64,000 nucleotides of DNA from Candidatus Oxydemutatoraceae bacterium (GCA_965220085.1 CBDCOZ010000002.1:128001-192000), one strand, 5' to 3'. Counted from the stretch's first letter, positions 1-64,000 are shown. The notes: a model not told the origin generated them from the sequence alone. Numbers and translations: made by a program.

Positions 1-587
1 AGTTCATGCAGATGCTGCAGGGACATCTGCTCATTGGGCGTGAGCAGAATGATATTGTTAAGTGGTCTGCCCGCCCGCTCCTGATAACGTTGAAACTGCA
101 AGATATGGGCATGCATGAGCAGTGTCTTGCCGGAACCGGTGGCACTTTGGAAAGCCAGCGTGTGCAAGTCGTCTGGCCTGTATTCCGGCGCATGGCGATA
201 CACACTGTGTCGTATCCTGTTCAAACTGGCGCAGAGCCCCTCCAGGTCATCAAAGTAGCGCGCCAGATAATGCTCGGTAAACAGCAGGGCGAGGTACTGA
301 TAAGGCTTCCACTGCCGCCCGTATTCTTCGCCAATGTGCAGTTCACGGCTGTGCTTTGCTATGTTGGCATCATATTCCGCCACCTGCCCACTACTCAGCT
401 TTGCATGTGCGTGCAGGGGCAACAGTGCCTCACAATATTTGCTGGCATCGCCATCGGTATCTGCTACCACAGTATTTAGCTTGTGCAACATGCCATCCAT
501 GCCATATTGCTCGCCAAACTCATCGCAGATAAAGCGATGCAGGACCAGCCTGTCTTGCAACCGTGGTGGTTGTTTCTGTTTTGGCAT
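1..587 (-). CDS. res: Type III restriction enzyme Res subunit, N-terminal part (runs off the window)
   Basis: Not in the ORF track. ATG at 587 overlaps the upstream TGA. Manual translation gives MPKQKQPPRLQDRLVLHRF...WKPYQYLALLFTEHYLARYF...LAFQSATGSGKTLLMH (helicase motif I). Downstream of mod. Confidence 0.85.
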   Translation of the reverse strand, partial: MPKQKQPPRLQDRLVLHRFICDEFGEQYGMDGMLHKLNTVVADTDGDASKYCEALLPLHAHAKLSSGQVAEYDANIAKHSRELHIGEEYGRQWKPYQYLALLFTEHYLARYFDDLEGLCASLNRIRHSVYRHAPEYRPDDLHTLAFQSATGSGKTLLMHAHILQFQRYQERAGRPLNNIILLTPNEQMSLQHLHE

Positions 588-1495
588 CAGTGACTACTGC
601 CTTGCTGCTGTCTGTGCTTGTTGGTCAGGTAGGCGGCGAATGAAGCGCAGGCACCGTACATGAACAGGGCTTCGTCCAAGCCGACAGATATACTCTTTTC
701 TGACATAGCGTGACGAATACCTGTCCTGCTATTGCTTGTATATCTGTACAATTTTTTAAATGCATCTTTAAGAAATTCATGCTCTAACAAGCCGTCTTTC
801 TCAAGAATATCCAACGCTTGGCCAAGAGATGCCTCTTCCTTTCGCGTGATCTTGCGCGCTACAGATTCAACGGCATGGATACTATCTGCAATGGAATCTC
901 TGTATTGTCGGGTGTCAATATGCTTTGCCGCACCGCGCAGGTGCGTTGACGCCCCGACCATTCCACTTTTGTGCACAGCTTCAACGGCTTTTTGCGTGGC
1001 TTCGCCCGCTTCTTTGCTGGCACGAGGCACAATCTGGTATGGCTTCTTTGACATATCTAGCCAATAAGCTGCTTCATACTTGTCAAGTAAGCTCTTCACC
1101 CAATAAGAGAAAGAATTGATTGCCGTCACTATGTCTGCCCTGCCTATCTTCTCCAACGCGCCCATGTTTACATCCTCATTCGCAACATGCTCAATAAAAT
1201 TGAGAACTTCATTGAACTCTCCTTCCAGAACAGTAGTTTTAAGTGTACGCATAACCTCATCATGGGGTATGGGTATGTGTCTATCATCTACCAATAAGAC
1301 TTCGTTTTTCAGCTTATCCAAAATACGCTTACAAAATTCCTCATGTACATAAGAGGAGTTAATAGGTGGTGCAATCATGAGGCGGAAACAATTCCATATT
1401 TCTTTGCGCAAATCATCGGAAAGGTGCTCCAAGCGCATTGGTTCGGGCAACGGCTCGTAGCCGTATCTTTGCGAGAAAGTCAGTTCCTTTGCCAT
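587..1495 (-). CDS. AbiJ-NTD4-like protein with HEPN-like C-terminus (putative abortive infection)
   Basis: N-terminal FSQRYGY..P...DDLRKEIWN and C-terminal SI.DSIHAVES...LYRYTS...GIRHA pattern; translationally coupled between mod and res. Confidence 0.6.
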   Translation of the reverse strand: MAKELTFSQRYGYEPLPEPMRLEHLSDDLRKEIWNCFRLMIAPPINSSYVHEEFCKRILDKLKNEVLLVDDRHIPIPHDEVMRTLKTTVLEGEFNEVLNFIEHVANEDVNMGALEKIGRADIVTAINSFSYWVKSLLDKYEAAYWLDMSKKPYQIVPRASKEAGEATQKAVEAVHKSGMVGASTHLRGAAKHIDTRQYRDSIADSIHAVESVARKITRKEEASLGQALDILEKDGLLEHEFLKDAFKKLYRYTSNSRTGIRHAMSEKSISVGLDEALFMYGACASFAAYLTNKHRQQQGSSH

Positions 1496-4400
1496 TAGTT
1501 ATTCCTCCCGAACATCAGTTGTCGGAAGGTGGGCTCAATGGGTCTGGCTTCCCAGGTTTTGCCTTTCGGTCGCACGGCGTTAAGGGTGTGGTCGCCATTG
1601 GCATAGACCAAGTCCAACTTGCCGAATGCCTTATGGTTGCTTTTGAGCCACTTGTCCAGTTTGGCGTTGTCCGTCTTCGTCGTGTCGCGCCATAGCACCA
1701 GACAGCGATTGCCTCCGGCATCCGTGCCGACAATGGCCAGAACCCCGTCAGTCATCATGCGCTGCTCCACCCGCAGACCGATAAGGTAGTTAAAAGTCTC
1801 CGGCAGATCGGCGGCCATATTCTCGCGCTCGCCGTCACGCACCACGGACAGCGTATAGTTCCAGGGGTCAAGGAAATCCTTGCCGAGCAGACTGGCACTG
1901 TCCGCCGTCTCTGCTCCCAAAGCGTAGCGAAGCCGATAGTCCTCAGCGAATTTCGAACCGCTGGCAAGCACATCTTGTTGTGCCTCGGTGTGCGGTGTCA
2001 GTTCCAGACCGTCCAGCGTATCCTCGTAGGATTCCAGACGCATATATTTGAAAAACTGCGTGATGCCCTCTCGCGACACCGGCTTACCGTCCTTCCAGTC
2101 TTTGGAATAAACCGCCTTCTTGAGGCGCGGCAACAGCACATCTTCAAAGTGCTCGCCCATCTCCACCAGAATATATTTGCGCCGCCCGCCGTCCTCGCGG
2201 TTGAGATTGATGACCGCATGACCGGTAGTCCCCGATCCCGCAAAGTAGTCCAGTGCAAAATCCGTTTGCCCCAGCCCCGACGCCCGAAGGCAGTCCTCCA
2301 CCAAGCCCAGCGACTTGGGGAAGTCAAACTCTTTGTTACCGAAGAGCTTTTTCAATATCGCGGCGCCTTGATTTGCGGATGCATACTCTGACTTTTCCCA
2401 CCAAGTGATAGGCAATGCGTCCTCATCCATCCGTGTCTTGAAGTCAATGCTAACGCCTCCATTGTCTGTCCGGCGCACGCGGTATTCATTTGGCTCATCT
2501 ATAACCCGCTTATGCCCCCGATGCCAATTTTTTTCAACCTCGTGTTCGCCGTTTTTTCCCAATGGCCAGACAGCAACTTCTTCTTTCTTGGTTTTTTCCA
2601 GAATGTGCCATTCGCCTTTATTGTCGTCCCATTCCATTTTGGGAACGCGCATCTTGTCATTCGGCCCGACATAAATCGGGTAAAACATTGTGGGGCGGTC
2701 TTCCCTTTTGTCGTTGCTTCCGGAGCGAATGAAATTCGCCCATGCAAATCGCCCTTTCTCGTCTTCTGAAGGATAGCGCTTCAGCGCATTTGCAGTTTTT
2801 TCCAAACTCCCTGGAACAGCTTCCTCGGACATTCCCCAGAACATCGCGTATTCATGTGCGGGAGCAAACCGTCCCTTGGTTTTTCGCCCCGCAGGGTTGG
2901 AGCGGACAACCGCAAGCCCTGCCTCTTTTCCAAAAGTGGCTGACAACAAAATTCGCAGAAACGACTGTTCCTCATCATCAATCGCAGCGCACAAGATGCC
3001 GTCAGCGGTCATAAGGTTTGGGGTCAGTTGTAAGCCACCGCCCATCATGGATAGCCAACTGGAGTGCTTGTAGTCGTTCTTGTAAAGAATGGCGGAAGCA
3101 TCCGTGTTATACGGCGGATCAATATAGATGCACTTCACTTGCTGTGCGTAGCGAGTTTGCAACAGGCTGAGTGCCTGAAAGTTCTCGCCGTGTATCAGCA
3201 CGCCGTCCATCTGCTCATCTAGCGGGCCGGTATCGCTCAGTGCAGCTAACAGCTTGTCGGTGAAGCCCCGGCCAAAATGGCGCGTATCCAGCACCAGATA
3301 GGGGTTGGCCTTGAGGAATTCCACAGTCAGCGGTTTGGTTGCCGCCACGCTACCAGCAAGGTCGCCATTAATCTCATCTATGGCAAACAGCCGCACCCAC
3401 TCTTCGCGTTGTGCCTTGTTTTTTGCGATCTGCGCGTACAGGGCTTCGGGAATGCGATCCAGCGTGACGCAGTACTGGGTATCCAACACGAACTTTTTCT
3501 TCAGCCAAAGCTGCTTCTGGAAATTTTCCAGTTGCGCGATGAAGGCGATAATCTTCTTTGCAACATGGCGCGTGGCGCGAACCCGCAGCAGGGTGCGATT
3601 CAACTGCGCTTCATCCCCCAGTGTGATGTCGTCCAAGCTCAGCACTTCGGTGTTCAGATACAGGTCTAGTTCACGCTCCAGAAAGCCACCCAAGTCTTTG
3701 TGGATGAAATAATCAAAACTGTTCCTAGCGGTGTAAGCGGTCAGATGTTTGGCCAGCACGGTGCGTTCAGGGTCGCCCTCGGTGGGCGCAGGCGCAAATA
3801 ACTGCGGGCACTGCTCTGCTAGTTTCTTTTGGATGCGCTCGTGGCTGGCTGCATTGATTTTGCCCTGTTGCCCGCCACCATTGCCATTGCCATTGCCATT
3901 GCCATTGCCATTGCCGTTGCCCGGCCATGTTTTCTTTTCGCTAGCCTTCAGGGGGCGGTGCTCAAAGCGGATGATGATGTCGTCACCATCTTCTTCCACC
4001 GCTGGCTTCTTCTCACCCCTCCCATCGGATAGCACAAAGCGCCGCTGCTTGCCATTGGTCGCCTTGATGTTGTCCTTCTCGTTATCGGCCTTGGTCGTTT
4101 CCAACCGGATGCGCTGCCTGCTCTTGCCCTCGCCCACCGTGAAAATGTACGAGGCATAGTTCTCAGTGGTCTTGATGTAGTACTGATCGGCATTCGCCCA
4201 ATGCAGTTTGACATCCTCGCCGTCGTAGGGAACGAGGTAGTTGGACTTGCCCCCGGAATAGCGGCGCAGGGACATGAAGTCCCCCTCGCTGTAATAGCGG
4301 GCAAAGAAGTTGCCCAGATGGTTATAGACATCGGCCTCCACCGCGTTATCCTTGCGCGCTTCGGCTATCTGGTGACGCAGGTTTTTGACCATGTCGGTAT

Positions 4401-4671
4401 CTTCGGGGTTGACACCGCCCAGTTTCCTGACCGTCTCCAGCGTTTCCTTCAGTTGCTGTTCCAGTTTGGCCAACTTGTCGGCGGCATTGTTGTCCAAAGT
4501 GGACGATACCTGCGGTAACAGTTCCTTGTCCAGAAACTTTTCTATCTCGGCAGCCTTGAGACTCATGATGCGGTATAACCCGAAGTCCAAATCACCACGA
4601 TCGAGCTGGAACATCTGCCGGAGCAGGTTCTTCAGAATGTCGATCTTGTCTTGTTTCGCTAAATTGCTCAT
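1495..4671 (-). CDS. mod: Type III RM methyltransferase (Mod)
   Basis: MFQLDRGDLDFGLYRIM N-terminus, IYIDPPYNT (motif IV) before DYFAGSGTTGHAV (motif I); 1058 aa. Confidence 0.92.
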   Translation of the reverse strand: MSNLAKQDKIDILKNLLRQMFQLDRGDLDFGLYRIMSLKAAEIEKFLDKELLPQVSSTLDNNAADKLAKLEQQLKETLETVRKLGGVNPEDTDMVKNLRHQIAEARKDNAVEADVYNHLGNFFARYYSEGDFMSLRRYSGGKSNYLVPYDGEDVKLHWANADQYYIKTTENYASYIFTVGEGKSRQRIRLETTKADNEKDNIKATNGKQRRFVLSDGRGEKKPAVEEDGDDIIIRFEHRPLKASEKKTWPGNGNGNGNGNGNGNGGGQQGKINAASHERIQKKLAEQCPQLFAPAPTEGDPERTVLAKHLTAYTARNSFDYFIHKDLGGFLERELDLYLNTEVLSLDDITLGDEAQLNRTLLRVRATRHVAKKIIAFIAQLENFQKQLWLKKKFVLDTQYCVTLDRIPEALYAQIAKNKAQREEWVRLFAIDEINGDLAGSVAATKPLTVEFLKANPYLVLDTRHFGRGFTDKLLAALSDTGPLDEQMDGVLIHGENFQALSLLQTRYAQQVKCIYIDPPYNTDASAILYKNDYKHSSWLSMMGGGLQLTPNLMTADGILCAAIDDEEQSFLRILLSATFGKEAGLAVVRSNPAGRKTKGRFAPAHEYAMFWGMSEEAVPGSLEKTANALKRYPSEDEKGRFAWANFIRSGSNDKREDRPTMFYPIYVGPNDKMRVPKMEWDDNKGEWHILEKTKKEEVAVWPLGKNGEHEVEKNWHRGHKRVIDEPNEYRVRRTDNGGVSIDFKTRMDEDALPITWWEKSEYASANQGAAILKKLFGNKEFDFPKSLGLVEDCLRASGLGQTDFALDYFAGSGTTGHAVINLNREDGGRRKYILVEMGEHFEDVLLPRLKKAVYSKDWKDGKPVSREGITQFFKYMRLESYEDTLDGLELTPHTEAQQDVLASGSKFAEDYRLRYALGAETADSASLLGKDFLDPWNYTLSVVRDGERENMAADLPETFNYLIGLRVEQRMMTDGVLAIVGTDAGGNRCLVLWRDTTKTDNAKLDKWLKSNHKAFGKLDLVYANGDHTLNAVRPKGKTWEARPIEPTFRQLMFGRNN
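3878..3919 (-). repeat. In-frame hexamer repeat in mod encoding (GN)7
   Basis: (CCATTG)6 followed by CCGTTG on the + strand. Confidence 0.95.
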
Positions 4672-5130
4672 GCAGATATTTCTTATAAGTTAGTGGTGGC
4701 GCCGTTCGTCAACATCGGTCACCGTTATCGTCAGCGTCAACATGCAGACACTTCTTATCAGTTAGCGGTTGATGCCGTCTTAAAAGTGTTGAAGGAAGCG
4801 CTAGGGACGGATTATAGCAAATAGGCGCGGCAAGTCTCCCAACAAAGGTTGGAAAAGGCTGGAAATTTCTTAGCAAAGTATCTCGGTGTAACTCTATGTA
4901 GCAGAGCAGGGTTATAACATCACTCTTCAGGTCTGGTCAGTGACCCTGAAAAGTGTTTCTGATTTTTCAGTTGCGATATAGTTGCATATCGCCGTGCAGA
5001 TGCTACTGAGTGGGATAGGGAGTTAATGGGTATCCGTAGCTTATGTTTTGTCATTGGCAGGCATCCTTTGACTTTCATAAGCTTTTCTTGGATTACACGG
5101 TTAAGAGAAGGTTACAAACCTACCCGAAAC

Positions 5131-6054
5131 TCATTTCCCTATCTTTATGCTTTTGGCAAGTAGTAAGAGCTTTGGAATGTGCCTTCGTTGATCGGGTGGG
5201 ACCCAATCAATTTTTTCTCCACAAAAGTACCCGTCCCTTACAGACCATTTTGATTCTCCGCCAATGCTATATCGCCCCATCCAATCTCCTCTAATAGAAT
5301 CATAAAACTCCATGCGTCCGTTAAGGGCAGTGAACACAGGTGGTTTTTCATCAAGGAGTGCCTTGTCAAATACACTTTCCATATACTGCGGATGTACAGC
5401 GTCTTTCATGTTGTTGTATAAAGAGTCTAGTGCCTTGTGTAGAACAAAAGCACCATACCCTTTTGGAGGGCTGTCATTAGAGTACGCCTGCACTGGAACA
5501 GGAATAGCAGCTACTCCGAAAAATAAATTCATGACTGGCGTACTCGATTTTTCACCTGTTCTTTCATGCTTAACTCGAGGGGCCGATAGCCAAACATGGC
5601 AAAACAATACGCCGCGCCTCTCAACACCTCCAATGATGGACATTATCGCCTTATCTGCGTAATCCGAAACATTCTCTAAACAAAATAATGCGCCCAGTGT
5701 GTTGCCTATGCGAACAATTTTCGAAAAAGCTTTTTGGAATACTCTGGTATTCACTAAGTGAACTTCATCATTGTTTTTTGTCTCGCGGTATATCAAGCGA
5801 GCCGTTTCCACGCGACGGGGGAAGGAAACGGCATAAATAATCATGCGGCGAGAAAAAAGCCCCACAGCTAATAAAGATACAATATAAACAGGATTAATCT
5901 TGTAAGCAGGTAGATCGAAAACAAACCACCGTAAAACAAACCACAGCGGAGTTAAGGCAATCACTACAATTAAAAGTACTATGGTAGCGACAGTAGCGGT
6001 TCCTAACCACCCCATTTCGTTGCCATTTTCAGAACTACTATTAAAGGTTTTCAT
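5131..6054 (-). CDS. Hypothetical membrane protein
   Basis: 307-aa ORF, two N-terminal hydrophobic segments, AT-rich relative to the core genes. Confidence 0.6.
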   Translation of the reverse strand: MKTFNSSSENGNEMGWLGTATVATIVLLIVVIALTPLWFVLRWFVFDLPAYKINPVYIVSLLAVGLFSRRMIIYAVSFPRRVETARLIYRETKNNDEVHLVNTRVFQKAFSKIVRIGNTLGALFCLENVSDYADKAIMSIIGGVERRGVLFCHVWLSAPRVKHERTGEKSSTPVMNLFFGVAAIPVPVQAYSNDSPPKGYGAFVLHKALDSLYNNMKDAVHPQYMESVFDKALLDEKPPVFTALNGRMEFYDSIRGDWMGRYSIGGESKWSVRDGYFCGEKIDWVPPDQRRHIPKLLLLAKSIKIGK

Positions 6055-6082
6055 TGCCTAATTCGTATTCGGACGAGCGTAT

Positions 6083-6189
6083 AACTTTGCCATCGCTACG
6101 GTGCGATTGTCAAATAGGGGGAAAGCCGTTTTCTCGATGCCCACAGCAACAGCAATCCCGGAACAGCCATCACCGCTGTCAGGACAAAG
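6083..6189 (-). repeat. Copy of ampG 3' end (att-like direct repeat)
   Basis: 107 bp, near-identical to 11448-11554 and 10413-10519. Confidence 0.9.
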
Positions 6190-6220
6190 GGATGCAAAAA
6201 GACTAGGGCAAAGTTGGGAG

Positions 6221-6460
6221 CTATTTTTTGCGCAGCGTGTAGACAAGCAAAGACAGAATGCCGCTAAGTCCCACAGCGGGCCAGCCCTGATCATGATACA
6301 GGCTAAAGGCAATTAGCCCGATGGCAACTATGATGATAACAAACCCAAGCCATTGCCCTCGTTTTTGTGCAGTATAGCTTTGGCTGATGATTTCTTCCGC
6401 TAAGTTGATGCGTTTCTGTTGTTCTACTTCGGCCATATGTAAGATGCGCTCGGCCGCAAC
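6221..6460 (-). pseudogene. DUF2335 family membrane protein, 5'-truncated at the MITE
   Basis: AAERILHMAEVEQQKR...QKRGQW plus two TM segments; paralog of 10543-10992; homology stops at the MITE end at 6461. Confidence 0.8.
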
Positions 6461-6600
6461 TGAATAATGCCAGAAACATTCTGGATTCCCGGCATCAACA
6501 AAAAACATAGCCGACATGCAATACTATGGACTGAAGCTTCAAGTACCCATGACACACACAACATTTGTCCCATGTGTCCAATATGTCATGGCATCATACA
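6461..6600 (+). mobile_element. 140-bp MITE-like deletion derivative of the IS481-like element
   Basis: Starts TGAATAATGCCAGAAACATTCTGGA (IS left end) and ends CCAATATGTCATGGCATCATACA (IS right end); no TSD visible. Confidence 0.8.
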
Positions 6601-6758
6601 AGCTCTTTTGATTTTAGTGATTGCTTGGTACAATCCCCGTTTAATCTGGTTGGGGGTGCCCGTTTGCCATTGCAGCTAACCAGTCATCTAAAAGGAGTAG
6701 TTAAGCAATCGTTTCGTGTCCTGTCGGCTTTCCAAAGCCGTGGAACAGATACAAGACC

Positions 6759-7868
6759 ATGGGAAACAGAGAAAAAGTTGTCATTGTGGTTGGGGCAGGA
6801 TCGACCTACTCGGACGGATTGCGGTGCCCAATTGAGTTTCGCCCTCCCCTCAATATGGGGTTTTTTAGCAATTGCAAGAAAGATATGGAGTTATCTGATT
6901 CCTTAGACAAGGTGAGGAAATCCCTTATCAGGCTGTACGGTGTGGACCCGCTTGTTGAGAGTAACGACAATTTGGAAAGTATTTTGGTGAAAGTTCACTC
7001 CGATTTGCTTTGTCTTGGTACTCATGCATCCGGACGCGGGGATATTGAAGAGGTATTCAGGAACTTGGTCTTCCTCCTAAACAGCAGAATGGCCCATACC
7101 ACTAACGAATTAGAGCCTACTAAGCACTCTAATATCAGAAAGATACTCTCCCTGTATTTGAACAAAACGGATTTTACACCGCAAGACCTTTGTTTCGTCA
7201 CATTCAATTATGACCTGCACATAGAGAGGAATCTTGAGAAAATGGATAGCCTTCAGATGTACGGTTCACATAAGGGAACCATTTTCAACTTTCCTTACTT
7301 GTACGGGTTGGGAGAAGACATTCGGGTAACCAATCCTCGTAGCGGCCCCACATTCGCCGAAGCGGAATCTTCCCGCAAGGGCAGGATTGCTCTGTTGAAG
7401 TTACACGGTTCTCTGAATTGGTATTCTAGTCACACTTCATCAAAGCCTTCCTACAACGCTCTGTGTAATGCTGAAAGGACAATCCGCGTGACTTCCAGAC
7501 AAGTGGTGAATCCTGACATGTACATCAAGAGAGGAAAAAAGAGATGGACGACATACCCGGTAGTTGTTCCTCCGATTATTGGCAAAGCTGCCGTTTTTCA
7601 TCAGCGCATTAAGAAAGTCTGGGCGGCGGCGCGGCACCATCTCAGTACTGCAACGGAAGTTGTGATTTTTGGCTACTCGTTTCCGTCAGGGGACTATGAG
7701 AGCGTAAACATGCTCGAGAATGCGGTCGGGAAAAACGAACACTGCCGCCATGTCCGGATAATAAACCCAGACCCCTCTGTGGTACTCAGGATGGGATTAA
7801 TCCCAAAGAACAAGCCGATAACGTTATTTCCCGATGCCAAGTCATTTCTTGCGACCCGCGCCCGATAA
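6759..7868 (+). CDS. SIR2-like (SIR2_2) domain protein, putative anti-phage NADase
   Basis: Motifs VIVVGAGST, FVTFNYD, LLKLHGSLNW, VIFGYSF. Confidence 0.85.
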   Translation: MGNREKVVIVVGAGSTYSDGLRCPIEFRPPLNMGFFSNCKKDMELSDSLDKVRKSLIRLYGVDPLVESNDNLESILVKVHSDLLCLGTHASGRGDIEEVFRNLVFLLNSRMAHTTNELEPTKHSNIRKILSLYLNKTDFTPQDLCFVTFNYDLHIERNLEKMDSLQMYGSHKGTIFNFPYLYGLGEDIRVTNPRSGPTFAEAESSRKGRIALLKLHGSLNWYSSHTSSKPSYNALCNAERTIRVTSRQVVNPDMYIKRGKKRWTTYPVVVPPIIGKAAVFHQRIKKVWAAARHHLSTATEVVIFGYSFPSGDYESVNMLENAVGKNEHCRHVRIINPDPSVVLRMGLIPKNKPITLFPDAKSFLATRAR

Positions 7869-7876
7869 CCTTCGTC

Positions 7877-7902
7877 CCGCCTGTGTGGAAACACCGGCGG
7901 GG
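7877..7902. terminator. GC hairpin between convergent genes
   Basis: CCCGCC-T-GTGT-GGAA-ACAC-C-GGCGGG; no U tract. Confidence 0.35.
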
Positions 7903-7921
7903 CTATGCTACGGCGAATCCG

Positions 7922-8182
7922 TCAGTCTCGCATTGCCGCGTTGACAGACTTGTTGTCTACCCTGACATGGGCGACAGATCTGCCGTGCTTATCGCGGGCT
8001 AACGTTTGAATTATGACCTGCTTGTTTTTAATGAGGCCCGACAGTTTCTTTTTTGCGTTGGCAGCGTCGCGTTGCCCCATCTCCGAAGCATACACGTTAG
8101 CTAAGCGGACCGGATGTTTCCGACTCGCCGTTTTGAAAGTGTCGCCGCCAATGATTTCTGTAACTATTTCTTTTCTGCGCAT
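7922..8182 (-). CDS. Small thermonuclease (SNase)-like protein, possibly inactive
   Basis: IIGGDTF, VRLANVYASE, DKHGRSVAHV..VNAAM; the usual Asp positions of DGDT and DAPE are substituted. GGAGGG RBS upstream. Confidence 0.7.
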   Translation of the reverse strand: MRRKEIVTEIIGGDTFKTASRKHPVRLANVYASEMGQRDAANAKKKLSGLIKNKQVIIQTLARDKHGRSVAHVRVDNKSVNAAMRD

Positions 8183-8365
8183 AGCACCCTCCTGTGTTTC
8201 TGTATTGATTTAAAATTATGGTCAATATTATGAACGGTTGAAATTATAGCAGGGTTTTGAAAATGATCGGAGAGACTCGGGCTTGTCATGTTCCGCCGAG
8301 TAGCTCAAGCACCGGCATTACGGATTGTTGCCGAAGGCTGAACACAGTCCGTAGTGTGTTTCCCG

Positions 8366-9266
8366 CTACCGCAGCGGGCCTTCCAGAAAAAGACGCAGCC
8401 GCAAGCGCAGGGCGTCAGGCGCTATGGCAAAGGTGATGGTGGCGGGGTTGTCGCTGTACAGCAACGCTCCGCTCGTTTGTCCGGCAGGAGCGGCGCCAAC
8501 CTTGAATCTGAAACTGGCATAGTTGGCATCGGGCATGGCGGTGCCGGGCAGTCTGTATGCAAATGTGGGTATACTGTTGCCTTCCAACTGAATCCCCCTG
8601 CCACTGATCAATCTCACATCAAGATTTTCTTGCAGTATTCGTCCCCCGTTAGTTTCAAGCGTGCCGTTGGCGGGCAAGGTTAGAATTTCCAGAGCGGTAA
8701 GAACATCGCCATCCTCATCTTCGAACGGAAAGTCGGTCGTCTTGAAGCGGTAGAAGGTAGTGCCCGGCGCTATGTAAATGGTGTTGTCCAGTGAAACCGG
8801 GGCATCATCGACATTGGCCACGGCGGTGGCTATCTGCAGGCATCGCTCCTCGTCATTGTTGGCATTGTCTCGAAAGCGCACGCAAATCTGCAGAAACTTG
8901 CCGACATGGGCCTGCAAGGGGGTGAAAGTAGGCGCGAGGGGGTGAACGGGAGTGTAGGCGCCGCCATGGGTGTCGGCCTGGCTCCAGATCCAGGTTGTGG
9001 AACCGAGGTCGGTGGTTGGCGTATTGTCCGGGTCTTCTATGGTGCCTTGGGTTGCGGTGATGGCGGAGTCTTCGGTGGGCGCGTTTAGGTTGCCGACATA
9101 GGTGACGGTTGGCATACCGGTGGCCGGATTGTTCTGCGCCTGCGCCTGAGTGGCTAGGATACAAAACGCGAGCAGGCAGAGTGCGCTACTCGCTACCCGC
9201 CGGTTACACGCATAGGGCGGGGGGGGGGGGGGGGGGGGGGGGGGTATTATAAACTTGTTGGTTCAT
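8366..9266 (-). CDS. Secreted Ig/cadherin-like protein ending LRLRLRLFLEGPLR; frameshifted in a poly-G tract as assembled
   Basis: AGGAG RBS and ATG at 9266 (MNQQVYNTPPP), G26 tract, then in another frame a signal peptide RRVASSALCLLAFCILATQAQA continuous with ORF 8366-9115 (DFPFEDEDGD cadherin-like motif). Confidence 0.8.
9219..9244 (+). repeat. Poly-G tract (26 nt)
   Basis: Direct count of the G run. Confidence 0.9.
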
Positions 9267-9322
9267 ATCTATTCTCCTATTCTTGGACATTCTGTTGCTT
9301 GGTGGCGTAGCAAATGTAGCCG

Positions 9323-9673
9323 TCAATCCGTTGCCCGTTGCCGGACAGAACTTTGGTGTTGTTCCAGGATAGCGGCAAGGTCTTCTTGGAGCATCCGGAC
9401 ATTTCCTTCTCGGTGAAATCGTTCCAGAAGGACGGTAAGGTCATCGTACATTATCCGGATTCTCTCTTCTTGGTCATGCGGAAGCGCCTGAGCATCTTGT
9501 TGCTCCATGGCATCGCGAATGTAGTTGCCAACTCGCCGCCAGTCGCCGGCCAAGGCTTTGGCATCATCTTGAAAAGACGGCAAGTCCTTTTCAGTGAGGC
9601 GGACGGGCGGAGGGCATATCTGAAATACGGATGCCATTCCGCGCAGGTAGTGTTTTATCTTCTCGGTCATCAC
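9323..9673 (-). CDS. Small hypothetical protein, paralog of 10946-11239
   Basis: MTEKIKHYLRGMASVF...DDAKALAGDW.RVG.YIR.AMEQQ shared with the paralog; its tail is a degenerate internal re-duplication. Confidence 0.7.
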   Translation of the reverse strand: MMTEKIKHYLRGMASVFQICPPPVRLTEKDLPSFQDDAKALAGDWRRVGNYIRDAMEQQDAQALPHDQEERIRIMYDDLTVLLERFHREGNVRMLQEDLAAILEQHQSSVRQRATD

Positions 9674-9683
9674 AATTCCTATC

Positions 9684-10244
9684 TCATGCGGAGGGATTAC
9701 GCTTGTCAGGTTCGTTTGGTGTCATCTCCATAGAATGAAGCAACGCATCGCGTAACTTAATTCCAATGACATAAGTTATCTTTTTTGCCTCTAAACCGGC
9801 ATCGTAAGCATAGTCGGTTATCACTTTGTATTCCTCCGGGGCATTTTCTTTCAAGTCTTTCAACAAGTCATTTTTTGCATAAGAAAAGCAGTGCTCTTGT
9901 ATCTCATAACGGTTCATGCCAACCACCCTGTCCTTCAGTTTATCAGCGTAGAGAGTGGCTATGCCGTCGGCCTTTGCTTTCTCAGATATTTCTTTCCCGT
10001 AATCAGTCAGGTTGATAGGGCTGGTTGATTGGGCAACCGACGCTCCAAACTTGGTACTGAGTACGCTCTGCAATCCTTGAACGGTGTTACTCAGGGTTTT
10101 AAGGCCTTTCTCCAATCTGGCAAAGCGAGCCTCCAAAGCATCAAGTCTCGTATTTGTTTTAGTGACAAATCGTGTGGCGCAAACGATGACCACAACCGCC
10201 GCCGCCAGCAGCCCGGAAGTAAGCAGGAAATCAAAAAGCAACAT
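9684..10244 (-). CDS. Hypothetical N-terminally membrane-anchored coiled-coil protein
   Basis: Hydrophobic N-terminus, heptad-like RLDALEARFARLEKGLKTL, SPINLTDYG motif. Confidence 0.65.
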   Translation of the reverse strand: MLLFDFLLTSGLLAAAVVVIVCATRFVTKTNTRLDALEARFARLEKGLKTLSNTVQGLQSVLSTKFGASVAQSTSPINLTDYGKEISEKAKADGIATLYADKLKDRVVGMNRYEIQEHCFSYAKNDLLKDLKENAPEEYKVITDYAYDAGLEAKKITYVIGIKLRDALLHSMEMTPNEPDKRNPSA

Positions 10245-10412
10245 AGGTTAAAGCAAAAATGTATTAACAATCAATGCGCACATTATATACATACAATCAA
10301 TGCGCGCTTGGCATGCATATCATATAAATTACCTATGGTGGCATCTGTATATCCTTTAATAAGCCGCATATGCGGTCTATGCATTCGGTCAAAGAACCTT
10401 GGCAAAGCGCGG

Positions 10413-10519
10413 AACCTTGCCATCGCTACGGTGCGATTGTCAGATACGGCGAGAGCCGTTTTCGCGATGCCCACAGCAACAGCAAGCCCGGAACAGCCAT
10501 CACCGCTGTCAGAACAAAG
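10413..10519 (-). repeat. Copy of ampG 3' end (att-like direct repeat)
   Basis: 107 bp matching 11448-11554. Confidence 0.9.
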
Positions 10520-10542
10520 GGACGCAAGAGACTCGGTCAAAG

Positions 10543-10992
10543 TTAAGAGCTGCTCTTGTGCAGAGCGTAGCCCACAACCACAGACAGGATGGTGCCAAGC
10601 CCAATAGCGGGCCAGCCCTGATCGTAATATAGACCAAAGGCAATCACTCCCAAGGCGGCTAGGATGACAACAAGCCAAATCCATTGCCCTCGTTTTTGTG
10701 CGATGTGAAATTGGTTCATGTCATTCTCCACAAAGTCATTACGCTTCTGTTGCTCTGCTTCGGCCATACGCAAGATGCGCTCGGCTGCGCCAGGCAAGAC
10801 CGCATCATACCGGGCAAAATCTTCGGGTGTGGGTAGGGGGCCGTAATGCGCTTGTATAGAATGTGTTTCTATAACCCTCCCCTGTTCCCGTTCCGGTACA
10901 ATTGTACCCTCTCGTGCGGATTCCGTCGGAAGGGGTGAGGGCGGCTTACTTGATGTCTGTCGCTTGCGCTTGGATGTCTTTTTCTTGGACAT
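10543..10992 (-). CDS. DUF2335 family membrane protein
   Basis: HYGPLPTPEDFARYDAVLPGAAERILRMAEAEQQKR followed by two TM helices. Confidence 0.85.
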   Translation of the reverse strand: MSKKKTSKRKRQTSSKPPSPLPTESAREGTIVPEREQGRVIETHSIQAHYGPLPTPEDFARYDAVLPGAAERILRMAEAEQQKRNDFVENDMNQFHIAQKRGQWIWLVVILAALGVIAFGLYYDQGWPAIGLGTILSVVVGYALHKSSS

Positions 10993-11239
10993 TCTGTTGT
11001 TCCATGGCGCGGCGAATATAACCACCGACCCGCTGCCAGTCGCCGGCTAAGGCTTTGGCATCATCGTGGAAAGAAGGCAAGTTCTTCTCGGTGAAGCGTT
11101 TGGGCGCAGGATATATTTGGAATGCGGATGTCCTCAAGTATGCCTTGCGCCGACCCTTGGAGAACTCAAGTTTGGGCGCAGGGGATATTGGGAATACGGA
11201 TGCCATCCCGCGCAAGTAGTGTTTTATCTTTTCTGTCAT
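10946..11239 (-). CDS. Small hypothetical protein upstream of DUF2335
   Basis: DDAKALAGDWQRVG motif; overlaps the DUF2335 start; duplicated at 9323-9673. Confidence 0.7.
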   Translation of the reverse strand: MTEKIKHYLRGMASVFPISPAPKLEFSKGRRKAYLRTSAFQIYPAPKRFTEKNLPSFHDDAKALAGDWQRVGGYIRRAMEQQNVQEKDIQAQATDIK

Positions 11240-11460
11240 AACAATCTTTAATGTGTTATCAGCATCAAGCGACTTACTATTATAGTACAAAGTTCAGAAT
11301 GCTTGGTTTTGTCTGTTACCAATACATATTACACTGAGGACAAAATTTGTGCAATTCGGGTCATTATGGCTTATTTTCCTTCTAAAGGTGTCCAAACCAA
11401 GCTGTCGAAAACAAGCCGGAACGCTCAAAAATCCGCCACCGATGTAGAACCTTGCCATCG

Positions 11461-12858
11461 CTACGATGCAATCGTCAGATAGGGGGAGAGCCGTTTTCGC
11501 GATGCCCACAGCAACAGCAAGCCCGGAACAGCCATCACCGCTGTCAGGACAAAGAAGATGTCCCAGGCGCCGCCCAGCGCATCGACGACTTGCCCGCTGT
11601 GCGCCGACAGGGTTGTGCGCGAGAGGTTGCCGATCGATGCGAGGAGTGCGTATTGGGTGGCGGTGTAGGCGCGGTCGCACAGTTGCGAGATGAAGGCGAC
11701 GAAGGCGACGGTTGAGATGGCCGAGGTGAATTGGTCGCTGACGACGGCGGCGGCAAACAGGCTGATGTCGGGCCCGACGCGCGCCAGCCATGCGAACATC
11801 AGGTTGGTTGCCGCCATCGCGATGCCGCAGATTATCAGCCCTTTGAGCAAGCCGTAGCGGATGCTAAAGAGACTGCCGAGGATGGAAAAGACGACGATGG
11901 TTCCCCAGCCGAGTAGCTTTGAGTAGGTGGCGATGTCGGCTTCGCTGAAACCGACTTCGCGATAAAACAGCAACGACATGCGGCCAAGAAAAGCCTCGCC
12001 GACTTTGAACAGGACGATGAAGCCGAGCAGCAACAAGGCGGTTTGCATGCCGTTGCGGCGGAAGAATTCGGACAGCGGCAACCAGAACGATGCCCGAATC
12101 CATGCGCCGGCATTGCTGAGCACATTGCCAAGGGCATTGCCAAGCACATGACCGGGCGCATGACCAAGCACAGGGCCGGAAGCGTTGCCGGCTTTGATGC
12201 CAGTTAGCACCGCCGCTCGCTCGCTTGCGGGTTCTTTGGCGAACAGCAGCGCGATGTTGGTCGCCACGATGACAACGGCCATCAGCAGATACGTCATCCC
12301 CCACGGGTTTTCAACGCCGGCTTGTTTGAGCCAGTCCGCCGCATACAGTGCGATGGCGCCGCCCGCGTTATAGCCGGTGTACCAGCCGGCGGTTGCAATC
12401 GCAGCGCCCGCCGCAATCATCGCCGATTCATTCTTTTGCATCAGTTCAATGCGCATCGCATCGATGGCGACATCCTGAGTGGCGGATGCGGCGGCGATAA
12501 TCAAACCGAAGGTTGCAATCACCCACGGATTGACGGGCAACGAATAAAAATACAAGCCGACGGCGGACAGCAGGATGACGGCTTGCAACATCAGAATCCA
12601 CGACCGCCTGCGTCCCAGCGCATCGCCAAGCCACGGGATGCGCAGCGCATCGACGAGCGGCGCCCACAGAAAGTTCAGAGCGTAGACGGTGGCGATGTAG
12701 CCGAACAGACCGATGGCGCTGCGGGTGAAGCCCGCGTCCTTGAGCCACAGCGTTATCATCGCGCCGTGCAGCACCCACGGCAAACCGCTGATGATGCCTA
12801 TCAGCAGCACCTTGGCGAGGCGGCTGTCGGCATAGGCTTTGAGCACGGAGGCGGTCAT
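11461..12858 (-). CDS. ampG: AmpG muropeptide MFS permease
   Basis: GIISGLP, LNFLWAPLVD, GRRRSW, ASATQDVAIDA.RIE, YTATQYALLAS; ATGA overlap with xth. Confidence 0.93.
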   Translation of the reverse strand: MTASVLKAYADSRLAKVLLIGIISGLPWVLHGAMITLWLKDAGFTRSAIGLFGYIATVYALNFLWAPLVDALRIPWLGDALGRRRSWILMLQAVILLSAVGLYFYSLPVNPWVIATFGLIIAAASATQDVAIDAMRIELMQKNESAMIAAGAAIATAGWYTGYNAGGAIALYAADWLKQAGVENPWGMTYLLMAVVIVATNIALLFAKEPASERAAVLTGIKAGNASGPVLGHAPGHVLGNALGNVLSNAGAWIRASFWLPLSEFFRRNGMQTALLLLGFIVLFKVGEAFLGRMSLLFYREVGFSEADIATYSKLLGWGTIVVFSILGSLFSIRYGLLKGLIICGIAMAATNLMFAWLARVGPDISLFAAAVVSDQFTSAISTVAFVAFISQLCDRAYTATQYALLASIGNLSRTTLSAHSGQVVDALGGAWDIFFVLTAVMAVPGLLLLWASRKRLSPYLTIAS

Positions 12859-13652
12859 GTCGCGGATGTCACAGAAATGGCGGGCGGCAGTTTGTAGTCT
12901 ATTATCAGCGGCGCGTGATCGGAGAAGAAGCGCTCCTTGTAGATGCGCGCTTTGTCGGCGCACCCGCGCAAGGCCGGGGATGTCACGTGATAGTCGATGC
13001 GCCAGCCGACATTCTTCGCCCGCGCCTGTCCGCGGTTTGACCACCAGGTGTACTGGTCGGGGCCGGGGCAGACTTCGCGAAAGGCGTCGTTGTAGCCGGC
13101 CTCATCAAACAGCCAGTCCAGCCAGGCGCGCTCCTCGGGCAGAAAGCCGGAATTTTTTCTGTTGCCGCGCCAGTTTTTCAAGTCTGTCTCTTTGTGCGCG
13201 ATGTTCCAGTCGCCGCAGATGATGTAGTGGCGTTTGCGCCGCTTGAGGGCGAGCAGGTGCGATTTGAATTCGTCCAAGAAGCGAAACTTGGCTTGCTGTC
13301 GTTCGTCGCTTGAGGAACCCGACGGCGCGTAGAGCGAGATGACAGAGAGATTTTTGAACTGCGCCTCGATGTAGCGGCCTTCGCTGTCAAACTCGCGGCT
13401 GCCAAAGCCGGCAATCACTTTGCGCGGCTTGTGGCGGCACAGCAGGCCGACGCCGCTGTAACCTTTTTTGAGCGCGCCGTGATAGTGGCAGCGGAACGCT
13501 TTGGGATGAAAGACCGTATCCGACAGTTGCTCGGGCTGGGCTTTGAGCTCCTGAATGCAGACGAAATCCGCCTTCTGTCGCGCAAGCCAGGCGAAGAAGC
13601 CCTTGGCGTTGGCGGAGCGGATGCCGTTGGCGTTGAAACATATTATGCGCAT
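12855..13652 (-). CDS. xth: Exodeoxyribonuclease III
   Basis: NANGIRS, CIQELK, GYSGV, GDWNIAH, GWRIDY, SDHAP. Confidence 0.96.
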   Translation of the reverse strand: MRIICFNANGIRSANAKGFFAWLARQKADFVCIQELKAQPEQLSDTVFHPKAFRCHYHGALKKGYSGVGLLCRHKPRKVIAGFGSREFDSEGRYIEAQFKNLSVISLYAPSGSSSDERQQAKFRFLDEFKSHLLALKRRKRHYIICGDWNIAHKETDLKNWRGNRKNSGFLPEERAWLDWLFDEAGYNDAFREVCPGPDQYTWWSNRGQARAKNVGWRIDYHVTSPALRGCADKARIYKERFFSDHAPLIIDYKLPPAISVTSAT

Positions 13653-13786
13653 AGGCTCATCGTCGGCTTGGCGCGGTTGCGACTGTTTTCCTGTTTGTGG
13701 CGGCGCTTGTTCATGGCTACTTTGGTCGCCGACCTTTCCTTTCGGAATTGAGGCCGGCCTTACATCATAATAGCGCAGAGACTATA

Positions 13787-15865
13787 ATGGCAGAAATTTT
13801 TTCCATAAAAGTGGCTTCAATTTTTAGATTATATGCCAGCACGACATTTTGGGTGTTTATGCTTGCGCTAAGCTCGGCGGCGCTTGCCGATGAGCCGCGG
13901 AACTATTGCCCGGCCGAGCAGTCGGCGCGAAGCGGCGACAGAGAGATGGGGGTGTCCGCCGACAGGGTCGGCGCGCGCGAGAAAGGGATGTCGATGCTGG
14001 AGGGCAATGTGCAACTCAATTTGAGCGCCGCGCTCGTTCGCGCCGACAAGGTGACGTATGACTCGCAGAGCGAGCGCGTCAAAGCCAAGGGCGATGTGCG
14101 TTATACCAACTGCGATCCGAAAGACCCGTGGTGGTTTATTTCCGCCGATGAGGTTTCTTATGACGTTGCGAACAATCAGGGGCGGGTCAAAAATGCGTGG
14201 TTGCATTTTCTCGATGCGCCGGTTTTCTATCTGCCCCGCTATCGGTTCTCCACCAGCGATTCGGTGCGCCGAAGCGGCTTTCTGGCGCCGGAGATAGGCA
14301 ACTCCAGCACGTCGGGGCGCGAGATCAGCGCGCCGTTCTACTTTGACTTGGCGCCGAACAAAGACATCACCTTTGAGCCGCGGTATTACAGCAAACGGGG
14401 GACGCAACTCAATGTTGAGTCGCGCTATTTGTACAAGTTGGATCGCGGCAATTTTGAATTTTCCACGCTGGACGACAGCGAGTTCGATCAGGAGCGACAC
14501 GCCTATAAGTACAACCATGTTTCCGCCGTCGGCGACAAGTTTTCGGCAGAGCTCGACTTGCAGTATGTGTCCGATGACGAGTATCTGGAAGACTTCGGCA
14601 GAGGATTTAATGTGTACGGCGAGTCGTATCTGCGCAGCCACGCCACGATGAACTGGTTCTACCGCGGCTGGAATATGACACTCTCCGGCGAGCGCTTGGC
14701 GCGCTCCAGCGATGACGTATCGCCCGCGCGCCCGTATCAAAAGCGCCCCCGCTTTTCCGTCGGCAGACGGTTTGATCTGGATGACACCGGTCTGAGCGTC
14801 GGCGTGTTGTCGGACACCGCCGAATTCGCGAACAAGAACTCCTTTATTGCGGATGCCGCCGGCATGCAAACCGTTGTCCCCAAAGGCACGCGCTTTCACA
14901 ACGAGGCGGATATGCGGTGGTCGTATCGCCGTCCGGGGTTTCACGTTACGCCGCAAGTCTCTGTGCATCATACGCGCTACAAGCTGCGTCGCACCGACGA
15001 CCACAACCGCACCGTGCCGTCTTTTAGTTTGCGCACCGGGCTGGTATTTGAGAAAGACCACAGCCGCTATCGCCACACCCTTGAGCCCGAACTTTTTTAC
15101 CTCAATGTGCCCTACCGCGCGCAGGATGACTTGCCCGATTTTGATACCTCCGAGAGCGAGTTTCGCTTTGCGCGGTTGTTTGACAGAAACCGCTTTAACG
15201 GTATCGATCGCATCGGGGATGCGGATCAGGCGACCGCCGCCCTCACGTCGCGTCTGCTGCACAAGCGCAGCGGGATTGAAGCGTTGCGCATGAGCCTTGG
15301 CCGCACATTTTATTTTCGCAGCCGGCGGGTGAACTTGCCCGCCGCCGCCGGCGCGCCGCTGTCGGCGGCGCGCGAGAACAAGTCCGACCTCGCCGGCGAG
15401 GTCGCGATTAATCCGAATAGCAAGGTGCGGTTTCTGTCGTCGTTGATCTGGGATAGCGAAGAAAACGAGACCGAGCGGAGTATGCTGATGGCGTCGCTCA
15501 ATGGCGGCGAGGCGTATTCGGCGAATCTGTTTTTCGGACACAAGCGGGATGACTTTGAGCAGGCGGGAATCAGCGCGAACTTTCCGCTCGGCGGCAACTG
15601 GAAACTCTTCGGCGCGGCGTCGTATGATGTGGACAGCAAGAAATCGCTGAACACGCTTGCGGGGATCGAATACAACGATTGCTGTTTTAGCGCCAGAATA
15701 GGGTTCCAGCGGCGTTTGAACGATGTCACCGGCGAGGGCGGAGAAATAAGCGCCGGCGGATTGAGCCATGACAACTTTATCGGTTTGCAATTAAACTTGC
15801 ACGGCGTCGGAAGGGTCGGCGATGATGTGAGCAGTATGATTAAGAACTCCAGCTTTTTGCAGTGA
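13787..15865 (+). CDS. lptD: LPS assembly protein LptD (start uncertain)
   Basis: RRSGFLAP, HTLEPELFYLNVPYRAQ, RFNGIDRIGDA, YNDCC; upstream of surA. Confidence 0.93.
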   Translation: MAEIFSIKVASIFRLYASTTFWVFMLALSSAALADEPRNYCPAEQSARSGDREMGVSADRVGAREKGMSMLEGNVQLNLSAALVRADKVTYDSQSERVKAKGDVRYTNCDPKDPWWFISADEVSYDVANNQGRVKNAWLHFLDAPVFYLPRYRFSTSDSVRRSGFLAPEIGNSSTSGREISAPFYFDLAPNKDITFEPRYYSKRGTQLNVESRYLYKLDRGNFEFSTLDDSEFDQERHAYKYNHVSAVGDKFSAELDLQYVSDDEYLEDFGRGFNVYGESYLRSHATMNWFYRGWNMTLSGERLARSSDDVSPARPYQKRPRFSVGRRFDLDDTGLSVGVLSDTAEFANKNSFIADAAGMQTVVPKGTRFHNEADMRWSYRRPGFHVTPQVSVHHTRYKLRRTDDHNRTVPSFSLRTGLVFEKDHSRYRHTLEPELFYLNVPYRAQDDLPDFDTSESEFRFARLFDRNRFNGIDRIGDADQATAALTSRLLHKRSGIEALRMSLGRTFYFRSRRVNLPAAAGAPLSAARENKSDLAGEVAINPNSKVRFLSSLIWDSEENETERSMLMASLNGGEAYSANLFFGHKRDDFEQAGISANFPLGGNWKLFGAASYDVDSKKSLNTLAGIEYNDCCFSARIGFQRRLNDVTGEGGEISAGGLSHDNFIGLQLNLHGVGRVGDDVSSMIKNSSFLQ

Positions 15866-15875
15866 GCGAGAATTG

Positions 15876-17141
15876 ATGAGAAGACGCATAGTTGAAATTT
15901 TTATCTGTGGCCTGATAATTTTTTCGGGCGCGGGCGTTGCCGCCGAGCGGACGCTCGACCGCATCGTTGCGTTTGCCGCCGACCGCGCGATCACCGAGCG
16001 CGAGTTGCGAGCGGGGGTGTCGCGGTTTGCGAATATGCTCGAGCAGCAGGGCCGGGAAGTTCCCGCTCGGGAAATGCTGGTCGGCGAAGTGCTGCAAAAG
16101 ATGATTATCCGCGCGCTGCAACTGCACGAAGCGGAGCGCTTGGGCATGGTGGCCGATGAGGCGAGCGTGGAGCGGGCGATAGAGAGCATCGCCGAAAAAA
16201 ATAATATGACGCTCGCGGAAATGCGCCGAGCGATGGAGGAGCAGGGCGAGGATTACAAGACCTTTCACAACAAGGTGCGCGAGGATTTGTTGATCAGGCG
16301 GGTGCAACAGCGCGAAGTGGTGGAGCGGATTAATGTGAGCGATGCGGAGATACGCCGCCGCTTGTATGCGTCGGGAGAGGATGTTGCGTTTCGCTATTCG
16401 TACTTGCGCGTCGCCGTCGGGACAGAAAAGAGCGGACGGAGCCCCGAACGGTTGCTTGCGAGCATTAAAAGGCGCGCCGCTGAGGGCGGCGAGTTCCTTG
16501 AGTTGGCGCGCGAAGCGGCGCAAACGGACGGCGCGGAGCTCATCCGTTCGGGGTGGCGCGCGAGCGCGCAGATGCCGGCGGCCATTGCCAAGCGGGTGGT
16601 CGCGATGGAAGTCGGCGCGGTCGCGCCGATTATCAAAACGCCGAAGCATCTGTATCTGCTGCGCCTCGATGCGCGGCGCAAGGAGGGCGAGGCGCCGGTG
16701 ATGCAACGCCAATACCGTGTGCGACATATCTTGATTGCTCCGAATGTGATGGATACCGATGAGATAGTGCGGAAGAAACTGCGCAAGATGAAGCGGCGGA
16801 TTGAGAACGGCGCCGACTTTGCGCGCTATGCAAAGCGCTACTCGCAGGACCCCGGCAGCGGTTTCAAAGGCGGCGATTTGGGCTGGATTGACTTGCGGAA
16901 CATGGTCGCGGAGTTTTCCGAGAAAGTGCGCGCCGCCCGCAAGGGCGAACTCGTCGGCCCCTTCCGCACCCAATACGGATGGCATCTGTTGCGGGTGTCG
17001 GATACGCGCGAACAAGATATGAGCGAGCAACTCGAGCGCGCCGGCGTGATCGCAGAGATTCGTCAGGAAAAGGCGGAAGCGGAAATCAATGCCTGGCTTT
17101 TGCGTTTGCGCGAAAGATATTATGTCGATGTAAGGCTGTAG
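15876..17141 (+). CDS. surA: Periplasmic chaperone SurA
   Basis: Signal peptide, LDRIVA, parvulin motifs YRVRHILI, SQDPGSGFKGGDLGW, GWHLL; synteny. Confidence 0.92.
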   Translation: MRRRIVEIFICGLIIFSGAGVAAERTLDRIVAFAADRAITERELRAGVSRFANMLEQQGREVPAREMLVGEVLQKMIIRALQLHEAERLGMVADEASVERAIESIAEKNNMTLAEMRRAMEEQGEDYKTFHNKVREDLLIRRVQQREVVERINVSDAEIRRRLYASGEDVAFRYSYLRVAVGTEKSGRSPERLLASIKRRAAEGGEFLELAREAAQTDGAELIRSGWRASAQMPAAIAKRVVAMEVGAVAPIIKTPKHLYLLRLDARRKEGEAPVMQRQYRVRHILIAPNVMDTDEIVRKKLRKMKRRIENGADFARYAKRYSQDPGSGFKGGDLGWIDLRNMVAEFSEKVRAARKGELVGPFRTQYGWHLLRVSDTREQDMSEQLERAGVIAEIRQEKAEAEINAWLLRLRERYYVDVRL

Positions 17142-17188
17142 CCGCGTGTCGATCAAAACGGATATCGGATAGGCCGACGGAGGGGCGG

Positions 17189-18181
17189 ATGACAAACGCT
17201 GAGCGCAGACCCGAGACGATAGCGATTACCATCGGCGAGCCCGCCGGTATCGGGCCTGATATCGTCGTCGCCTTGGCGCATATCGCCTTTGATGCGCGGC
17301 TTGTCGTCTTGGGTGATGCGGAGCTTTTGCGCGCCCGTGCGCGCGCGCTGAATATTGCGCTGAAGACGGAGACCTTTGACCGCGATACGGCGGGAGCGCA
17401 CCGAGGCGACGGACATCTTACGGTGTTGCCGCTGCCGGTTGCGGCGCCGGTGCGAGCGGGCGAGATCGATTCGGCGAATGCGCGCTATGTCTTGCAACTG
17501 CTCGATCGCGCGGCGCGCGGTTGTCTGGCGGGCGAGTGGCAGGCGCTGGTAACCGGCCCGATTCACAAGGCGGCGGTGATGCAAGCCGGAATTTCGTTTG
17601 CCGGCCATACCGAGTATCTGGCGCAGTTGTGCGGGGCGCCGACGGTGATGCTGCTTGCGAACGATAAGCTGAAGGTCGCGCTGGCAACGACTCACTTGCC
17701 GCTAAAAGATGTTCCCGGGCGGATTACGCAAGACGGTTTGGAGCGGGTGATGCGCATCGTGCGCCGTGATTTTGTCGAGCGGTTCAAAATTGCAACGCCG
17801 CGCATCGGTGTCTGCGGGCTGAACCCGCACGCCGGCGAAGCGGGGCATCTGGGCGCGGAGGAGCGGGAGATCATTGAACCGCTGATACGCAAATTGCAGC
17901 GCGAACGGTTTGACCTGACCGGGCCGCTGTCGGCGGATACGGCGTTTACCGACGAGAGTATCAAGCGTTACGATGTCATCGTTGCGATGTTTCACGATCA
18001 GGGCTTGCCGGTGATAAAGCGGATGGGATTTGGCGAGACGGTAAACATCACCTTGGGCCTGCCGTTTGTCCGCACCTCGGTGGATCACGGTACCGCATTG
18101 GAGCTCGCCGCAAGCGGCAAGGCTTCTTGTGGCAGTCTTGTCGCGGCGGTACGGCGGGCGATCGCATTGTGCCGGGCGTAA
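17189..18181 (+). CDS. pdxA: 4-hydroxythreonine-4-phosphate dehydrogenase
   Basis: GEPAGIGPD, GHTEYL, GLNPHAGE, HDQGLP, RTSVDHGTA. Confidence 0.96.
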   Translation: MTNAERRPETIAITIGEPAGIGPDIVVALAHIAFDARLVVLGDAELLRARARALNIALKTETFDRDTAGAHRGDGHLTVLPLPVAAPVRAGEIDSANARYVLQLLDRAARGCLAGEWQALVTGPIHKAAVMQAGISFAGHTEYLAQLCGAPTVMLLANDKLKVALATTHLPLKDVPGRITQDGLERVMRIVRRDFVERFKIATPRIGVCGLNPHAGEAGHLGAEEREIIEPLIRKLQRERFDLTGPLSADTAFTDESIKRYDVIVAMFHDQGLPVIKRMGFGETVNITLGLPFVRTSVDHGTALELAASGKASCGSLVAAVRRAIALCRA

Positions 18182-19033
18182 GAGCATGGCGGTACGCAAA
18201 CGCTTCGGCCAACATTTTTTACGCGACCCGCAGATTGTCGGGCGGATCATAGATCTGATCACGCCGCCGCCCGATAACCGCGTGGTTGAGATAGGCCCCG
18301 GGGAAGGCGCGCTGACGCTGCCGTTGCTGCGGCGCGGCGCACGTGTTGATGCGTCGGAGCTCGCCGCAAGCGGCAAGGCTTCTTGTGCCAGTCTTGTCGC
18401 GGCGGTACGGCGGGCGATCGCATTGTGCCGGGCGTAAGAGCATGGCGATACGCAAACGCTTCGGCCAACATTTTCTACGCGACCCGCAGATTGTCGGGCG
18501 GATCATAGATCTGATCACGCCGCCGCCCGATAACCGCGTGGTTGAGATAGGCCCCGGAGAAGGCGCGCTGACGCTGCCGTTGCTACGGCGCGGCGCGCGT
18601 GTTGATGCGTCGGAGCTCGCCGCAAGCGGCAAGGCTTCTTGTGGCAGTCTTGTCGCGGCGGTACGGCGGGCGATCGCATTGTGCCGGGCGTAAGCGCATG
18701 GCGATGCGCAAACGCTTCGGCCAACATTTTCTGCGCGACCCGCAGATTGTCGGGCGGATCATAGATCTGATCACCCCGCTGTCGGCGGATACGGCGTTTA
18801 CCGACGAGAGCATCAAGCGTTACGATGTCATCGTTGCGATGTTTCACGATCAGGGCTTGCCGGTGACAAAGCGGATGGGGTTTGGCGAGACGGTCAATGT
18901 CACCTTGGGCCTGCCGTTTGTTCGCGCCTCGGTGGATCACGGTACCGCATTGGAGCTCGCCGCAAGCGGCAAGGCTTCTTGTGGCAGTCTTGTCGCGGCG
19001 GTACGGCGGGCGATCGCATTGTGCCGGGCGTAA
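18100..19033 (+). repeat. Tandem partial duplications of the pdxA-rsmA junction giving three in-frame RsmA'-'PdxA chimeric ORFs (18186-18437, 18442-18693, 18698-19033)
   Basis: 256-bp period (stops at 18181, 18437, 18693), then a copy of pdxA 17924-18181 at 18776-19033. Confidence 0.92.
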
Positions 19034-19037
19034 GCGC

Positions 19038-19823
19038 ATGGCGATGCGCAAACGCTTCGGCCAACATTTTCTGCGCGACCCGCAGATTGTCGGGCGGATC
19101 ATAGATCTGATCACCCCGCCGCCCGATAACCGCGTGGTTGAGATAGGCCCCGGGGAAGGCGCGCTGACGCTGCCGTTGCTGCAGCGCGGCGTGTGTGTTG
19201 ATGCGATAGAGATAGACCGGGACTTGGCCGCGCGCTTGCCCAGTGTCGAGCCCGCCGCCGGTCGCCTGCGCGTGTTTTGCGAGGACGCGCTCGCTTTTGA
19301 TTTCGCATCGCTTGCCGATGCGCGCGCGATTAGGCTCATCGGCAATTTGCCATACAACATATCGACCGCGTTGTTGTTTCGCCTGATGCGTTTCCGCCCG
19401 TGTATCGGCGACATGTATTTTATGCTTCAGCGCGAGGTCGCGCATGGTTTGGCAGCGCCCGCCGGCGCCGCGGATTACTCGCGGCTGAGCGTGATGGCGG
19501 CGTATTGTTTTGAGACCGCCGTGCTGTTTGATGTGCCGCCCGCCGCGTTTCATCCGCCGCCCGCCGTTGTCTCCGCCTTTGTCCGCATGTTGCCGCGTCC
19601 GGGGGTGTCGCCGGAGAAGACAGCCGCATTGGACGCGCTCGTCAAACGCGCTTTTTCCAAACGCCGCAAGACGATTGCCAATGCGCTGGCGCCGTTGTTT
19701 GATGAGGCCGCCTGGCGGCGCATGAACATCAATCCCGCTATGCGTCCCGATGCGGTGTGCGTCGATGACTACCTTCGCATGGTAGAATATCTTTCGCTTG
19801 CGCCAAGCAATTCGGGAGAATAA
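19038..19823 (+). CDS. rsmA: 16S rRNA dimethyltransferase RsmA/KsgA
   Basis: [35 protein letters not shown]. Confidence 0.96.
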   Translation: MAMRKRFGQHFLRDPQIVGRIIDLITPPPDNRVVEIGPGEGALTLPLLQRGVCVDAIEIDRDLAARLPSVEPAAGRLRVFCEDALAFDFASLADARAIRLIGNLPYNISTALLFRLMRFRPCIGDMYFMLQREVAHGLAAPAGAADYSRLSVMAAYCFETAVLFDVPPAAFHPPPAVVSAFVRMLPRPGVSPEKTAALDALVKRAFSKRRKTIANALAPLFDEAAWRRMNINPAMRPDAVCVDDYLRMVEYLSLAPSNSGE

Positions 19824-20206
19824 TGATGACTTCAAAACGCTATGAGATCAGTGTGGATGTTGAAACACAGTATATAGAGGAACAGTCCGACAGTTCCGAG
19901 GGCCGCTATGTTTTTTCTTACCGGATAACGATTCTTAACGAGGGCAATGTCACCGCACAATTGCTTTCCAGACATTGGGTCATTACCGACTCTAATCAAA
20001 AGACACAAGAGATTCGCGGCGACGGGGTTGTCGGCGAACAACCGCGTTTGGGGCCGGGCGCGACATTCCATTACACCAGCGGCACGGTCTTGGAAACTCC
20101 TTTCGGCACGATGCGCGGCAGTTATCGGATGCTGGCCGAAGACGGCACCGAGTTTGAAGCGCCGATCAAAGAGTTCATCCTGACCGCGCCGCGCACGCTG
20201 CACTGA
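19823..20206 (+). CDS. apaG: ApaG protein
   Basis: QLLSRHWVITD, GDGVVGEQP, FHYTSG. Confidence 0.96.
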   Translation: MMTSKRYEISVDVETQYIEEQSDSSEGRYVFSYRITILNEGNVTAQLLSRHWVITDSNQKTQEIRGDGVVGEQPRLGPGATFHYTSGTVLETPFGTMRGSYRMLAEDGTEFEAPIKEFILTAPRTLH

Positions 20207-20260
20207 GGCGCGTCCGCGCCCGAACCTTTCCGGTCGCGGCGGCATTCCTGAGAGCGAACC

Positions 20261-21073
20261 ATGAGTCTTTATGCGATAGGCGATGTGCACGGTTGCTACG
20301 ACTGCTTGCAACGCTTGCTCGAGAAGATTGCTTTTGATCCGGTTGCGGATGAGTTGTGGTTTAGCGGGGACTTGGTCAATCGCGGCGATAAATCGCTTGA
20401 GGTGTTGCGCTTTGTCAAGGGGCTGGGCGCCGGCGCTGCTTGCGTTCTGGGCAATCACGAGTTCCATTTGATGCGCTTTGCTCTCGGCCTGTCCGAGACG
20501 CGCGATGCCGGTTTGCGCGCGGCGCTGGCGGCGGATGACCGCGATGAATTGCTCGAGTGGTTGTATCAGTGTCCGCTGGCGCGGGTTGCCGAGCGGCAAA
20601 AATTGATCATGGTGCACGCGGGCTTGTTGCCGCAGTGGGATGTCCGGACGGCTTTGCGTTTGTCCGACGAAGTGAGCGCGCAGCTCGCCGATGCCGATAG
20701 CAGGCAGATGTTTTTTGAAACGTTGTATGGCGACCGGCCCGACTGTTGGGACGCGAAACTTACCGGCATGGATCGCTTGCGGGTGGCGGTCAATGCGATG
20801 ACCCGCATGCGCTATCTGAATGAGCGGACGATGGCGATGGCGCTTTCGTGCACCGAGGCTCCGGGGCAACAGCCTGCGGGGCTGCGCCCTTGGTATGCCT
20901 TTGCGCATCCGCGCGAGGGCTATACGACGCTTTACGGGCATTGGGCGAGTCAGGGGTTTCGGCGCGGGAGCGATACCATCGCTTTGGATTCGGCGTGTGT
21001 TTGGGGGGAGCGGCTCAGCGCTATGCGCCTGGATGACGGGCGCGAGCGGTTGTTTCAGGTTGAATGCGGCTGA
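20261..21073 (+). CDS. apaH: Symmetrical diadenosine tetraphosphatase
   Basis: YAIGDVHGC, GDLVNRG, LGNHE, GHWA, LDSACVWG. Confidence 0.95.
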   Translation: MSLYAIGDVHGCYDCLQRLLEKIAFDPVADELWFSGDLVNRGDKSLEVLRFVKGLGAGAACVLGNHEFHLMRFALGLSETRDAGLRAALAADDRDELLEWLYQCPLARVAERQKLIMVHAGLLPQWDVRTALRLSDEVSAQLADADSRQMFFETLYGDRPDCWDAKLTGMDRLRVAVNAMTRMRYLNERTMAMALSCTEAPGQQPAGLRPWYAFAHPREGYTTLYGHWASQGFRRGSDTIALDSACVWGERLSAMRLDDGRERLFQVECG

Positions 21074-21074
21074 T

Positions 21075-21569
21075 TCAAGCGGCGCGCAAGATGCGCTCCA
21101 GCTTCTCAAAGCGCATAGCGTAGTCGTTGTTCTCATCCGCCGCGTGTTCGCCATCGGCGCAGACCGTCCATTCGCTTTCATCGATTTGCGGGAAGTAAGT
21201 ATCGCCTGCTATGGTCACATCCAGGCGCGTTCGGTAGATGCGTTGTGCCCGGCCCAAAAAGAGCCGGTAGGTCTCGGCGCCGCCGATGACAAAGCATTCG
21301 CGAGAGCCGATCAGTTCGCCTAGCGCAGCGGGGGAAGAGATGACTTCGCACGCGGGCGGCGCCGCGATGCCGCTGCGGCTCAGGATGATATTGCGCCGCC
21401 CCGGCAATGGTTTTGCCAGCGATTGAAAGGTCTTTCTGCCCATGACGATAGGGTGTCCCAAGGTGATTTTCTTGAAGCGTCGCAAGTCGGCGGACAGGCG
21501 CCACGGCATCTTTCCGTTCATGCCGATCACACGGTTTTGCGAATAGCAGGCGATGATGGAAAGGTTCAT
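21075..21569 (-). CDS. folA: Dihydrofolate reductase
   Basis: MPWRLSADL, IVMGRKTFQSL..PLPGRRN, IGGAETY, GDTYFP. Confidence 0.96.
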   Translation of the reverse strand: MNLSIIACYSQNRVIGMNGKMPWRLSADLRRFKKITLGHPIVMGRKTFQSLAKPLPGRRNIILSRSGIAAPPACEVISSPAALGELIGSRECFVIGGAETYRLFLGRAQRIYRTRLDVTIAGDTYFPQIDESEWTVCADGEHAADENNDYAMRFEKLERILRAA

Positions 21570-21571
21570 GT

Positions 21572-22366
21572 TCAAACCGCAACGGGGGCCGCGATGTGAT
21601 CGTGCGGCCGATAGTTTTGCAACACGATATCTTCGTAGCGAAATGCAAACAGGTCTTTGCGGTCGGGGTTTAGTTCCAATGTCGGCAAGGGCTTGGGTTC
21701 GCGCCCGAGTTGCGTTTTTGCCTGTTCGATATGGTTGCAATACAGGTGCGCATCGCCGAGGGCATGTATCAACTCGCCGCAACCGAGACCGCACACTTGC
21801 GCCATCATCTTTAACAGCAGGGCATAGGATGCGATGTTGAACGGCACGCCGAGAAAGACATCGGCGCTGCGCTGGTAGAACTGACACGATAACTTGCCGT
21901 CCGCGACATAGAACTGCATCAGCACATGGCACGGCAGCAGACGCATCTGCGCCAGCTCGCCGACATTCCACGCGCTGACGAGCATGCGTCTGGAATCGGG
22001 GTCGCTGCGAATCGTATCTATCACTTGCCGCAACTGGTCGATGTGCGCGCCGTCGGCCGTGCCCCAGCGCCGCCATTGTTTGCCGTAGATGGGGCCGAGC
22101 TCGCCGTTTTCATCGGCCCACTCGTCCCATATGGACACGCCGTTTTGTTTCAGGTAGGCGGTGTTGGTGTCGCCTTTTAGAAACCACAACAACTCGTGCG
22201 CGACGGATTTGAAATGCAATTTTTTTGTCGTCAGCAACGGGAAGCCGTCGTCCGGCGAATAGCGCGATTGCCAACCGAACAGGGAGAGCGTTCCGGTGCC
22301 GGTGCGATCGGTTTTTTGGGCGCCGGAACAAAGAACGGATTCGAGAAGTTTGAGATAGGTGCGCAC
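21572..22366 (-). CDS. thyA: Thymidylate synthase
   Basis: [36 protein letters not shown]. Confidence 0.97.
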
Positions 22367-22410
22367 TGGTCCGAATTGAGTAAGCGATAAATTCTAGCAC
22401 ACTGTTATCA

Positions 22411-22829
22411 TTCCCCCTCGCCGCATCGCCCATCGCTTTCGGCTCGTGCTCTGCGACTCTCCCGCGAGGGGAGAGTGATACTCGCACGAACAATACTCTC
22501 CCCTCGCGGGAGAGTCAATGTGGCGAAGCCACATTGGAGAGGGGGGATGCTTCTATCTCGCGCTACCGTCGTGCAAGCCGGAAGCTTTCCCCCTCGCCGC
22601 ATCGTCCATCGCCTTCGGCTCGTGCTCTGCGACTCTCCCGCGAGGGAGAGTGATACTCGCACGAACAATACTCTCCCCTCGCGGGAGAGTCAATGTGGCG
22701 AAGCCACATTGGAGAGGGGGGATGCTTCTATCTCGCGCTACCGTCGTGCAAGCCGGAAGTTTTCCCCCTCGCCGCATCGCCCATCGCCTTCGGCTCGTGC
22801 TCTGCGACTCTCCCGCGAGGGGAGAGTGA
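22411..22829. repeat. About 2.4 tandem copies of a 175-176 bp palindromic REP/MITE-like unit
   Basis: Units start at 22411, 22587 and 22762; each has an inverted GACTCTCCCGCGAGGG(G)AGAGT pair and a CAATGTGGC-GAA-GCCACATTG hairpin. Confidence 0.92.
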
Positions 22830-22874
22830 CGCGCACTGACACTGTGCGAGGAGGGAGTGATTACGGCGGTGCGA

Positions 22875-23660
22875 TCAGCGCGGCGCTCGGTTCGGGTTTG
22901 CAAACAACAGCCACACTCCGAGCAGGAATAACGGCACAGACAGCGCTTGTCCGATCGTCAGCCAGCCCCAGGCGATGAAACCGATGTGGGCATCGGGTTC
23001 GCGGAAAAATTCGACCGCAAACCGCGCCGCTGCGTAGAGGATCGCAAACCACGCGCTGACCCGCCCGAGCGCTCTCGGTTTGCGCGAGTAAATCCACAAC
23101 ACGACAAACAACACGACCCCTTCAAAAAAGAATTCGTACAGTTGCGACGGGTGGCGCGGCAGCGGGCCGGCGCGGGGGAAGACCATCGCCCACGGCGCGT
23201 CGCTGACGCGCCCCCACAATTCGCCGTTTATGAAATTGCCGATACGACCGGCCCCCAGTCCAATCGGGACTAATGGTGCGGTGAAGTCCGTTACCTCAAG
23301 GAAGCGAAGCTTATTTTTGCCGGCAAAAACCCACAGCGCGAGCAGTACGCCGACGAGTCCGCCGTGGAAGCTCATGCCGCCTTCCCAGATAAAAAATATG
23401 CTGATAGGGTCGGCGAGCAATGCGCCGAAGTTATACGCGAGCATATAGCCGACCCGCCCGCCGACGATGGCGCCGATGATGCCGCAGAAAAGCAGGTCGC
23501 TGACTTGCTCGCGCGCGATCTCTGCGCGGGGGGCTTTGGCGCGATGGTGTCCGAGCGCCAGGAACGCGCCGAAGCCGAGCAAGTACATCAGGCCGTACCA
23601 GTGAACCCGAAGCGGCCCGATGGCGATGGCAACGGGGTCAATCTGCGGGTATTCAAGCAT
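22875..23660 (-). CDS. lgt: Prolipoprotein diacylglyceryl transferase
   Basis: HWYGLMY, GGMSFHGG, GRIGNFINGELWGR, HPSQLYE. Confidence 0.97.
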   Translation of the reverse strand: MLEYPQIDPVAIAIGPLRVHWYGLMYLLGFGAFLALGHHRAKAPRAEIAREQVSDLLFCGIIGAIVGGRVGYMLAYNFGALLADPISIFFIWEGGMSFHGGLVGVLLALWVFAGKNKLRFLEVTDFTAPLVPIGLGAGRIGNFINGELWGRVSDAPWAMVFPRAGPLPRHPSQLYEFFFEGVVLFVVLWIYSRKPRALGRVSAWFAILYAAARFAVEFFREPDAHIGFIAWGWLTIGQALSVPLFLLGVWLLFANPNRAPR

Positions 23661-23720
23661 GTTTGTCCGGCGCTAAGTAAATTGCTTGCTTCATATCAGT
23701 CCGTTATTATAATGGCAATT

Positions 23721-24749
23721 ATGGACAAGAAGCTTTTTTGCATCATGGAGCAGGGTGCGTTGATAAACCAAGAACTCACGCTCGAACGCAAGCGGCAGTT
23801 TGCCAAGCCCTATTGCGACTTCTATCGCGTCAACTGGCATAGGCGAGGCGACCCCAACGCGCAATGGACGCTGAAATATTCCCAAGTGTCCGAGAATCGC
23901 AACTTCATGTATGAGAAGACCCGCGGCAAGTACGAATACTATATATTCTCCGACGATGATATTCGTTTCAGCGCCGCGGACGGCGGCGATGTGGCGGAGG
24001 CGATCAAACGCGATCTCTTGGACTATCGGCCGGTTTTTGCCGGCTTCTTTTCTGCTTTGCGATACAAAAAGCCGCTGGACAGAACGCAGCGCGTCAAGTG
24101 CGGGGTCATCCACGATATGGATTGCATCGTTTGCAACGCAAGTTTTGCCGACGCTTGTTTTCCGGTTATTTATCACGGTGTCGATTGGACGCAGGATTAT
24201 ATGTACTACCTCGCCTTGCGACTGTGCCCCGAGAAGTACCATATTTATTTGGATGTGGAAGCGCAAAACACCCGCTACCATTGGCTCGATGCCGAGACCC
24301 CGCACCACAACAACCCGTTTGATGTGCGCCCCGACCTGATCAAACTGGCGTTGCCCGAACACCGGCAAGGGATGGAGGAATATTTTGAGTTTCGCCACAG
24401 GTGTTTCAACGACCAGGGTTTTAGGGAAGAGAACAAAGTGTTCGGCATGTGGTTCAACGAAGACTGCGCGCCGGATAGCGCGCCGCGAGATATCACGCCG
24501 GCCGAAGTTGGCACGGTGCTCAATGTCAAGCATCCGGACTTTGTCAATAGAAAAGTTCGGCTGTCGTTTTCTGACCGCGCCAAGCGGCTCTATTTGCGCA
24601 AAATGTTCCACCGGTGGTTCGCCGCGCGCTGCCCGCGCGATTCCGTCATCCGCCGCGCTCTGCGTTTCGTATTTCCGCTGAATACGCGGATATGGATGTT
24701 GTGCGCCTATGCCAGAGTCGTATCTTTTTGTTTGCGGCTGAGTCGCTAA
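23721..24749 (+). CDS. Putative GT-A fold glycosyltransferase
   Basis: RN...YEYYIFSDDDIRF DxD motif; basic hydrophobic C-terminal tail; start chosen after TATAAT at 23708. Confidence 0.55.
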   Translation: MDKKLFCIMEQGALINQELTLERKRQFAKPYCDFYRVNWHRRGDPNAQWTLKYSQVSENRNFMYEKTRGKYEYYIFSDDDIRFSAADGGDVAEAIKRDLLDYRPVFAGFFSALRYKKPLDRTQRVKCGVIHDMDCIVCNASFADACFPVIYHGVDWTQDYMYYLALRLCPEKYHIYLDVEAQNTRYHWLDAETPHHNNPFDVRPDLIKLALPEHRQGMEEYFEFRHRCFNDQGFREENKVFGMWFNEDCAPDSAPRDITPAEVGTVLNVKHPDFVNRKVRLSFSDRAKRLYLRKMFHRWFAARCPRDSVIRRALRFVFPLNTRIWMLCAYARVVSFCLRLSR

Positions 24750-24831
24750 AGCGTCCGCGCGGCGGTTGTCGTTCTGTCGTTATGCGCCGACAGATACGCC
24801 GGATATTCTCAGCGCAAGAAAATCATTGCGC

Positions 24832-24908
24832 TGGTCGGAGTGAGAGGATTTGAACCTCCGACCCCTGCCTCCCGAAGGCAGTACTCTACCAAGCTGAGCT
24901 ACACTCCG
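24832..24908 (-). tRNA. tRNA-Pro(CGG)
   Basis: Cloverleaf CGGAGTG...CTGCC-TT-CGG-GA-GGCAG...GGTTCAAATCC...CACTCCGACCA. Confidence 0.96.
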
Positions 24909-24938
24909 ATCAATTTGTTGCGGCAGTCAGCGCGCACA

Positions 24939-25703
24939 TTATACATTTTGCGCCCGCGATTGTCGCGCGACCTCGGGCGGCAACTGCGCGAGAATGGCTT
25001 CGCGGCACGCATCGGCCAGCTCGCGCCGGCCCCTCTTGGCAGCCGCGACCGGCTCGGCAAAGCTGACGCGGACATCGGTATTTTTGCACCGCAATATCGC
25101 CGCCGCATGGGCAAAAACGGATTGCTCGCGGACAAACGGCACCAGCGGATTGACCCCGTTCGCGGCGGGGTAATGTATCGCGACGGGTTGCACCATGTTG
25201 CCGGTGTCGATGGCGGCGGCGAACAGGCGCGGAAAGAACGCCTTGACCAGCGCGCCGTTTGACGTCGTGCCTTCGGGAAATACCACCGTGCTGATATTGC
25301 TTTGCAGCCGCTTGGCGATGGCTTCGCATGCCGCGCCCGCGCCGTCGCCGCGGGTGATAAAGATGGTGCCGAAATGGGATGCGATGCCGCCGAACAAAAA
25401 CCAGTTTCTCACCTCGGCTTTTGACAAAAAGCACGAGGTGCGCAAGCTGCCGAGCACGAGGATGTCCAACCACGATATGTGGTTTGAGACCAGCAACGGC
25501 GCGTCGGGGTGCGGGCTCCCCCGCACTTGAATGCGCACACCGAGCAGACGCAGTTGCGCCCGCATAAGCCATGTAATCAGCGCGCTTTGGAAGGCGGTGA
25601 AACGGGTGTTGCCGGGTGCGCCGAGCAACGGACTGATAGCGGCGGCGAGCAGGACATGCAGGCACGAACCGATGAAGCGAAGCGCAAAACGCATGTGGGT
25701 CAT
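24939..25703 (-). CDS. Lysophospholipid acyltransferase (PlsC/OlsA-like)
   Basis: SNHISWLDI (HX4D), [14 protein letters not shown]. Confidence 0.9.
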
Positions 25704-27772
25704 TCTTTTATGCCGACGGCCGAGTCTTGCAGGTGTTTTTGCAGCGTTGCAAAATCCTCAATCGGCTCGCGGCAGGTCGCCCCGCGGCACGGGTAGGCGC
25801 AGGCTGTTGCGCGCGGCAACTTATCCGCCATCCCTTCAATGGTCAATTTCTCTGCGCTCGGTATCGCAAAGCAGATCCGCAACGGGTTATAGCGGAGCGC
25901 TGTTTGCGCAAGCCATCGTTCGCACTCGGCAGCGGGGGCGCGGATGATCAATGTTTCCGACAAGTCGTCTTGCTCAAGCGCGGCTTTGAGCAGGCCGGCG
26001 TGATTCTCCGGCGAGCGCGTGATAGCGCCGCCGGCTTGGGCGATTGCTCTTGCGGCGGCGCTCAGATATTTTTCGTTGCCGAGAATATTGCCCAATGTGG
26101 TCAGCGCGCCCGCGGCGGCGCCATAGCCCGAGGGTGTCGCTTCATCGGCCAGTATGCGCGGGCGCTGGAGCAGCGTCTCGTGGTCGTGGGAGGTGAAAAA
26201 GAACCCGCCTTGTTCGGTATCTTCAAACCGCGCAATCAAGGTGTCGGCAAGTTCGCAGGCGAAGATAAAATAGTCGCTGTTCCATCGGCTTTGGCAGACT
26301 TCGAGTATCGCGTCGATTAAAAACGCGTAATCGTCCAGATACGCGTTTAACTTTGGCTCGCCTCCGTTCCACGATGCCAACAGACGCCCGTCCCGCCACA
26401 TGGCGCGGCGGATAAATTCCAGCGCGCAGACCGCCGATGACAGATATTCTTTTTTGCCGAGCAAGCGGGCGGCTTGTGCCATGGCTTTGATCATCAGCCC
26501 GTTCCATGCGGTCAATACCTTGTCATCGCGCGCCGGTCGTATCCTTTGCTCGCGCTGTTTGAGCAACCGGCTCTGTCCGCGCCGCAGCAGCTCGCGGATG
26601 TCATCTTCCGCGGCGGCAAACCGTTCGGCAAGCTCGGCGATCGTGCGCTTTTGATAGAGATGCCAGCGCCCTTCAAAGTTCGGGAGATCGTCCAGGCCGA
26701 AGCGGGCGGCATACGCGGGGTAGTCTTGCCGCAGAAGGCTTTTTACTTCTTGCGGGTCCCAGACATAGTATTTGCCTTCGACGCCCTCCGAGTCGGCATC
26801 CAGCGCCGAGTAAAAACCGCCTTGCGGGGATTGCATCTCGCGCATGACCCATCGCGCGGTGTCGTCGGCGCACTCTGACAGCAGCGCATCGCCGGATAGG
26901 CGCCAGGCTTGCGCTAACAGTCCCAGCAAGCCCGCATTGTCGTAAAGCATCTTCTCAAAATGCGGGATCAGCCATTTCTCGTCTACCGAGTAGCGGCAAA
27001 ATCCGCCGCCGAGTTGGTCGCAGATTCCGCCGCGACAAACTTTCTCAAGCGTAAATAACGCCATGTGCAAGGCGCGGCTGTCGTCGTTGCGAGCGGCGTG
27101 TCTGAGCAGCAACTCGATGTAATGACAGTTCGGAAACTTCGGTTCGTTGCCGAATCCGCCGTGTTGCGGATCAAATAATTTGCCCAGATTGGCGACCGCT
27201 TGTTGTGCGAGCGCCGCCGCCGCGGGCATCGTGTCGGTTGCGGCGGCAGAGAATATGTCGCCGAGCGATCGGCGCACCGCTTCCCTATGGTCGTGCAACG
27301 CGTTCTTGTTGGCGTGATAGTACTCGTGCGCGCGTCTGAGCACATCCTTGAAAGGCGGCAAGCCGTGGCGTTGCTCTTTGGGGAAATAGGTGCCGCCGAA
27401 GAAAGGCGTTTGGTCTTGCGGCAGGAGAAACATGGTCAAGGGCCAGCCGCCGGAACGCTGTGTGATCAGTATTTGCGCGGTCTGATAAATCTTATCCAAG
27501 TCGGGCCGCTCTTCGCGATCCACTTTGATATTGACAAAGAGTTCGTTCATCACCGCGGCGGTCTCTTCGTCTTCAAACGATTCGTGCGCCATGACGTGAC
27601 ACCAATGGCACGCCGAGTAGCCGATGGATAACAGTATCGGTTTGTCTTGTTCGCGCGCGACATCCAGCGCGGCTTGGTTCCACGGGCGCCACGCCACCGG
27701 ATTGTCCGCGTGTTGCAACAGGTAGGGGCTGGTTTCCTGTGCGAGGCGGTTGATGTGTTTTTGCGTTGACAT
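25700..27772 (-). CDS. YyaL/SPATA20-like thioredoxin-domain protein (DUF255)
   Basis: [40 protein letters not shown]. Confidence 0.93.
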
Positions 27773-27861
27773 AGGGCGGGGTCTGGCAAGCCGGTGCGTA
27801 AGTTGTATAATTCATCTTACTACGATTTCTCTGTTTCTGGCATTATTCGTCATTCATTATT

Positions 27862-28701
27862 ATGGTGATCACCCGCGATGTTCCGTTTGTAGCGGTTATT
27901 AACCCGCCTGTGCTCGGCGCCCGCCGTCGCAAACGCCTTGAGGCGCATCTGCCGACATGCCGCGGTCGCATTCCGTCGGTGAAGTACATGGGCGTGAACA
28001 AAAACCACCTTGATATCAGGGGCTGGAACAGCCCGTTGCTGCGCGATGAGCGCGGCTTTTTTATCCGCTCAAAATTGGCGCTGGGGCTGGAGCCGCATGT
28101 TAAAGACTTCAAGAAAGAGTACGGGCATTACTTTCGGGTCGGCCCGCGCGATGTTCCGATGGAGAAAGCATCCGCGGGGACTGTCGCGATGATCGCTTGT
28201 GCGATATCTCATATTCAGGTTTGGGAGTATGTCGCGCGCGAACTGGAAGACGATCAGGCGGCGTTGATTCTTGAAGACGATGTGTTTCTGAGCAGAGACC
28301 AATCCTTTGACACAGTGCGGATGCCCGCAGAGGCGGACATACTGTATCAATCGCACAGGGTGACGCCGGGCGAAGCGTATGACGAAGAGTTTTTTCGGGT
28401 CAAAGCTTCCGCATCCGGGGCCTACACGTACTTTCTGACCGCAAAAGGGGCGAACAAGTTATGCGCCGCTTTGTTGCCGGCGCCGGATTGTCGCGATATC
28501 GATATGGAGATGTTCCGCGAGTGGGCTTTGGATCGCGACCTATACAAAGTGTTTGCCGCCCCGAAGATGAATGTTCGCCACGCGATGGGGGGAAGGTCTC
28601 TGATAAAGGAAGAGCCCGTGCGCCGCTGCCGCTTGGGAAAGAAATTATGGCAATATATGCTTTTGTCCCTGCGGGGCATAAAAAATAAAGTGTTAGAATA
28701 A
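27862..28701 (+). CDS. Glycosyltransferase family 25-like protein
   Basis: ACAISHIQVW...ALILEDDV, YFLTAKGANKL. Confidence 0.75.
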   Translation: MVITRDVPFVAVINPPVLGARRRKRLEAHLPTCRGRIPSVKYMGVNKNHLDIRGWNSPLLRDERGFFIRSKLALGLEPHVKDFKKEYGHYFRVGPRDVPMEKASAGTVAMIACAISHIQVWEYVARELEDDQAALILEDDVFLSRDQSFDTVRMPAEADILYQSHRVTPGEAYDEEFFRVKASASGAYTYFLTAKGANKLCAALLPAPDCRDIDMEMFREWALDRDLYKVFAAPKMNVRHAMGGRSLIKEEPVRRCRLGKKLWQYMLLSLRGIKNKVLE

Positions 28702-28744
28702 ATGCTTTTGCGGATTTGAGCGTATTGTTCGGAGGAAGAAAATT

Positions 28745-29077
28745 ATGGCGGATAATGACATAACAAGCAAAGCAAATAATGTGGTCGGCCAGTGGGATGG
28801 CGCCGATGTCAATGATCTGAAAGTTGAGTTGATGCGGGTGAAAAAGGAATTGAGAGAGCAAGAGAGCGGCGACAAGGTCGAAGTGACCGGCATCCCTCAT
28901 CGCGATCAGTTTCCCGATGACTTGAAAGATTTCACTCCCTATCTGTTATGGGGCTGTGACAAAAACGGGATGTGTCTCGTCGGTTCCGGCGCCAATCGCA
29001 CGGAGTCGGTCGAAAGCATTCGCGAGTTCTATGCGAACGATATCGCCAAGGACGCGCTGAATCGCAATCGGGAGTAA
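28745..29077 (+). CDS. Hypothetical protein
   Basis: GGAGGA RBS, plausible codon usage, 110 aa. Confidence 0.75.
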   Translation: MADNDITSKANNVVGQWDGADVNDLKVELMRVKKELREQESGDKVEVTGIPHRDQFPDDLKDFTPYLLWGCDKNGMCLVGSGANRTESVESIREFYANDIAKDALNRNRE

Positions 29078-29099
29078 ATGCCCATTCGGGTTTCGCTGC

Positions 29100-29173
29100 G
29101 GGCGCGTAGCTCAGCCGGTTAGAGCACCACCTTCACATGGTGGGGGTCGTTGGTTCGAATCCATCCGCGCCTA
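29100..29173 (+). tRNA. tRNA-Val(CAC), CCA not encoded
   Basis: GGGCGCG acceptor stem, CCACC-TT-CAC-AT-GGTGG anticodon arm, GGTTCGAATCC T arm with one stem mismatch. Confidence 0.85.
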
Positions 29174-29204
29174 TCGCCTTGTGCCTATCGCCTTGGCCCA
29201 GCAA

Positions 29205-29549
29205 TCAATAGCCGCCTTTGCGGCGGCTTTCGGGCAAGCCCGCGATGCGCCCGGCCTGCTTGCTCGGGTCTTTCGGGAACAAGTCGTACAAGTCTTTCGC
29301 GCCGACGCCTTTGTCGCCCCACTTCGCTTGCATCGCTTTGACTATGTTGCGCGTGTTGGGTTGGTTTTCGTTATTGTTGAGAAACTCCTCGCGCAAATAA
29401 TTCAGCACATCCCAATGTTTGTCCGTCAGCGCCAGATCGTCGGATCGGGCAATCGCTTCGGCGACATCGGGCGTCCAATCCTGCGCATTGAGCAGATAGC
29501 CGTTGTCATTCGTTTCGATTTCTTTGTCTTTTACCGCTAATGTCGGCAT
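29205..29549 (-). CDS. TusE/DsrC family sulfur relay paralog without cysteines
   Basis: GYL...W...A...LTDKHWDVLNYLR...LYDLFP..PSKQAGRIAGLP, ends ESRRKGGY. Confidence 0.85.
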   Translation of the reverse strand: MPTLAVKDKEIETNDNGYLLNAQDWTPDVAEAIARSDDLALTDKHWDVLNYLREEFLNNNENQPNTRNIVKAMQAKWGDKGVGAKDLYDLFPKDPSKQAGRIAGLPESRRKGGY

Positions 29550-29662
29550 CGTTTTTGTCTCCTGATAAAAGTTGAATGGATAAGTGAGGCGATAATTTTA
29601 CCACTTTCCCGTAAGCTATCCTTTTCCCTCACAAAGGCAGAGTATTGCACAGCGCTAACCAT

Positions 29663-30083
29663 TACTCCCCCTTGCGAGGGAGTCGAGGCGTCTCCCTGTT
29701 CGGTAGCATGTTGATACCACATTACTCCCCCCTTGCGGGGGAGTCGGTGCGAGGGGATGGCTCGCGCTATCGCAACGGGCCATTACACCCCCTCGCAGGA
29801 TGCCAGCAGCGCTCTCCCCTCGCGGGAGAGTCGGGTTGGCATGCCGCCGCTTTTTGCGCCGCCCTTGTGGCACTCCCCCCTCGCGGGAGAGTCGGCGTAG
29901 CACAGCTTCGCCGGAGAGGGGGAAGGAGCAGACTTCAATGCGCTTTGTGTCTTCACCAAACCTTGCCTCCTCGCCGCATCGTCCGTCCTCTGCGGCTTGT
30001 CCTCTGCGCTTGGCGCAAGCCGGAAACTTTCCCACAAGGAGGTTTCGCCGGCGGAGCAATTCTCCCGCAAGGGGAGAGTATTG
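29663..30083. repeat. Cluster of REP-like GC palindromes, same family as 22411-22829
   Basis: At least five (A)CTC(C/T)CC(C)TC/TGCGGG(A/G)GAG hairpins; shares CTCGCCGCATCGTCC and GCAAGCCGGAA..TTTCCC blocks with the 175-bp unit. Confidence 0.8.
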
Positions 30084-30084
30084 C

Positions 30085-30774
30085 TTACTGCGCGGGGTCA
30101 TAAACCGCCGCGATGCTTTTGTGCGGCAGGAAAATGCCGCAGCCGATCACCCGGTGTTCGCCGAGCCCGCGCTGTTGCAGGCGTATGGAATCGTTAAAAC
30201 TGAGACCGTCGACCATCAGGCTGCGACAGCTTAATTCCCCTTCGCGACCCGCGATCGTGTGTTGGCGCCCGGTCATAATCCTCAGTGTCGTGATGTCTTG
30301 TCGCTTCAGCATAGCGGCGACCCGCTCAAGAAAAGCGCTTTCATCCAGCGGCGCGGCAAAGGCGATGCGGCGCGCAAACAACGTGGTCTCACGGCTCAAC
30401 AAGCGCGTGCGCGAGACCCCGAGTCGCAAGTCGTAACCGCCAAGGCCGAGGGTTTGGCGTTCCAGCGCGCGGGCTACTTCGACCTGCTCTGCCGGCAGCC
30501 GCACGATAAAGCGCGCCCGTTTTGAGAGGTGAATAATACCGCCGGCGGCGGGGCGCATCCAGCCGTTGCCGGATTCCGCTCCGTGCAAGGTATGGATGCC
30601 GATATCGGGATTGTCCCTGACCCACGGCAGCGCATCTGCCACCGCCCGATACAGCGCTTTGCCATGGTCGATCGGCAACTTCGCGCACGTCACACGGAAT
30701 ACCAGATCGACGATGTCCTCGGGCACCTTGGGCGGCCGGGCTTTGGTATCGCTGTCTTCCCAATGCAGGCTCAC
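30085..30774 (-). CDS. Orphan Cas6/Cmx6-like RAMP protein
   Basis: VDLVF...LPIDH..ALY, GIHTLHGAESGNGW, C-terminal G-loop GLGEHRVIGCGIFLPHK; no other cas gene or array in the window. Confidence 0.75.
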   Translation of the reverse strand: MSLHWEDSDTKARPPKVPEDIVDLVFRVTCAKLPIDHGKALYRAVADALPWVRDNPDIGIHTLHGAESGNGWMRPAAGGIIHLSKRARFIVRLPAEQVEVARALERQTLGLGGYDLRLGVSRTRLLSRETTLFARRIAFAAPLDESAFLERVAAMLKRQDITTLRIMTGRQHTIAGREGELSCRSLMVDGLSFNDSIRLQQRGLGEHRVIGCGIFLPHKSIAAVYDPAQ

Positions 30775-30968
30775 CGGATGTTATCGGCCGAGGTAAAAGC
30801 CGCCTCAAGTTGCTCTTGCCAGTTCTCCGGGGTATCCGGAAACGGCGGTCGGATATCCATCTCTATAAACATCTCCCCTCTGCGCGCGCACTCCTTGACC
30901 AACTCGAGCAGTTGATCAAAGCGCTCCATTTGGTGGTCGCCGACCAGTATCGCGCTCAACCTCAGCAC
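30771..30968 (-). CDS. Small dsr-associated hypothetical protein
   Basis: FIEMDIRPPFPDTPENWQEQLEAAF; overlaps the cas6-like start. Confidence 0.7.
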   Translation of the reverse strand: MLRLSAILVGDHQMERFDQLLELVKECARRGEMFIEMDIRPPFPDTPENWQEQLEAAFTSADNIR

Positions 30969-31006
30969 CGCAACCGCCTCTTTGTCTTGCCGGATATCAT
31001 CGCTTG

Positions 31007-31888
31007 TTACAGGCGGCAGAGTTGTTGCCAGCCGGTGTCCGGCAGGCGCTTGTGATAGCGCGCCCGGTACAGCAAGCGTTTGCTTTCGGCGCCGCTTTCA
31101 AACGCGCTGCGGTCGTGCAACACATTATTGCAAATCACCCCTTCGCCGGCCTTGAGTTGTCGCACCAGTTGATACTTTTCGTGGTGCGAGACTATCTCCC
31201 GTAAGCGGGACAATGCTTGCGCGCATTCCTTGCGCCACGTGATATTGCGCTTGCGGTCGGTATAGCGCATGAGCAGATTGCCGTCGGCATCGCTTGCGAG
31301 CGCCGGGTTGCTTTGTGCGGGGCGGCTGCCGTTCGCCGGAATGGTCATCGCCTCGGGGTGCATCAAGGTGCGGATATGTTCGGGGTTTTCATCCCGCAAC
31401 AGGATATAGATGATGTCGGGGTCAAGGTAGCGGTTTATCCCGCCCTCTTTTGCCGGGCGAACACAATGCATGATGAACGAACCGATAGCGTGTGTCGCAT
31501 CGTTATAGTAACCGTCGGTGTGCCAGGTCAGGGCGCTGTCGGAATAGGGTATGTAGTCGCTGTCATCGGTTTCTTGGATCAGGCTGATGTGTTGCGCGTT
31601 GGCGCGCGGGTTGGCGACCGGTTCGTCAAGACCGAGTCGCTGTCCGAGCGCGCGGATGTCGGACGGGCGCACTGTCGTTTGTTGCGACCGATAAAAGCAG
31701 ATGTTTGTCTTGCGGCATTGGCGCTTGATCGCTTCGATGTCTCGGTCGTTGAGCTCTGCCGGACTTTTGATCGCAATCGGGGCGGTCGCCGGATGTGTCC
31801 AGGCTTCAAACTTGTGTTTGCGCCAGCGCCGGTAAGTCGCCTCGTCGCTGCCGAGGAGGTCGGCGCATGTTGTATCTTGTTGTTTCAT
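31007..31888 (-). CDS. TauD/TfdA-family dioxygenase
   Basis: LTWHTDGYYN (HxD), NNVLHDR, RLLYRARY; divergent from dsrA. Confidence 0.85.
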   Translation of the reverse strand: MKQQDTTCADLLGSDEATYRRWRKHKFEAWTHPATAPIAIKSPAELNDRDIEAIKRQCRKTNICFYRSQQTTVRPSDIRALGQRLGLDEPVANPRANAQHISLIQETDDSDYIPYSDSALTWHTDGYYNDATHAIGSFIMHCVRPAKEGGINRYLDPDIIYILLRDENPEHIRTLMHPEAMTIPANGSRPAQSNPALASDADGNLLMRYTDRKRNITWRKECAQALSRLREIVSHHEKYQLVRQLKAGEGVICNNVLHDRSAFESGAESKRLLYRARYHKRLPDTGWQQLCRL

Positions 31889-32059
31889 ACTGTATTACAT
31901 TGAAAAGCACGGTCGGCGGCAGAGCCCCCTCATTCAAGCCAGATTTTACAACACTTTGAGAGCGCTGTGCGGCTGTGTGGTAAAATCGCACGACGCTCAA
32001 GGCAAAGACTATTTTAATTTCAGAACCTGACAACTTGAGTTTATTACAGGGGGTTAATA

Positions 32060-33331
32060 ATGGCAGATAAGCAACACCACGAAACACCGATGCTCGATGA
32101 ACTGGAGAAAGGCCCTTGGCCGAGCTTCATATCCGGCATCAAACGGCTCAGAGACGGTCATTCCGACGACCGTATCAACGCAGTAGCGAATGACTTGCTC
32201 GGGCAACTCGAGCATTCTTATGAAACCCGCAAGGGCTATTGGAAAGGCGGCACGGTGAGTGTCTACGGTTACGGCAGCGGTATCATTCCGCGCTTCTCCG
32301 AAGTCGGCAGCGCGTTTCCGGCATCCAAAGAGTTCCACACCTTGCGAGTGCAACCTCCGGCCGGCAACTACTACACGACAGAGATGTTGCGCAACCTCGC
32401 CGACAGTTGGGAGAAATGGGGCTCCGGGCTTGTGACCTTCCACGGTCAGACCGGCAACATCATGTTTATCGGCGCTTCCACCGAGAATACCCAGCATTTC
32501 TTTGATGAAATAAACGATTACGGCTGGGACTTGGGCGGCGCGGGGCCTTGTGTGCGGACGGGACAATGTTGTGTCGGCGCGGCGCGTTGCGAGCAATCCA
32601 ATATTGACGAGATGAAAATCCATCGCACCTTGCTCAACAACTTCACCGATGATGTCCACCGCCCTTCCCTTCCTTACAAATTCAAATTCAAAGTGTCCGG
32701 CTGTCCCAACGACTGCATGAACTCAATCGAGCGCGCCGACTTTTCTATCATCGGCACCTGGCGCGATGACATGAAAGTCGATCAAAAGGAAGTGAAGGAA
32801 TACGTGAACAAGAAAGGGCGTCAATACATTGTCGACAATGTGGTTGCGCGGTGTCCGACAAAAGCGTTGTCATTGAAAGACGACGACACGCTGGAGGTCG
32901 ACAACCGCAACTGCGTGCGCTGTATGCACTGTCTGAATGTGATGCCGAAAGCGTTGTCGCCGGGAGATGACAAGGGCGCGTCCCTGTTGTTGGGCGGCAA
33001 GCGCACGCTGAAAGTCGGCGACCTGATGGGGACGATGATCGTTCCGTTCATGAAGTTGGAAAGCGAAGAAGACTTTGAGCGTTTGGTCGAAATTGCCGAG
33101 GAGACGATAGACTTCTGGGCTGAGAACGGTCTGGAGCACGAGCGGTGCGGCGAGATGATAGAGCGCATCGGTCTGGTCAATTTCCTCGAAGGCATCGGGA
33201 TTGAGGTGGACCCCAATATGATCAACGACCCGCGCACCAGTTCGTATGTGCGCGTTGACGATTGGGAAGACGAAGCGACGAAATGGTTTGCGCGCAAAGC
33301 TGGCAACGGCAACGGTCGCGCGGTCGCATAA
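32060..33331 (+). CDS. dsrA: Reverse dissimilatory sulfite reductase alpha subunit
   Basis: TPMLDELEKGPWPSF, WKGGTVSVYGYG, YKFKFKVSGCPNDC. Confidence 0.98.
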   Translation: MADKQHHETPMLDELEKGPWPSFISGIKRLRDGHSDDRINAVANDLLGQLEHSYETRKGYWKGGTVSVYGYGSGIIPRFSEVGSAFPASKEFHTLRVQPPAGNYYTTEMLRNLADSWEKWGSGLVTFHGQTGNIMFIGASTENTQHFFDEINDYGWDLGGAGPCVRTGQCCVGAARCEQSNIDEMKIHRTLLNNFTDDVHRPSLPYKFKFKVSGCPNDCMNSIERADFSIIGTWRDDMKVDQKEVKEYVNKKGRQYIVDNVVARCPTKALSLKDDDTLEVDNRNCVRCMHCLNVMPKALSPGDDKGASLLLGGKRTLKVGDLMGTMIVPFMKLESEEDFERLVEIAEETIDFWAENGLEHERCGEMIERIGLVNFLEGIGIEVDPNMINDPRTSSYVRVDDWEDEATKWFARKAGNGNGRAVA

Positions 33332-33346
33332 GACGGGAGGGTATTC

Positions 33347-34420
33347 ATGGCACAAGAACATCGCGAACCGATAGAGTCGGGCTGTCCCGACGGCTTTCAA
33401 TATATGCACCCGATAATGCGCAAGCATTACGGCAACTGGGCGTATCACGACGACCCCCGTCCGGGGGTGCTCAAGCATGTCGCGCACAATGGCGAGGAGG
33501 TATGGACGGTGCGCGCGGGGACGCAGCGCATCCTCGATGTCTTTACGTTGCGCAAACTGTGCGAACTCGGCGAGGAGTACGCCGACGGCTATGTCCGCTT
33601 CACCATCCGCAGCAACATTGAGTACATGGTGGCCGACGGGTCCAAGGTGGAAGCGCTGATTCAAGCGATCGAAGACGCGGGGTTTGTCGTCGGCGGCACC
33701 AAGAACTCGGTGACGATGATATCGCACACCCAAGGCTGGTTGCACTGTGACATTCCGGGTACCGATGCGTCGGGCGTCGTCAAGGCGATGATGGATGAGT
33801 TGATCAACGAGTTCAAGAACTGGAATATGCCGAATCGCGTGCATATAACCACCTCTTGTTGTCAAATCAACTGCGGCGGGCAAGGCGATATTGCGATCAA
33901 TATCCAGCACACCAAGCCGCCGAAGATCAATCACGACCTGGTTTCAAATGTGTGCGAGCGCCCTTCGGTCGTGGCGCGCTGTCCGGTGGCGGCGATTCGC
34001 CCGGCGCTGGTCAACGGCAAGCCGTCGTTGGAAGTGGATGAGAAGAAATGCATTTGTTGCGGCGCGTGTTACCCGCCGTGTCCGCCGATGCAAATCAATG
34101 ACCCCGAACATACCAAGCTCGCGATTTGGGTCGGAGGCAACCACTCAAACGCGCGCGGCAAGCCGACCTTCCAGAAGTTGGTCGCGGCGGGCATCCCCAA
34201 TAATCCGCCGCGGTGGCCGGAAGCGACTGCGGTGGTCAAGAAGATTCTCAAGACCTATAAGGAAGATGCCAAAGACTGGGAACGGCTGAACGATTGGATC
34301 GAGCGCATCGGCTGGCCGCGTTTCTTTGAGTTGACCGAATTGCCGTTTACCAAGTTCCACATTGATAACTGGCTCGGCGCAAGACGCAGCCTGAACGCGT
34401 CGGCGCATGTGCGCTTTTGA
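33347..34420 (+). CDS. dsrB: Reverse dissimilatory sulfite reductase beta subunit
   Basis: HTQGWLHCDIP, CCQINCG, CICCGAC, NNPPRWPE. Confidence 0.98.
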   Translation: MAQEHREPIESGCPDGFQYMHPIMRKHYGNWAYHDDPRPGVLKHVAHNGEEVWTVRAGTQRILDVFTLRKLCELGEEYADGYVRFTIRSNIEYMVADGSKVEALIQAIEDAGFVVGGTKNSVTMISHTQGWLHCDIPGTDASGVVKAMMDELINEFKNWNMPNRVHITTSCCQINCGGQGDIAINIQHTKPPKINHDLVSNVCERPSVVARCPVAAIRPALVNGKPSLEVDEKKCICCGACYPPCPPMQINDPEHTKLAIWVGGNHSNARGKPTFQKLVAAGIPNNPPRWPEATAVVKKILKTYKEDAKDWERLNDWIERIGWPRFFELTELPFTKFHIDNWLGARRSLNASAHVRF

Positions 34421-34441
34421 TGCGGTTTCGTTGCCGGCGCC

Positions 34442-34834
34442 ATGAAGCTGTCTGTTCTTGTCAATGAAGGCCCCTATACGCATCAGGCATCTGACAGCGC
34501 GTATCTCTTCGCGAAGGCGGCGCTCGAACAAGGGCACGAGATTTACCGCGTCTTCTTTTATCACGACGGGGTCAATAACGGCACCCGCCTCACCGTGCCG
34601 CCGCAGGACGATCGCAATCTGGTCGATCTGTGGTCGCAACTTGCAAAAGAGCGCGCGCTGGATTTGGTAGTCTGCGTCGCCGCCGCCCAACGTCGCGGGG
34701 TTCTCGATCGGGACGAAGCCAAGCGGCACAGCAAGGATGCCGACAACATCGCCGACGGGTTTCGCATCTCCGGCCTCGGTCAATTGGTCGAGGCGGGCAT
34801 CCAATCCGACCGCTTGGTGACCTTCGGCGACTGA
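34442..34834 (+). CDS. dsrE: Sulfurtransferase DsrE
   Basis: VFFYHDGV, VCVAAAQRRG, ISGLGQL. Confidence 0.96.
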   Translation: MKLSVLVNEGPYTHQASDSAYLFAKAALEQGHEIYRVFFYHDGVNNGTRLTVPPQDDRNLVDLWSQLAKERALDLVVCVAAAQRRGVLDRDEAKRHSKDADNIADGFRISGLGQLVEAGIQSDRLVTFGD

Positions 34835-34869
34835 TATTTGGCGCACAGTCATAAGAGTAAGAGAAAGAG

Positions 34870-35295
34870 ATGGAAGAACAGCAGAGCAACGGCATAACCA
34901 AGAAGTTCATGTGCGTAAACCGCAGGGCGCCGTACGGAACGATATATGCGCTGGAGTCGTTGGAGGTCGTCCTCATTGCCGCCGCGTTTGAGCAGGACAT
35001 CAGTCTGGTGTTTATGGATGACGGGGTGTATCAGTTGATGAAAGCGCAGGATACCGCCGCTATCGGCGTGAAGAATTTTTCCCCCGCATACTCGGCGCTC
35101 GGCGATTACGATGTCAAAAAGATCTATATAGAGAGCGACTCGCTGAAGGAACGCGGCCTCAGCGAGGACAAGCTCCTGGCCTTGTCCTACGAAGACGAAG
35201 ACGATGACTGGAAAGAGAAAAGCTCCGTTCGCATCGTGGGTCGCGACGAACTGGCAAAACTGATGTCCGAGCAGGATGTCGTACTCAGCTTTTGA
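34870..35295 (+). CDS. dsrF: DsrF
   Basis: RRAPYGTIYALESLE, FMDDGVYQL. Confidence 0.96.
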   Translation: MEEQQSNGITKKFMCVNRRAPYGTIYALESLEVVLIAAAFEQDISLVFMDDGVYQLMKAQDTAAIGVKNFSPAYSALGDYDVKKIYIESDSLKERGLSEDKLLALSYEDEDDDWKEKSSVRIVGRDELAKLMSEQDVVLSF

Positions 35296-35308
35296 TGCGG
35301 AGATGGGA

Positions 35309-35608
35309 ATGTTATCGATAGTCAACAAATCGCCCTTTGAACGGAACGCTTTGTCTTCGTGCTTGCGGATGCGGCACAAAGGGGCGGTGTTGTTGATCGA
35401 AGATGCGGTCGTCGCGGCGCAGGCCGGCGCGCGTTTTGAGGAATTGATTCAAGAGGCGCAAAGCCATCTTGATATTTATGTGTTGATGCCCGATGTCAAA
35501 GCGCGCGGCATGGACAGCGCGGACTTGATTGAGGGGATTAAACCGGTTGATTACAATGGGTTTGTTGATCTGGTTGCGCATCACGATAATGTGCAATCAT
35601 GGCTATAA
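35309..35608 (+). CDS. dsrH: DsrH
   Basis: VNKSPFE, LLIEDAV, DYNGFVDLV, QSWL. Confidence 0.95.
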   Translation: MLSIVNKSPFERNALSSCLRMRHKGAVLLIEDAVVAAQAGARFEELIQEAQSHLDIYVLMPDVKARGMDSADLIEGIKPVDYNGFVDLVAHHDNVQSWL

Positions 35609-35644
35609 TTATTACGAGTATCAGATATTCAGGAGGGTTGAACT

Positions 35645-35977
35645 ATGGCACTTGAAATTGACGGCAAAGTTTATGAAACCGACGAAGAAGGTTATCTCGC
35701 TAATCTCAGCGATTGGAAACCGGAGCTGGCGACAGCGATGGCTCAGGTCGATGGGGCTGAGTTGGATCAAAATCACTGGGAGGTGATTAACTTTCTGCGC
35801 GAGTATTACGAGGAGTACCAGATTGCGCCGGCGGTCCGTGTGCTGACCAAGGCGATCGGCAAGAAGCTGGGCAAAGACAAGGGCAACAGCAAATACTTGT
35901 ATGAGTTGTTCCCGTACGGCCCGGCGAAGCAGGCCTGCAAATATGCCGGTTTGCCGAAGCCGACCGGTTGCGTCTGA
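35645..35977 (+). CDS. dsrC: DsrC
   Basis: C-terminal QACKYAGLPKPTGCV with both cysteines. Confidence 0.97.
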   Translation: MALEIDGKVYETDEEGYLANLSDWKPELATAMAQVDGAELDQNHWEVINFLREYYEEYQIAPAVRVLTKAIGKKLGKDKGNSKYLYELFPYGPAKQACKYAGLPKPTGCV

Positions 35978-36014
35978 GCGGGCCCTGAGTGGCTTTTGTA
36001 AGCAAGGGGTAGTC

Positions 36015-36764
36015 TTGTCTGCGCTGACGGTTATATACGCGCTATTGTTTTATTCTGCTGCCGCGTTTCTGGCGGGCGGGCTTGCGTATCGCATATTCGT
36101 TTATAAGCGCACTCCCGCCCCCCTGAAGGTGCCGACGACGCCGGCGCCGACGACTCGCGCCGGCGTGGTTTGCCGCATGTTCAGAGAAGTCGTGTTCTTT
36201 GAGAGCCTGTTTAAGTCCAACAAATGGACCTGGCTTTTCGGCTGGCTTTTTCACTTCGGCTTGTTGCTGGTGTTGTTGCGGCACTTGCGCTACTTTACCG
36301 AACCGGTATGGTTTTGGGTCGAATGGTTGCAACCGCTTGGCAAATACGCCGCGTGGATGATGGTCGCGGGGCTTGCCGGGCTCTTTCTGCGCCGGCTCGC
36401 GGTTGACCGGGTGCGCTACATCTCGGCGCCGTCGGATCATCTCATGTTGTTGCTGTTGCTGGCGATAGGAGCGAGCGGCATTTTGATGACGTTTTTTTAC
36501 CCCGTGGACATAGTGGGACTCAAGGGCTTCTTTCTCGGCCTGATGTATTTTGACTGGCTGCCGTTGCCGGCGGACCCGTTGCTTTTGATTCACCTCGCAT
36601 TGGTCATCGCGCTGATGGCGGTGTTCCCGATAAGCAAGTTGTTGCATGCGCCGGGAGTGTTTTTCAGCCCGACCCGAACGCAGGTGGATAACCCGAGGAG
36701 AAAAAGACACATTGCCGAGTGGGCGTTGAAACTCGAACGGTCGGACGGCGCGACGAGGAAATAA
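36015..36764 (+). CDS. dsrM: DsrM membrane b-type cytochrome
   Basis: FHFGLL...RHLRYF, FPISKLLH; TTG start after AAGGGG. Confidence 0.93.
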   Translation: MSALTVIYALLFYSAAAFLAGGLAYRIFVYKRTPAPLKVPTTPAPTTRAGVVCRMFREVVFFESLFKSNKWTWLFGWLFHFGLLLVLLRHLRYFTEPVWFWVEWLQPLGKYAAWMMVAGLAGLFLRRLAVDRVRYISAPSDHLMLLLLLAIGASGILMTFFYPVDIVGLKGFFLGLMYFDWLPLPADPLLLIHLALVIALMAVFPISKLLHAPGVFFSPTRTQVDNPRRKRHIAEWALKLERSDGATRK

Positions 36765-36766
36765 TC

Positions 36767-38299
36767 ATGGCCGAAGCCGAATATCAAATACCCGAATACA
36801 GAGAATACCGCGCCATTCCCAAGTTGCGCGAAGAGGCGATGGCGGACAGCAAGCCGTTTGAGGCCAAACCGCAGTTTCAGAAACCGCTGGGGTTTCCGGG
36901 AGAGTTGGTCGATGATTGGGAGAACAAAGCGGTCGAGAAGATGGGCAGTCTGGTCGGCAAATACCGCACCCTGCGAGTGTTTCTGGACTCGTGCGTCAAA
37001 TGCGGCGCCTGTACCGACAAATGTCATTACTATCTGGGCACGACAGACCCGAAGAACATGCCTGTCGCCCGTCAGGATTTATTCCGCAAAGTATACCGCC
37101 GCTATTACACGTTTGCCGGCAAGTATTTCCCGTGGTTGGTCGGCGCGCAGGATATGACCCGCGAAGTGCTGGATGATTGGTACAGCTATTTCCACCAGTG
37201 CTCGCAGTGTCGCCGCTGCTCGGTGTACTGCCCCTACGGCATAGACACGGCGGAGATATCCATGGCCGCTCGCGAAGTGATGGACCACGTGGGCAAGGGA
37301 CAGAAATATTGCAATGAGATTATCGGCAAAGTGCACTCGATAGGCAACAACCTCGGTCTGCCGGAACCGGCGTTGCGCGATACTTTGGATGGTTTGGAAG
37401 AAGAAGTGTTTGAAGACACCGGCGCCAAGGTGCGCTATCCGCTCGATGAGAAAGGCGCCGAGGTGTTGTTGGTCACCCCCTCGGCGGACTTTTTTGCCGA
37501 GCCGCATGTGGACGGCTTGATCGGCTACGGCAAGGTGTTCCATCAAGCCGGCATATCGTGGACACTGAGCTCGCAAGCCAGCGAAGCGGCAAACTTCGGT
37601 CTTTTTATCGGCAGTTATGAGAACATGCGCAAGATCGCGTTGCGGGTGCGGCGGGCAGCCATAGACCTCGGTGTCAAAAGAATCGTGTTTGGCGAGTGCG
37701 GGCATGCGTGGCGGGTGGCGTACAGCTTTTTGAATACGCTTGCGGGCCCGTTTGACTTTCTGGACCCCGATTATCCGGTGCCGCAACACATCTGCGAAGT
37801 GACCCACGACCTCATCAAGCAAGGCCGGTTACGCCTGGACCCGTCGCAAAACGACGACATGGTTTTGACTTTTCACGACTCGTGCAATGTGGCGCGCGCC
37901 TCGCGCATGGGCGATGTCGCGGGCGGGCAGTTTGCGATTCCGCGCGAGATTCTCAAAGCCTGTTGCAATCACTTTTACGATATGCCTTCCGATACCATCA
38001 AAGAGGGCACATACTGTTGCGGCGGCGGCGGCGGGCTGTTGACCGATGACTTGATAGAATTGCGCGTGAAAGGCGCGCTGCCGCGGATGGAGGCGTTACA
38101 GGAAGTGACAGAGGATTACGGCGTCACCCATATGGCGGCAATCTGCGCCATCTGCAAAAGCCAGTTTTCCAAAGTGTTGCCCCAATACGGATTTTCAATG
38201 GATCAAATCGTCAGTTTGCATCAACTGGTGAGCAATGCGATAGTGCTGGAGCGCGAAAGCGGCGCGGATGCCGAAACAGCGCAGGATGAAGCGGCGTAA
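36767..38299 (+). CDS. dsrK: DsrK
   Basis: CVKCGACTDKC, CSQCRRC..YCPYGID, CCGGGGG. Confidence 0.96.
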   Translation: MAEAEYQIPEYREYRAIPKLREEAMADSKPFEAKPQFQKPLGFPGELVDDWENKAVEKMGSLVGKYRTLRVFLDSCVKCGACTDKCHYYLGTTDPKNMPVARQDLFRKVYRRYYTFAGKYFPWLVGAQDMTREVLDDWYSYFHQCSQCRRCSVYCPYGIDTAEISMAAREVMDHVGKGQKYCNEIIGKVHSIGNNLGLPEPALRDTLDGLEEEVFEDTGAKVRYPLDEKGAEVLLVTPSADFFAEPHVDGLIGYGKVFHQAGISWTLSSQASEAANFGLFIGSYENMRKIALRVRRAAIDLGVKRIVFGECGHAWRVAYSFLNTLAGPFDFLDPDYPVPQHICEVTHDLIKQGRLRLDPSQNDDMVLTFHDSCNVARASRMGDVAGGQFAIPREILKACCNHFYDMPSDTIKEGTYCCGGGGGLLTDDLIELRVKGALPRMEALQEVTEDYGVTHMAAICAICKSQFSKVLPQYGFSMDQIVSLHQLVSNAIVLERESGADAETAQDEAA

Positions 38300-38348
38300 C
38301 CGAGTTATGCCACAATATAAAGAATAAAGACTGAGGAGAAAAAACAAC

Positions 38349-40304
38349 ATGTCAGACGCAACTACAAAACCGGAAGAGAAAAAACTTACTTTTAGAAAAT
38401 TCAGAGACGGCGAAAACAAATGGGGGAGCTTTACGGAAAGCATTTTCTCCGCCGATACCTCGAGCAAGTGCCCGACCTATGTGCACCGCACTCCCCCGTG
38501 TCAGGGCAGTTGCCCTTCGGGCGAAGACATTCGCGGCTGGTTGTCGATCGTGCGCGGGATTGAGAAACCGGCGGAAGGCGTTTCTATGCAGGAGTATGCA
38601 TTTGAGCGCGTCACCGCCGCCAACCCGTTTCCGTCCATGATGGGCAGAGTGTGTCCGGCGCCGTGTCAGGACGGGTGCAACCGCAATCACGTCGAGGACT
38701 ATGTCGGCATCAATGCGATCGAACAATACATAGGCGACACCGCGATTGAGAAGAACCTCGCCTTTGAGTGCGACACGCCCTTGAGCGGCAAGAAGGTCGC
38801 TATCATCGGCGGCGGGCCTGCGGGCATGTCGGCGGCGTATCACTTGCGGCGCAAGGGTCATGCCAGCGTCATTTTTGATGAGCACGAAGAGCTCGGCGGC
38901 ATGATGCGCTACGGCATACCGAATTACCGGACGCCGCGCGCATTCCTGAACAAGGAGATTGAGCGCATCCTGGCGATGGGCGGCATCGATACCCGCTTGA
39001 ACGTCTGCGTGGGCAAGGATGTCAGCGTTGAAGAGATTGAAAAAGAATACGATGCGGCGCTGTGGTGCGTCGGTTGTCAGACCGGTCGCGATCTGCCGAT
39101 TCCAAATGGCGATGCGCCAAACTGCGTCAGCGGCGTCAAGTTTCTTGAGGCCTTTAACAAGGGCTTGCTCAAGGTCACGGCGGACAAAGTCATCTGCATC
39201 GGCGGCGGCGACACATCCATCGATGTGGTATCGGTTGCCAGACGCCTCGGGCGCATCGATCTGCCGGATAAGAAAGCGCGTCCGGAGCATGTCATCGGCG
39301 GCTATGTCGCTCACGATTCGGCTTTTGCCTTGGCGCGCGAAGGCGCGCAGGTCACATTGACTTCGCTGTTTGCGCAGGAAGAGATGACCGCCAGCGAGCA
39401 CGAAGTGCAAGACGCATTAAAGGAAGGGGTTGAGATTATCAACGGTGTGATGCCGGTTGAGGCGTTGCTCGACGACGAAGGCCGCGCGAAAGCGGTGAAG
39501 TTGGCAAAGTGCGAATTTGCAGACGGCAAGCCGAAGCCGATAGAAGGCACCGAGTTTGAAATTGCGTGCGACTTGGTTGTCAGCGCGATAGGACAGGGCG
39601 GGCGCCTTGACGGTCTGGAGCAGTTTGACAACGGGCGCGGCTTGATGGATGTCGACAAGTTCTATGCGCTTGCCGACAAGCCGGGGCACTTTGCCGCCGG
39701 CGATATCATCCGCCCGCATTTGCTAACGACGGCGATCGGGCAAGGGTCTATCGTTGCCGACAGCATTGACTGCTACTTGGAGAGCGCCGAGCAACCTAAG
39801 CGCCCGCGCGTCGATGTGCACCATTTTAATTTGCTCAGAAAGCTGGGCGAAGCAGGGCTTGAGCCGGAGAATTTTGAGGGCGGCGAAAAGCGCGGCACCT
39901 GCGAAGCGGACTTTTCCATTCACAACTACGAAGACCGCTCGGCGCAGGAGATCATCTCGCACGAGCGATTGTTTTTGGCGCACTTTGAATATGTCGATCG
40001 CAATATCCGCGAAGGCCGCGGGCCCGATACCGAAGCGGTGCTCGGTCACTTTGAGGAGCGGAGCATAGGGCTTGATGAGGCGCAGGCGATTGCGGAAGCA
40101 AACCGTTGCATGAGTTGCGGCATGTGCTTTGAATGCGACAACTGCGTTATTTTCTGTCCGCAGGATGCGGTCTTTCGGGTGGACAAGGCGAAGCAGACGC
40201 TGGGGCGCTATGTGGATACCGATTACGACCGTTGCGTGGGCTGTCATATCTGCGCCGATGTCTGTCCGACCGGCTATATTGACATGGCATTGGGGGATCA
40301 CTGA
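38349..40304 (+). CDS. dsrL: DsrL NAD(P)H oxidoreductase
   Basis: TPPCQGSCP, GRVCPAPC, IIGGGPAG, C-terminal ferredoxin motifs. Confidence 0.95.
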   Translation: MSDATTKPEEKKLTFRKFRDGENKWGSFTESIFSADTSSKCPTYVHRTPPCQGSCPSGEDIRGWLSIVRGIEKPAEGVSMQEYAFERVTAANPFPSMMGRVCPAPCQDGCNRNHVEDYVGINAIEQYIGDTAIEKNLAFECDTPLSGKKVAIIGGGPAGMSAAYHLRRKGHASVIFDEHEELGGMMRYGIPNYRTPRAFLNKEIERILAMGGIDTRLNVCVGKDVSVEEIEKEYDAALWCVGCQTGRDLPIPNGDAPNCVSGVKFLEAFNKGLLKVTADKVICIGGGDTSIDVVSVARRLGRIDLPDKKARPEHVIGGYVAHDSAFALAREGAQVTLTSLFAQEEMTASEHEVQDALKEGVEIINGVMPVEALLDDEGRAKAVKLAKCEFADGKPKPIEGTEFEIACDLVVSAIGQGGRLDGLEQFDNGRGLMDVDKFYALADKPGHFAAGDIIRPHLLTTAIGQGSIVADSIDCYLESAEQPKRPRVDVHHFNLLRKLGEAGLEPENFEGGEKRGTCEADFSIHNYEDRSAQEIISHERLFLAHFEYVDRNIREGRGPDTEAVLGHFEERSIGLDEAQAIAEANRCMSCGMCFECDNCVIFCPQDAVFRVDKAKQTLGRYVDTDYDRCVGCHICADVCPTGYIDMALGDH

Positions 40305-40340
40305 GCATTCCGGCAGGCGCAAGAATGACCCGTTCCGTCG

Positions 40341-40736
40341 TTGTGGCAGTTGATGAGGCTAAATACTACACTGTTGCTGGTTCCGACCTTTCTGCTCGGC
40401 GGTTTGATAGCGCTGTATGCGGACGAGAGCTTGCTGCCAAAGATTCCGCCGGCGGACCCCGCCGTTGCGCAATGTGTTGAGCCGACCGAAGTAATGCGCC
40501 GCCGCCATCACGAATTCATTTTGCATCAGCGCGATGAGACCGTGCGCAAGGGCATCCGCACCGACCGCCACCGCTTTGTGAATTGCATCAACTGCCATGT
40601 GCAACCGGATGCCGCCGGCGACTATCCGCGACACACCGACAGCGACCACTTCTGCACCGCGTGTCATGTGTACAGCAGTGTCAGCATAGACTGCTTCGGC
40701 TGTCATGCCGACCGGCCCGAGGCGGCTTACGAATAA
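40341..40736 (+). CDS. dsrJ: DsrJ triheme cytochrome c
   Basis: CINCH, CTACH, CFGCH; HQRDETVRKGIR. Confidence 0.94.
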   Translation: MWQLMRLNTTLLLVPTFLLGGLIALYADESLLPKIPPADPAVAQCVEPTEVMRRRHHEFILHQRDETVRKGIRTDRHRFVNCINCHVQPDAAGDYPRHTDSDHFCTACHVYSSVSIDCFGCHADRPEAAYE

Positions 40737-40748
40737 CAGGAGCGGGCG

Positions 40749-41531
40749 ATGGGGCGGACATTTAACTATTCGCAAAGCAAGCGCGCACGGCAATCGGAGC
40801 ACTCTCCCAAGCGCCGCCGCTTTCTCAAAGCGACCGCCTTTGCGGGCATGACGATTGCCCCCGGGGTGTTGCTGTACAGACTCGGGCACACCGCCCCCCG
40901 CGCCGCGGACGAAGCGGTTACCGACAAGGTGCGCTGGGGCATGCTGGTGGATGTCAACGCCTGTGCCGACGGTTGCGATGCGTGCGTGCGCGCGTGCGAC
41001 GAAGAGCACGGCTTGACCGGCGCCGGACGCGCGCAGACCGATGCGCAATGGATACGCAAGCTGACGATACGCGACACACAAACCGGACACAGCAAATCCT
41101 TCCCGGTCATGTGCCAGCATTGTGAGAACCCGCCTTGCGCGGATGTCTGCCCGACCGGCGCATCGTTTAAGCGCGAAGACGGGATCGTGCTGGTCGACAA
41201 ACACACCTGCATCGGTTGTCGCTATTGCATGATGGCGTGTCCGTATAAGGCGCGCTCTTTTATCCATGAAGATTTGGACGGGCAACTGCCGCACGCGCCG
41301 CGCGGCAAAGGCACCGTTGAAAGTTGCACCTTGTGCGCGCACAAAGTCGATCGCGGCGACGGCACGACCGCTTGCGCCGACGCGTGCGAGCGGGAAGGAC
41401 ACCGCGCGCTTATCTTTGGCGATCTCAACGACCCGCACAGCGAGATTTCCAAGCGTCTGAGCAAACACGGCGGCGCTCAGATTCGCGCCGACCTCGGCCT
41501 CAATACGGGCGTGCGCTACGCGGGAATCTAA
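40749..41531 (+). CDS. dsrO: DsrO Tat-exported Fe-S protein
   Basis: RRRFLK Tat motif, CQHCENPPC, CIGCRYC. Confidence 0.95.
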   Translation: MGRTFNYSQSKRARQSEHSPKRRRFLKATAFAGMTIAPGVLLYRLGHTAPRAADEAVTDKVRWGMLVDVNACADGCDACVRACDEEHGLTGAGRAQTDAQWIRKLTIRDTQTGHSKSFPVMCQHCENPPCADVCPTGASFKREDGIVLVDKHTCIGCRYCMMACPYKARSFIHEDLDGQLPHAPRGKGTVESCTLCAHKVDRGDGTTACADACEREGHRALIFGDLNDPHSEISKRLSKHGGAQIRADLGLNTGVRYAGI

Positions 41532-41541
41532 GGAGCCGCTT

Positions 41542-42747
41542 ATGCTTCCGATACGTTACGAAGCGCTCGAAGGTCGTAGCCCGGGCTATATGGCGCTGCT
41601 CGGTCTGTTCGCAGCGCTGGTTGTCGCCGGCGCCGTGAGCGCCTATCACATGGAGCATCACGGGCATTATGTGACCGGCATGAACAACCAGATCGTCTGG
41701 GGCATCCCGCATGTGTTCGCAATCTTTTTGATCATCGCCGCATCGGGCGTGCTCAATGTCGCCTCCGTCGGCTCGGTATTCGGCAAGGTCGACTACAAGC
41801 CGTTGGCGCGGCTGTCGTCGTTGCTGGCGGTCGCGTTTTTAGTCGGCGGCCTGGCGGTCTTAGTCCTTGATCTCGGCCGTCCCGACCGCCTGATCGTGGC
41901 GATGACATACTACAATTTCAAATCCATATTCGCCTGGAACATTTTGCTCTATGCCGGTTTCTTCGTCGTCTTGTTCTTGTATATGTGGACGCTGTTTGAG
42001 CGCAGGATGAAACCCTGCCAAAAGACCGCGGGCGTGGCGGCTTTGATCTGGCGCCTGATACTGACGACCGGCACCGGTTCCATCTTCGGTTTTCTCGTTG
42101 CCAGACAAGCCTACGATGCGGCGATCATGGCGCCGCTCTTTGTGATGATGTCGTTCGCCTTGGGCTTGGCGCTTTTTATCGTGATTATGATGGCGACCGC
42201 CGCGCTCGATCGGCGCGCCGTGGGCGATTATATCCTGTTCAAGCTCAAGAATTTGCTCGCGGTCTTTGTCGCCGCCGTGCTTTATTTCGTCTTTGTGTTC
42301 AACATCACCAACCTGTACGCCGCCGAGCACGGCGGCATTGAACGTTTCATCCTGCTGGACGGCGGCATCTACACATGCATATTCTGGGCGCTGCAAATCG
42401 GCATCGGCAGCGTGTTGCCGCTGCTGCTGTTTTACCTTCCGCAAACGAGCCGCTCCCGCACCGCCGTCTGGCTGGGCTGTAGCCTGGTACTCGTCGGCAT
42501 GTTCGCCCAGTTGTATGTCATCATCATCGGCGGACAGGCCTACCCGCTGGTGATGTTTCCCGGCATGGAAGAGAGCAGCAGCTTCTTTGACGGTGTCGTC
42601 GCCGAATACACCCCCAGCTTGCCGGAGATCGTTCTTGGCATCGGCGGTGTCGGTCTCGCGATGGCCATCGTCGTTTTTGCGCTGGCGGTTCTGGACTTCT
42701 TCCCGCAGAGTTTGGCGGATAAACATTTTTGCGAACCATCCGACTGA
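41542..42747 (+). CDS. dsrP: DsrP (NrfD/PsrC family)
   Basis: TGMNNQIVWG, LDLGRPDRL, multiple TM segments. Confidence 0.95.
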   Translation: MLPIRYEALEGRSPGYMALLGLFAALVVAGAVSAYHMEHHGHYVTGMNNQIVWGIPHVFAIFLIIAASGVLNVASVGSVFGKVDYKPLARLSSLLAVAFLVGGLAVLVLDLGRPDRLIVAMTYYNFKSIFAWNILLYAGFFVVLFLYMWTLFERRMKPCQKTAGVAALIWRLILTTGTGSIFGFLVARQAYDAAIMAPLFVMMSFALGLALFIVIMMATAALDRRAVGDYILFKLKNLLAVFVAAVLYFVFVFNITNLYAAEHGGIERFILLDGGIYTCIFWALQIGIGSVLPLLLFYLPQTSRSRTAVWLGCSLVLVGMFAQLYVIIIGGQAYPLVMFPGMEESSSFFDGVVAEYTPSLPEIVLGIGGVGLAMAIVVFALAVLDFFPQSLADKHFCEPSD

Positions 42748-42777
42748 CCCGCCGTTTTTCGCAAATGGCAAAAGGCC

Positions 42778-44142
42778 GTGTCGCACATACTGATCAGCGC
42801 AGCGCATAAATCGTCCGGCAAAACGGTGATCAGCGCCGGCTTGTGTGCCGCGCTGACGGCGCGCGGCCTGCGGGTGCAACCGTTTAAGAAGGGCCCCGAT
42901 TACATCGACCCCGCATGGCTTGCGCTCGCCAGCGGTCGGCCGTGTTTCAATCTGGATTTCAATGTCCAAACCGAGCAAGAACTGAGGGAGACCTGCGGCC
43001 ACAGGAGCGCCGGCGCCGACATCAGCGTGATTGAGGCGAACAAGGGTCTGTATGACGGGCTTGACCCGGATGGTCACGACAGCAACGCCGCGCTGGCAAA
43101 GTTATTGCAGTGCCCGGTCATCCTCGTGCTTGATTGCGCCGGCATGACACGCGGTGTCGCGCCCTTGTTGCAAGGCTACGAGCAATTTGACCGCGACCTG
43201 TCCATCGCCGGCGTCATTCTCAACCGCATAGCGGGCCCCAGACATCGCGGCAAACTGGTCGCCGCGGTTGAGAAATATACCGATGTGCCTGTGCTGGGCG
43301 CGGTCAGCAAAGATGCGCGCCTTGCAATGCCCGAAAGACATTTGGGCCTGATTCCGGCAAACGAAGCCGGCGATGCAACGGCAATGGCGGAGGCAATGCG
43401 CGAGGCCGTCGCCGAGCAAGTCGATATGGACGCCATCCTGGCAATAGCGGCGAAAGGCAAACCGCTTTCCGACTTGCCTCCCGCAGCGACGACGAGCAAA
43501 GCCAGCAATTTGCGTTGCGGCATTTTCAGAGACAGCGCGTTTTCTTTTTACTATCCCGATGACTTGGAACGCTTTGAACAGTGCGGTGTTGAACTGGCGC
43601 CGATCGACAGCTTGCGTGACAAGGCTTTGCCGCCGCTGGATGCTCTGTTTATCGGCGGCGGTTTTCCGGAGACGCAAGCGGCGGGGCTTGCGCGCAATGC
43701 GGATATGCGCAATGCCGTTCGCAGCGCGATAGAAAACGGCATGCCGACCTATGCGGAATGCGGCGGCCTGATGTACCTTGCCCGCAACATCATCCGGCAC
43801 GGCGAGCGCTACCCGATGTGCGGCGTGCTTGAGGCGGATGCGCTGACGCGCGACACCCCTTGCGGTCGCGGCTATGTTGAATTCGCAGAAACGGATGCGA
43901 TGCCATGGCCGGATGTATCCGCCAGTCGCCGCTACCGCGCGCACGAATTCCACTACTCGCGACTGGTCAATGCAAAGAACTTGGCGGCGACCGCGATGAC
44001 CTTATCGCGCGGCGACGGCATCGGCGACGGGCGCGACGGCATCGTCTACAAAAACCTGCTTGCGACATATTTGCACCGGCGCAATTGCAAGGCGGATCAG
44101 TGGGTGCGACGCTTCGTCCGCTTCGCCAAACAACGCGCTTAG
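42778..44142 (+). CDS. dsrN: DsrN siroheme amidase (CbiA-like)
   Basis: SSGKT, FKKGPDYIDP, ERHLGL, AECGGLMYL, HEFHYS; last gene of the dsr operon. Confidence 0.92.
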   Translation: MSHILISAAHKSSGKTVISAGLCAALTARGLRVQPFKKGPDYIDPAWLALASGRPCFNLDFNVQTEQELRETCGHRSAGADISVIEANKGLYDGLDPDGHDSNAALAKLLQCPVILVLDCAGMTRGVAPLLQGYEQFDRDLSIAGVILNRIAGPRHRGKLVAAVEKYTDVPVLGAVSKDARLAMPERHLGLIPANEAGDATAMAEAMREAVAEQVDMDAILAIAAKGKPLSDLPPAATTSKASNLRCGIFRDSAFSFYYPDDLERFEQCGVELAPIDSLRDKALPPLDALFIGGGFPETQAAGLARNADMRNAVRSAIENGMPTYAECGGLMYLARNIIRHGERYPMCGVLEADALTRDTPCGRGYVEFAETDAMPWPDVSASRRYRAHEFHYSRLVNAKNLAATAMTLSRGDGIGDGRDGIVYKNLLATYLHRRNCKADQWVRRFVRFAKQRA

Positions 44143-44217
44143 CGCTCGCCTTCGTTCCGGCTCTGGAATTAATGATTGGGGTTGGTCGGCGGCTTCGCTC
44201 CGCCGGCAGGTTTGGCA

Positions 44218-45816
44218 TCACTTGCTATTGTCCTCGCAGAACTTGCCAAGATTTTTAGACGCTTTTTTTGTAACCTCCGAGTCGCCCGAAAGTTCGGCCC
44301 GGCGTTGGGCTTCTGCCCAGGCGGCGCACGCTTCGTTGAGATGCTCCAAATCATGCAGGGCGTTCCCCCGGTGAAGATGTGCCTCCGCATATTTTGGATC
44401 CAACGCAATAGCTTTGTCGCAGGCTACAAGCGCCTCCCGATGACGACCCAAATGATTCAAGACTTCTCCCCGATTACTATGTGCCATCGCATGTTTCGGA
44501 TTCAACGCAATGGCCTTGTCGTAAGCTACGAGTGCCTCCTCGTGACGATTCAAATCATATAGGGCAACCCCCCGATTGTTATATGCATCCGCATATTTTG
44601 AATCTAATGCGATGGCCATGTCGTAAGCTTTAAGTGCCTCCTTGTGACGACCCAAATCACGTAGGACGCACCCCCGATTGTAATGTGCCTCCGCATATTC
44701 TGGATCCAACGCAATGGCCGTGTCATAATCTTCAAGTGCCTTCTTGTGACAATCCAAATCACGCAGGACATTTCCCCGATTGTTATATGCATCCGCATTT
44801 TCCGGATCCAACGCAATGGCCTTGTTGTAAGCTGCAAGTGCTTTTTCATGGCGACCTAAGTCACACAGGGTGTTCCCCCGATTAATATGTGCCCCTGCCC
44901 CTCTCGGCTCCAACCTAATGGCTTCGTCATAATCTGCAAGTGCCTCCTCGTAGCATTCCAGTGCACTGTTGAGATTTCCCCTTTCAAAGTACAGTAGAGC
45001 TTTTTGTTCTCCGCTCGTACGGATTTTCTCATCAAGGTAAGCTCTGGTCTTGACAAAATTATAAGCTTTGCCGTTCGCGTTAGCTGCCGCAAAACCGGAG
45101 AAATCAGAGAACATAAAAGTTTCTGATATTCCTGATCGCTCAAGAATTCCCCTCAACGATTCTTTTTCTTCGTTCTGTACCTCGTAGGGGTTCCCATGAA
45201 AAAATTCCTCCCCGATGCTTGGTCGGCCAAAAATAAACAGCGATTGCTGGGTCACCATCCGGATATCGCTGTCGCCGGGTCGCCATGCCTGCAATTTGTC
45301 CGGCGGGTTTCTTTCTCCGAAGAAGTCTTTCAACTCTCCTTGTAATTTTTCACGGGTTTTGATTTCCTCAATTTTTTCAGGTTCGTCCAAGCGCAAAGCA
45401 AAAACTTTTCCATTCTTTTCGGGGTGGTCCTTGCAGGCGAACCACAGCGCAGCCAGAGCGTTTTCGGTGAAGTCAATCAAGCCGGTAGCGGCCCCGTGAT
45501 GTTGCAAGTGTGCCATGACTTCAAGCGGTTGCTTATCGCCGTGTTCGGAAAAGCGCATGAGCACCTCGTTCACGCGTTCATGCAAATAGCCGACAAAGAG
45601 CGAATGTTCCGCATACGAGTGTGGTTTTATTTTCTCCTTCAAGCGCCGATATGCGCTGGAGTCCAGTTCCCAATCGGCGTCGGCTTGGCCGCGAAAGGCA
45701 AGCCGCCCGTCCAAGTTTTCCACCCATTCCATATAGTTCCGCAACAGCATCTTGCCGTCTTGCTTACGGCCTTTCTTTGCTTTTGTGCGTTGCAATTTTT
45801 TGGGTTGTTGGGACAT
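44218..45816 (-). CDS. FRG-domain protein with 7 TPRs (copy 1)
   Basis: AFRGQ, LQHHGAATGLIDFT.N..ALWFAC, RM.TQQSLF; seven 34-aa NRG..L..L.R...A...D.AI repeats. Confidence 0.9.
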   Translation of the reverse strand: MSQQPKKLQRTKAKKGRKQDGKMLLRNYMEWVENLDGRLAFRGQADADWELDSSAYRRLKEKIKPHSYAEHSLFVGYLHERVNEVLMRFSEHGDKQPLEVMAHLQHHGAATGLIDFTENALAALWFACKDHPEKNGKVFALRLDEPEKIEEIKTREKLQGELKDFFGERNPPDKLQAWRPGDSDIRMVTQQSLFIFGRPSIGEEFFHGNPYEVQNEEKESLRGILERSGISETFMFSDFSGFAAANANGKAYNFVKTRAYLDEKIRTSGEQKALLYFERGNLNSALECYEEALADYDEAIRLEPRGAGAHINRGNTLCDLGRHEKALAAYNKAIALDPENADAYNNRGNVLRDLDCHKKALEDYDTAIALDPEYAEAHYNRGCVLRDLGRHKEALKAYDMAIALDSKYADAYNNRGVALYDLNRHEEALVAYDKAIALNPKHAMAHSNRGEVLNHLGRHREALVACDKAIALDPKYAEAHLHRGNALHDLEHLNEACAAWAEAQRRAELSGDSEVTKKASKNLGKFCEDNSK

Positions 45817-45883
45817 GGCTTGCTTTCCTTTAGTGATGGATTCTACTCCTCCCCTGCCAACCTTGCAAGGCATATCCCGCACC

Positions 45884-46175
45884 GGGACTTATATGCTTGA
45901 CTCCGTCCGGCCAACACCGGAAGCGGTTAACTGCGGCGCTTGGAATGCGCCGACGCGGTGGTAAAATGAAAGCAATGCCTATTCCGAATACGACAAAAGA
46001 AACATTGCAGACAACGGCACATAAAAATGTCCGCAAGGGTTCTGCTATCTTTACGGATGGAAGCCCTTCGCACAACGATGTTGCCAATCGTCATTACGCT
46101 GTTCATCATTCTGCCAAAGAGTATGTCGCCGGCATGCACGGAAAGCATATCGCTTATAACGGATTGACGGCATGA
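45884..46175 (+). mobile_element. IS1595-family remnant (putative end plus deleted transposase fragment)
   Basis: KAMPIPNTTKETLQ...GSAIFTDG...HYAVHHSAKEYV; GGGACTTATATGCTTGAC resembles IS1595-type ends (from memory). Confidence 0.7.
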
Positions 46176-46900
46176 CCGAAGCAATAAAACCCAATAGCGT
46201 GTTGTTAGGGGATTGTGTGAAACTGTTGCCAAAGGTTCGCGCATCATCTGTTGATTTGATAGCGATTGATCCGCCGTATGAGATAGGATATAACGGTTGC
46301 GATTGGGATCAAAAGGGCGGGTTAAGTTGGAACATCTTGGAACAAGAATTTACGCGGGTATTGAAACCCGATGGCAATCTGATTATCTTTCAGGGATGGA
46401 CGAATGTATCCCAAACAATCACAAGCCTGTCAAACTCTTTTCATCTTAAAAATTGGATCATTTATGACAGAATCAAAGGGCGAGGGGCAAGAACCAATCT
46501 CGTTTCTACGAGAGAGGATATATTATGGTTTGTCAAAGATACCGATAACTACACCTATAACAAAATACCATCGACGATAAAGAAAAAAACGGGGGGAACC
46601 ATCGGAAAGAAAAACGGCAATGCTTATAGGGCAATGTCCAATGTATGGACTGATATCGCGCCTATTGTGCCTTGGAGCAAAGAGAGGGCAAAACATCCCA
46701 CACAAAAACCGCTACAAATAATGGACAGAATCCTGCGCATATTCAGTAACAAAAATGACATTGTGCTGGATTGTTTTGCCGGCAGCGGCAGTACGATTAT
46801 TTCTGCCATAAAAACCGAAAGGCAATATATTGGTTTTGAGAAGGATGACAGTTACTTTGGAATAATACAAGGTAGGATTACATCAGAAAATGAAAAATGA
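46172..46900 (+). CDS. Beta-class N6A/N4C DNA methyltransferase
   Basis: IAIDPPY, HPTQKP, VLDCFAGSGST; AT-rich. Confidence 0.92.
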   Translation: MTEAIKPNSVLLGDCVKLLPKVRASSVDLIAIDPPYEIGYNGCDWDQKGGLSWNILEQEFTRVLKPDGNLIIFQGWTNVSQTITSLSNSFHLKNWIIYDRIKGRGARTNLVSTREDILWFVKDTDNYTYNKIPSTIKKKTGGTIGKKNGNAYRAMSNVWTDIAPIVPWSKERAKHPTQKPLQIMDRILRIFSNKNDIVLDCFAGSGSTIISAIKTERQYIGFEKDDSYFGIIQGRITSENEK

Positions 46901-47495
46901 TATAAAGCGTTTTAGGGATGGGATTATTGATGTTAATACCCGACAATTTGGAAGAGTGGCGGAAGTCATTGTAAAGATATTGCGAGATTTGTTAGAAAGT
47001 GGTGATCTTAAGTTTGATTTAATTGAAGAGATGACTTCTAACAAAATTGAAGTGAAAGCATCAAAGGTATTAAGGGCAAACAAATTAAAGATTGATGAAA
47101 GTAACTTCTATGATGTAATTATAAAAAATAGTAACAGGGATAGGTTATTAGCCACTACCGATATTGATACTAAAAAGTTTGACTGCAACATACAACAAAT
47201 AAAAGCCAAACTATTTGACAAATTAGTTTATTTGCTATTTTTTAAGGATGCGGTAGAGATATTTGAAGTTGATTGTGATGCTATTGTGGCAGACCCCTCA
47301 ATCCTATACGTTGACAAGCAACACAGAGGCAATATAGGCGAGGGGCAATTTCATGTGAATAACAAAACCTATCCGCACCACAAACAAAACTATTTTGTGC
47401 GGGCAGTTACTTATGAGGAACTTGTAAATGAAGCAAAAAGATCCGGACAGAGCGGCAAGGGCATGACTAAACGCGAGAAGACCGCCAAGGGATAA
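46890..47495 (+). CDS. Putative type II restriction endonuclease
   Basis: G..AE...FDL...KIEVKAS PD-(D/E)xK pattern; overlaps the MTase; very AT-rich. Confidence 0.6.
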   Translation: MKNDIKRFRDGIIDVNTRQFGRVAEVIVKILRDLLESGDLKFDLIEEMTSNKIEVKASKVLRANKLKIDESNFYDVIIKNSNRDRLLATTDIDTKKFDCNIQQIKAKLFDKLVYLLFFKDAVEIFEVDCDAIVADPSILYVDKQHRGNIGEGQFHVNNKTYPHHKQNYFVRAVTYEELVNEAKRSGQSGKGMTKREKTAKG

Positions 47496-47630
47496 AGGTT
47501 GTCCGATACCAAGGCTGACCCAAACCGTTAACTGTACGAAAGGACGTAAGATGGATTCGACGGGTTTGGCAAAGATTGCCTCCAAACATGCGATAAGCCA
47601 ATAAAATGCAGCCCGAATAAGCGAGAGACA

Positions 47631-49238
47631 TCATGCGCTATTGTCCTCGCAAAACGCGCCGAGTTTCTGAGACGCTTCTGCCGCCACCGCCGCATCACCG
47701 GCAAGCTCGGCCAGCCGTCGGGCTTCTGCCCAAGCAACGCGCGCCTCTTGGAGGCGCTCCAAATCATGCAGGGCGTTCCCCCGATTATGATGCGCCGTCG
47801 CATCTGTCGGCTGCAACTTAATGGCCGTGTCAAAAGCCTCAAGCGCCTCCCGATGACGGCCCAAATGGCTCAGGGCTTCTCCCCGGTTACTATGCGCCAT
47901 CGCATGTTGCGGCCGCACCGCAATCGCCTTGTCGTACGCCTCAAGCGCCGCCTCGTAGCGCTCCAAGTCATACAGGGCGGTGCCCCGATTGTTATGCGCC
48001 TTCGCATCCTCAGGATTCAGCGCGATGGTCTTGTCGCAAGCCGTGAGCGCCTCCTCATAGCGCCCCAAATCGCGCAGCGCCGCCCCCCGATTGTTATGCG
48101 CCTCCGCATCGTCCGGGTCCAACGCAATAGCCGTGTCGTACGCCGCAAGCGCATCCTGCGGGCGATGCAAATCGCGCAGGACATTGCCCCGATTGTAATG
48201 CGCCTTCGCATATTCCGGATTCAGCGCGATGGCCTTGTCGTACGCCGCAAGCGCCTCCTGCGGGCGATGCAAATTGCGCAGCGTAATCCCGCGGTTATAA
48301 TGCGCCTTCGCATATTTTGCATCCAGCGCGATGGCCTTGTCGTAATCCGCCAGCGCATCCTCGTGGCACTCCAGCGCACTGTTGAGATTGCCCCGTTCAA
48401 AATAGCGCAGCGACAGCGTCTCTTGTTCGCCGTCGGTACGGATTTTCTCATCGAGGTAAGCCCGGGTCTTGACAAAATCATAAGCCTTGTCGTTCGCGTT
48501 CGCCGCCGCAAGGCCGGCGAGATCGGAAAACATAAACGTCTCCGATATTCCCGATTGCTCAAGGATGCGCAACAACAATTCTTTCTCCTCGCGCCGCACC
48601 TCGTAGGGCCGCCCGTGAAAAAATTCTTTCCCGATGCCGGGCCGCCCAAAGATAAACAGCGACTGCTGGGTTACCATCCGGATATTGCTGTCGCCGGGAC
48701 ACCACGCCTGCAATTTGTCCGGCGGTTCTCTCTCGCCAAAGAAGTCTTTCAACTCCCCTTTCAATTTTCCGCGCGCTTTGATCTCCTCAATCTTTTCGGG
48801 CTCGTCCAAGCGCAAGGCAAACACCTTCCCGTTCTTCTCAAGTTGGTCCTTGCAAGCGAACCACAGCGCGGTCAGGGCGTTTTCGGTGAAGTCAATCAAG
48901 CCGGTCGCGGCGCCGTAATGTTGCAAGTGCGCCATGATTTCAAGCGGTTGCTTATCGCCGTGTTCGGAAAAGCGCATGAGCGCCTCGTTCACGCGTTCGT
49001 GCAGATAGCCGACAAACAGCGAATGTTCCGCATACGGGTGTTGTTCTATCTTCCGCTTCAAGCGCCGATATGCGCCGGAGTCCAACCCCCAATCGGCGTC
49101 GGCCTGACCGCGAAAGGCAAGCCGCCCTTGCAACGGCATCACCCAACGCATATAGTTTGCCAAGGCTTCGCGGGCTTTTTCCTCCGCCGTGCCGGACGGT
49201 TGCGCAGGTTGCGGCAATTTTTCGGGTTGTCGGGGCAT
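47631..49238 (-). CDS. FRG-domain protein with 7 TPRs (copy 2)
   Basis: Paralog of 44218-45816, including about 80 bp of upstream DNA. Confidence 0.9.
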   Translation of the reverse strand: MPRQPEKLPQPAQPSGTAEEKAREALANYMRWVMPLQGRLAFRGQADADWGLDSGAYRRLKRKIEQHPYAEHSLFVGYLHERVNEALMRFSEHGDKQPLEIMAHLQHYGAATGLIDFTENALTALWFACKDQLEKNGKVFALRLDEPEKIEEIKARGKLKGELKDFFGEREPPDKLQAWCPGDSNIRMVTQQSLFIFGRPGIGKEFFHGRPYEVRREEKELLLRILEQSGISETFMFSDLAGLAAANANDKAYDFVKTRAYLDEKIRTDGEQETLSLRYFERGNLNSALECHEDALADYDKAIALDAKYAKAHYNRGITLRNLHRPQEALAAYDKAIALNPEYAKAHYNRGNVLRDLHRPQDALAAYDTAIALDPDDAEAHNNRGAALRDLGRYEEALTACDKTIALNPEDAKAHNNRGTALYDLERYEAALEAYDKAIAVRPQHAMAHSNRGEALSHLGRHREALEAFDTAIKLQPTDATAHHNRGNALHDLERLQEARVAWAEARRLAELAGDAAVAAEASQKLGAFCEDNSA

Positions 49239-49409
49239 ATCTGCTTTCCTCCAGTGACGGATTCTACCCTTCCCCCGCAAACCCCGCAAGGCATCCCCGC
49301 GCCGAGACTGATATGCTTGCCTCCGCTTCGCTCCAACACCTCCGCAGCGCTTCTGGGGCGCTACAATACATGCGACGTATTCGTCAAAAATAATGAGGGG
49401 GACTTTCTC

Positions 49410-49673
49410 ATGACAACACACCGCACACGACAGGAAGAAGCAGATCGCAACAGCGAAGCGCTTGACAAATTATTGCCGCAGTATATTCAAGATAATTTTG
49501 CGGGGCAATATGCTTTGATGCGCGATGGCAAGGTCGAACTCATCCTTAAAGGTTTTCACGTTGCCGTCATGGCAGGAAACAGGATGTTTAAGGATCGGTT
49601 ATTTTCTGTTGAGAAGATCACCGACGCGCCTATCCATTTGGGATTTTATTCTTACTTTCATCCCGGCTCTTGA
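49410..49673 (+). CDS. Small hypothetical protein (DUF5678-like)
   Basis: GAGGGG RBS; N.EA...LP...GQYALMRDG...G...F...FS.....PIHLG; appears only as the tail of shadow ORF 47748-49673. Confidence 0.6.
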   Translation: MTTHRTRQEEADRNSEALDKLLPQYIQDNFAGQYALMRDGKVELILKGFHVAVMAGNRMFKDRLFSVEKITDAPIHLGFYSYFHPGS

Positions 49674-49957
49674 TCACATTGCCATCATAAGCCGGCCTCG
49701 CGCCCGCCCCTCTGCCACCGAGGGCATCCGTGCGATCTAAGGGGGTCACATTCTCCCGGTTCAACCCGCAAGCCGCAGAACCGATTGCCCAAGCGGTGAT
49801 ACACCGTTAGAACCGCGCTGACACAGCGCACGGATTCCGCGTGCCATCGCGCTTGTGAGTTGGTCATGTGCGCACTCAATTCCGTGCGCAGAACTCGCGC
49901 TATCGCAGCCGGCCTTCCAGACGGAGTGTGTCGCGCAAGCGCTGTGGGTTGCTCGCG

Positions 49958-50190
49958 CTATCGCAACGGGCCCTCAAGAAAGAGGCGCAACCGCAAGCGT
50001 ATATCGGTAGACTTCAGGTTGATGGTCATCGTATGGAGGACGCTGGAGTCGGTGCCATCGCTGACTCTGAAGGTGAAACTGGCGTAGCCATCCATGCCGC
50101 CGACCCCAGGTACCGGAGAAAACCTCAGGTCGCCTATATTCGCTTGCGGTTGCGCCTCATTAAATGTTATCTGCGTATCATAAACAATAC
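49958..50190 (-). pseudogene. Orphan C-terminal fragment of a cadherin-like protein ending IRLRLRLFLEGPLR
   Basis: GDLRFSP...YASFTFRVSDG...HTMTINL aligns with the last repeat of 56851-58869; no signal peptide; 5' boundary approximate. Confidence 0.75.
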
Positions 50191-50412
50191 GCAGATAACT
50201 CGGTAGCGGTTTTGGGTCTGCCGATAGGCAGATGCGCCGACGCAAGTTTTCAGGAACGCGGAAGGGACGAGGCGTCTGTCGGTTATGCCGAATGCGGCGG
50301 TGGATACGTGTATAGCATGGATGCTCGGAGTGTCAGTCCGTAGTCCTTTCCGTGGTGTTCCGGTGTTAAATCATAGCCAGATGGTCTGTTCGACCCCCCG
50401 TAAAGGGCTTCA

Positions 50413-50620
50413 AATGACCTATCTCTGCTCTTTTAAGCCGGAAGTGGCCGCTTTTAGAAGGCTTCGATGCCGTATGATGGCCTATTGTTGCAGAATACCG
50501 TGTTGAAACCGGAAATCCGGCGTATTTTTGGCGTTATCAAGAGATATCGGGCATATTGGCAGGTTTCGTTTGCGTTAAAATATGGAATTCCGTATAAATC
50601 ATACAGATATTATACACAGG
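50413..50620. repeat. About 210-bp non-coding repeat, copy 1
   Basis: Matches 53457-53664 (AAGTGGCCGCTTTTAGA, TTGCAGAATACCGTGTTG, ATCCGGCGTATTTTTGGCGTTAT, CAGATATTATACACAGG). Confidence 0.85.
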
Positions 50621-51076
50621 GCCTTCAGTGCCGGTTGCAATGAAATGAGAATCATGCCTGTGGGCAGGCAGGTATCTGGGGCACACTTGCGGGTTCCGGT
50701 TGCGATGAAATAAGAAAGCCTTGATAAATCATGCAATTAAAGCAGGGGTTGCGGTTGCGATGAAATAAGAATGGTGCCTGCGATGGTTGGTATCTGCCAT
50801 ATCTTCCGGCTTTTGATGAGGGCTGGCTTGATCATCTGTCTCTTGCGTCGGAAGTGATAGGGGACACGCGCTACACTTTGACCGACCGCAATGCCCCCCA
50901 TTGCTGTCTCTTGTGTCGGAAGTGGTAGGGGACACGCGCGCTTCTTGCGAGCGATTTGCAAGCGCTTGCGAGACGCTATCCTGCGGGTGGCGGCATGTCG
51001 CGCAAGCGCTTCTCGGTCGCGCTTAGGCGTTGCTATAATGGGGCAAGCCGCCGATACAAAGCCCGATGAGTTCCCG

Positions 51077-52264
51077 ATGAAAATTAAATACGCTTTGATG
51101 AGTTCCAACTCCGACCCGGAGTATCTGGATTTCTGGCCGGTCGTCGCCGAAGCGTGGCAGAAGCTCGGCATAACACCGGTGCTGTTTTACATTCCCGACC
51201 ACCCCGCCGATGCGCCGGTTGTGCCGCAGGAGGCGCCCGGTACGCAAGTGCACACCGTGCCGCTGTTGCCCGATGTGCACCTCGTGTTGCAGGCGTCGTT
51301 GCTTCGGTACTGGGGGAGTTGCAAGTATCCGAACGATGTGGTGATCATCAGCGACATCGATCTGTTGCCTCTGTCGCGGCGGTTCTTCGTAGAGCGGTTG
51401 CGCGAAGTGGCGGATGATTGCTATGTGCATCTGAAAGTGAGCAGGGTCGGGTACGGGCATTTTACTTTGTGCGAGACGGCGGCGGGCGGGCGGCGTGATG
51501 CCACGAAAATGCGTTACTTGACGGCTTGCTATCACATCGCCAAGGGCGAGTTGATGCGCCGGGTGTGGTGGCCTGCAGATGCTTCCGATAGCGGGGGCGC
51601 GCCGGCGAGCCCCTCCGATTGGAAGCGCTGTTGCGAACGGGCGCTGCCGTACTTCTACTATGAGTGGGATTGGGGGAAGATGCTTTGCAAGGCAGATGCG
51701 CAAACGGATGCGCCGCGGGAGTTTGGCAAAAGGAAATTTAACCGATTCGGCGATGAGTTGTACTCGTCGGTGCGCGCGCATCGGTTTGCGCGGCAAGATG
51801 TGTTTCGGCACATCACCCATGAGGCGCATGAGTATCACTTTTTGCATCGCGCCGCGTGGATGTATGACCCCGAGCGGTTGCGACAGGGCTATTACTCGGC
51901 GGCACACCTGCCGCGCCCGTATGGTCAATACAAGTCGGTGATAGATGCGTTGCTACGGCGCCGCGCCCCGCCGCTGACCTACCGCGTGTTGTTTCGGATG
52001 ACAGAGGCGCTCGGCGCGGGCGCCCGGCGTTCGCCCAAACCCATCGCGTTTCTTTTTTGCTTTGCTATCGCGGCGGGCGAGGATGTGTTCAGGGTGGCTT
52101 ACCGGCGCACCGGCAGGAGCGGCGCGGCATTGTTGTGCGAGTATTGCAAAGCGATGTGCCATGCGCAAGCCGGCGACCCGCGCATGGTCGCAACGCAGAA
52201 AAGGTATCGGCGATGGAAGGGAGTGTTGCGCCGCTTGTTGCCGCGCGCGCGGGCGCACTCGTAG
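51077..52264 (+). CDS. Glycosyltransferase-like protein, paralog 1
   Basis: MKIKYALMSSNSDPEYLDFWP, ISDIDLLP (DxD), ACYH, GDELY, AHLPRPY; Arg-rich tail. Confidence 0.7.
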   Translation: MKIKYALMSSNSDPEYLDFWPVVAEAWQKLGITPVLFYIPDHPADAPVVPQEAPGTQVHTVPLLPDVHLVLQASLLRYWGSCKYPNDVVIISDIDLLPLSRRFFVERLREVADDCYVHLKVSRVGYGHFTLCETAAGGRRDATKMRYLTACYHIAKGELMRRVWWPADASDSGGAPASPSDWKRCCERALPYFYYEWDWGKMLCKADAQTDAPREFGKRKFNRFGDELYSSVRAHRFARQDVFRHITHEAHEYHFLHRAAWMYDPERLRQGYYSAAHLPRPYGQYKSVIDALLRRRAPPLTYRVLFRMTEALGAGARRSPKPIAFLFCFAIAAGEDVFRVAYRRTGRSGAALLCEYCKAMCHAQAGDPRMVATQKRYRRWKGVLRRLLPRARAHS

Positions 52265-52639
52265 CCGGGAAGGCGCACGACCATAGCCGGATGCAGACAC
52301 GCCGCAAGCCCTGCGCCCATCTCTGTGGTCGGCGCACTGGGTGGTGCCATGCGAGTGGGTGGCCGCTGGCTCGCGGGCCTGTCCGGAGGCCACTGCTCGC
52401 GAGCGCCAAGTCAAGCGCAAGCGACAAAGACGGACGCGGGCTACGGTCGCCAAGCGCCGTAGCGAGCGCAGCCAGTCCGCCCAAGCGCCCCTGTGTTGTT
52501 CTGCGACAGCGCTACCGGCGGTCTGGCGGGGCGGGGTTCATGTCGTGCATGTGCTCAAGGCAAGCGCAAGAGCGTAGCGAGCGCGGCGGAGGCGCAACGG
52601 TGCCCCTGTGGGGGCCGGTGACAGTGCTGGCAGCGCGAC

Positions 52640-53457
52640 CGGTGCGCGGTGCAGGACAAGCTAAGCCGCGCTCGTCACACCACGGTTGAATCAGCAGGTA
52701 TGGCTTGGGTGGGCAAACAACATGTAATGAGGCACAATAATGAGAGGCACAAACAACTTTGTTGTTTGTGTATTTTTTGATGAGAGCACAAACAACTTTG
52801 TTGTTTGTGTATTTTTTGATGAGAGCACAAACAACTTTGTTGTTTGTGTATTTTTTGATGAGAGCACAAACGATATAAGAGCACAATAATGAGAGGCACA
52901 AACAACTTTGTTGTTTGTGTATTTTTTGATGAGAGCACAAACAATATTATTGTTTGTGTTCCATAAACTGTTTGTGGTTTCTTAAGTTGTTTGTGTTCCA
53001 TAAACTGTTTGTGGCTTCTTAAGTTGTTTGTGTTCCATCAACTGTTTGCGGGTTGTTTATGGGGTGCGCCATGGAAGATAGCTTGGGGGATAGTTTCCGC
53101 GGTGTCGCCGAATCTCTGCGACTATCTTCGCAGGCCAGTTGCGGCGGCGCAGATGGAGTGGGCGAGCGCTCTGATTGACTAAGCCGTTAATGCCATAGTC
53201 CCGATATTTTTTCCGCCACGCATAGAGTGGATGAAGGGCTGATGTGGTAAGCGTCCATACTGGCTTTTATGCCGTGTTTCTCCCATAATGTAAGGGCTTC
53301 AAGTTTCTGTTGGGTCTTATAACTCATAGTTGCCTCCTTTGCTGAAAAAGCAGCTATTTTATAGAAACCTTTGACGCCGTAGCCGATGTGTTGATATTGC
53401 ATGTCGGCTACGTTTTTTGTTGAAGCCAAGAATCCAGAATGTTTCTGGCATTATGCA
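52640..53457 (-). mobile_element. Truncated, frameshifted copy of the IS481-like element interrupted by a repeat insert
   Basis: Left end at 53457; MASTKNVADMQYQHIG matches 60063 ORF; homology resumes at about 52640-52711 (YLLIQPWCDERGL). Confidence 0.88.
52712..53061. repeat. 350-bp CACAAACA/TGTTTGTG repeat-array insert flanked by GGGTG duplication
   Basis: 39-bp units with CACAAACAAC-TTT-GTTGTTTGTG hairpins, then alternating 18/19-bp units; GGGTG at 52707-52711 and 53062-53066, single in the intact IS. Confidence 0.88.
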
Positions 53458-53664
53458 ATGACCCATCGCTGCCTTTTTTAAGCCGAAGTGGCCGCTTTTA
53501 GAGGGTTTTGATGCCGTGTGAGGGCTGATTATTGCAGAATACCGTGTTGGAGCCGGCAATCCGGCGTATTTTTGGCGTTATTTAGAGATATCTGGCATAT
53601 TGACAGGTTCTGCTTGCGCTAAAATAGAAAATCTCGTATAAATCATGCAGATATTATACACAGG
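53457..53664. repeat. About 210-bp non-coding repeat, copy 2
   Basis: Matches 50413-50620; abuts the IS left end. Confidence 0.85.
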
Positions 53665-53738
53665 CACCTGCGCTGGAATAGGGAACTTCATATGAATCAT
53701 ACGGCTATTATCCACAGATATCTGCGCTAAAATAAGAA

Positions 53739-54240
53739 TCATGCCCACGATGGTAAATATCTAACATATCTTCTGGCTTTTGATCCGTTAGGGGCTGGCT
53801 TAATCAGGTTGTTATCTCTTGCGTCTGAAATGATATGGGAAACTCTGCTCATGCTTCTTGCGGACAATCCGAAGCGCTTGCGAAGTGTCTGATTTGTCAT
53901 CTGTTGCGCCAATACCCACTGCAAAACGCAGTGTTGGTAACAGGCGCGAATACGCTCAGCACGGTCCATTTTACTGAATGGGCGCGGACCAAAGATAATA
54001 ACGATTGTGCGCTTCAAGTCGGCTCGGAAATCCGGCGCGGGCAATTGATAATCTTCCGCCTCTTGTATTACCTTATCAATCCCGCTGCTCCTTTCTTCAC
54101 AGATGCCAAAGCGCCGCATGATATCCGTAAGATCCTCGTTGCGGGATTGGTGTCTGTCAATGAAGCGTTTAACAGGCACAATTGGTTCGCCAGGATTGCT
54201 TATCTCAACTCGGTCGGGATATATCTCAATCATAGGCGAC
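53739..54240 (-). pseudogene. C-terminal fragment of an AlbA/HATPase_c_4-type ATP-binding protein
   Basis: PMIEIYPDRVEISNPG...SRNE.L...RRFGICEERSSGIDKV...RACYQHC...MTNQTLRKRFG; N-terminus replaced by REP-like DNA. Confidence 0.75.
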
Positions 54241-54496
54241 ATCCCGCGCACTCCCCTCGCAGGGGAATTGCTCGCACTCAGTGCAAAGGCCGAGTCGCGG
54301 GCAAGGGCGATGCGAAGAGCGGGCGAGTAAGAGTTGGTGCGAGCGGGAGTCATGCGGCGCGGGGTTGCCGGTTGCGCTAAAATAAGAATCAAGCCCGCGA
54401 TGGCAAATATCTAACATATCTTCCGTGTTTAGGCTCTGTGACCGACTAGTACTTATAATGGGGCAAGCCGCCGATACAAAGCCCGATGAATTCCCG

Positions 54497-55678
54497 ATGA
54501 AAATCAAATACGCTTTAATGAGTTCCAACTCCGACCCCAAGTATCTGGACTTCTGGCCGGCCGCAGCCGAAGCGTGGCAGAAGCTCGGCATAACACCGGC
54601 GCTGTTTTACATTCCCGACCACGCCGCCGATGCGCCGGTTGTGCCGCAGGAGGTGGCGGGCACCGAGGTGCACACCGTGCCGCTGTTGCCCGATGTGCAC
54701 ATCGTGATGCAAGCGTCGTTGCTTCGGTACTGGGGGAGTTGCAAGTATCCGAACGATGTGGTGATCATCAGCGACATCGATCTGTTGCCTCTGTCGCGGC
54801 AGTTTTTCATAGAGCAGTTGGTCGAAGTGGCGGATGACCGCTATGTGCATCTGAAATTTGACAACGCCAGATACAAGCATTTTTATTTGTGCGATGCGGC
54901 GGCGGGCGCGCGGCACGATGCCACAAGGATACGTTATCTGCCCGCTTGCTATCACATCGCCAAAGGCGGCTTGATGCATGCGGTGTGGTGGGGCTCCGAT
55001 GTTGCCGACAGTTCGGGAGAGACAGGCAGCGCCCCTTCCGACTGGAAGTCTTGTTGCGAACGAGTGCTGCCGTATTTCCGGCGGCGGGAGGGGGAGGATA
55101 TGAAACATACGTTTGCTCCCAAAACCGATACCGCGCAGGAGTCCGGCAACGGCATATTTAACAGGTTCGGCGATGAGCTGTACTCGTCTGCGCGTGTGCA
55201 TCGGTTTGCGCATCAAGAGGTGTTTCATTACGTAACCTACCCGGCGCAGCAATATTATTTTTTGAATCGCAACGCATGGATGTATGACCCCGAGCGGTTG
55301 CGGCAAGGCTATTACTCGGCGGCGCATCTGCCGCGCCCGTATGGGCAATACAAGTCGGCTATAGATGCGTTGCGACGGCGCCGCGCCCCGCCGTTGATCT
55401 ACCGCGCATTATTTTGGACGATAAAAGCATTCGGCGCGGCAGGCCGGCGTTCGCCCAAACCCGTCGCGTTTCTTTTTTACTTTGCTATCGCGGCGGGTGA
55501 GGATGCATTCGGGGCGATTGACCGGCGCACCGGTTCGGGCGGCGCGGCATTGTTGCAAGAGCATTGCAAGGGGATGTGCCAGGCGCATGCCGACAACCCG
55601 CGCATGGTCGCGGCGCAGAAAAGGTATCGGCGGTTGCAGGAAGCGCTGCGCCGCTTACTGCCGCGCCCGCGACCATAG
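54497..55678 (+). CDS. Glycosyltransferase-like protein, paralog 2
   Basis: Same motifs and TATAAT leader as 51077-52264. Confidence 0.7.
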   Translation: MKIKYALMSSNSDPKYLDFWPAAAEAWQKLGITPALFYIPDHAADAPVVPQEVAGTEVHTVPLLPDVHIVMQASLLRYWGSCKYPNDVVIISDIDLLPLSRQFFIEQLVEVADDRYVHLKFDNARYKHFYLCDAAAGARHDATRIRYLPACYHIAKGGLMHAVWWGSDVADSSGETGSAPSDWKSCCERVLPYFRRREGEDMKHTFAPKTDTAQESGNGIFNRFGDELYSSARVHRFAHQEVFHYVTYPAQQYYFLNRNAWMYDPERLRQGYYSAAHLPRPYGQYKSAIDALRRRRAPPLIYRALFWTIKAFGAAGRRSPKPVAFLFYFAIAAGEDAFGAIDRRTGSGGAALLQEHCKGMCQAHADNPRMVAAQKRYRRLQEALRRLLPRPRP

Positions 55679-56827
55679 CCGGACGCAAGCGCGCCACAAC
55701 CGTCGGGGGATGCAGAGCGCGATGTTCTTGAGAATGTTCTTGGCATAGCGCAGGCTGATATTCGGGTTGCGACAAAGCATGCGGCAGACGCAAAAGAGCT
55801 TGTGCGGGCGCGCGAATAAACGCATCAGAAAGGACGGCTTCTCGGCGCGCCGCGCCAAGGCCGCCTCGGCTATGGATGCCCACGCCTTGCCCATCTTGGT
55901 CGGCACATCGTAGTAGTGATGGCGGGGCAAGACGGGCGGCGCCTTGCGGTACTCTTCGTATAGTTTGGGTTCGTTGTCTATTTCCCGTATGCGGTCGATG
56001 ACATCGTCCGTGTTTCCGTAGTCGTGGCAATTGACGAAGGCGCGCGGGTTATAGTAGTCGGCAATCGCGGGGCAACCGTGATATATCGGGATGCTTCCCA
56101 CCGCCAACGGGTGTGATATTTTTTCCGTGACATAGCCGTTGATAGAAGTGTTTTCAAAAGCGATGGTGAATTTGTAGTCTTTGATGAAGCGGAGTTTTAA
56201 ATCAAAGGGGTGAATCCACCCGGGCTCGGTTTGCTCGGGGAATGACATGTTGTTGAGAGACTGCCCGGGGCAATCGACCGGCTTGTATCGCATGAGTTTG
56301 CGGCAGAAGTCACGACGGATTTTTGTTCCGGGCCGGCGGTCGTTTGAATAGACGTAATTGCAGAATTTTGTTTTCGCTATCTCTTTGTGCCGATGCCAGT
56401 TACCCAAGAAGTCCAGCAGTCCCAGCCCCAGACAGACGTTCTCGCAGTCTCCCTTGCGCGCGGGAGGAAACGATGAAAAAACATAGTCGTACCCGTCCGG
56501 GTTCGCTATCATGGGTTCGCCGATTTTTGTTAATAGCAATGGCCGGGCGCCGAACGTCCAGCGCGCGAAAAGGGCGGACATAAACAACTGGGCATCGTCG
56601 CCGGACAGGACGCTGAGCAATATCAAATCCGGATCTTTTGCGACCCTGACGAAGCGATAGGGAAGCGCGTCATATTCTTTGCGGAAGTTTACGGGGAAAG
56701 GCAGAACCGCCTCCTTGTCTTCTTGATAAGAAAACGGTTGCGCCGACGAATGCGGCGCGCGGCATATGATGCACAGATAGCGGATGACCGCCTTGGCATC
56801 ATCCGCCGCACAGTTTTGTTTGCGCAT
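55655..56827 (-). CDS. GT10 alpha-1,3-fucosyltransferase-like protein
   Basis: KFCNYVYSN, YKFTIAFEN...GYVTEKI....GSIPIYHG, YNPRAFVN; basic amphipathic tail. Confidence 0.88.
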   Translation of the reverse strand: MRKQNCAADDAKAVIRYLCIICRAPHSSAQPFSYQEDKEAVLPFPVNFRKEYDALPYRFVRVAKDPDLILLSVLSGDDAQLFMSALFARWTFGARPLLLTKIGEPMIANPDGYDYVFSSFPPARKGDCENVCLGLGLLDFLGNWHRHKEIAKTKFCNYVYSNDRRPGTKIRRDFCRKLMRYKPVDCPGQSLNNMSFPEQTEPGWIHPFDLKLRFIKDYKFTIAFENTSINGYVTEKISHPLAVGSIPIYHGCPAIADYYNPRAFVNCHDYGNTDDVIDRIREIDNEPKLYEEYRKAPPVLPRHHYYDVPTKMGKAWASIAEAALARRAEKPSFLMRLFARPHKLFCVCRMLCRNPNISLRYAKNILKNIALCIPRRLWRACVRLWSRARQ

Positions 56828-56850
56828 CGGCTTGGGGGAGTGACTCGGGT

Positions 56851-58869
56851 TTATCGCAACGGGCCTTCCAGGAAGACGCGCAACCGCAAGCGCAGGCGCA
56901 GGCGCTCCGCCAAGCTAATGGTCATGGTGTGGGTTGCGCTGTCTAAGGCGCCATCGTTTACGGTGAAGGTGAAACTGGCGAAGTCAGGGGCGGCGGCGGA
57001 GTTGTCCGGGGGATAGAAAGTGAGGTTGCCGTTGCGCAGCTCGTCGTCGGTTACTTCGGTGTTGGCGGTCACTGCGGCGCTGCCGTTGCGCAATGTGCCC
57101 TTGCCGGATGCTATCGGGGTGACTATGGTTATGTGATCCAGGCTGTTGCCTTCCTCGTCCCTGTACGGGAAGTCGGATTCCGTGAAGATGTACGGATTGG
57201 TTGCGCTTGTGTTGACGGATACGCTCACCGAATTGTCAGCGCTGGTGGGCACATCATTGACATGGGTTACCACGGCGCCGTCGGAGCACAGCATGGGGGC
57301 GCCGACGCTGCCGCCCTCGGCGTTGTTCAGAGCATCGCGGAAGAATGCGCAGACTCTGATGTGCATGTTCCCATCCGCCTGCGAGGGGGTGAAGGCGGCG
57401 GCGTTGGCTCCGGAGATGGCGGCGTATGGGCCGGTCTGGGCATCGGCGCGGTACCATTGCCAGCGTATGTTTGCATTGCTTATGCCGTTGGGGTCGGTAA
57501 TGCCGTCGGTACTGGCGGTCAGCTCGGTATCCTCGTCATAGCCGGCGGTCGGGTCTGCGGCCGGAGTCACTGTGGGGGCGCCGCTGGCGGCGCCCTGAGT
57601 GGCACTGACGAGGTCTATGATGAGGGTGGCATCGGCGGTGGCCTCGTTGGCGACTGCCGTTGAGGGTGCTGATGTTGTGCCGGTGTCGCGCACCCGGTAT
57701 GTGAATGTCGCATAGTCGTCGGTGACGGTGGCGCCGTCAGCCGGGTAGTATGCCAGAGTGTCCAGTTCGGCCAGAGTCAGCGTGGCGTTTGCGCCGCCGG
57801 TGACGGCTGTGTTGGAAGCGCCCACCCGCCGCACCAGAGTGCCCGCCGTGGGCAGGGTGACTATGTGGATGCCGTTGATGGTGTCGTCATCGACATCGCT
57901 AAATGGAAAATCCGCCCTGACAAAGCGGTGCGGATTGTTGCTGCTGACATTGGCCGGCACCGCAACCGTGCTGGTGCTGCCGACAGGCGCATCGCTGATA
58001 TTGTCTATGCGGGCGACCTCGGAGCAACGCGTCTCGTCGCCGGGAGGGGTATGCAGATCCTTGAAGCTGACGCAGAGGCGCACATACTGCTCCGCCTGTT
58101 CATCGCCGGGGGCAAAGTGGTCGGGCATGTTCCCGGTGGAGGTCGCGCCTCTGATGTCGGCGTATGGGCCGGCGCGGGCGGGGGATTGTTGCCATTGCCA
58201 ACTATAGGCGATAGCGACGTTGCCTTCTCTGCCGAAGCCGACTGGGTCGATGCCGCCGTTCAGGTCATTGATATCGCCAGGTCCGCCTTCGAGTATCTCA
58301 TCCTCCCAGTAACTTTCTCTGGAAAATGTGGTCAGGGACTGGTGGAAGGGCGCGCCGATGGCGGGTGTTTGCGCGACCGCGCGAAGGTTGATGCTGAGCG
58401 TGGCTTCGTTGGAATCCAGGAAACCGGCCCTGACAGTGAATGTAAAACTGGTGTAGCCGAATTGTGCCTCCTGATTGGCTTCCGGCCAGTATTTGATGTC
58501 GCCGAGGTTGGCGGCGGTCACATTCTGATTCACCGTAGCGGCGGAGCTGGCCACCTGCAGGGTGCCCCGAGCCGGCAGGCTCTTTATCGTGATGTTGACC
58601 AGAGTATCCCCGTCCCTGTCGTTGAAAGGGAAGTCGTCCCTCTTGAAGGTGTACGGCATGTCGGAGGTGGCGTTGTGCGGTATCCAAAGCGTGTTAGGCA
58701 TGGCCTCCGGCGCCGCCGCCGATGCCTGAGCAATCGCTTGGTTCGCCGTGGCGAGCAGGGCAAGCATAGCCGACAACAAGAGGCCTCGGCGCATCATCGT
58801 TGCTCGCCAGTTGCGCTGTCGCAGCGCATGCGGGAAGACCCGCTCTTTGAGTTGAGATTTAATTCGCAT
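56851..58869 (-). CDS. Secreted protein with alternating cadherin-like and Ig-like repeats, ending LRLRLRLRVFLEGPLR
   Basis: Signal peptide MMRRGLLLSAMLALLATANQAIA; three DFP(F/Y).D.D/E...LP..GTL...FT(F/Y).V repeats and two WQW...F.P...IR.C..F.D repeats. Confidence 0.85.
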   Translation of the reverse strand: MRIKSQLKERVFPHALRQRNWRATMMRRGLLLSAMLALLATANQAIAQASAAAPEAMPNTLWIPHNATSDMPYTFKRDDFPFNDRDGDTLVNITIKSLPARGTLQVASSAATVNQNVTAANLGDIKYWPEANQEAQFGYTSFTFTVRAGFLDSNEATLSINLRAVAQTPAIGAPFHQSLTTFSRESYWEDEILEGGPGDINDLNGGIDPVGFGREGNVAIAYSWQWQQSPARAGPYADIRGATSTGNMPDHFAPGDEQAEQYVRLCVSFKDLHTPPGDETRCSEVARIDNISDAPVGSTSTVAVPANVSSNNPHRFVRADFPFSDVDDDTINGIHIVTLPTAGTLVRRVGASNTAVTGGANATLTLAELDTLAYYPADGATVTDDYATFTYRVRDTGTTSAPSTAVANEATADATLIIDLVSATQGAASGAPTVTPAADPTAGYDEDTELTASTDGITDPNGISNANIRWQWYRADAQTGPYAAISGANAAAFTPSQADGNMHIRVCAFFRDALNNAEGGSVGAPMLCSDGAVVTHVNDVPTSADNSVSVSVNTSATNPYIFTESDFPYRDEEGNSLDHITIVTPIASGKGTLRNGSAAVTANTEVTDDELRNGNLTFYPPDNSAAAPDFASFTFTVNDGALDSATHTMTISLAERLRLRLRLRVFLEGPLR

Positions 58870-58985
58870 TTGTTAGTTTCTCCGACAATCTTTTTTCTTC
58901 GGCATGGAAGCAAAACTCAAATCAACATGCCGTTAGCATAACCGCTTGTGCAATCGGCATGGATGGCGTACGCTCGCATTATACA
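58856..58985 (-). promoter_or_regulatory. Promoter/leader/start cassette (copy 1)
   Basis: TATAAT-like -10 near 58980, GGAG RBS, ATGCGAATTAAATC; repeated at 61353-61480. Confidence 0.7.
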
Positions 58986-60063
58986 ATACGGTTTGCATGT
59001 TGCCGGTATGTGTATGATGCCAGTACATATTGGAAACTTTGGGCAAATGTTGTGTAATTAGTGCCATAGGTGTTTGGAGCCTCAATCCATAATGTGGTCG
59101 TTGGGTATTAAACCATAGCAGGTAGTCTATCATACGCTCATTGAATTCCCGAATATCGGTCAGCAACAAGCCCTCTTCAAACTCCACAAACTCTTCCTGG
59201 AGCGTGCGGTTAAAGCGTTCATTGAATGCGTTCATCTTCGGACATTTGGGATACGTGTAGCAGTGCCGGATACCTTGCTCTTGCAGGCAGCGATCAAACG
59301 CGCCGCAGAACTCGGAGCCGTTGTCGGTGAGCACTTGCTCTATCTTGGCGGGGAACACTTCCATCATCAGCTTCATAAAGAACTCGGCAGCGATGCTGTT
59401 GCCACGAGGGACGCCGATAGCAAAGCCAAACCGGCTATGCAAATCTACGGCCGTGAACAGATAGCGACGCTGACCTTGAATAAACCGTTGCACGGTATCC
59501 ATGGCGATGCAATGCCCGATACGCTTTGCATTGAAACCCTTTTCAAGACGCTCCTTGCTCTTGCTTTGCGTTGTGCGTTGCCGACGCGGTTTTGCGGGCA
59601 CCCAGCGCATCTTATCGGGTGCGCTGGCAATCAGTCGCACGATGGTGCGCGGCTTGGGACAACGCAAGCCGCGCTCGTCACACCACGGTTGAATCAGCAG
59701 GTATATCTTGGGTGCGCCGTAGGGATAGTTTTTGCGGTGTCGCCGAATCTCGTCGATAATCTCCGGAGGCCAGTCGCGCCGGCGTGGCTGGCGCGGGCAA
59801 GTGCTCTGATTGATTAAGCCGTTAATGCCATAAAGCCGATATTGTCTCCGCCACTCATAGAGTGATGATTTGCTGATGTGGTAAGCGTCCATGCTGGCTT
59901 TTATGTTGTGGTTCTCCCATAATATAAGGGCTTCAAGTTTCTGTTTTGCTTTATAGCTCATAGTTGCCTCGTCTATTGAAAAAGCAGCTATTTTATAGAA
60001 ACCTTTGATGCCGTGGCCGATGTGTTGATATTGCATGTCGGCTACGTTTGTTGTTGAAGCCAA
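58933..60063 (-). CDS. DDE (rve) transposase
   Basis: N-terminal HTH, IAMDT, AVDLHSR, VLTDNGSEF, N.FNERFNRTLQEE, FNTQRPHYGL; stop codon lies outside the IR. Confidence 0.93.
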   Translation of the reverse strand: MASTTNVADMQYQHIGHGIKGFYKIAAFSIDEATMSYKAKQKLEALILWENHNIKASMDAYHISKSSLYEWRRQYRLYGINGLINQSTCPRQPRRRDWPPEIIDEIRRHRKNYPYGAPKIYLLIQPWCDERGLRCPKPRTIVRLIASAPDKMRWVPAKPRRQRTTQSKSKERLEKGFNAKRIGHCIAMDTVQRFIQGQRRYLFTAVDLHSRFGFAIGVPRGNSIAAEFFMKLMMEVFPAKIEQVLTDNGSEFCGAFDRCLQEQGIRHCYTYPKCPKMNAFNERFNRTLQEEFVEFEEGLLLTDIREFNERMIDYLLWFNTQRPHYGLRLQTPMALITQHLPKVSNMYWHHTHTGNMQTVLYNASVRHPCRLHKRLC

Positions 60064-60091
60064 GAATCCAGAATGTTTCTGGCATTATGCA
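59011..60091 (-). mobile_element. IS481-like insertion sequence, 1081 bp, 5-bp TSD GTATG
   Basis: Imperfect IRs TGTATGATGCCAGTACAT / TGCATAATGCCAGAAACAT; GTATG at 59006-59010 and 60092-60096. Confidence 0.9.
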
Positions 60092-60349
60092 GTATGTTGC
60101 GGACGAACCGGTTGTCGCCGCCGTCGCTTTCTTGCGGCAGGAGGTGCGATAGCCCCGCGCCTCGTCACCCCTGCGGGCAGCGCCTTCGTGGAATAGACAT
60201 CCGCGCCCATGACGGTCCGCCATTCTGCCCTGTAGCGGGCACACACGGACAGGCCCGTTACGGCAATAGCAGCGGCAGGGCTGCCAGTGTTCGGGGGGAG
60301 GGAATCAAGGCGGCTCCTCTTTCGGAGCTTCGGCGGCGGCCCCGGCGGG

Positions 60350-61366
60350 CTAGCCCACGACCCTCATGTAGAAGGCAGCGGGCCCGTGCTCGGGGGTCAG
60401 GTAAGGGCAGACCTCGCCGAGCCGCTTCTGGTGGCGGTGCTGGAGAAAGTTTAGCGCGGCCACCACCTCGTAGCGGGCGGTGTTGGTGAGCAACACCTCC
60501 AGCAGGTACTGCTCGTTCCAGAACCAGACATTGTCGACCACCCAGGCTTCCGGATAGTCCTTGGGCGTGAAGATGTCGTGGATGTGGATGTAGACCCCGG
60601 CCTGCAACTGCGGGAGGATCTCCTGGTATTCATAGAGCACATCGCCCTGCGGCCGGATTATGTGCGAGGAGTCGATGAACAGCAGGTCCTCTGGCCCCAG
60701 CTCCTTCGCCCAGTCCAGGTCGCATTCCTCCACGGGCTTGCGGACGATCTCGATGTCTTCCATCTTCTCCAGCCAGGGGGCTTCTCGTGTAGCGTAGGGC
60801 TCGATGCAGATGTGCTTGCAGGCTGGCCCGCCCTCGTCCCTGTTCTTGCGCAGCGCCACGCGGGCAATCTTGGTCGAGTGACCGCTGCCGATCTCGATGA
60901 CCTTGTTCGGCTTGGTGTGCCGCAGGAACTGGTACAGAAAGTCAGCGTCGCCCGGGAGGTAGAAATTGTTGCGAATGGAATACAACACCGAGTCAAAGGG
61001 CTGTTCCTGCGCCAGATCCATGGCGACGAGTTCTTCGCCGAAACTAAGATTCCGCAGAAATTCCAGTTGTGCCGCCTCGTTGAGGTCGATGCCGGGAAGG
61101 CGGCGGTCGTCCGACAGCGGGTGCCGGAGATTGCGGTGATTGAAAAGAGGCTCGTAGTAGCGGTCCACGATGGGATAGAGCCCCATGTCTTTCAGGCGCA
61201 GTTGCGTTCTGGGCCACTGGTTGCGCTTGTGGATGCGGTACTGCTTCAGTAGTCGGACGCCCGGAATGATGGCGATGGAGATGGCCAGATCCAGAAGCTG
61301 ATGCCGCCGCCGCACACCCCTCTTGACGCGCTCAAGCGCGGACCGAAGTCGTGATTTAATTCGCAT
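60350..61366 (-). CDS. Class I SAM-dependent methyltransferase (Methyltransf_24-like)
   Basis: VIEIGSGHST, CIEPY, LLFIDSSH, IHIHDIF.P.DYP, WNEQYLL. Confidence 0.88.
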   Translation of the reverse strand: MRIKSRLRSALERVKRGVRRRHQLLDLAISIAIIPGVRLLKQYRIHKRNQWPRTQLRLKDMGLYPIVDRYYEPLFNHRNLRHPLSDDRRLPGIDLNEAAQLEFLRNLSFGEELVAMDLAQEQPFDSVLYSIRNNFYLPGDADFLYQFLRHTKPNKVIEIGSGHSTKIARVALRKNRDEGGPACKHICIEPYATREAPWLEKMEDIEIVRKPVEECDLDWAKELGPEDLLFIDSSHIIRPQGDVLYEYQEILPQLQAGVYIHIHDIFTPKDYPEAWVVDNVWFWNEQYLLEVLLTNTARYEVVAALNFLQHRHQKRLGEVCPYLTPEHGPAAFYMRVVG

Positions 61367-61480
61367 TTGTTAGTTTCTCCGACAATCTTTTTTCTTCGGC
61401 ATTGAAGCAAAACTTAAATCAGCATGCCGTTAGTGTAATCGCTTGTGCAATTAGCATGTGCGGCAAACGGGCATTCTACT
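61353..61480 (-). promoter_or_regulatory. Promoter/leader/start cassette (copy 2)
   Basis: GATTTAATTCGCATTTGTTAGTTTCTCCGACAATCTTTTTTCTTCGGCAT is identical to 58856-58905; TAGAAT -10. Confidence 0.7.
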
Positions 61481-61491
61481 ACATTAATAGG

Positions 61492-61686
61492 AGAACAAAC
61501 GATAATGGAGCACATGATGAGAGGCGCAAACAGTTTATGGAGCACAAACAGTTTATGGAGCGCAAACAGTTTATGGAGCGCAAACAGTTTATGGAGCGCA
61601 AACAATACTCAATTGTTTGCGGGTTCTTCAATTGTTTGTGGGTTCTTCAATTGTTTGTGGCTTCTTCAATTGTTTGTGGCTTCTTA
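61492..61686. repeat. Second member of the CAAACA/TGTTTG repeat-array family
   Basis: Four 18-bp GC(G/A)CAAACAGTTTATGGA units, central GCAAACAAT-ACTCA-ATTGTTTGC palindrome, four 19-bp CAATTGTTTGYGGSTTCTT units. Confidence 0.9.
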
Positions 61687-61900
61687 GGGCTGCCTGCCGC
61701 CGGGTTGCTTGCCGGTCAGCCCCGCCGGCGAGTTGTTCGCGCAGGGAGTCGGGGCTGCCTGCCGCCGGGTTGCTTGCCAGTCAGCCCTTAGCTTGCCGCC
61801 TCCCCGCGAGGAGAGTGTTCCGGGGAGAACTCCGGTCGGCATTGTGCCGTATCCCGACTCCTGCGAGGGGAGAGTGTTTCCTGTCTCCCGCGAGGGGAAA
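61687..61900. repeat. Two 36-bp direct repeats plus REP-like palindromes
   Basis: GGGCTGCCTGCCGCCGGGTTGCTTGCCRGTCAGCCC at 61687 and 61752; CTCCCGCGAGGGGA-type hairpins at 61800-61900. Confidence 0.75.
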
Positions 61901-62044
61901 ATAATGCGGCACGGCGTTGCCACGCTATGCTTATAATGGGCAAACCGCCCGGTGTCGTCCGTCCGGCTTATGATGCCCTTCTCAGTTGCCGCTCTCTGTG
62001 CTTATAATGGGCAAGCCGCCGATACAAAGCACGACGAATTCCCG

Positions 62045-63181
62045 ATGAAAATTAAATACGCCTTAATGAGTTCCAACTCCGACCCGGAGTATCTGGACTT
62101 CTGGCCGGTCGCCGCCGAAGCATGGTTGAATCTCGGCATCACACCGGTGTTGTTTTACATTCCGGACCGCGTCAAAGACGTTCCGGTTGTGCCGCGGGAG
62201 GTGGCGGGCGCCGAGGTGCACACCGTGCCGCTGTTGCCCGATGTAAACATCGTGTTGCAAGCGTCGTTGCTTCGCTACTGGGGAAGTTGCAAGTACCCGG
62301 ACGATGCGGTGATTGTCAGCGACATAGATCTGTTGCCTTTGTCGCGGCGGTTCTTTGTCGATCAATTGACCGCGATAGATGATGATTGTTATGTGCATTT
62401 GAAATGTGTCGCAGACAAGTACGAGAGTTACGACTTGCGTAATATCCCCGGAGAAAAAGTGACGGACATATCGAATATGCGCTTCCTGAACGCTTGTTAT
62501 CACGCGGCAAACGGCGCCCTGATGAGCGAAGTGCTGTGGCCGTCAAACGGAGGCGGACGCGATTGGGAGAGCGACTGCAAGCGCGCGGTTCCGTATCACT
62601 ATGTGCGCGCCAGCGTCACCGGCGGCGCCTACATAATCACCGACAGATATGTCCGACGCGGGAAGTTGTTGCCCCGCTTTAACGCCCGCGGCGACGAGTT
62701 GTATATGTCCGCGCGCGCACACTTGTTCCCGCGGCAGGATGTCTTCCGCTTTATCACGCACGAGTGCGATTTTTTGAATCGCGGTCGTTGGTATTACAAA
62801 CCCGAGCGCTTGTTGCGGGAGCAGTATTCGGCGGCGCATTTGCCGCGACCGTATCGTCGCCACAAGTCGGCGATAGACGCCTTGATGCAACGACGCCCTT
62901 TGTCCCTGTTTTATCGCATTCTTTTTCGGGGGACAGAGAGGATATACAAATTGCGTTGGCGTGCTCCCGAGCGCGGTGTGTTTTTCTCCTACCCCGCTCT
63001 CTGGGCGGGCGAGGTTGCGTTCGGGGTGATGTATCGGTGCAGCGGTTGGAGCGGCGCCGAATTGCTCAGAATGTATTGTCGAACGCAACGTCTGTGGACA
63101 CGCCGTGACAACGCTCGTCTGGCCGGGTTGTATGTGAGATACAAACGATGCAAGAAAGCAATATGTCGCCTATGGTCGTGA
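62045..63181 (+). CDS. Glycosyltransferase-like protein, paralog 3
   Basis: Same N-terminal block and VSDIDLLP; more divergent central and C-terminal regions. Confidence 0.7.
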   Translation: MKIKYALMSSNSDPEYLDFWPVAAEAWLNLGITPVLFYIPDRVKDVPVVPREVAGAEVHTVPLLPDVNIVLQASLLRYWGSCKYPDDAVIVSDIDLLPLSRRFFVDQLTAIDDDCYVHLKCVADKYESYDLRNIPGEKVTDISNMRFLNACYHAANGALMSEVLWPSNGGGRDWESDCKRAVPYHYVRASVTGGAYIITDRYVRRGKLLPRFNARGDELYMSARAHLFPRQDVFRFITHECDFLNRGRWYYKPERLLREQYSAAHLPRPYRRHKSAIDALMQRRPLSLFYRILFRGTERIYKLRWRAPERGVFFSYPALWAGEVAFGVMYRCSGWSGAELLRMYCRTQRLWTRRDNARLAGLYVRYKRCKKAICRLWS

Positions 63182-63545
63182 ACCCGCGCATATATAGAGT
63201 CGGTCAGAGCGTCGGACTCCGCGAGGACGGCTTGCCGGCGGTCATGGCCGGCCATCTGATCCGAAGAACCCTGCAAGATGTTGCGGGGCATATGGGCTTG
63301 CCGGCGGGCATGACCGGGCGTCCGCTCCGAGGCAAGGAAGCCCTTTGCGGCCGCCTTTTTGCGCCCCTGCTCCGGCGGTTGATTCCTTAGCGATACCGGC
63401 ATCCGTGCGGCGGTCTTGATATGAGGCTAAATTTCATGCTAATATTCGCACCCTTGGGCGTCATCAGCGATGCCCTAAGTGTTCATAAAGTTACTAGCTT
63501 AATACTATTGAGTAAGTCAATCGCGCGGCAGGAACCGTCTGAGAG

Positions 63546-63932
63546 CTGTTATTACAAGAGAAAATTAGCAGACTTCTTATCTGGCAGTTTTTTGTCACAG
63601 CGGTTGTAAGCGCAATTATGTTTGTTTATCAAGGTCAGCAATCGGCAATCAGCGCGGCATTCGGCGGCGCGAGCGCGATGTTATTGTCATCGTGGTTGGG
63701 CGCATCGCTCAAGCGTCTTGACCGGCGTTTGGGCGACAAACAAAAAGCCGGCGCCGGCGTATTTGTCTTCGGTTTCATTCCGCGCTTTATTTTGGTTTTG
63801 GCTCTGTTTTCGCTGGGCCTTGGTTATCTCGGCTTATCCCCGTTACCGATGCTTGCGGCATTCATCGCCGCCTACGCCGCATACTGGGTCGAGTTGTATC
63901 GTATGCAGGCGGACAATCCGGAAAAACTATGA
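63546..63932 (+). CDS. atpI: ATP synthase protein I (start probably non-canonical, upstream of ATG 63618)
   Basis: Hydrophobic ORF directly upstream of atpB; frame open back to 63543, encoding ISRLLIWQFFVTAVVSAI. Confidence 0.75.
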   Translation: MLLQEKISRLLIWQFFVTAVVSAIMFVYQGQQSAISAAFGGASAMLLSSWLGASLKRLDRRLGDKQKAGAGVFVFGFIPRFILVLALFSLGLGYLGLSPLPMLAAFIAAYAAYWVELYRMQADNPEKL

Positions 63933-64000
63933 GCGAAGGCAGCGGCGGCACAGTCGAATATATCAAGCATCACCTGACCAACCTGTGCGTCGGGGATTGC
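63929..64000 (+). CDS. atpB: ATP synthase F0 subunit a, N-terminus (runs off the window)
   Basis: MSEGSGGTVEYIKHHLTNL; ATGA overlap with atpI. Confidence 0.85.
   Translation, partial: MSEGSGGTVEYIKHHLTNLCVGDC

Follow-up and report, generated by a model that had tools for sequence, protein, structure and literature searches.

Chaperone-usher and type V pili make use of donor-strand complementation, in which a second polypeptide contributes an amphipathic strand with alternating hydrophobic residues and thereby fills the gap in an incomplete Ig-like fold. Strand exchange with a chaperone is known from the chaperone-usher pili. The engineered SpyTag/SpyCatcher pair is derived from a split CnaB domain, in which a tag of approx. 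13 residues forms one Ig-like strand and the catcher provides the rest of the domain. To our knowledge, none of the known C-terminal sorting signals acts by completing a shared adaptor fold.

Three dispersed reading frames in the window, a stretch of 64,000 nucleotides from a Candidatus Oxydemutatoraceae bacterium, share a 14-residue C-terminal tail. The source genome (G000) belongs to a sponge symbiont and comprises 2.49 Mb. Based on homology, gene order and complex prediction, we propose with a probability of roughly two in three (0.68) that a domain has been split in nature, that the tail is its donor half and that it acts by strand complementation in trans between a tag and an adaptor, here called the catcher. 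Chaperone-usher and type V pili polymerise like subunits via chaperone and usher, whereas here one adaptor would take the tag of many unrelated proteins. In contrast to the engineered, isopeptide-locked SpyTag/SpyCatcher, tail and catcher occur in nature, and nothing points to a covalent bond between them.

The cellulosomal X-module-dockerin (XDoc) of type II cohesin-dockerin complexes (e.g. PDB 3kcp, 5g5d and 5k39) may resemble the domain described below, which seems to share with it the order of an Ig-like beta-sandwich and a directly following dockerin at the end of large secreted proteins. The XDoc of scaffoldins serves as cell-surface anchoring handle. Differences from XDoc are the Gram-negative symbiont host, the larger sandwich without a Pfam model, the displacement of strand 1 onto the cargo and the lack of a cohesin match (PF00963) above the cut-off in the source genome, where the best E value was 0.056. 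A short C-terminal peptide of the large adhesin PilC/PilY1 is reported to complete the beta-sheet of a PilK-family minor pilin, whereas GspK of the related type II secretion systems (T2SS) carries this strand in cis (Ellison et al., bioRxiv 2026, PMC12918778). The alternation of a strand between cis and trans is common to PilY1/PilK and to the tail/catcher domain. The acceptor described there is a type IV minor pilin, whereas the catcher possesses an ordinary Sec signal peptide and a dockerin-like tail and lacks the N-methyl motif, which was found in the neighbouring Gsp pseudopilins. Moreover, that system has one adhesin per pilus, in contrast to approx. 216 cargoes here.

As with classical C-terminal signals, a conserved element closes numerous secreted proteins of a single genome that have little else in common. 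In PEP-CTERM, LPXTG and GlyGly-CTERM signals, the motif precedes a transmembrane helix and a basic cluster, whereas in 216 of 221 cases the tail has its stop codon one residue behind FLEGPL. The beta-signal recognized by BAM has an aromatic C-terminus closing the barrel, in contrast to tails ending in R, Q, E or a P-ended extension. The C-terminal domain of autotransporters (T5aSS; PF03797) had no match in the source genome, but is carried by P0003 and P0015, the nearest foreign homologues of the 672-aa tail protein, at the place of the tail. T9SS substrates carry a C-terminal domain of 80-100 aa; an NCBIfam search with two tail proteins of the window, the catcher and P0135 returned no match of the TIGR04183/TIGR04131 type. 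T1SS substrates have an uncleaved C-terminal signal and no N-terminal Sec signal, whereas tail proteins carry Sec-like signal peptides. The original prediction that the tail fits none of the classical signals was borne out by the absence of a transmembrane helix, an aromatic end, an 80-100-aa domain and any Pfam or NCBIfam sorting model.

The tail and its copies in the source genome

The three frames of the window lie on the minus strand and have the ends described before (Table 1). Sec signal peptides had been predicted for both full-length members. The 672-aa protein has a clear one, whereas the 249-aa ORF has none when read from its first ATG. This ORF had been extended to position 9266, a span that includes a signal-peptide-like stretch (..RRVASSALCLLAFCILATQAQAQ..) in frame up to approx. 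9241. No ATG, GTG or TTG precedes the stretch, and it is missing from the 249-aa ORF because this was called from the first ATG, ending at 9115.

Table 1. Features of the window and the catcher gene.
Feature	Position	Strand	Remarks
672-aa tail protein, Sec signal peptide and Big_9 / Cadherin_3-like modules	56851..58869	-	Pfam Big_9 3.5e-8, Cadherin_3 2.1e-6
Sec-type signal peptide MMRRGLLLSAMLALLATANQAIAQ of the 672-aa protein	~58726-58797	-
Tail LRLRLRVFLEGPLR, proposed donor strand	56854..56895	-	14 residues; TAA at 56851-56853
249-aa tail protein (from first ATG)	8366..9115	-	Cadherin_4 match weak
Tail LRLRLRLFLEGPLR	8369..8410	-	TAG at 8366-8368
95-aa 3' remnant of a cadherin/Big_9-like gene, tail retained	49958..50245	-	Big_9 E 0.0054, profile positions 53-89 only
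Tail IRLRLRLFLEGPLR	49961..50002	-	TAG at 49958-49960
Partial second tail 3' end, LEGRLR-stop, ~40 nt downstream of the real stop	49900..49920	-	Read from DNA
Catcher gene, sole copy in G000, 322-aa secreted product	G000 contig C3:469169-470137, outside the window

In the source genome, R-L-R-[LVI]-F-L-E-G-P-L-R-stop closes 216 reading frames. In a six-frame search of the whole genome with FL[EQ]G[PSA]L, a stop codon was found exactly one residue after the motif in 216 of 221 matches, demonstrating a terminal rather than an equally internal occurrence. Such a number greatly exceeds what chance would give. The open frame upstream of the tail had a median length of 412 aa; 188 of the 216 frames reached at least 100 aa and 28 were shorter. 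A crude hydrophobicity rule detected Sec-like signal peptides in 129 of the 188 longer ORFs. Altogether, tail-bearing proteins occupy approx. 18% of the genome. Their bodies form at least 47 sequence clusters, including He_PIG, Big_9, cadherin-like, PPC, Cys-rich and unassigned ones. As so many unrelated bodies carry the tail, its assignment to a cadherin domain, for instance as the last strand, was rejected. No model in Pfam or NCBIfam spans the tail, as had been expected of a new signal, and Pfam revealed no barrel domain among 97 tail proteins. A text search of the literature did not find FLEGPLR in any paper.

The tail is under selection at the peptide level, including the place of termination. 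Over the 216 copies the second codon position is almost invariant, while variation is found at third positions and at the C/T first position of leucine codons. Termination is by TAA or TAG in 188 of the tails and by TGA in the remaining 28. Invariant second positions together with variable synonymous sites and stop codons indicate selection on the peptide and its end position, which extends the predicted pattern from three tails to the entire set. Within the 14 residues, the alternation L/R-L-R-L-R-[LVI]-F-L is strict.

In three proteins of the source genome, the motif lies close to the N-terminus and precedes GGS, indicating that it does not need a free C-terminus. For one of them, a trypsin-like protease suggested by TAYHC and GGSSGG motifs was dismissed for want of support in Pfam, NCBIfam and PDB. 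Similar to the partial second tail end in the window, tail-bearing 3' ends on contig C3 are tandemly duplicated at 513720-514219, 908934-909473 and 1303674-1303949. Furthermore, the DNA 3' of the tails recurs, with more than five genome matches for 153 of the 216 downstream stretches.

The intact domain and the catcher

Comparison of a profile of 100 tails with 1.84 billion proteins led to P0135, in which ..CPRLRLRLFLEGPLDTS.. lies internally, ahead of a C-terminal domain of 224 aa. In 46 homologues of this domain the strand motif was recognized by regular expression in 32 and by eye in 9 more. Among the cis-type matches, 32 of 47 resembled DLKVFLEGPF or NLKVYLEGPY. The intact domain ends large proteins in Bacteroidota and in one Oxydemutatoraceae genome. 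Judged by these sequence matches, the tail and strand 1 of a widespread unnamed domain are homologous. This domain is composed of a beta-sandwich and a dockerin-like part, and the tail is no invention of the source genome. Strings of the strand-1 motif retrieved no related paper in a literature text search.

The AlphaFold model of the intact domain of P0143, calculated from an alignment of 56 sequences, reached a pLDDT of 82.6, as compared to 51 with 17 sequences, and a pTM of 0.82. Its tail-like segment was predicted as a confident strand (E4-10). Comparison of the model with PDB structures (VIA) gave 3kcp_A (Z 7.2, rmsd 4.1, 148 aligned) and 5g5d_B (Z 6.8, 149/156) as best matches ahead of the next row at Z 4.7, with the reservation that Z values below 8 can mean a common fold only. 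Foldseek reported an E value of 7.8e-3 with probabilities of 0.87-0.91 and no match at E<=1e-3. The fold match to XDoc is therefore modest.

When the P0135 domain without its first strand was used in a tblastn search of the source genome, a single gene was matched (E 8e-6). The Sec-type signal peptide of its product, the catcher, ends in ..ANA before Q, and its removal would leave a mature protein beginning with the loop after strand 1. The same architecture was present in 12 of 12 stand-alone homologues read in relatives and in two further ones in G012. Among the best 73 database matches of the catcher type, the core DW motif was present in 68 and strand 1 in none. The catcher gave no Pfam match at E values up to 1, is not covered by an NCBIfam model and has a sandwich without a PDB sequence match. 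Positions 227-287 of the catcher profile (alignment A2) match the type I dockerins 2vn5_B (E 1.9e-4) and 5k39_B (E 1.6e-3). In this alignment, the first dockerin loop of the G000 catcher looks degenerate.

To the question whether the tail is free or completes a domain, structure prediction gave an answer in favour of the latter, since the complex model inserts the tail strand into the catcher. The complex scored 0.79 (0.79, 0.78 and 0.79 in the individual runs), while the best of three controls scored 0.01. Of 157 solved complexes, 116 attain this mark, as do 2 of 215 mismatched pairs; the calibration is rough here because custom alignments were used. The runs share at least 80% of contacts, the partner pLDDT was at least 56, and the pLDDT of the complex model was only moderate (56-62). 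The interface comprises residues 20-32 of the 36-aa C-terminal piece RLRLRLRLRVFLE of the 672-aa protein and the catcher strands 106-113, 129-141, 162-177, 184-199 and 208-221. From these contact lists we infer that the tail would fill the strand-1 slot of the catcher.

Tails and catchers in related genomes

A search with the exact DNA pattern including the terminal arginine gave no match in 40 relatives, genome contigs and metagenome contigs. This result is misleading because the tails of relatives end in Q, E or P or use lysine. The relatives were then searched with a relaxed pattern and a profile. Diverged tails (…VFLEGPLQ, …FLEGALE and …FLGGAAR) were detected in 15 of 19 Oxydemutatoraceae genomes and in no other scanned genome. 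The last residue, arginine in the source genome, is Q, E, R or the start of a short extension ending in P in the relatives. Since the peptide is kept between genera and the GC content of the loci read ranges from 46 to 64%, the tail is not limited to recent paralogs.

Tails and a match to the stand-alone domain occurred together in 14 of the 19 family genomes, counts that come from related genomes and are thus non-independent samples; the missing strand 1 was read in 9 of the 14. Exceptions were G014 (230 contigs, completeness 85%), which has tails but yielded no catcher, G013 and G004, in which catcher-like genes were found without a tail, and G008 with neither. None of 22 genomes from the three other families of the order had tail or domain. 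In G015 and G017, genes for giant proteins with tail and catcher genes alternate in same-strand arrays, and the catcher ORF starts 19-42 nt past the stop codon of the tail. This spacing looks like gene fission in place. The giants of G015 and G017 also have Sec-like signal peptides. In G001 of the same family, giant ORFs close with the intact domain; 24 matches were counted and 5 of them read. The intact cis form and the split trans form are both present in one family, which would make it a clear example of domain fission with subsequent proteome-wide spread of the small half.

Proposed strand complementation and competing explanations

The proposed route starts from an ancestral beta-sandwich of approx. 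190 residues with a dockerin-like calcium-loop module, which would have closed large secreted proteins and opened with the strand x-[LV]-[KR]-V-F-L-[EQ]-G-[AP]-[YFL]. In the Oxydemutatoraceae lineage the gene was presumably cut just past strand 1, leaving this strand on the cargo as the 14-residue tail and the remainder as a separate Sec-exported catcher of about 270-330 aa. According to their signal peptides, cargo and catcher would both reach the periplasm via Sec. There, as homology, gene order and the complex prediction suggest, the tail may enter the incomplete sandwich of the catcher as its missing strand. The completed X-module-dockerin-like handle might finally dock to a putative receptor for surface anchoring or pass the cargo to the T2SS encoded beside the catcher. 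In the source genome the tag would have spread to approx. 216 proteins served by one adaptor gene, a stoichiometry that is awkward for the model. Other points that speak against it are the imperfect co-occurrence of tails and catchers, the three proteins with the motif near the N-terminus, the lack of a cohesin match, the degenerate first dockerin loop of the G000 catcher, the modest fold match to XDoc and the moderate pLDDT of the complex model. The original prediction of an amphipathic beta-strand tag had left export, anchoring and strand complementation side by side; with a candidate acceptor protein found, the evidence favours strand complementation.

If this model is true, a sponge symbiont devotes approx. 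18% of its genome to proteins that carry a 14-residue address tag, and the model would account for how an uncultured symbiont displays a large, variable adhesin-like set to its host. As the catcher gene adjoins T2SS genes, the long-open question of cargo recognition by these systems becomes addressable here, and a natural peptide-protein pair could serve protein engineering. A more far-reaching version, which we consider doubtful, is a portable tag-and-catcher targeting system, in which fold completion in the periplasm would create a common handle read by the adjacent T2SS or a surface receptor. One transferable linear address would then be common to more than 200 unrelated proteins, and it would be the first short transplantable signal for T2SS-type cargo and a natural counterpart of SpyTag/SpyCatcher.

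The tail could instead be a self-sufficient amphipathic signal with a leucine and an arginine face, which binds outer membrane or LPS or is read by the T2SS or BAM translocon, the catcher family being an unrelated neighbour. The strict alternation of residues agrees with this, as do the Sec signal peptides of cargo proteins that have no other known outer-membrane route in a genome with a complete T2SS, no autotransporter domain and only one Omp85. Nevertheless, we regard it as unlikely: it leaves unexplained the match between tail and strand 1, the separately encoded remainder without this strand, the 19-42 nt spacing in the relatives and the complex prediction. Its BAM version is additionally at odds with tails ending in R, Q or E instead of an aromatic residue.

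Equally improbable is a catcher that works as transient periplasmic chaperone or pilot, capping the tail for export competence or T2SS delivery and being released afterwards without forming a permanent handle. A single catcher gene for approx. 216 cargo genes would suit such a role, and T2SS genes, a rhodanese gene and the catcher gene follow each other in this order in G000, G002, G006 and G015. However, synteny within one family may be plain inheritance, and the G012 catcher genes found are located approx. 100 kb or more from gspD. Moreover, the cis forms keep the domain permanently joined to the protein, which argues for a structural handle.

Far less probable than these two, a functionless remnant of gene fission, or a repeat or recombination anchor at the DNA level that spreads gene 3' ends, would be in line with the three tandem duplications, the recurrent downstream DNA and the 28 tails on frames below 100 aa. 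The codon-position profile led us to reject the repeat or recombination-site reading, since the DNA of the tails has diverged but the peptide has been retained, contrary to what a recombination anchor would show, and the peptide persists across genera at GC contents of 46-64%. Cross-beta self-association of the tails, co-assembling many proteins into one surface coat, is just as remote: alternating Leu/Arg strands are strongly sheet-forming, but no computed result favours such a coat, stacked arginine faces would repel each other and the catcher evidence is left aside.

Strand complementation remains the preferred reading. The 951-aa neighbour of the G000 catcher had no tblastn match in the examined loci of relatives or elsewhere in the source genome. 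An N-terminal domain (alignment A5) had no PDB sequence match, leaving its interpretation as cohesin-like unsupported; this domain is common to the giants and the large proteins encoded after catchers.

The C-terminal tail in the window and across its family

Reading of all three ends bore out the original prediction that three ORFs of the window share a C-terminal tail; the ORFs are on the minus strand and the tail has 14 residues. A six-frame search of the genome containing the window (G000; 2,492,841 bp in contigs C1 to C3, GC 55-56%) for FL[EQ]G[PSA]L returned 221 matches, 216 of them followed by a stop exactly one residue on. The open frame 5′ of these 216 tails had a median of 412 aa, reaching at least 100 aa in 188 copies and staying below 50 aa in 24. 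Codon position 2 was invariant or nearly so, and changes were found only at position 3 and as C/T at position 1 of leucine; TGA served as the stop in 28 copies and TAA or TAG in the other 188. Selection on the peptide had been proposed from synonymous and stop codon differences; the 216 copies show it to act on the peptide and on its end point, not on the DNA.

The 187 tail ORFs that reach 100 aa together encode 150,312 aa (18% of the genome); 14 tail ORFs exceed 1000 aa and the longest has 14,168 aa. A crude hydrophobicity rule assigned a Sec-like signal peptide to 129 of 188 tail ORFs. The cargo bodies are diverse, since 190 tail proteins of at least 60 aa formed 47 clusters (35% identity over 70% of length). 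Pfam scanning of 97 tail proteins gave a family at E≤0.001 in 35 (He_PIG in 14; also Big_9, Cadherin_3/4/5, Cadherin, PPC, Flg_new_2 and SCAB-Ig) and none in the other 62, with the tail itself under no Pfam model.

Several minor features accompany the tail genes (see table of coordinates). The six bases after the 216 tail stops are biased to CGCGAR, and 153 of the 216 stretches of 150 nt past the stops have more than five matches elsewhere in G000, which points to repeat families behind tail genes. At three loci the last 25-50 codons are tandemly duplicated, each copy ending again in tail plus stop. An in-frame signal-peptide-like segment upstream of the 249-aa gene is preceded by no ATG, GTG or TTG, indicating either an unusual start codon or a decaying gene.

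Coordinates of tail genes, catcher genes and associated features
Feature	Location	Coordinates	Strand	Detail
Tail ORF, 249 aa	window	8366-9115	-	ends ...LRLRLRLFLEGPLR, stop TAG
Same gene with upstream segment	window	8366-9241	-	
Staphylococcal-nuclease-like ORF, short	window	7922-8182	-	tail-gene neighbour
Tail ORF, 95 aa, clear gene remnant	window	49958-50245	-	ends ...IRLRLRLFLEGPLR, stop TAG
Partial second tail end	window	49900-49920		~40 nt past stop of 95-aa fragment
FRG-plus-TPR protein	window	47631-49421	-	tail-gene neighbour
Tail ORF, 672 aa	window	56851-58869	-	ends ...LRLRLRVFLEGPLR, stop TAA
Integrase-core (rve) transposase	window	58933-60063	-	directly upstream of 672-aa gene
GT10 fucosyltransferase-like gene	window	55655-56827	-	directly downstream of 672-aa gene
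Tail-end duplication	G000 C3	513720-514219		period ~156 nt
Tail-end duplication	G000 C3	908934-909473		period ~168 nt
Tail-end duplication	G000 C3	1303674-1303949		period ~120 nt
Tail without stop (..RIFLEGPLRQRAPTG..)	G000 C3	~629400-630200	+	frame continues 160 aa into ferredoxin-like coding sequence
Motif near N-terminus	G000 C1	~36359-38000		
Motif near N-terminus	G000 C1	23869-25290		
Motif near N-terminus	G000 C3	1171426-1173513		
Catcher gene, 322 aa	G000 C3	469169-470137		Sec signal peptide (..LLSAHANA/Q)
tblastn match to P0135	G000 C3	469478-470125		28% identity, E 8e-6
Complete type II secretion operon	G000 C3	452.1-465.2 kb		gspC-D-A-B-E-F-G-..-J-K-L-M
Catcher	G015	1202958-1202128		array on one strand, in order
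Giant	G015	1201826-1191267		ends ..LLRVKLFLEGPFR
Catcher	G015	1191236-1190406		
Giant	G015	1189997-1175073		ends ..FLRVRVFLEGPLQ
Giant, catcher, giant, catcher, giant	G017	891138 down to 847411		
Two short frames	G012 C1	1226715-1227498		end RIRMFLEGPLP-stop

A DNA pattern with an obligatory terminal Arg hit 211 sites in G000 and none in 40 relatives, 185,579 species (one genome each) or JGI metagenome contigs; this pattern is too narrow to show the distribution of the tail. With the last residue freed, RVRVFLEGPLQ-stop occurred in 4 of the 18 other genomes of the family (G001-G018) and in none of 22 genomes of the order's three other families, reversed-pattern controls giving zero. The collection-wide free-end scan returned only the same records, named 'Candidatus Oxydemutatoraceae bacterium' and 'uncultured candidatus Porisulfidus sp.' Diverged tails were sought with a profile of 100 tails (A1).

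Matches to the A1 tail profile in family genomes
Genome	Matches	Example (followed by stop unless stated)
G007	18	IRLRIKVFLEGPLQ
G011	17	LRVRVKVFLEGPLR
G010	11	LRLRVFLEGAV plus short extension
G006	5	G010-like, e.g. VRIRVFLEGAVIP
G009	2	KLRLRVFLGGAAR
G003	4	LRFRIRVFLEGALQ
G005	1	LRLRVRVFLQGALQ
G016	24	LRLRIRVFLEGALE
G018	16	G016-like
G014	6	IRLRVFLEGAVPTTPVDTIQTDP

The motif lay at or near the stop at 20 of 20 loci read in G006, G007, G009, G010 and G011, at 5 of 5 in G003 and G005, and at 11 of 12 in G014, G016 and G018. Pattern and profile scans found no tail in G001, G004 and G008, and noise only in G013. Overall, the motif and HMM search of this genome and other collections suggested by the original prediction found 216 terminal copies in G000 and tails in 15 of 19 family genomes. 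Judged from sequence, the tag is real, under peptide-level selection and family-wide. In relatives it ends giant repetitive proteins (open frames of 2317 to >4900 aa, loci of 46-64% GC), which in G015 and G017 begin with Sec signal peptides. The two short G012 frames, amid a run of repeated small ORFs, resemble remnants of tails within an array of repeats.

An unnamed domain encoded in one piece or in two

Searched against 1.84 billion representative proteins, A1 gave 118 matches with 112 new ids, 77 of these G000's own. The tail was C-terminal in the foreign proteins P0069, P0117, P0129 and P0140; P0135 was the sole foreign protein with an internal motif. This protein of 1700 aa carries HYR, PKD_5 and CHU_C-associated Ig domains and, near its end, ...CPRLRLRLFLEGPLDTSTLLMNDELRTDNYLPLREPY..., followed by 224 residues without Pfam family. 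Its C-terminal region minus strand 1 had a single tblastn match in G000, at the gene termed catcher, of which no second copy was found in this genome. The mature catcher starts with RSMNTGLSDFIPADDPY.., corresponding to the loop after the RLRLRLFLEGPL strand of P0135.

In relatives, all 12 stand-alone homologues read, and two more in G012, pass from the signal peptide directly to M..L....P..DPYC without strand 1. The catcher profile (A2) matched 327 proteins of a 5.8-billion-protein collection. Among the best 120 of these, the top 73 (E≤1e-47) were stand-alone proteins of 201-464 aa, with the core DW motif in 68 and strand 1 in none; strand 1 (e.g. DLKVFLEGPF, NLKVYLEGPY) was present in 32 of the other 47 (E ~1e-35 to 1e-29), several of which are labelled Bacteroidetes, Bacteroidales or Ignavibacteria by source. 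In G001, giant ORFs end in the intact domain (24 matches, frames of 408-17,496 aa, most >1,000 aa), and the five domains read start with ..ARVYLQGAY.., ..ARVVLQGAL.. (two copies), ..RARVFLQGAY.. and ..AGVFLQGAY... Among 46 database homologues of the intact domain, strand 1 was recognized by regex in 32 and by eye in 9 more; of the rest, three begin inside the domain (two on contigs <2.5 kb) and two have no DW landmark. Strand 1 in P0135 and the intact domains, together with its absence from catchers, indicates homology between the tail and strand 1 of a domain that is widespread but unnamed; Oxydemutatoraceae encode its two parts separately. A conserved putative acceptor without strand 1 exists, Sec-exported by its signal peptide, and intact and split forms both occur.

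An AlphaFold model of the intact domain (database protein P0143, 56-sequence alignment) reached pLDDT 82.6 and pTM 0.82; a 17-sequence alignment gave pLDDT 51 and an unusable model. In the P0143 model a confident strand 1 (E4-10, blocks at 88-96) precedes a beta-sandwich, and the helical tail after it is less confident. In both structural searches the top rank went to the X-module-dockerin found in type II complexes of cellulosomes. Foldseek, with nothing at E≤1e-3, gave 5k39_B (E 7.8e-3, probability 0.87) and 5g5d_B (probability 0.91, TM 0.53 on target), and VIA-align over 48,161 chains gave 3kcp_A (Z 7.2, rmsd 4.1, 148 residues aligned) and 5g5d_B (Z 6.8, 149/156 residues) ahead of a next row at Z 4.7. 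As Z below 8 can mean a common arrangement only, the match is moderate, and this module is probably the closest fold to the intact domain. Independently of the structural searches, A2 positions 227-287 match dockerin sequences (2vn5_B, E 1.9e-4). In the protein atlas the catcher's nearest neighbours are unnamed clusters of Bacteroidota and Ignavibacteriota, and 19% of the members of one of these carry Dockerin_1; a cohesin was not found in G000.

Proposed pairing of tail and catcher

Giants and catchers alternate in G015 and G017, and the G017 catcher ORFs begin 42 and 19 nt past tail stops. If an intact C-terminal domain had been cut in place after strand 1, its downstream part gaining a signal peptide, this order would be expected; at the level of sequence it ties the two halves together. 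A protein query detected the domain in 13 of 18 family relatives and in none of 22 genomes of other families, and a profile search added G012, G005 and G018. Tails and a stand-alone domain match occur together in 14 of 19 family genomes, the catcher ORF having been read in 9 of the 14 and represented by match and open-frame length only in G003, G005, G016 and G018. Five family genomes depart from this: G014, which is 85% complete, has only tails, G013 and G004 have only catcher-like genes, G008 has neither, and G001 has the intact form.

Complex prediction with catcher residues 30-322 (A2) and the last 36 residues of the 672-aa window protein (A1) scored 0.79 (runs 0.79, 0.78, 0.79), the best of three controls reaching 0.01. 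Of 157 solved complexes 116 reached this mark, and of 215 mismatched pairs 2 did; these calibration counts are only rough because custom alignments were used. The runs share at least 80% of contacts, with partner pLDDT of at least 56. In the predicted interface, tail residues 20-32 (RLRLRLRLRVFLE) face catcher residues 106-113, 129-141, 162-177, 184-199 and 208-221, the conserved strands around VDWVLV, LLLSNGRV and IHHRNH. No solved complex is similar to the pair by sequence, which makes recall of a known complex unlikely. The prediction supports binding without showing it, and the tail probably inserts into the catcher as its missing strand. The original prediction of a beta-strand tag for export, anchoring or strand complementation is supported and narrowed to strand complementation in trans with the catcher as identified partner, a model that is entirely computational and to which we give about two chances in three.

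In three further G000 proteins the motif is close to the N-terminus, in the order signal peptide MKKLL..VWA, NPMTVPQDVL.., acidic linker, LRLRLRVFLEGPLR and GGS. PPC repeats follow in two (Pfam E 4.6e-20 and 8.2e-35), and the third has no family match; one intact G001 domain is also N-terminal. These copies agree with a strand that does not require a free C-terminus.

Secretion context and known systems

G000 has no autotransporter domain, one Omp85, one TolC-like gene and two secretins. Between the gsp operon and the catcher, which lies ~4 kb downstream on the same strand, come a 258-aa ORF, then two rhodanese genes and then a 203-aa ORF. T2SS genes, a rhodanese gene and a catcher follow one another in three further genomes as well. 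G015 and G002 have C-D-A-B-E, rhodanese and catcher; in G006, genes C to N precede a rhodanese gene, two small ORFs, a TnpB gene of IS605 type and three catchers. The catcher genes found in G012 lie ~100 kb or more from gspD. As the genomes are related, the synteny may be inherited, not functional. The T2SS might be the cargo's way out of the cell, and the completed X-module-dockerin-like unit could conceivably serve as an anchoring or secretion handle. Where the 672-aa window protein has the tail, its closest foreign homologues, P0003 and P0015 (33-38% identity), have a C-terminal autotransporter beta domain (PF03797). In this lineage the tag appears to have taken the place of a cis module for export or anchoring.

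The tail proteins show no defining feature of PEP-CTERM, LPXTG, GlyGly-CTERM, T9SS CTD, OMP beta-signal, autotransporters or T1SS substrates, and the earlier claim that the tail fits none of the C-terminal signals listed with it stands. Strand completion is common to chaperone-usher pili, type V pili and the engineered SpyTag/SpyCatcher; here the principle would take a new form, in which a tag addresses proteins across the proteome through one adaptor common to all. The literature searched yielded no description of the tail motif or the domain split. The closest published mechanism is the C-terminal strand of PilC/PilY1 that completes PilK-family minor pilins, a strand which in the T2SS protein GspK is in cis (PMC12918778).

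A large signal-peptide protein follows the catcher in G000, G002 and G015. An N-terminal domain of ~200 aa (A5; ..SRF..G.DP....C.., ..[TR]C.I...), which has no PDB sequence match, is common to these proteins and the tail-bearing giants, with loci in G015, G017, G002 and G000.
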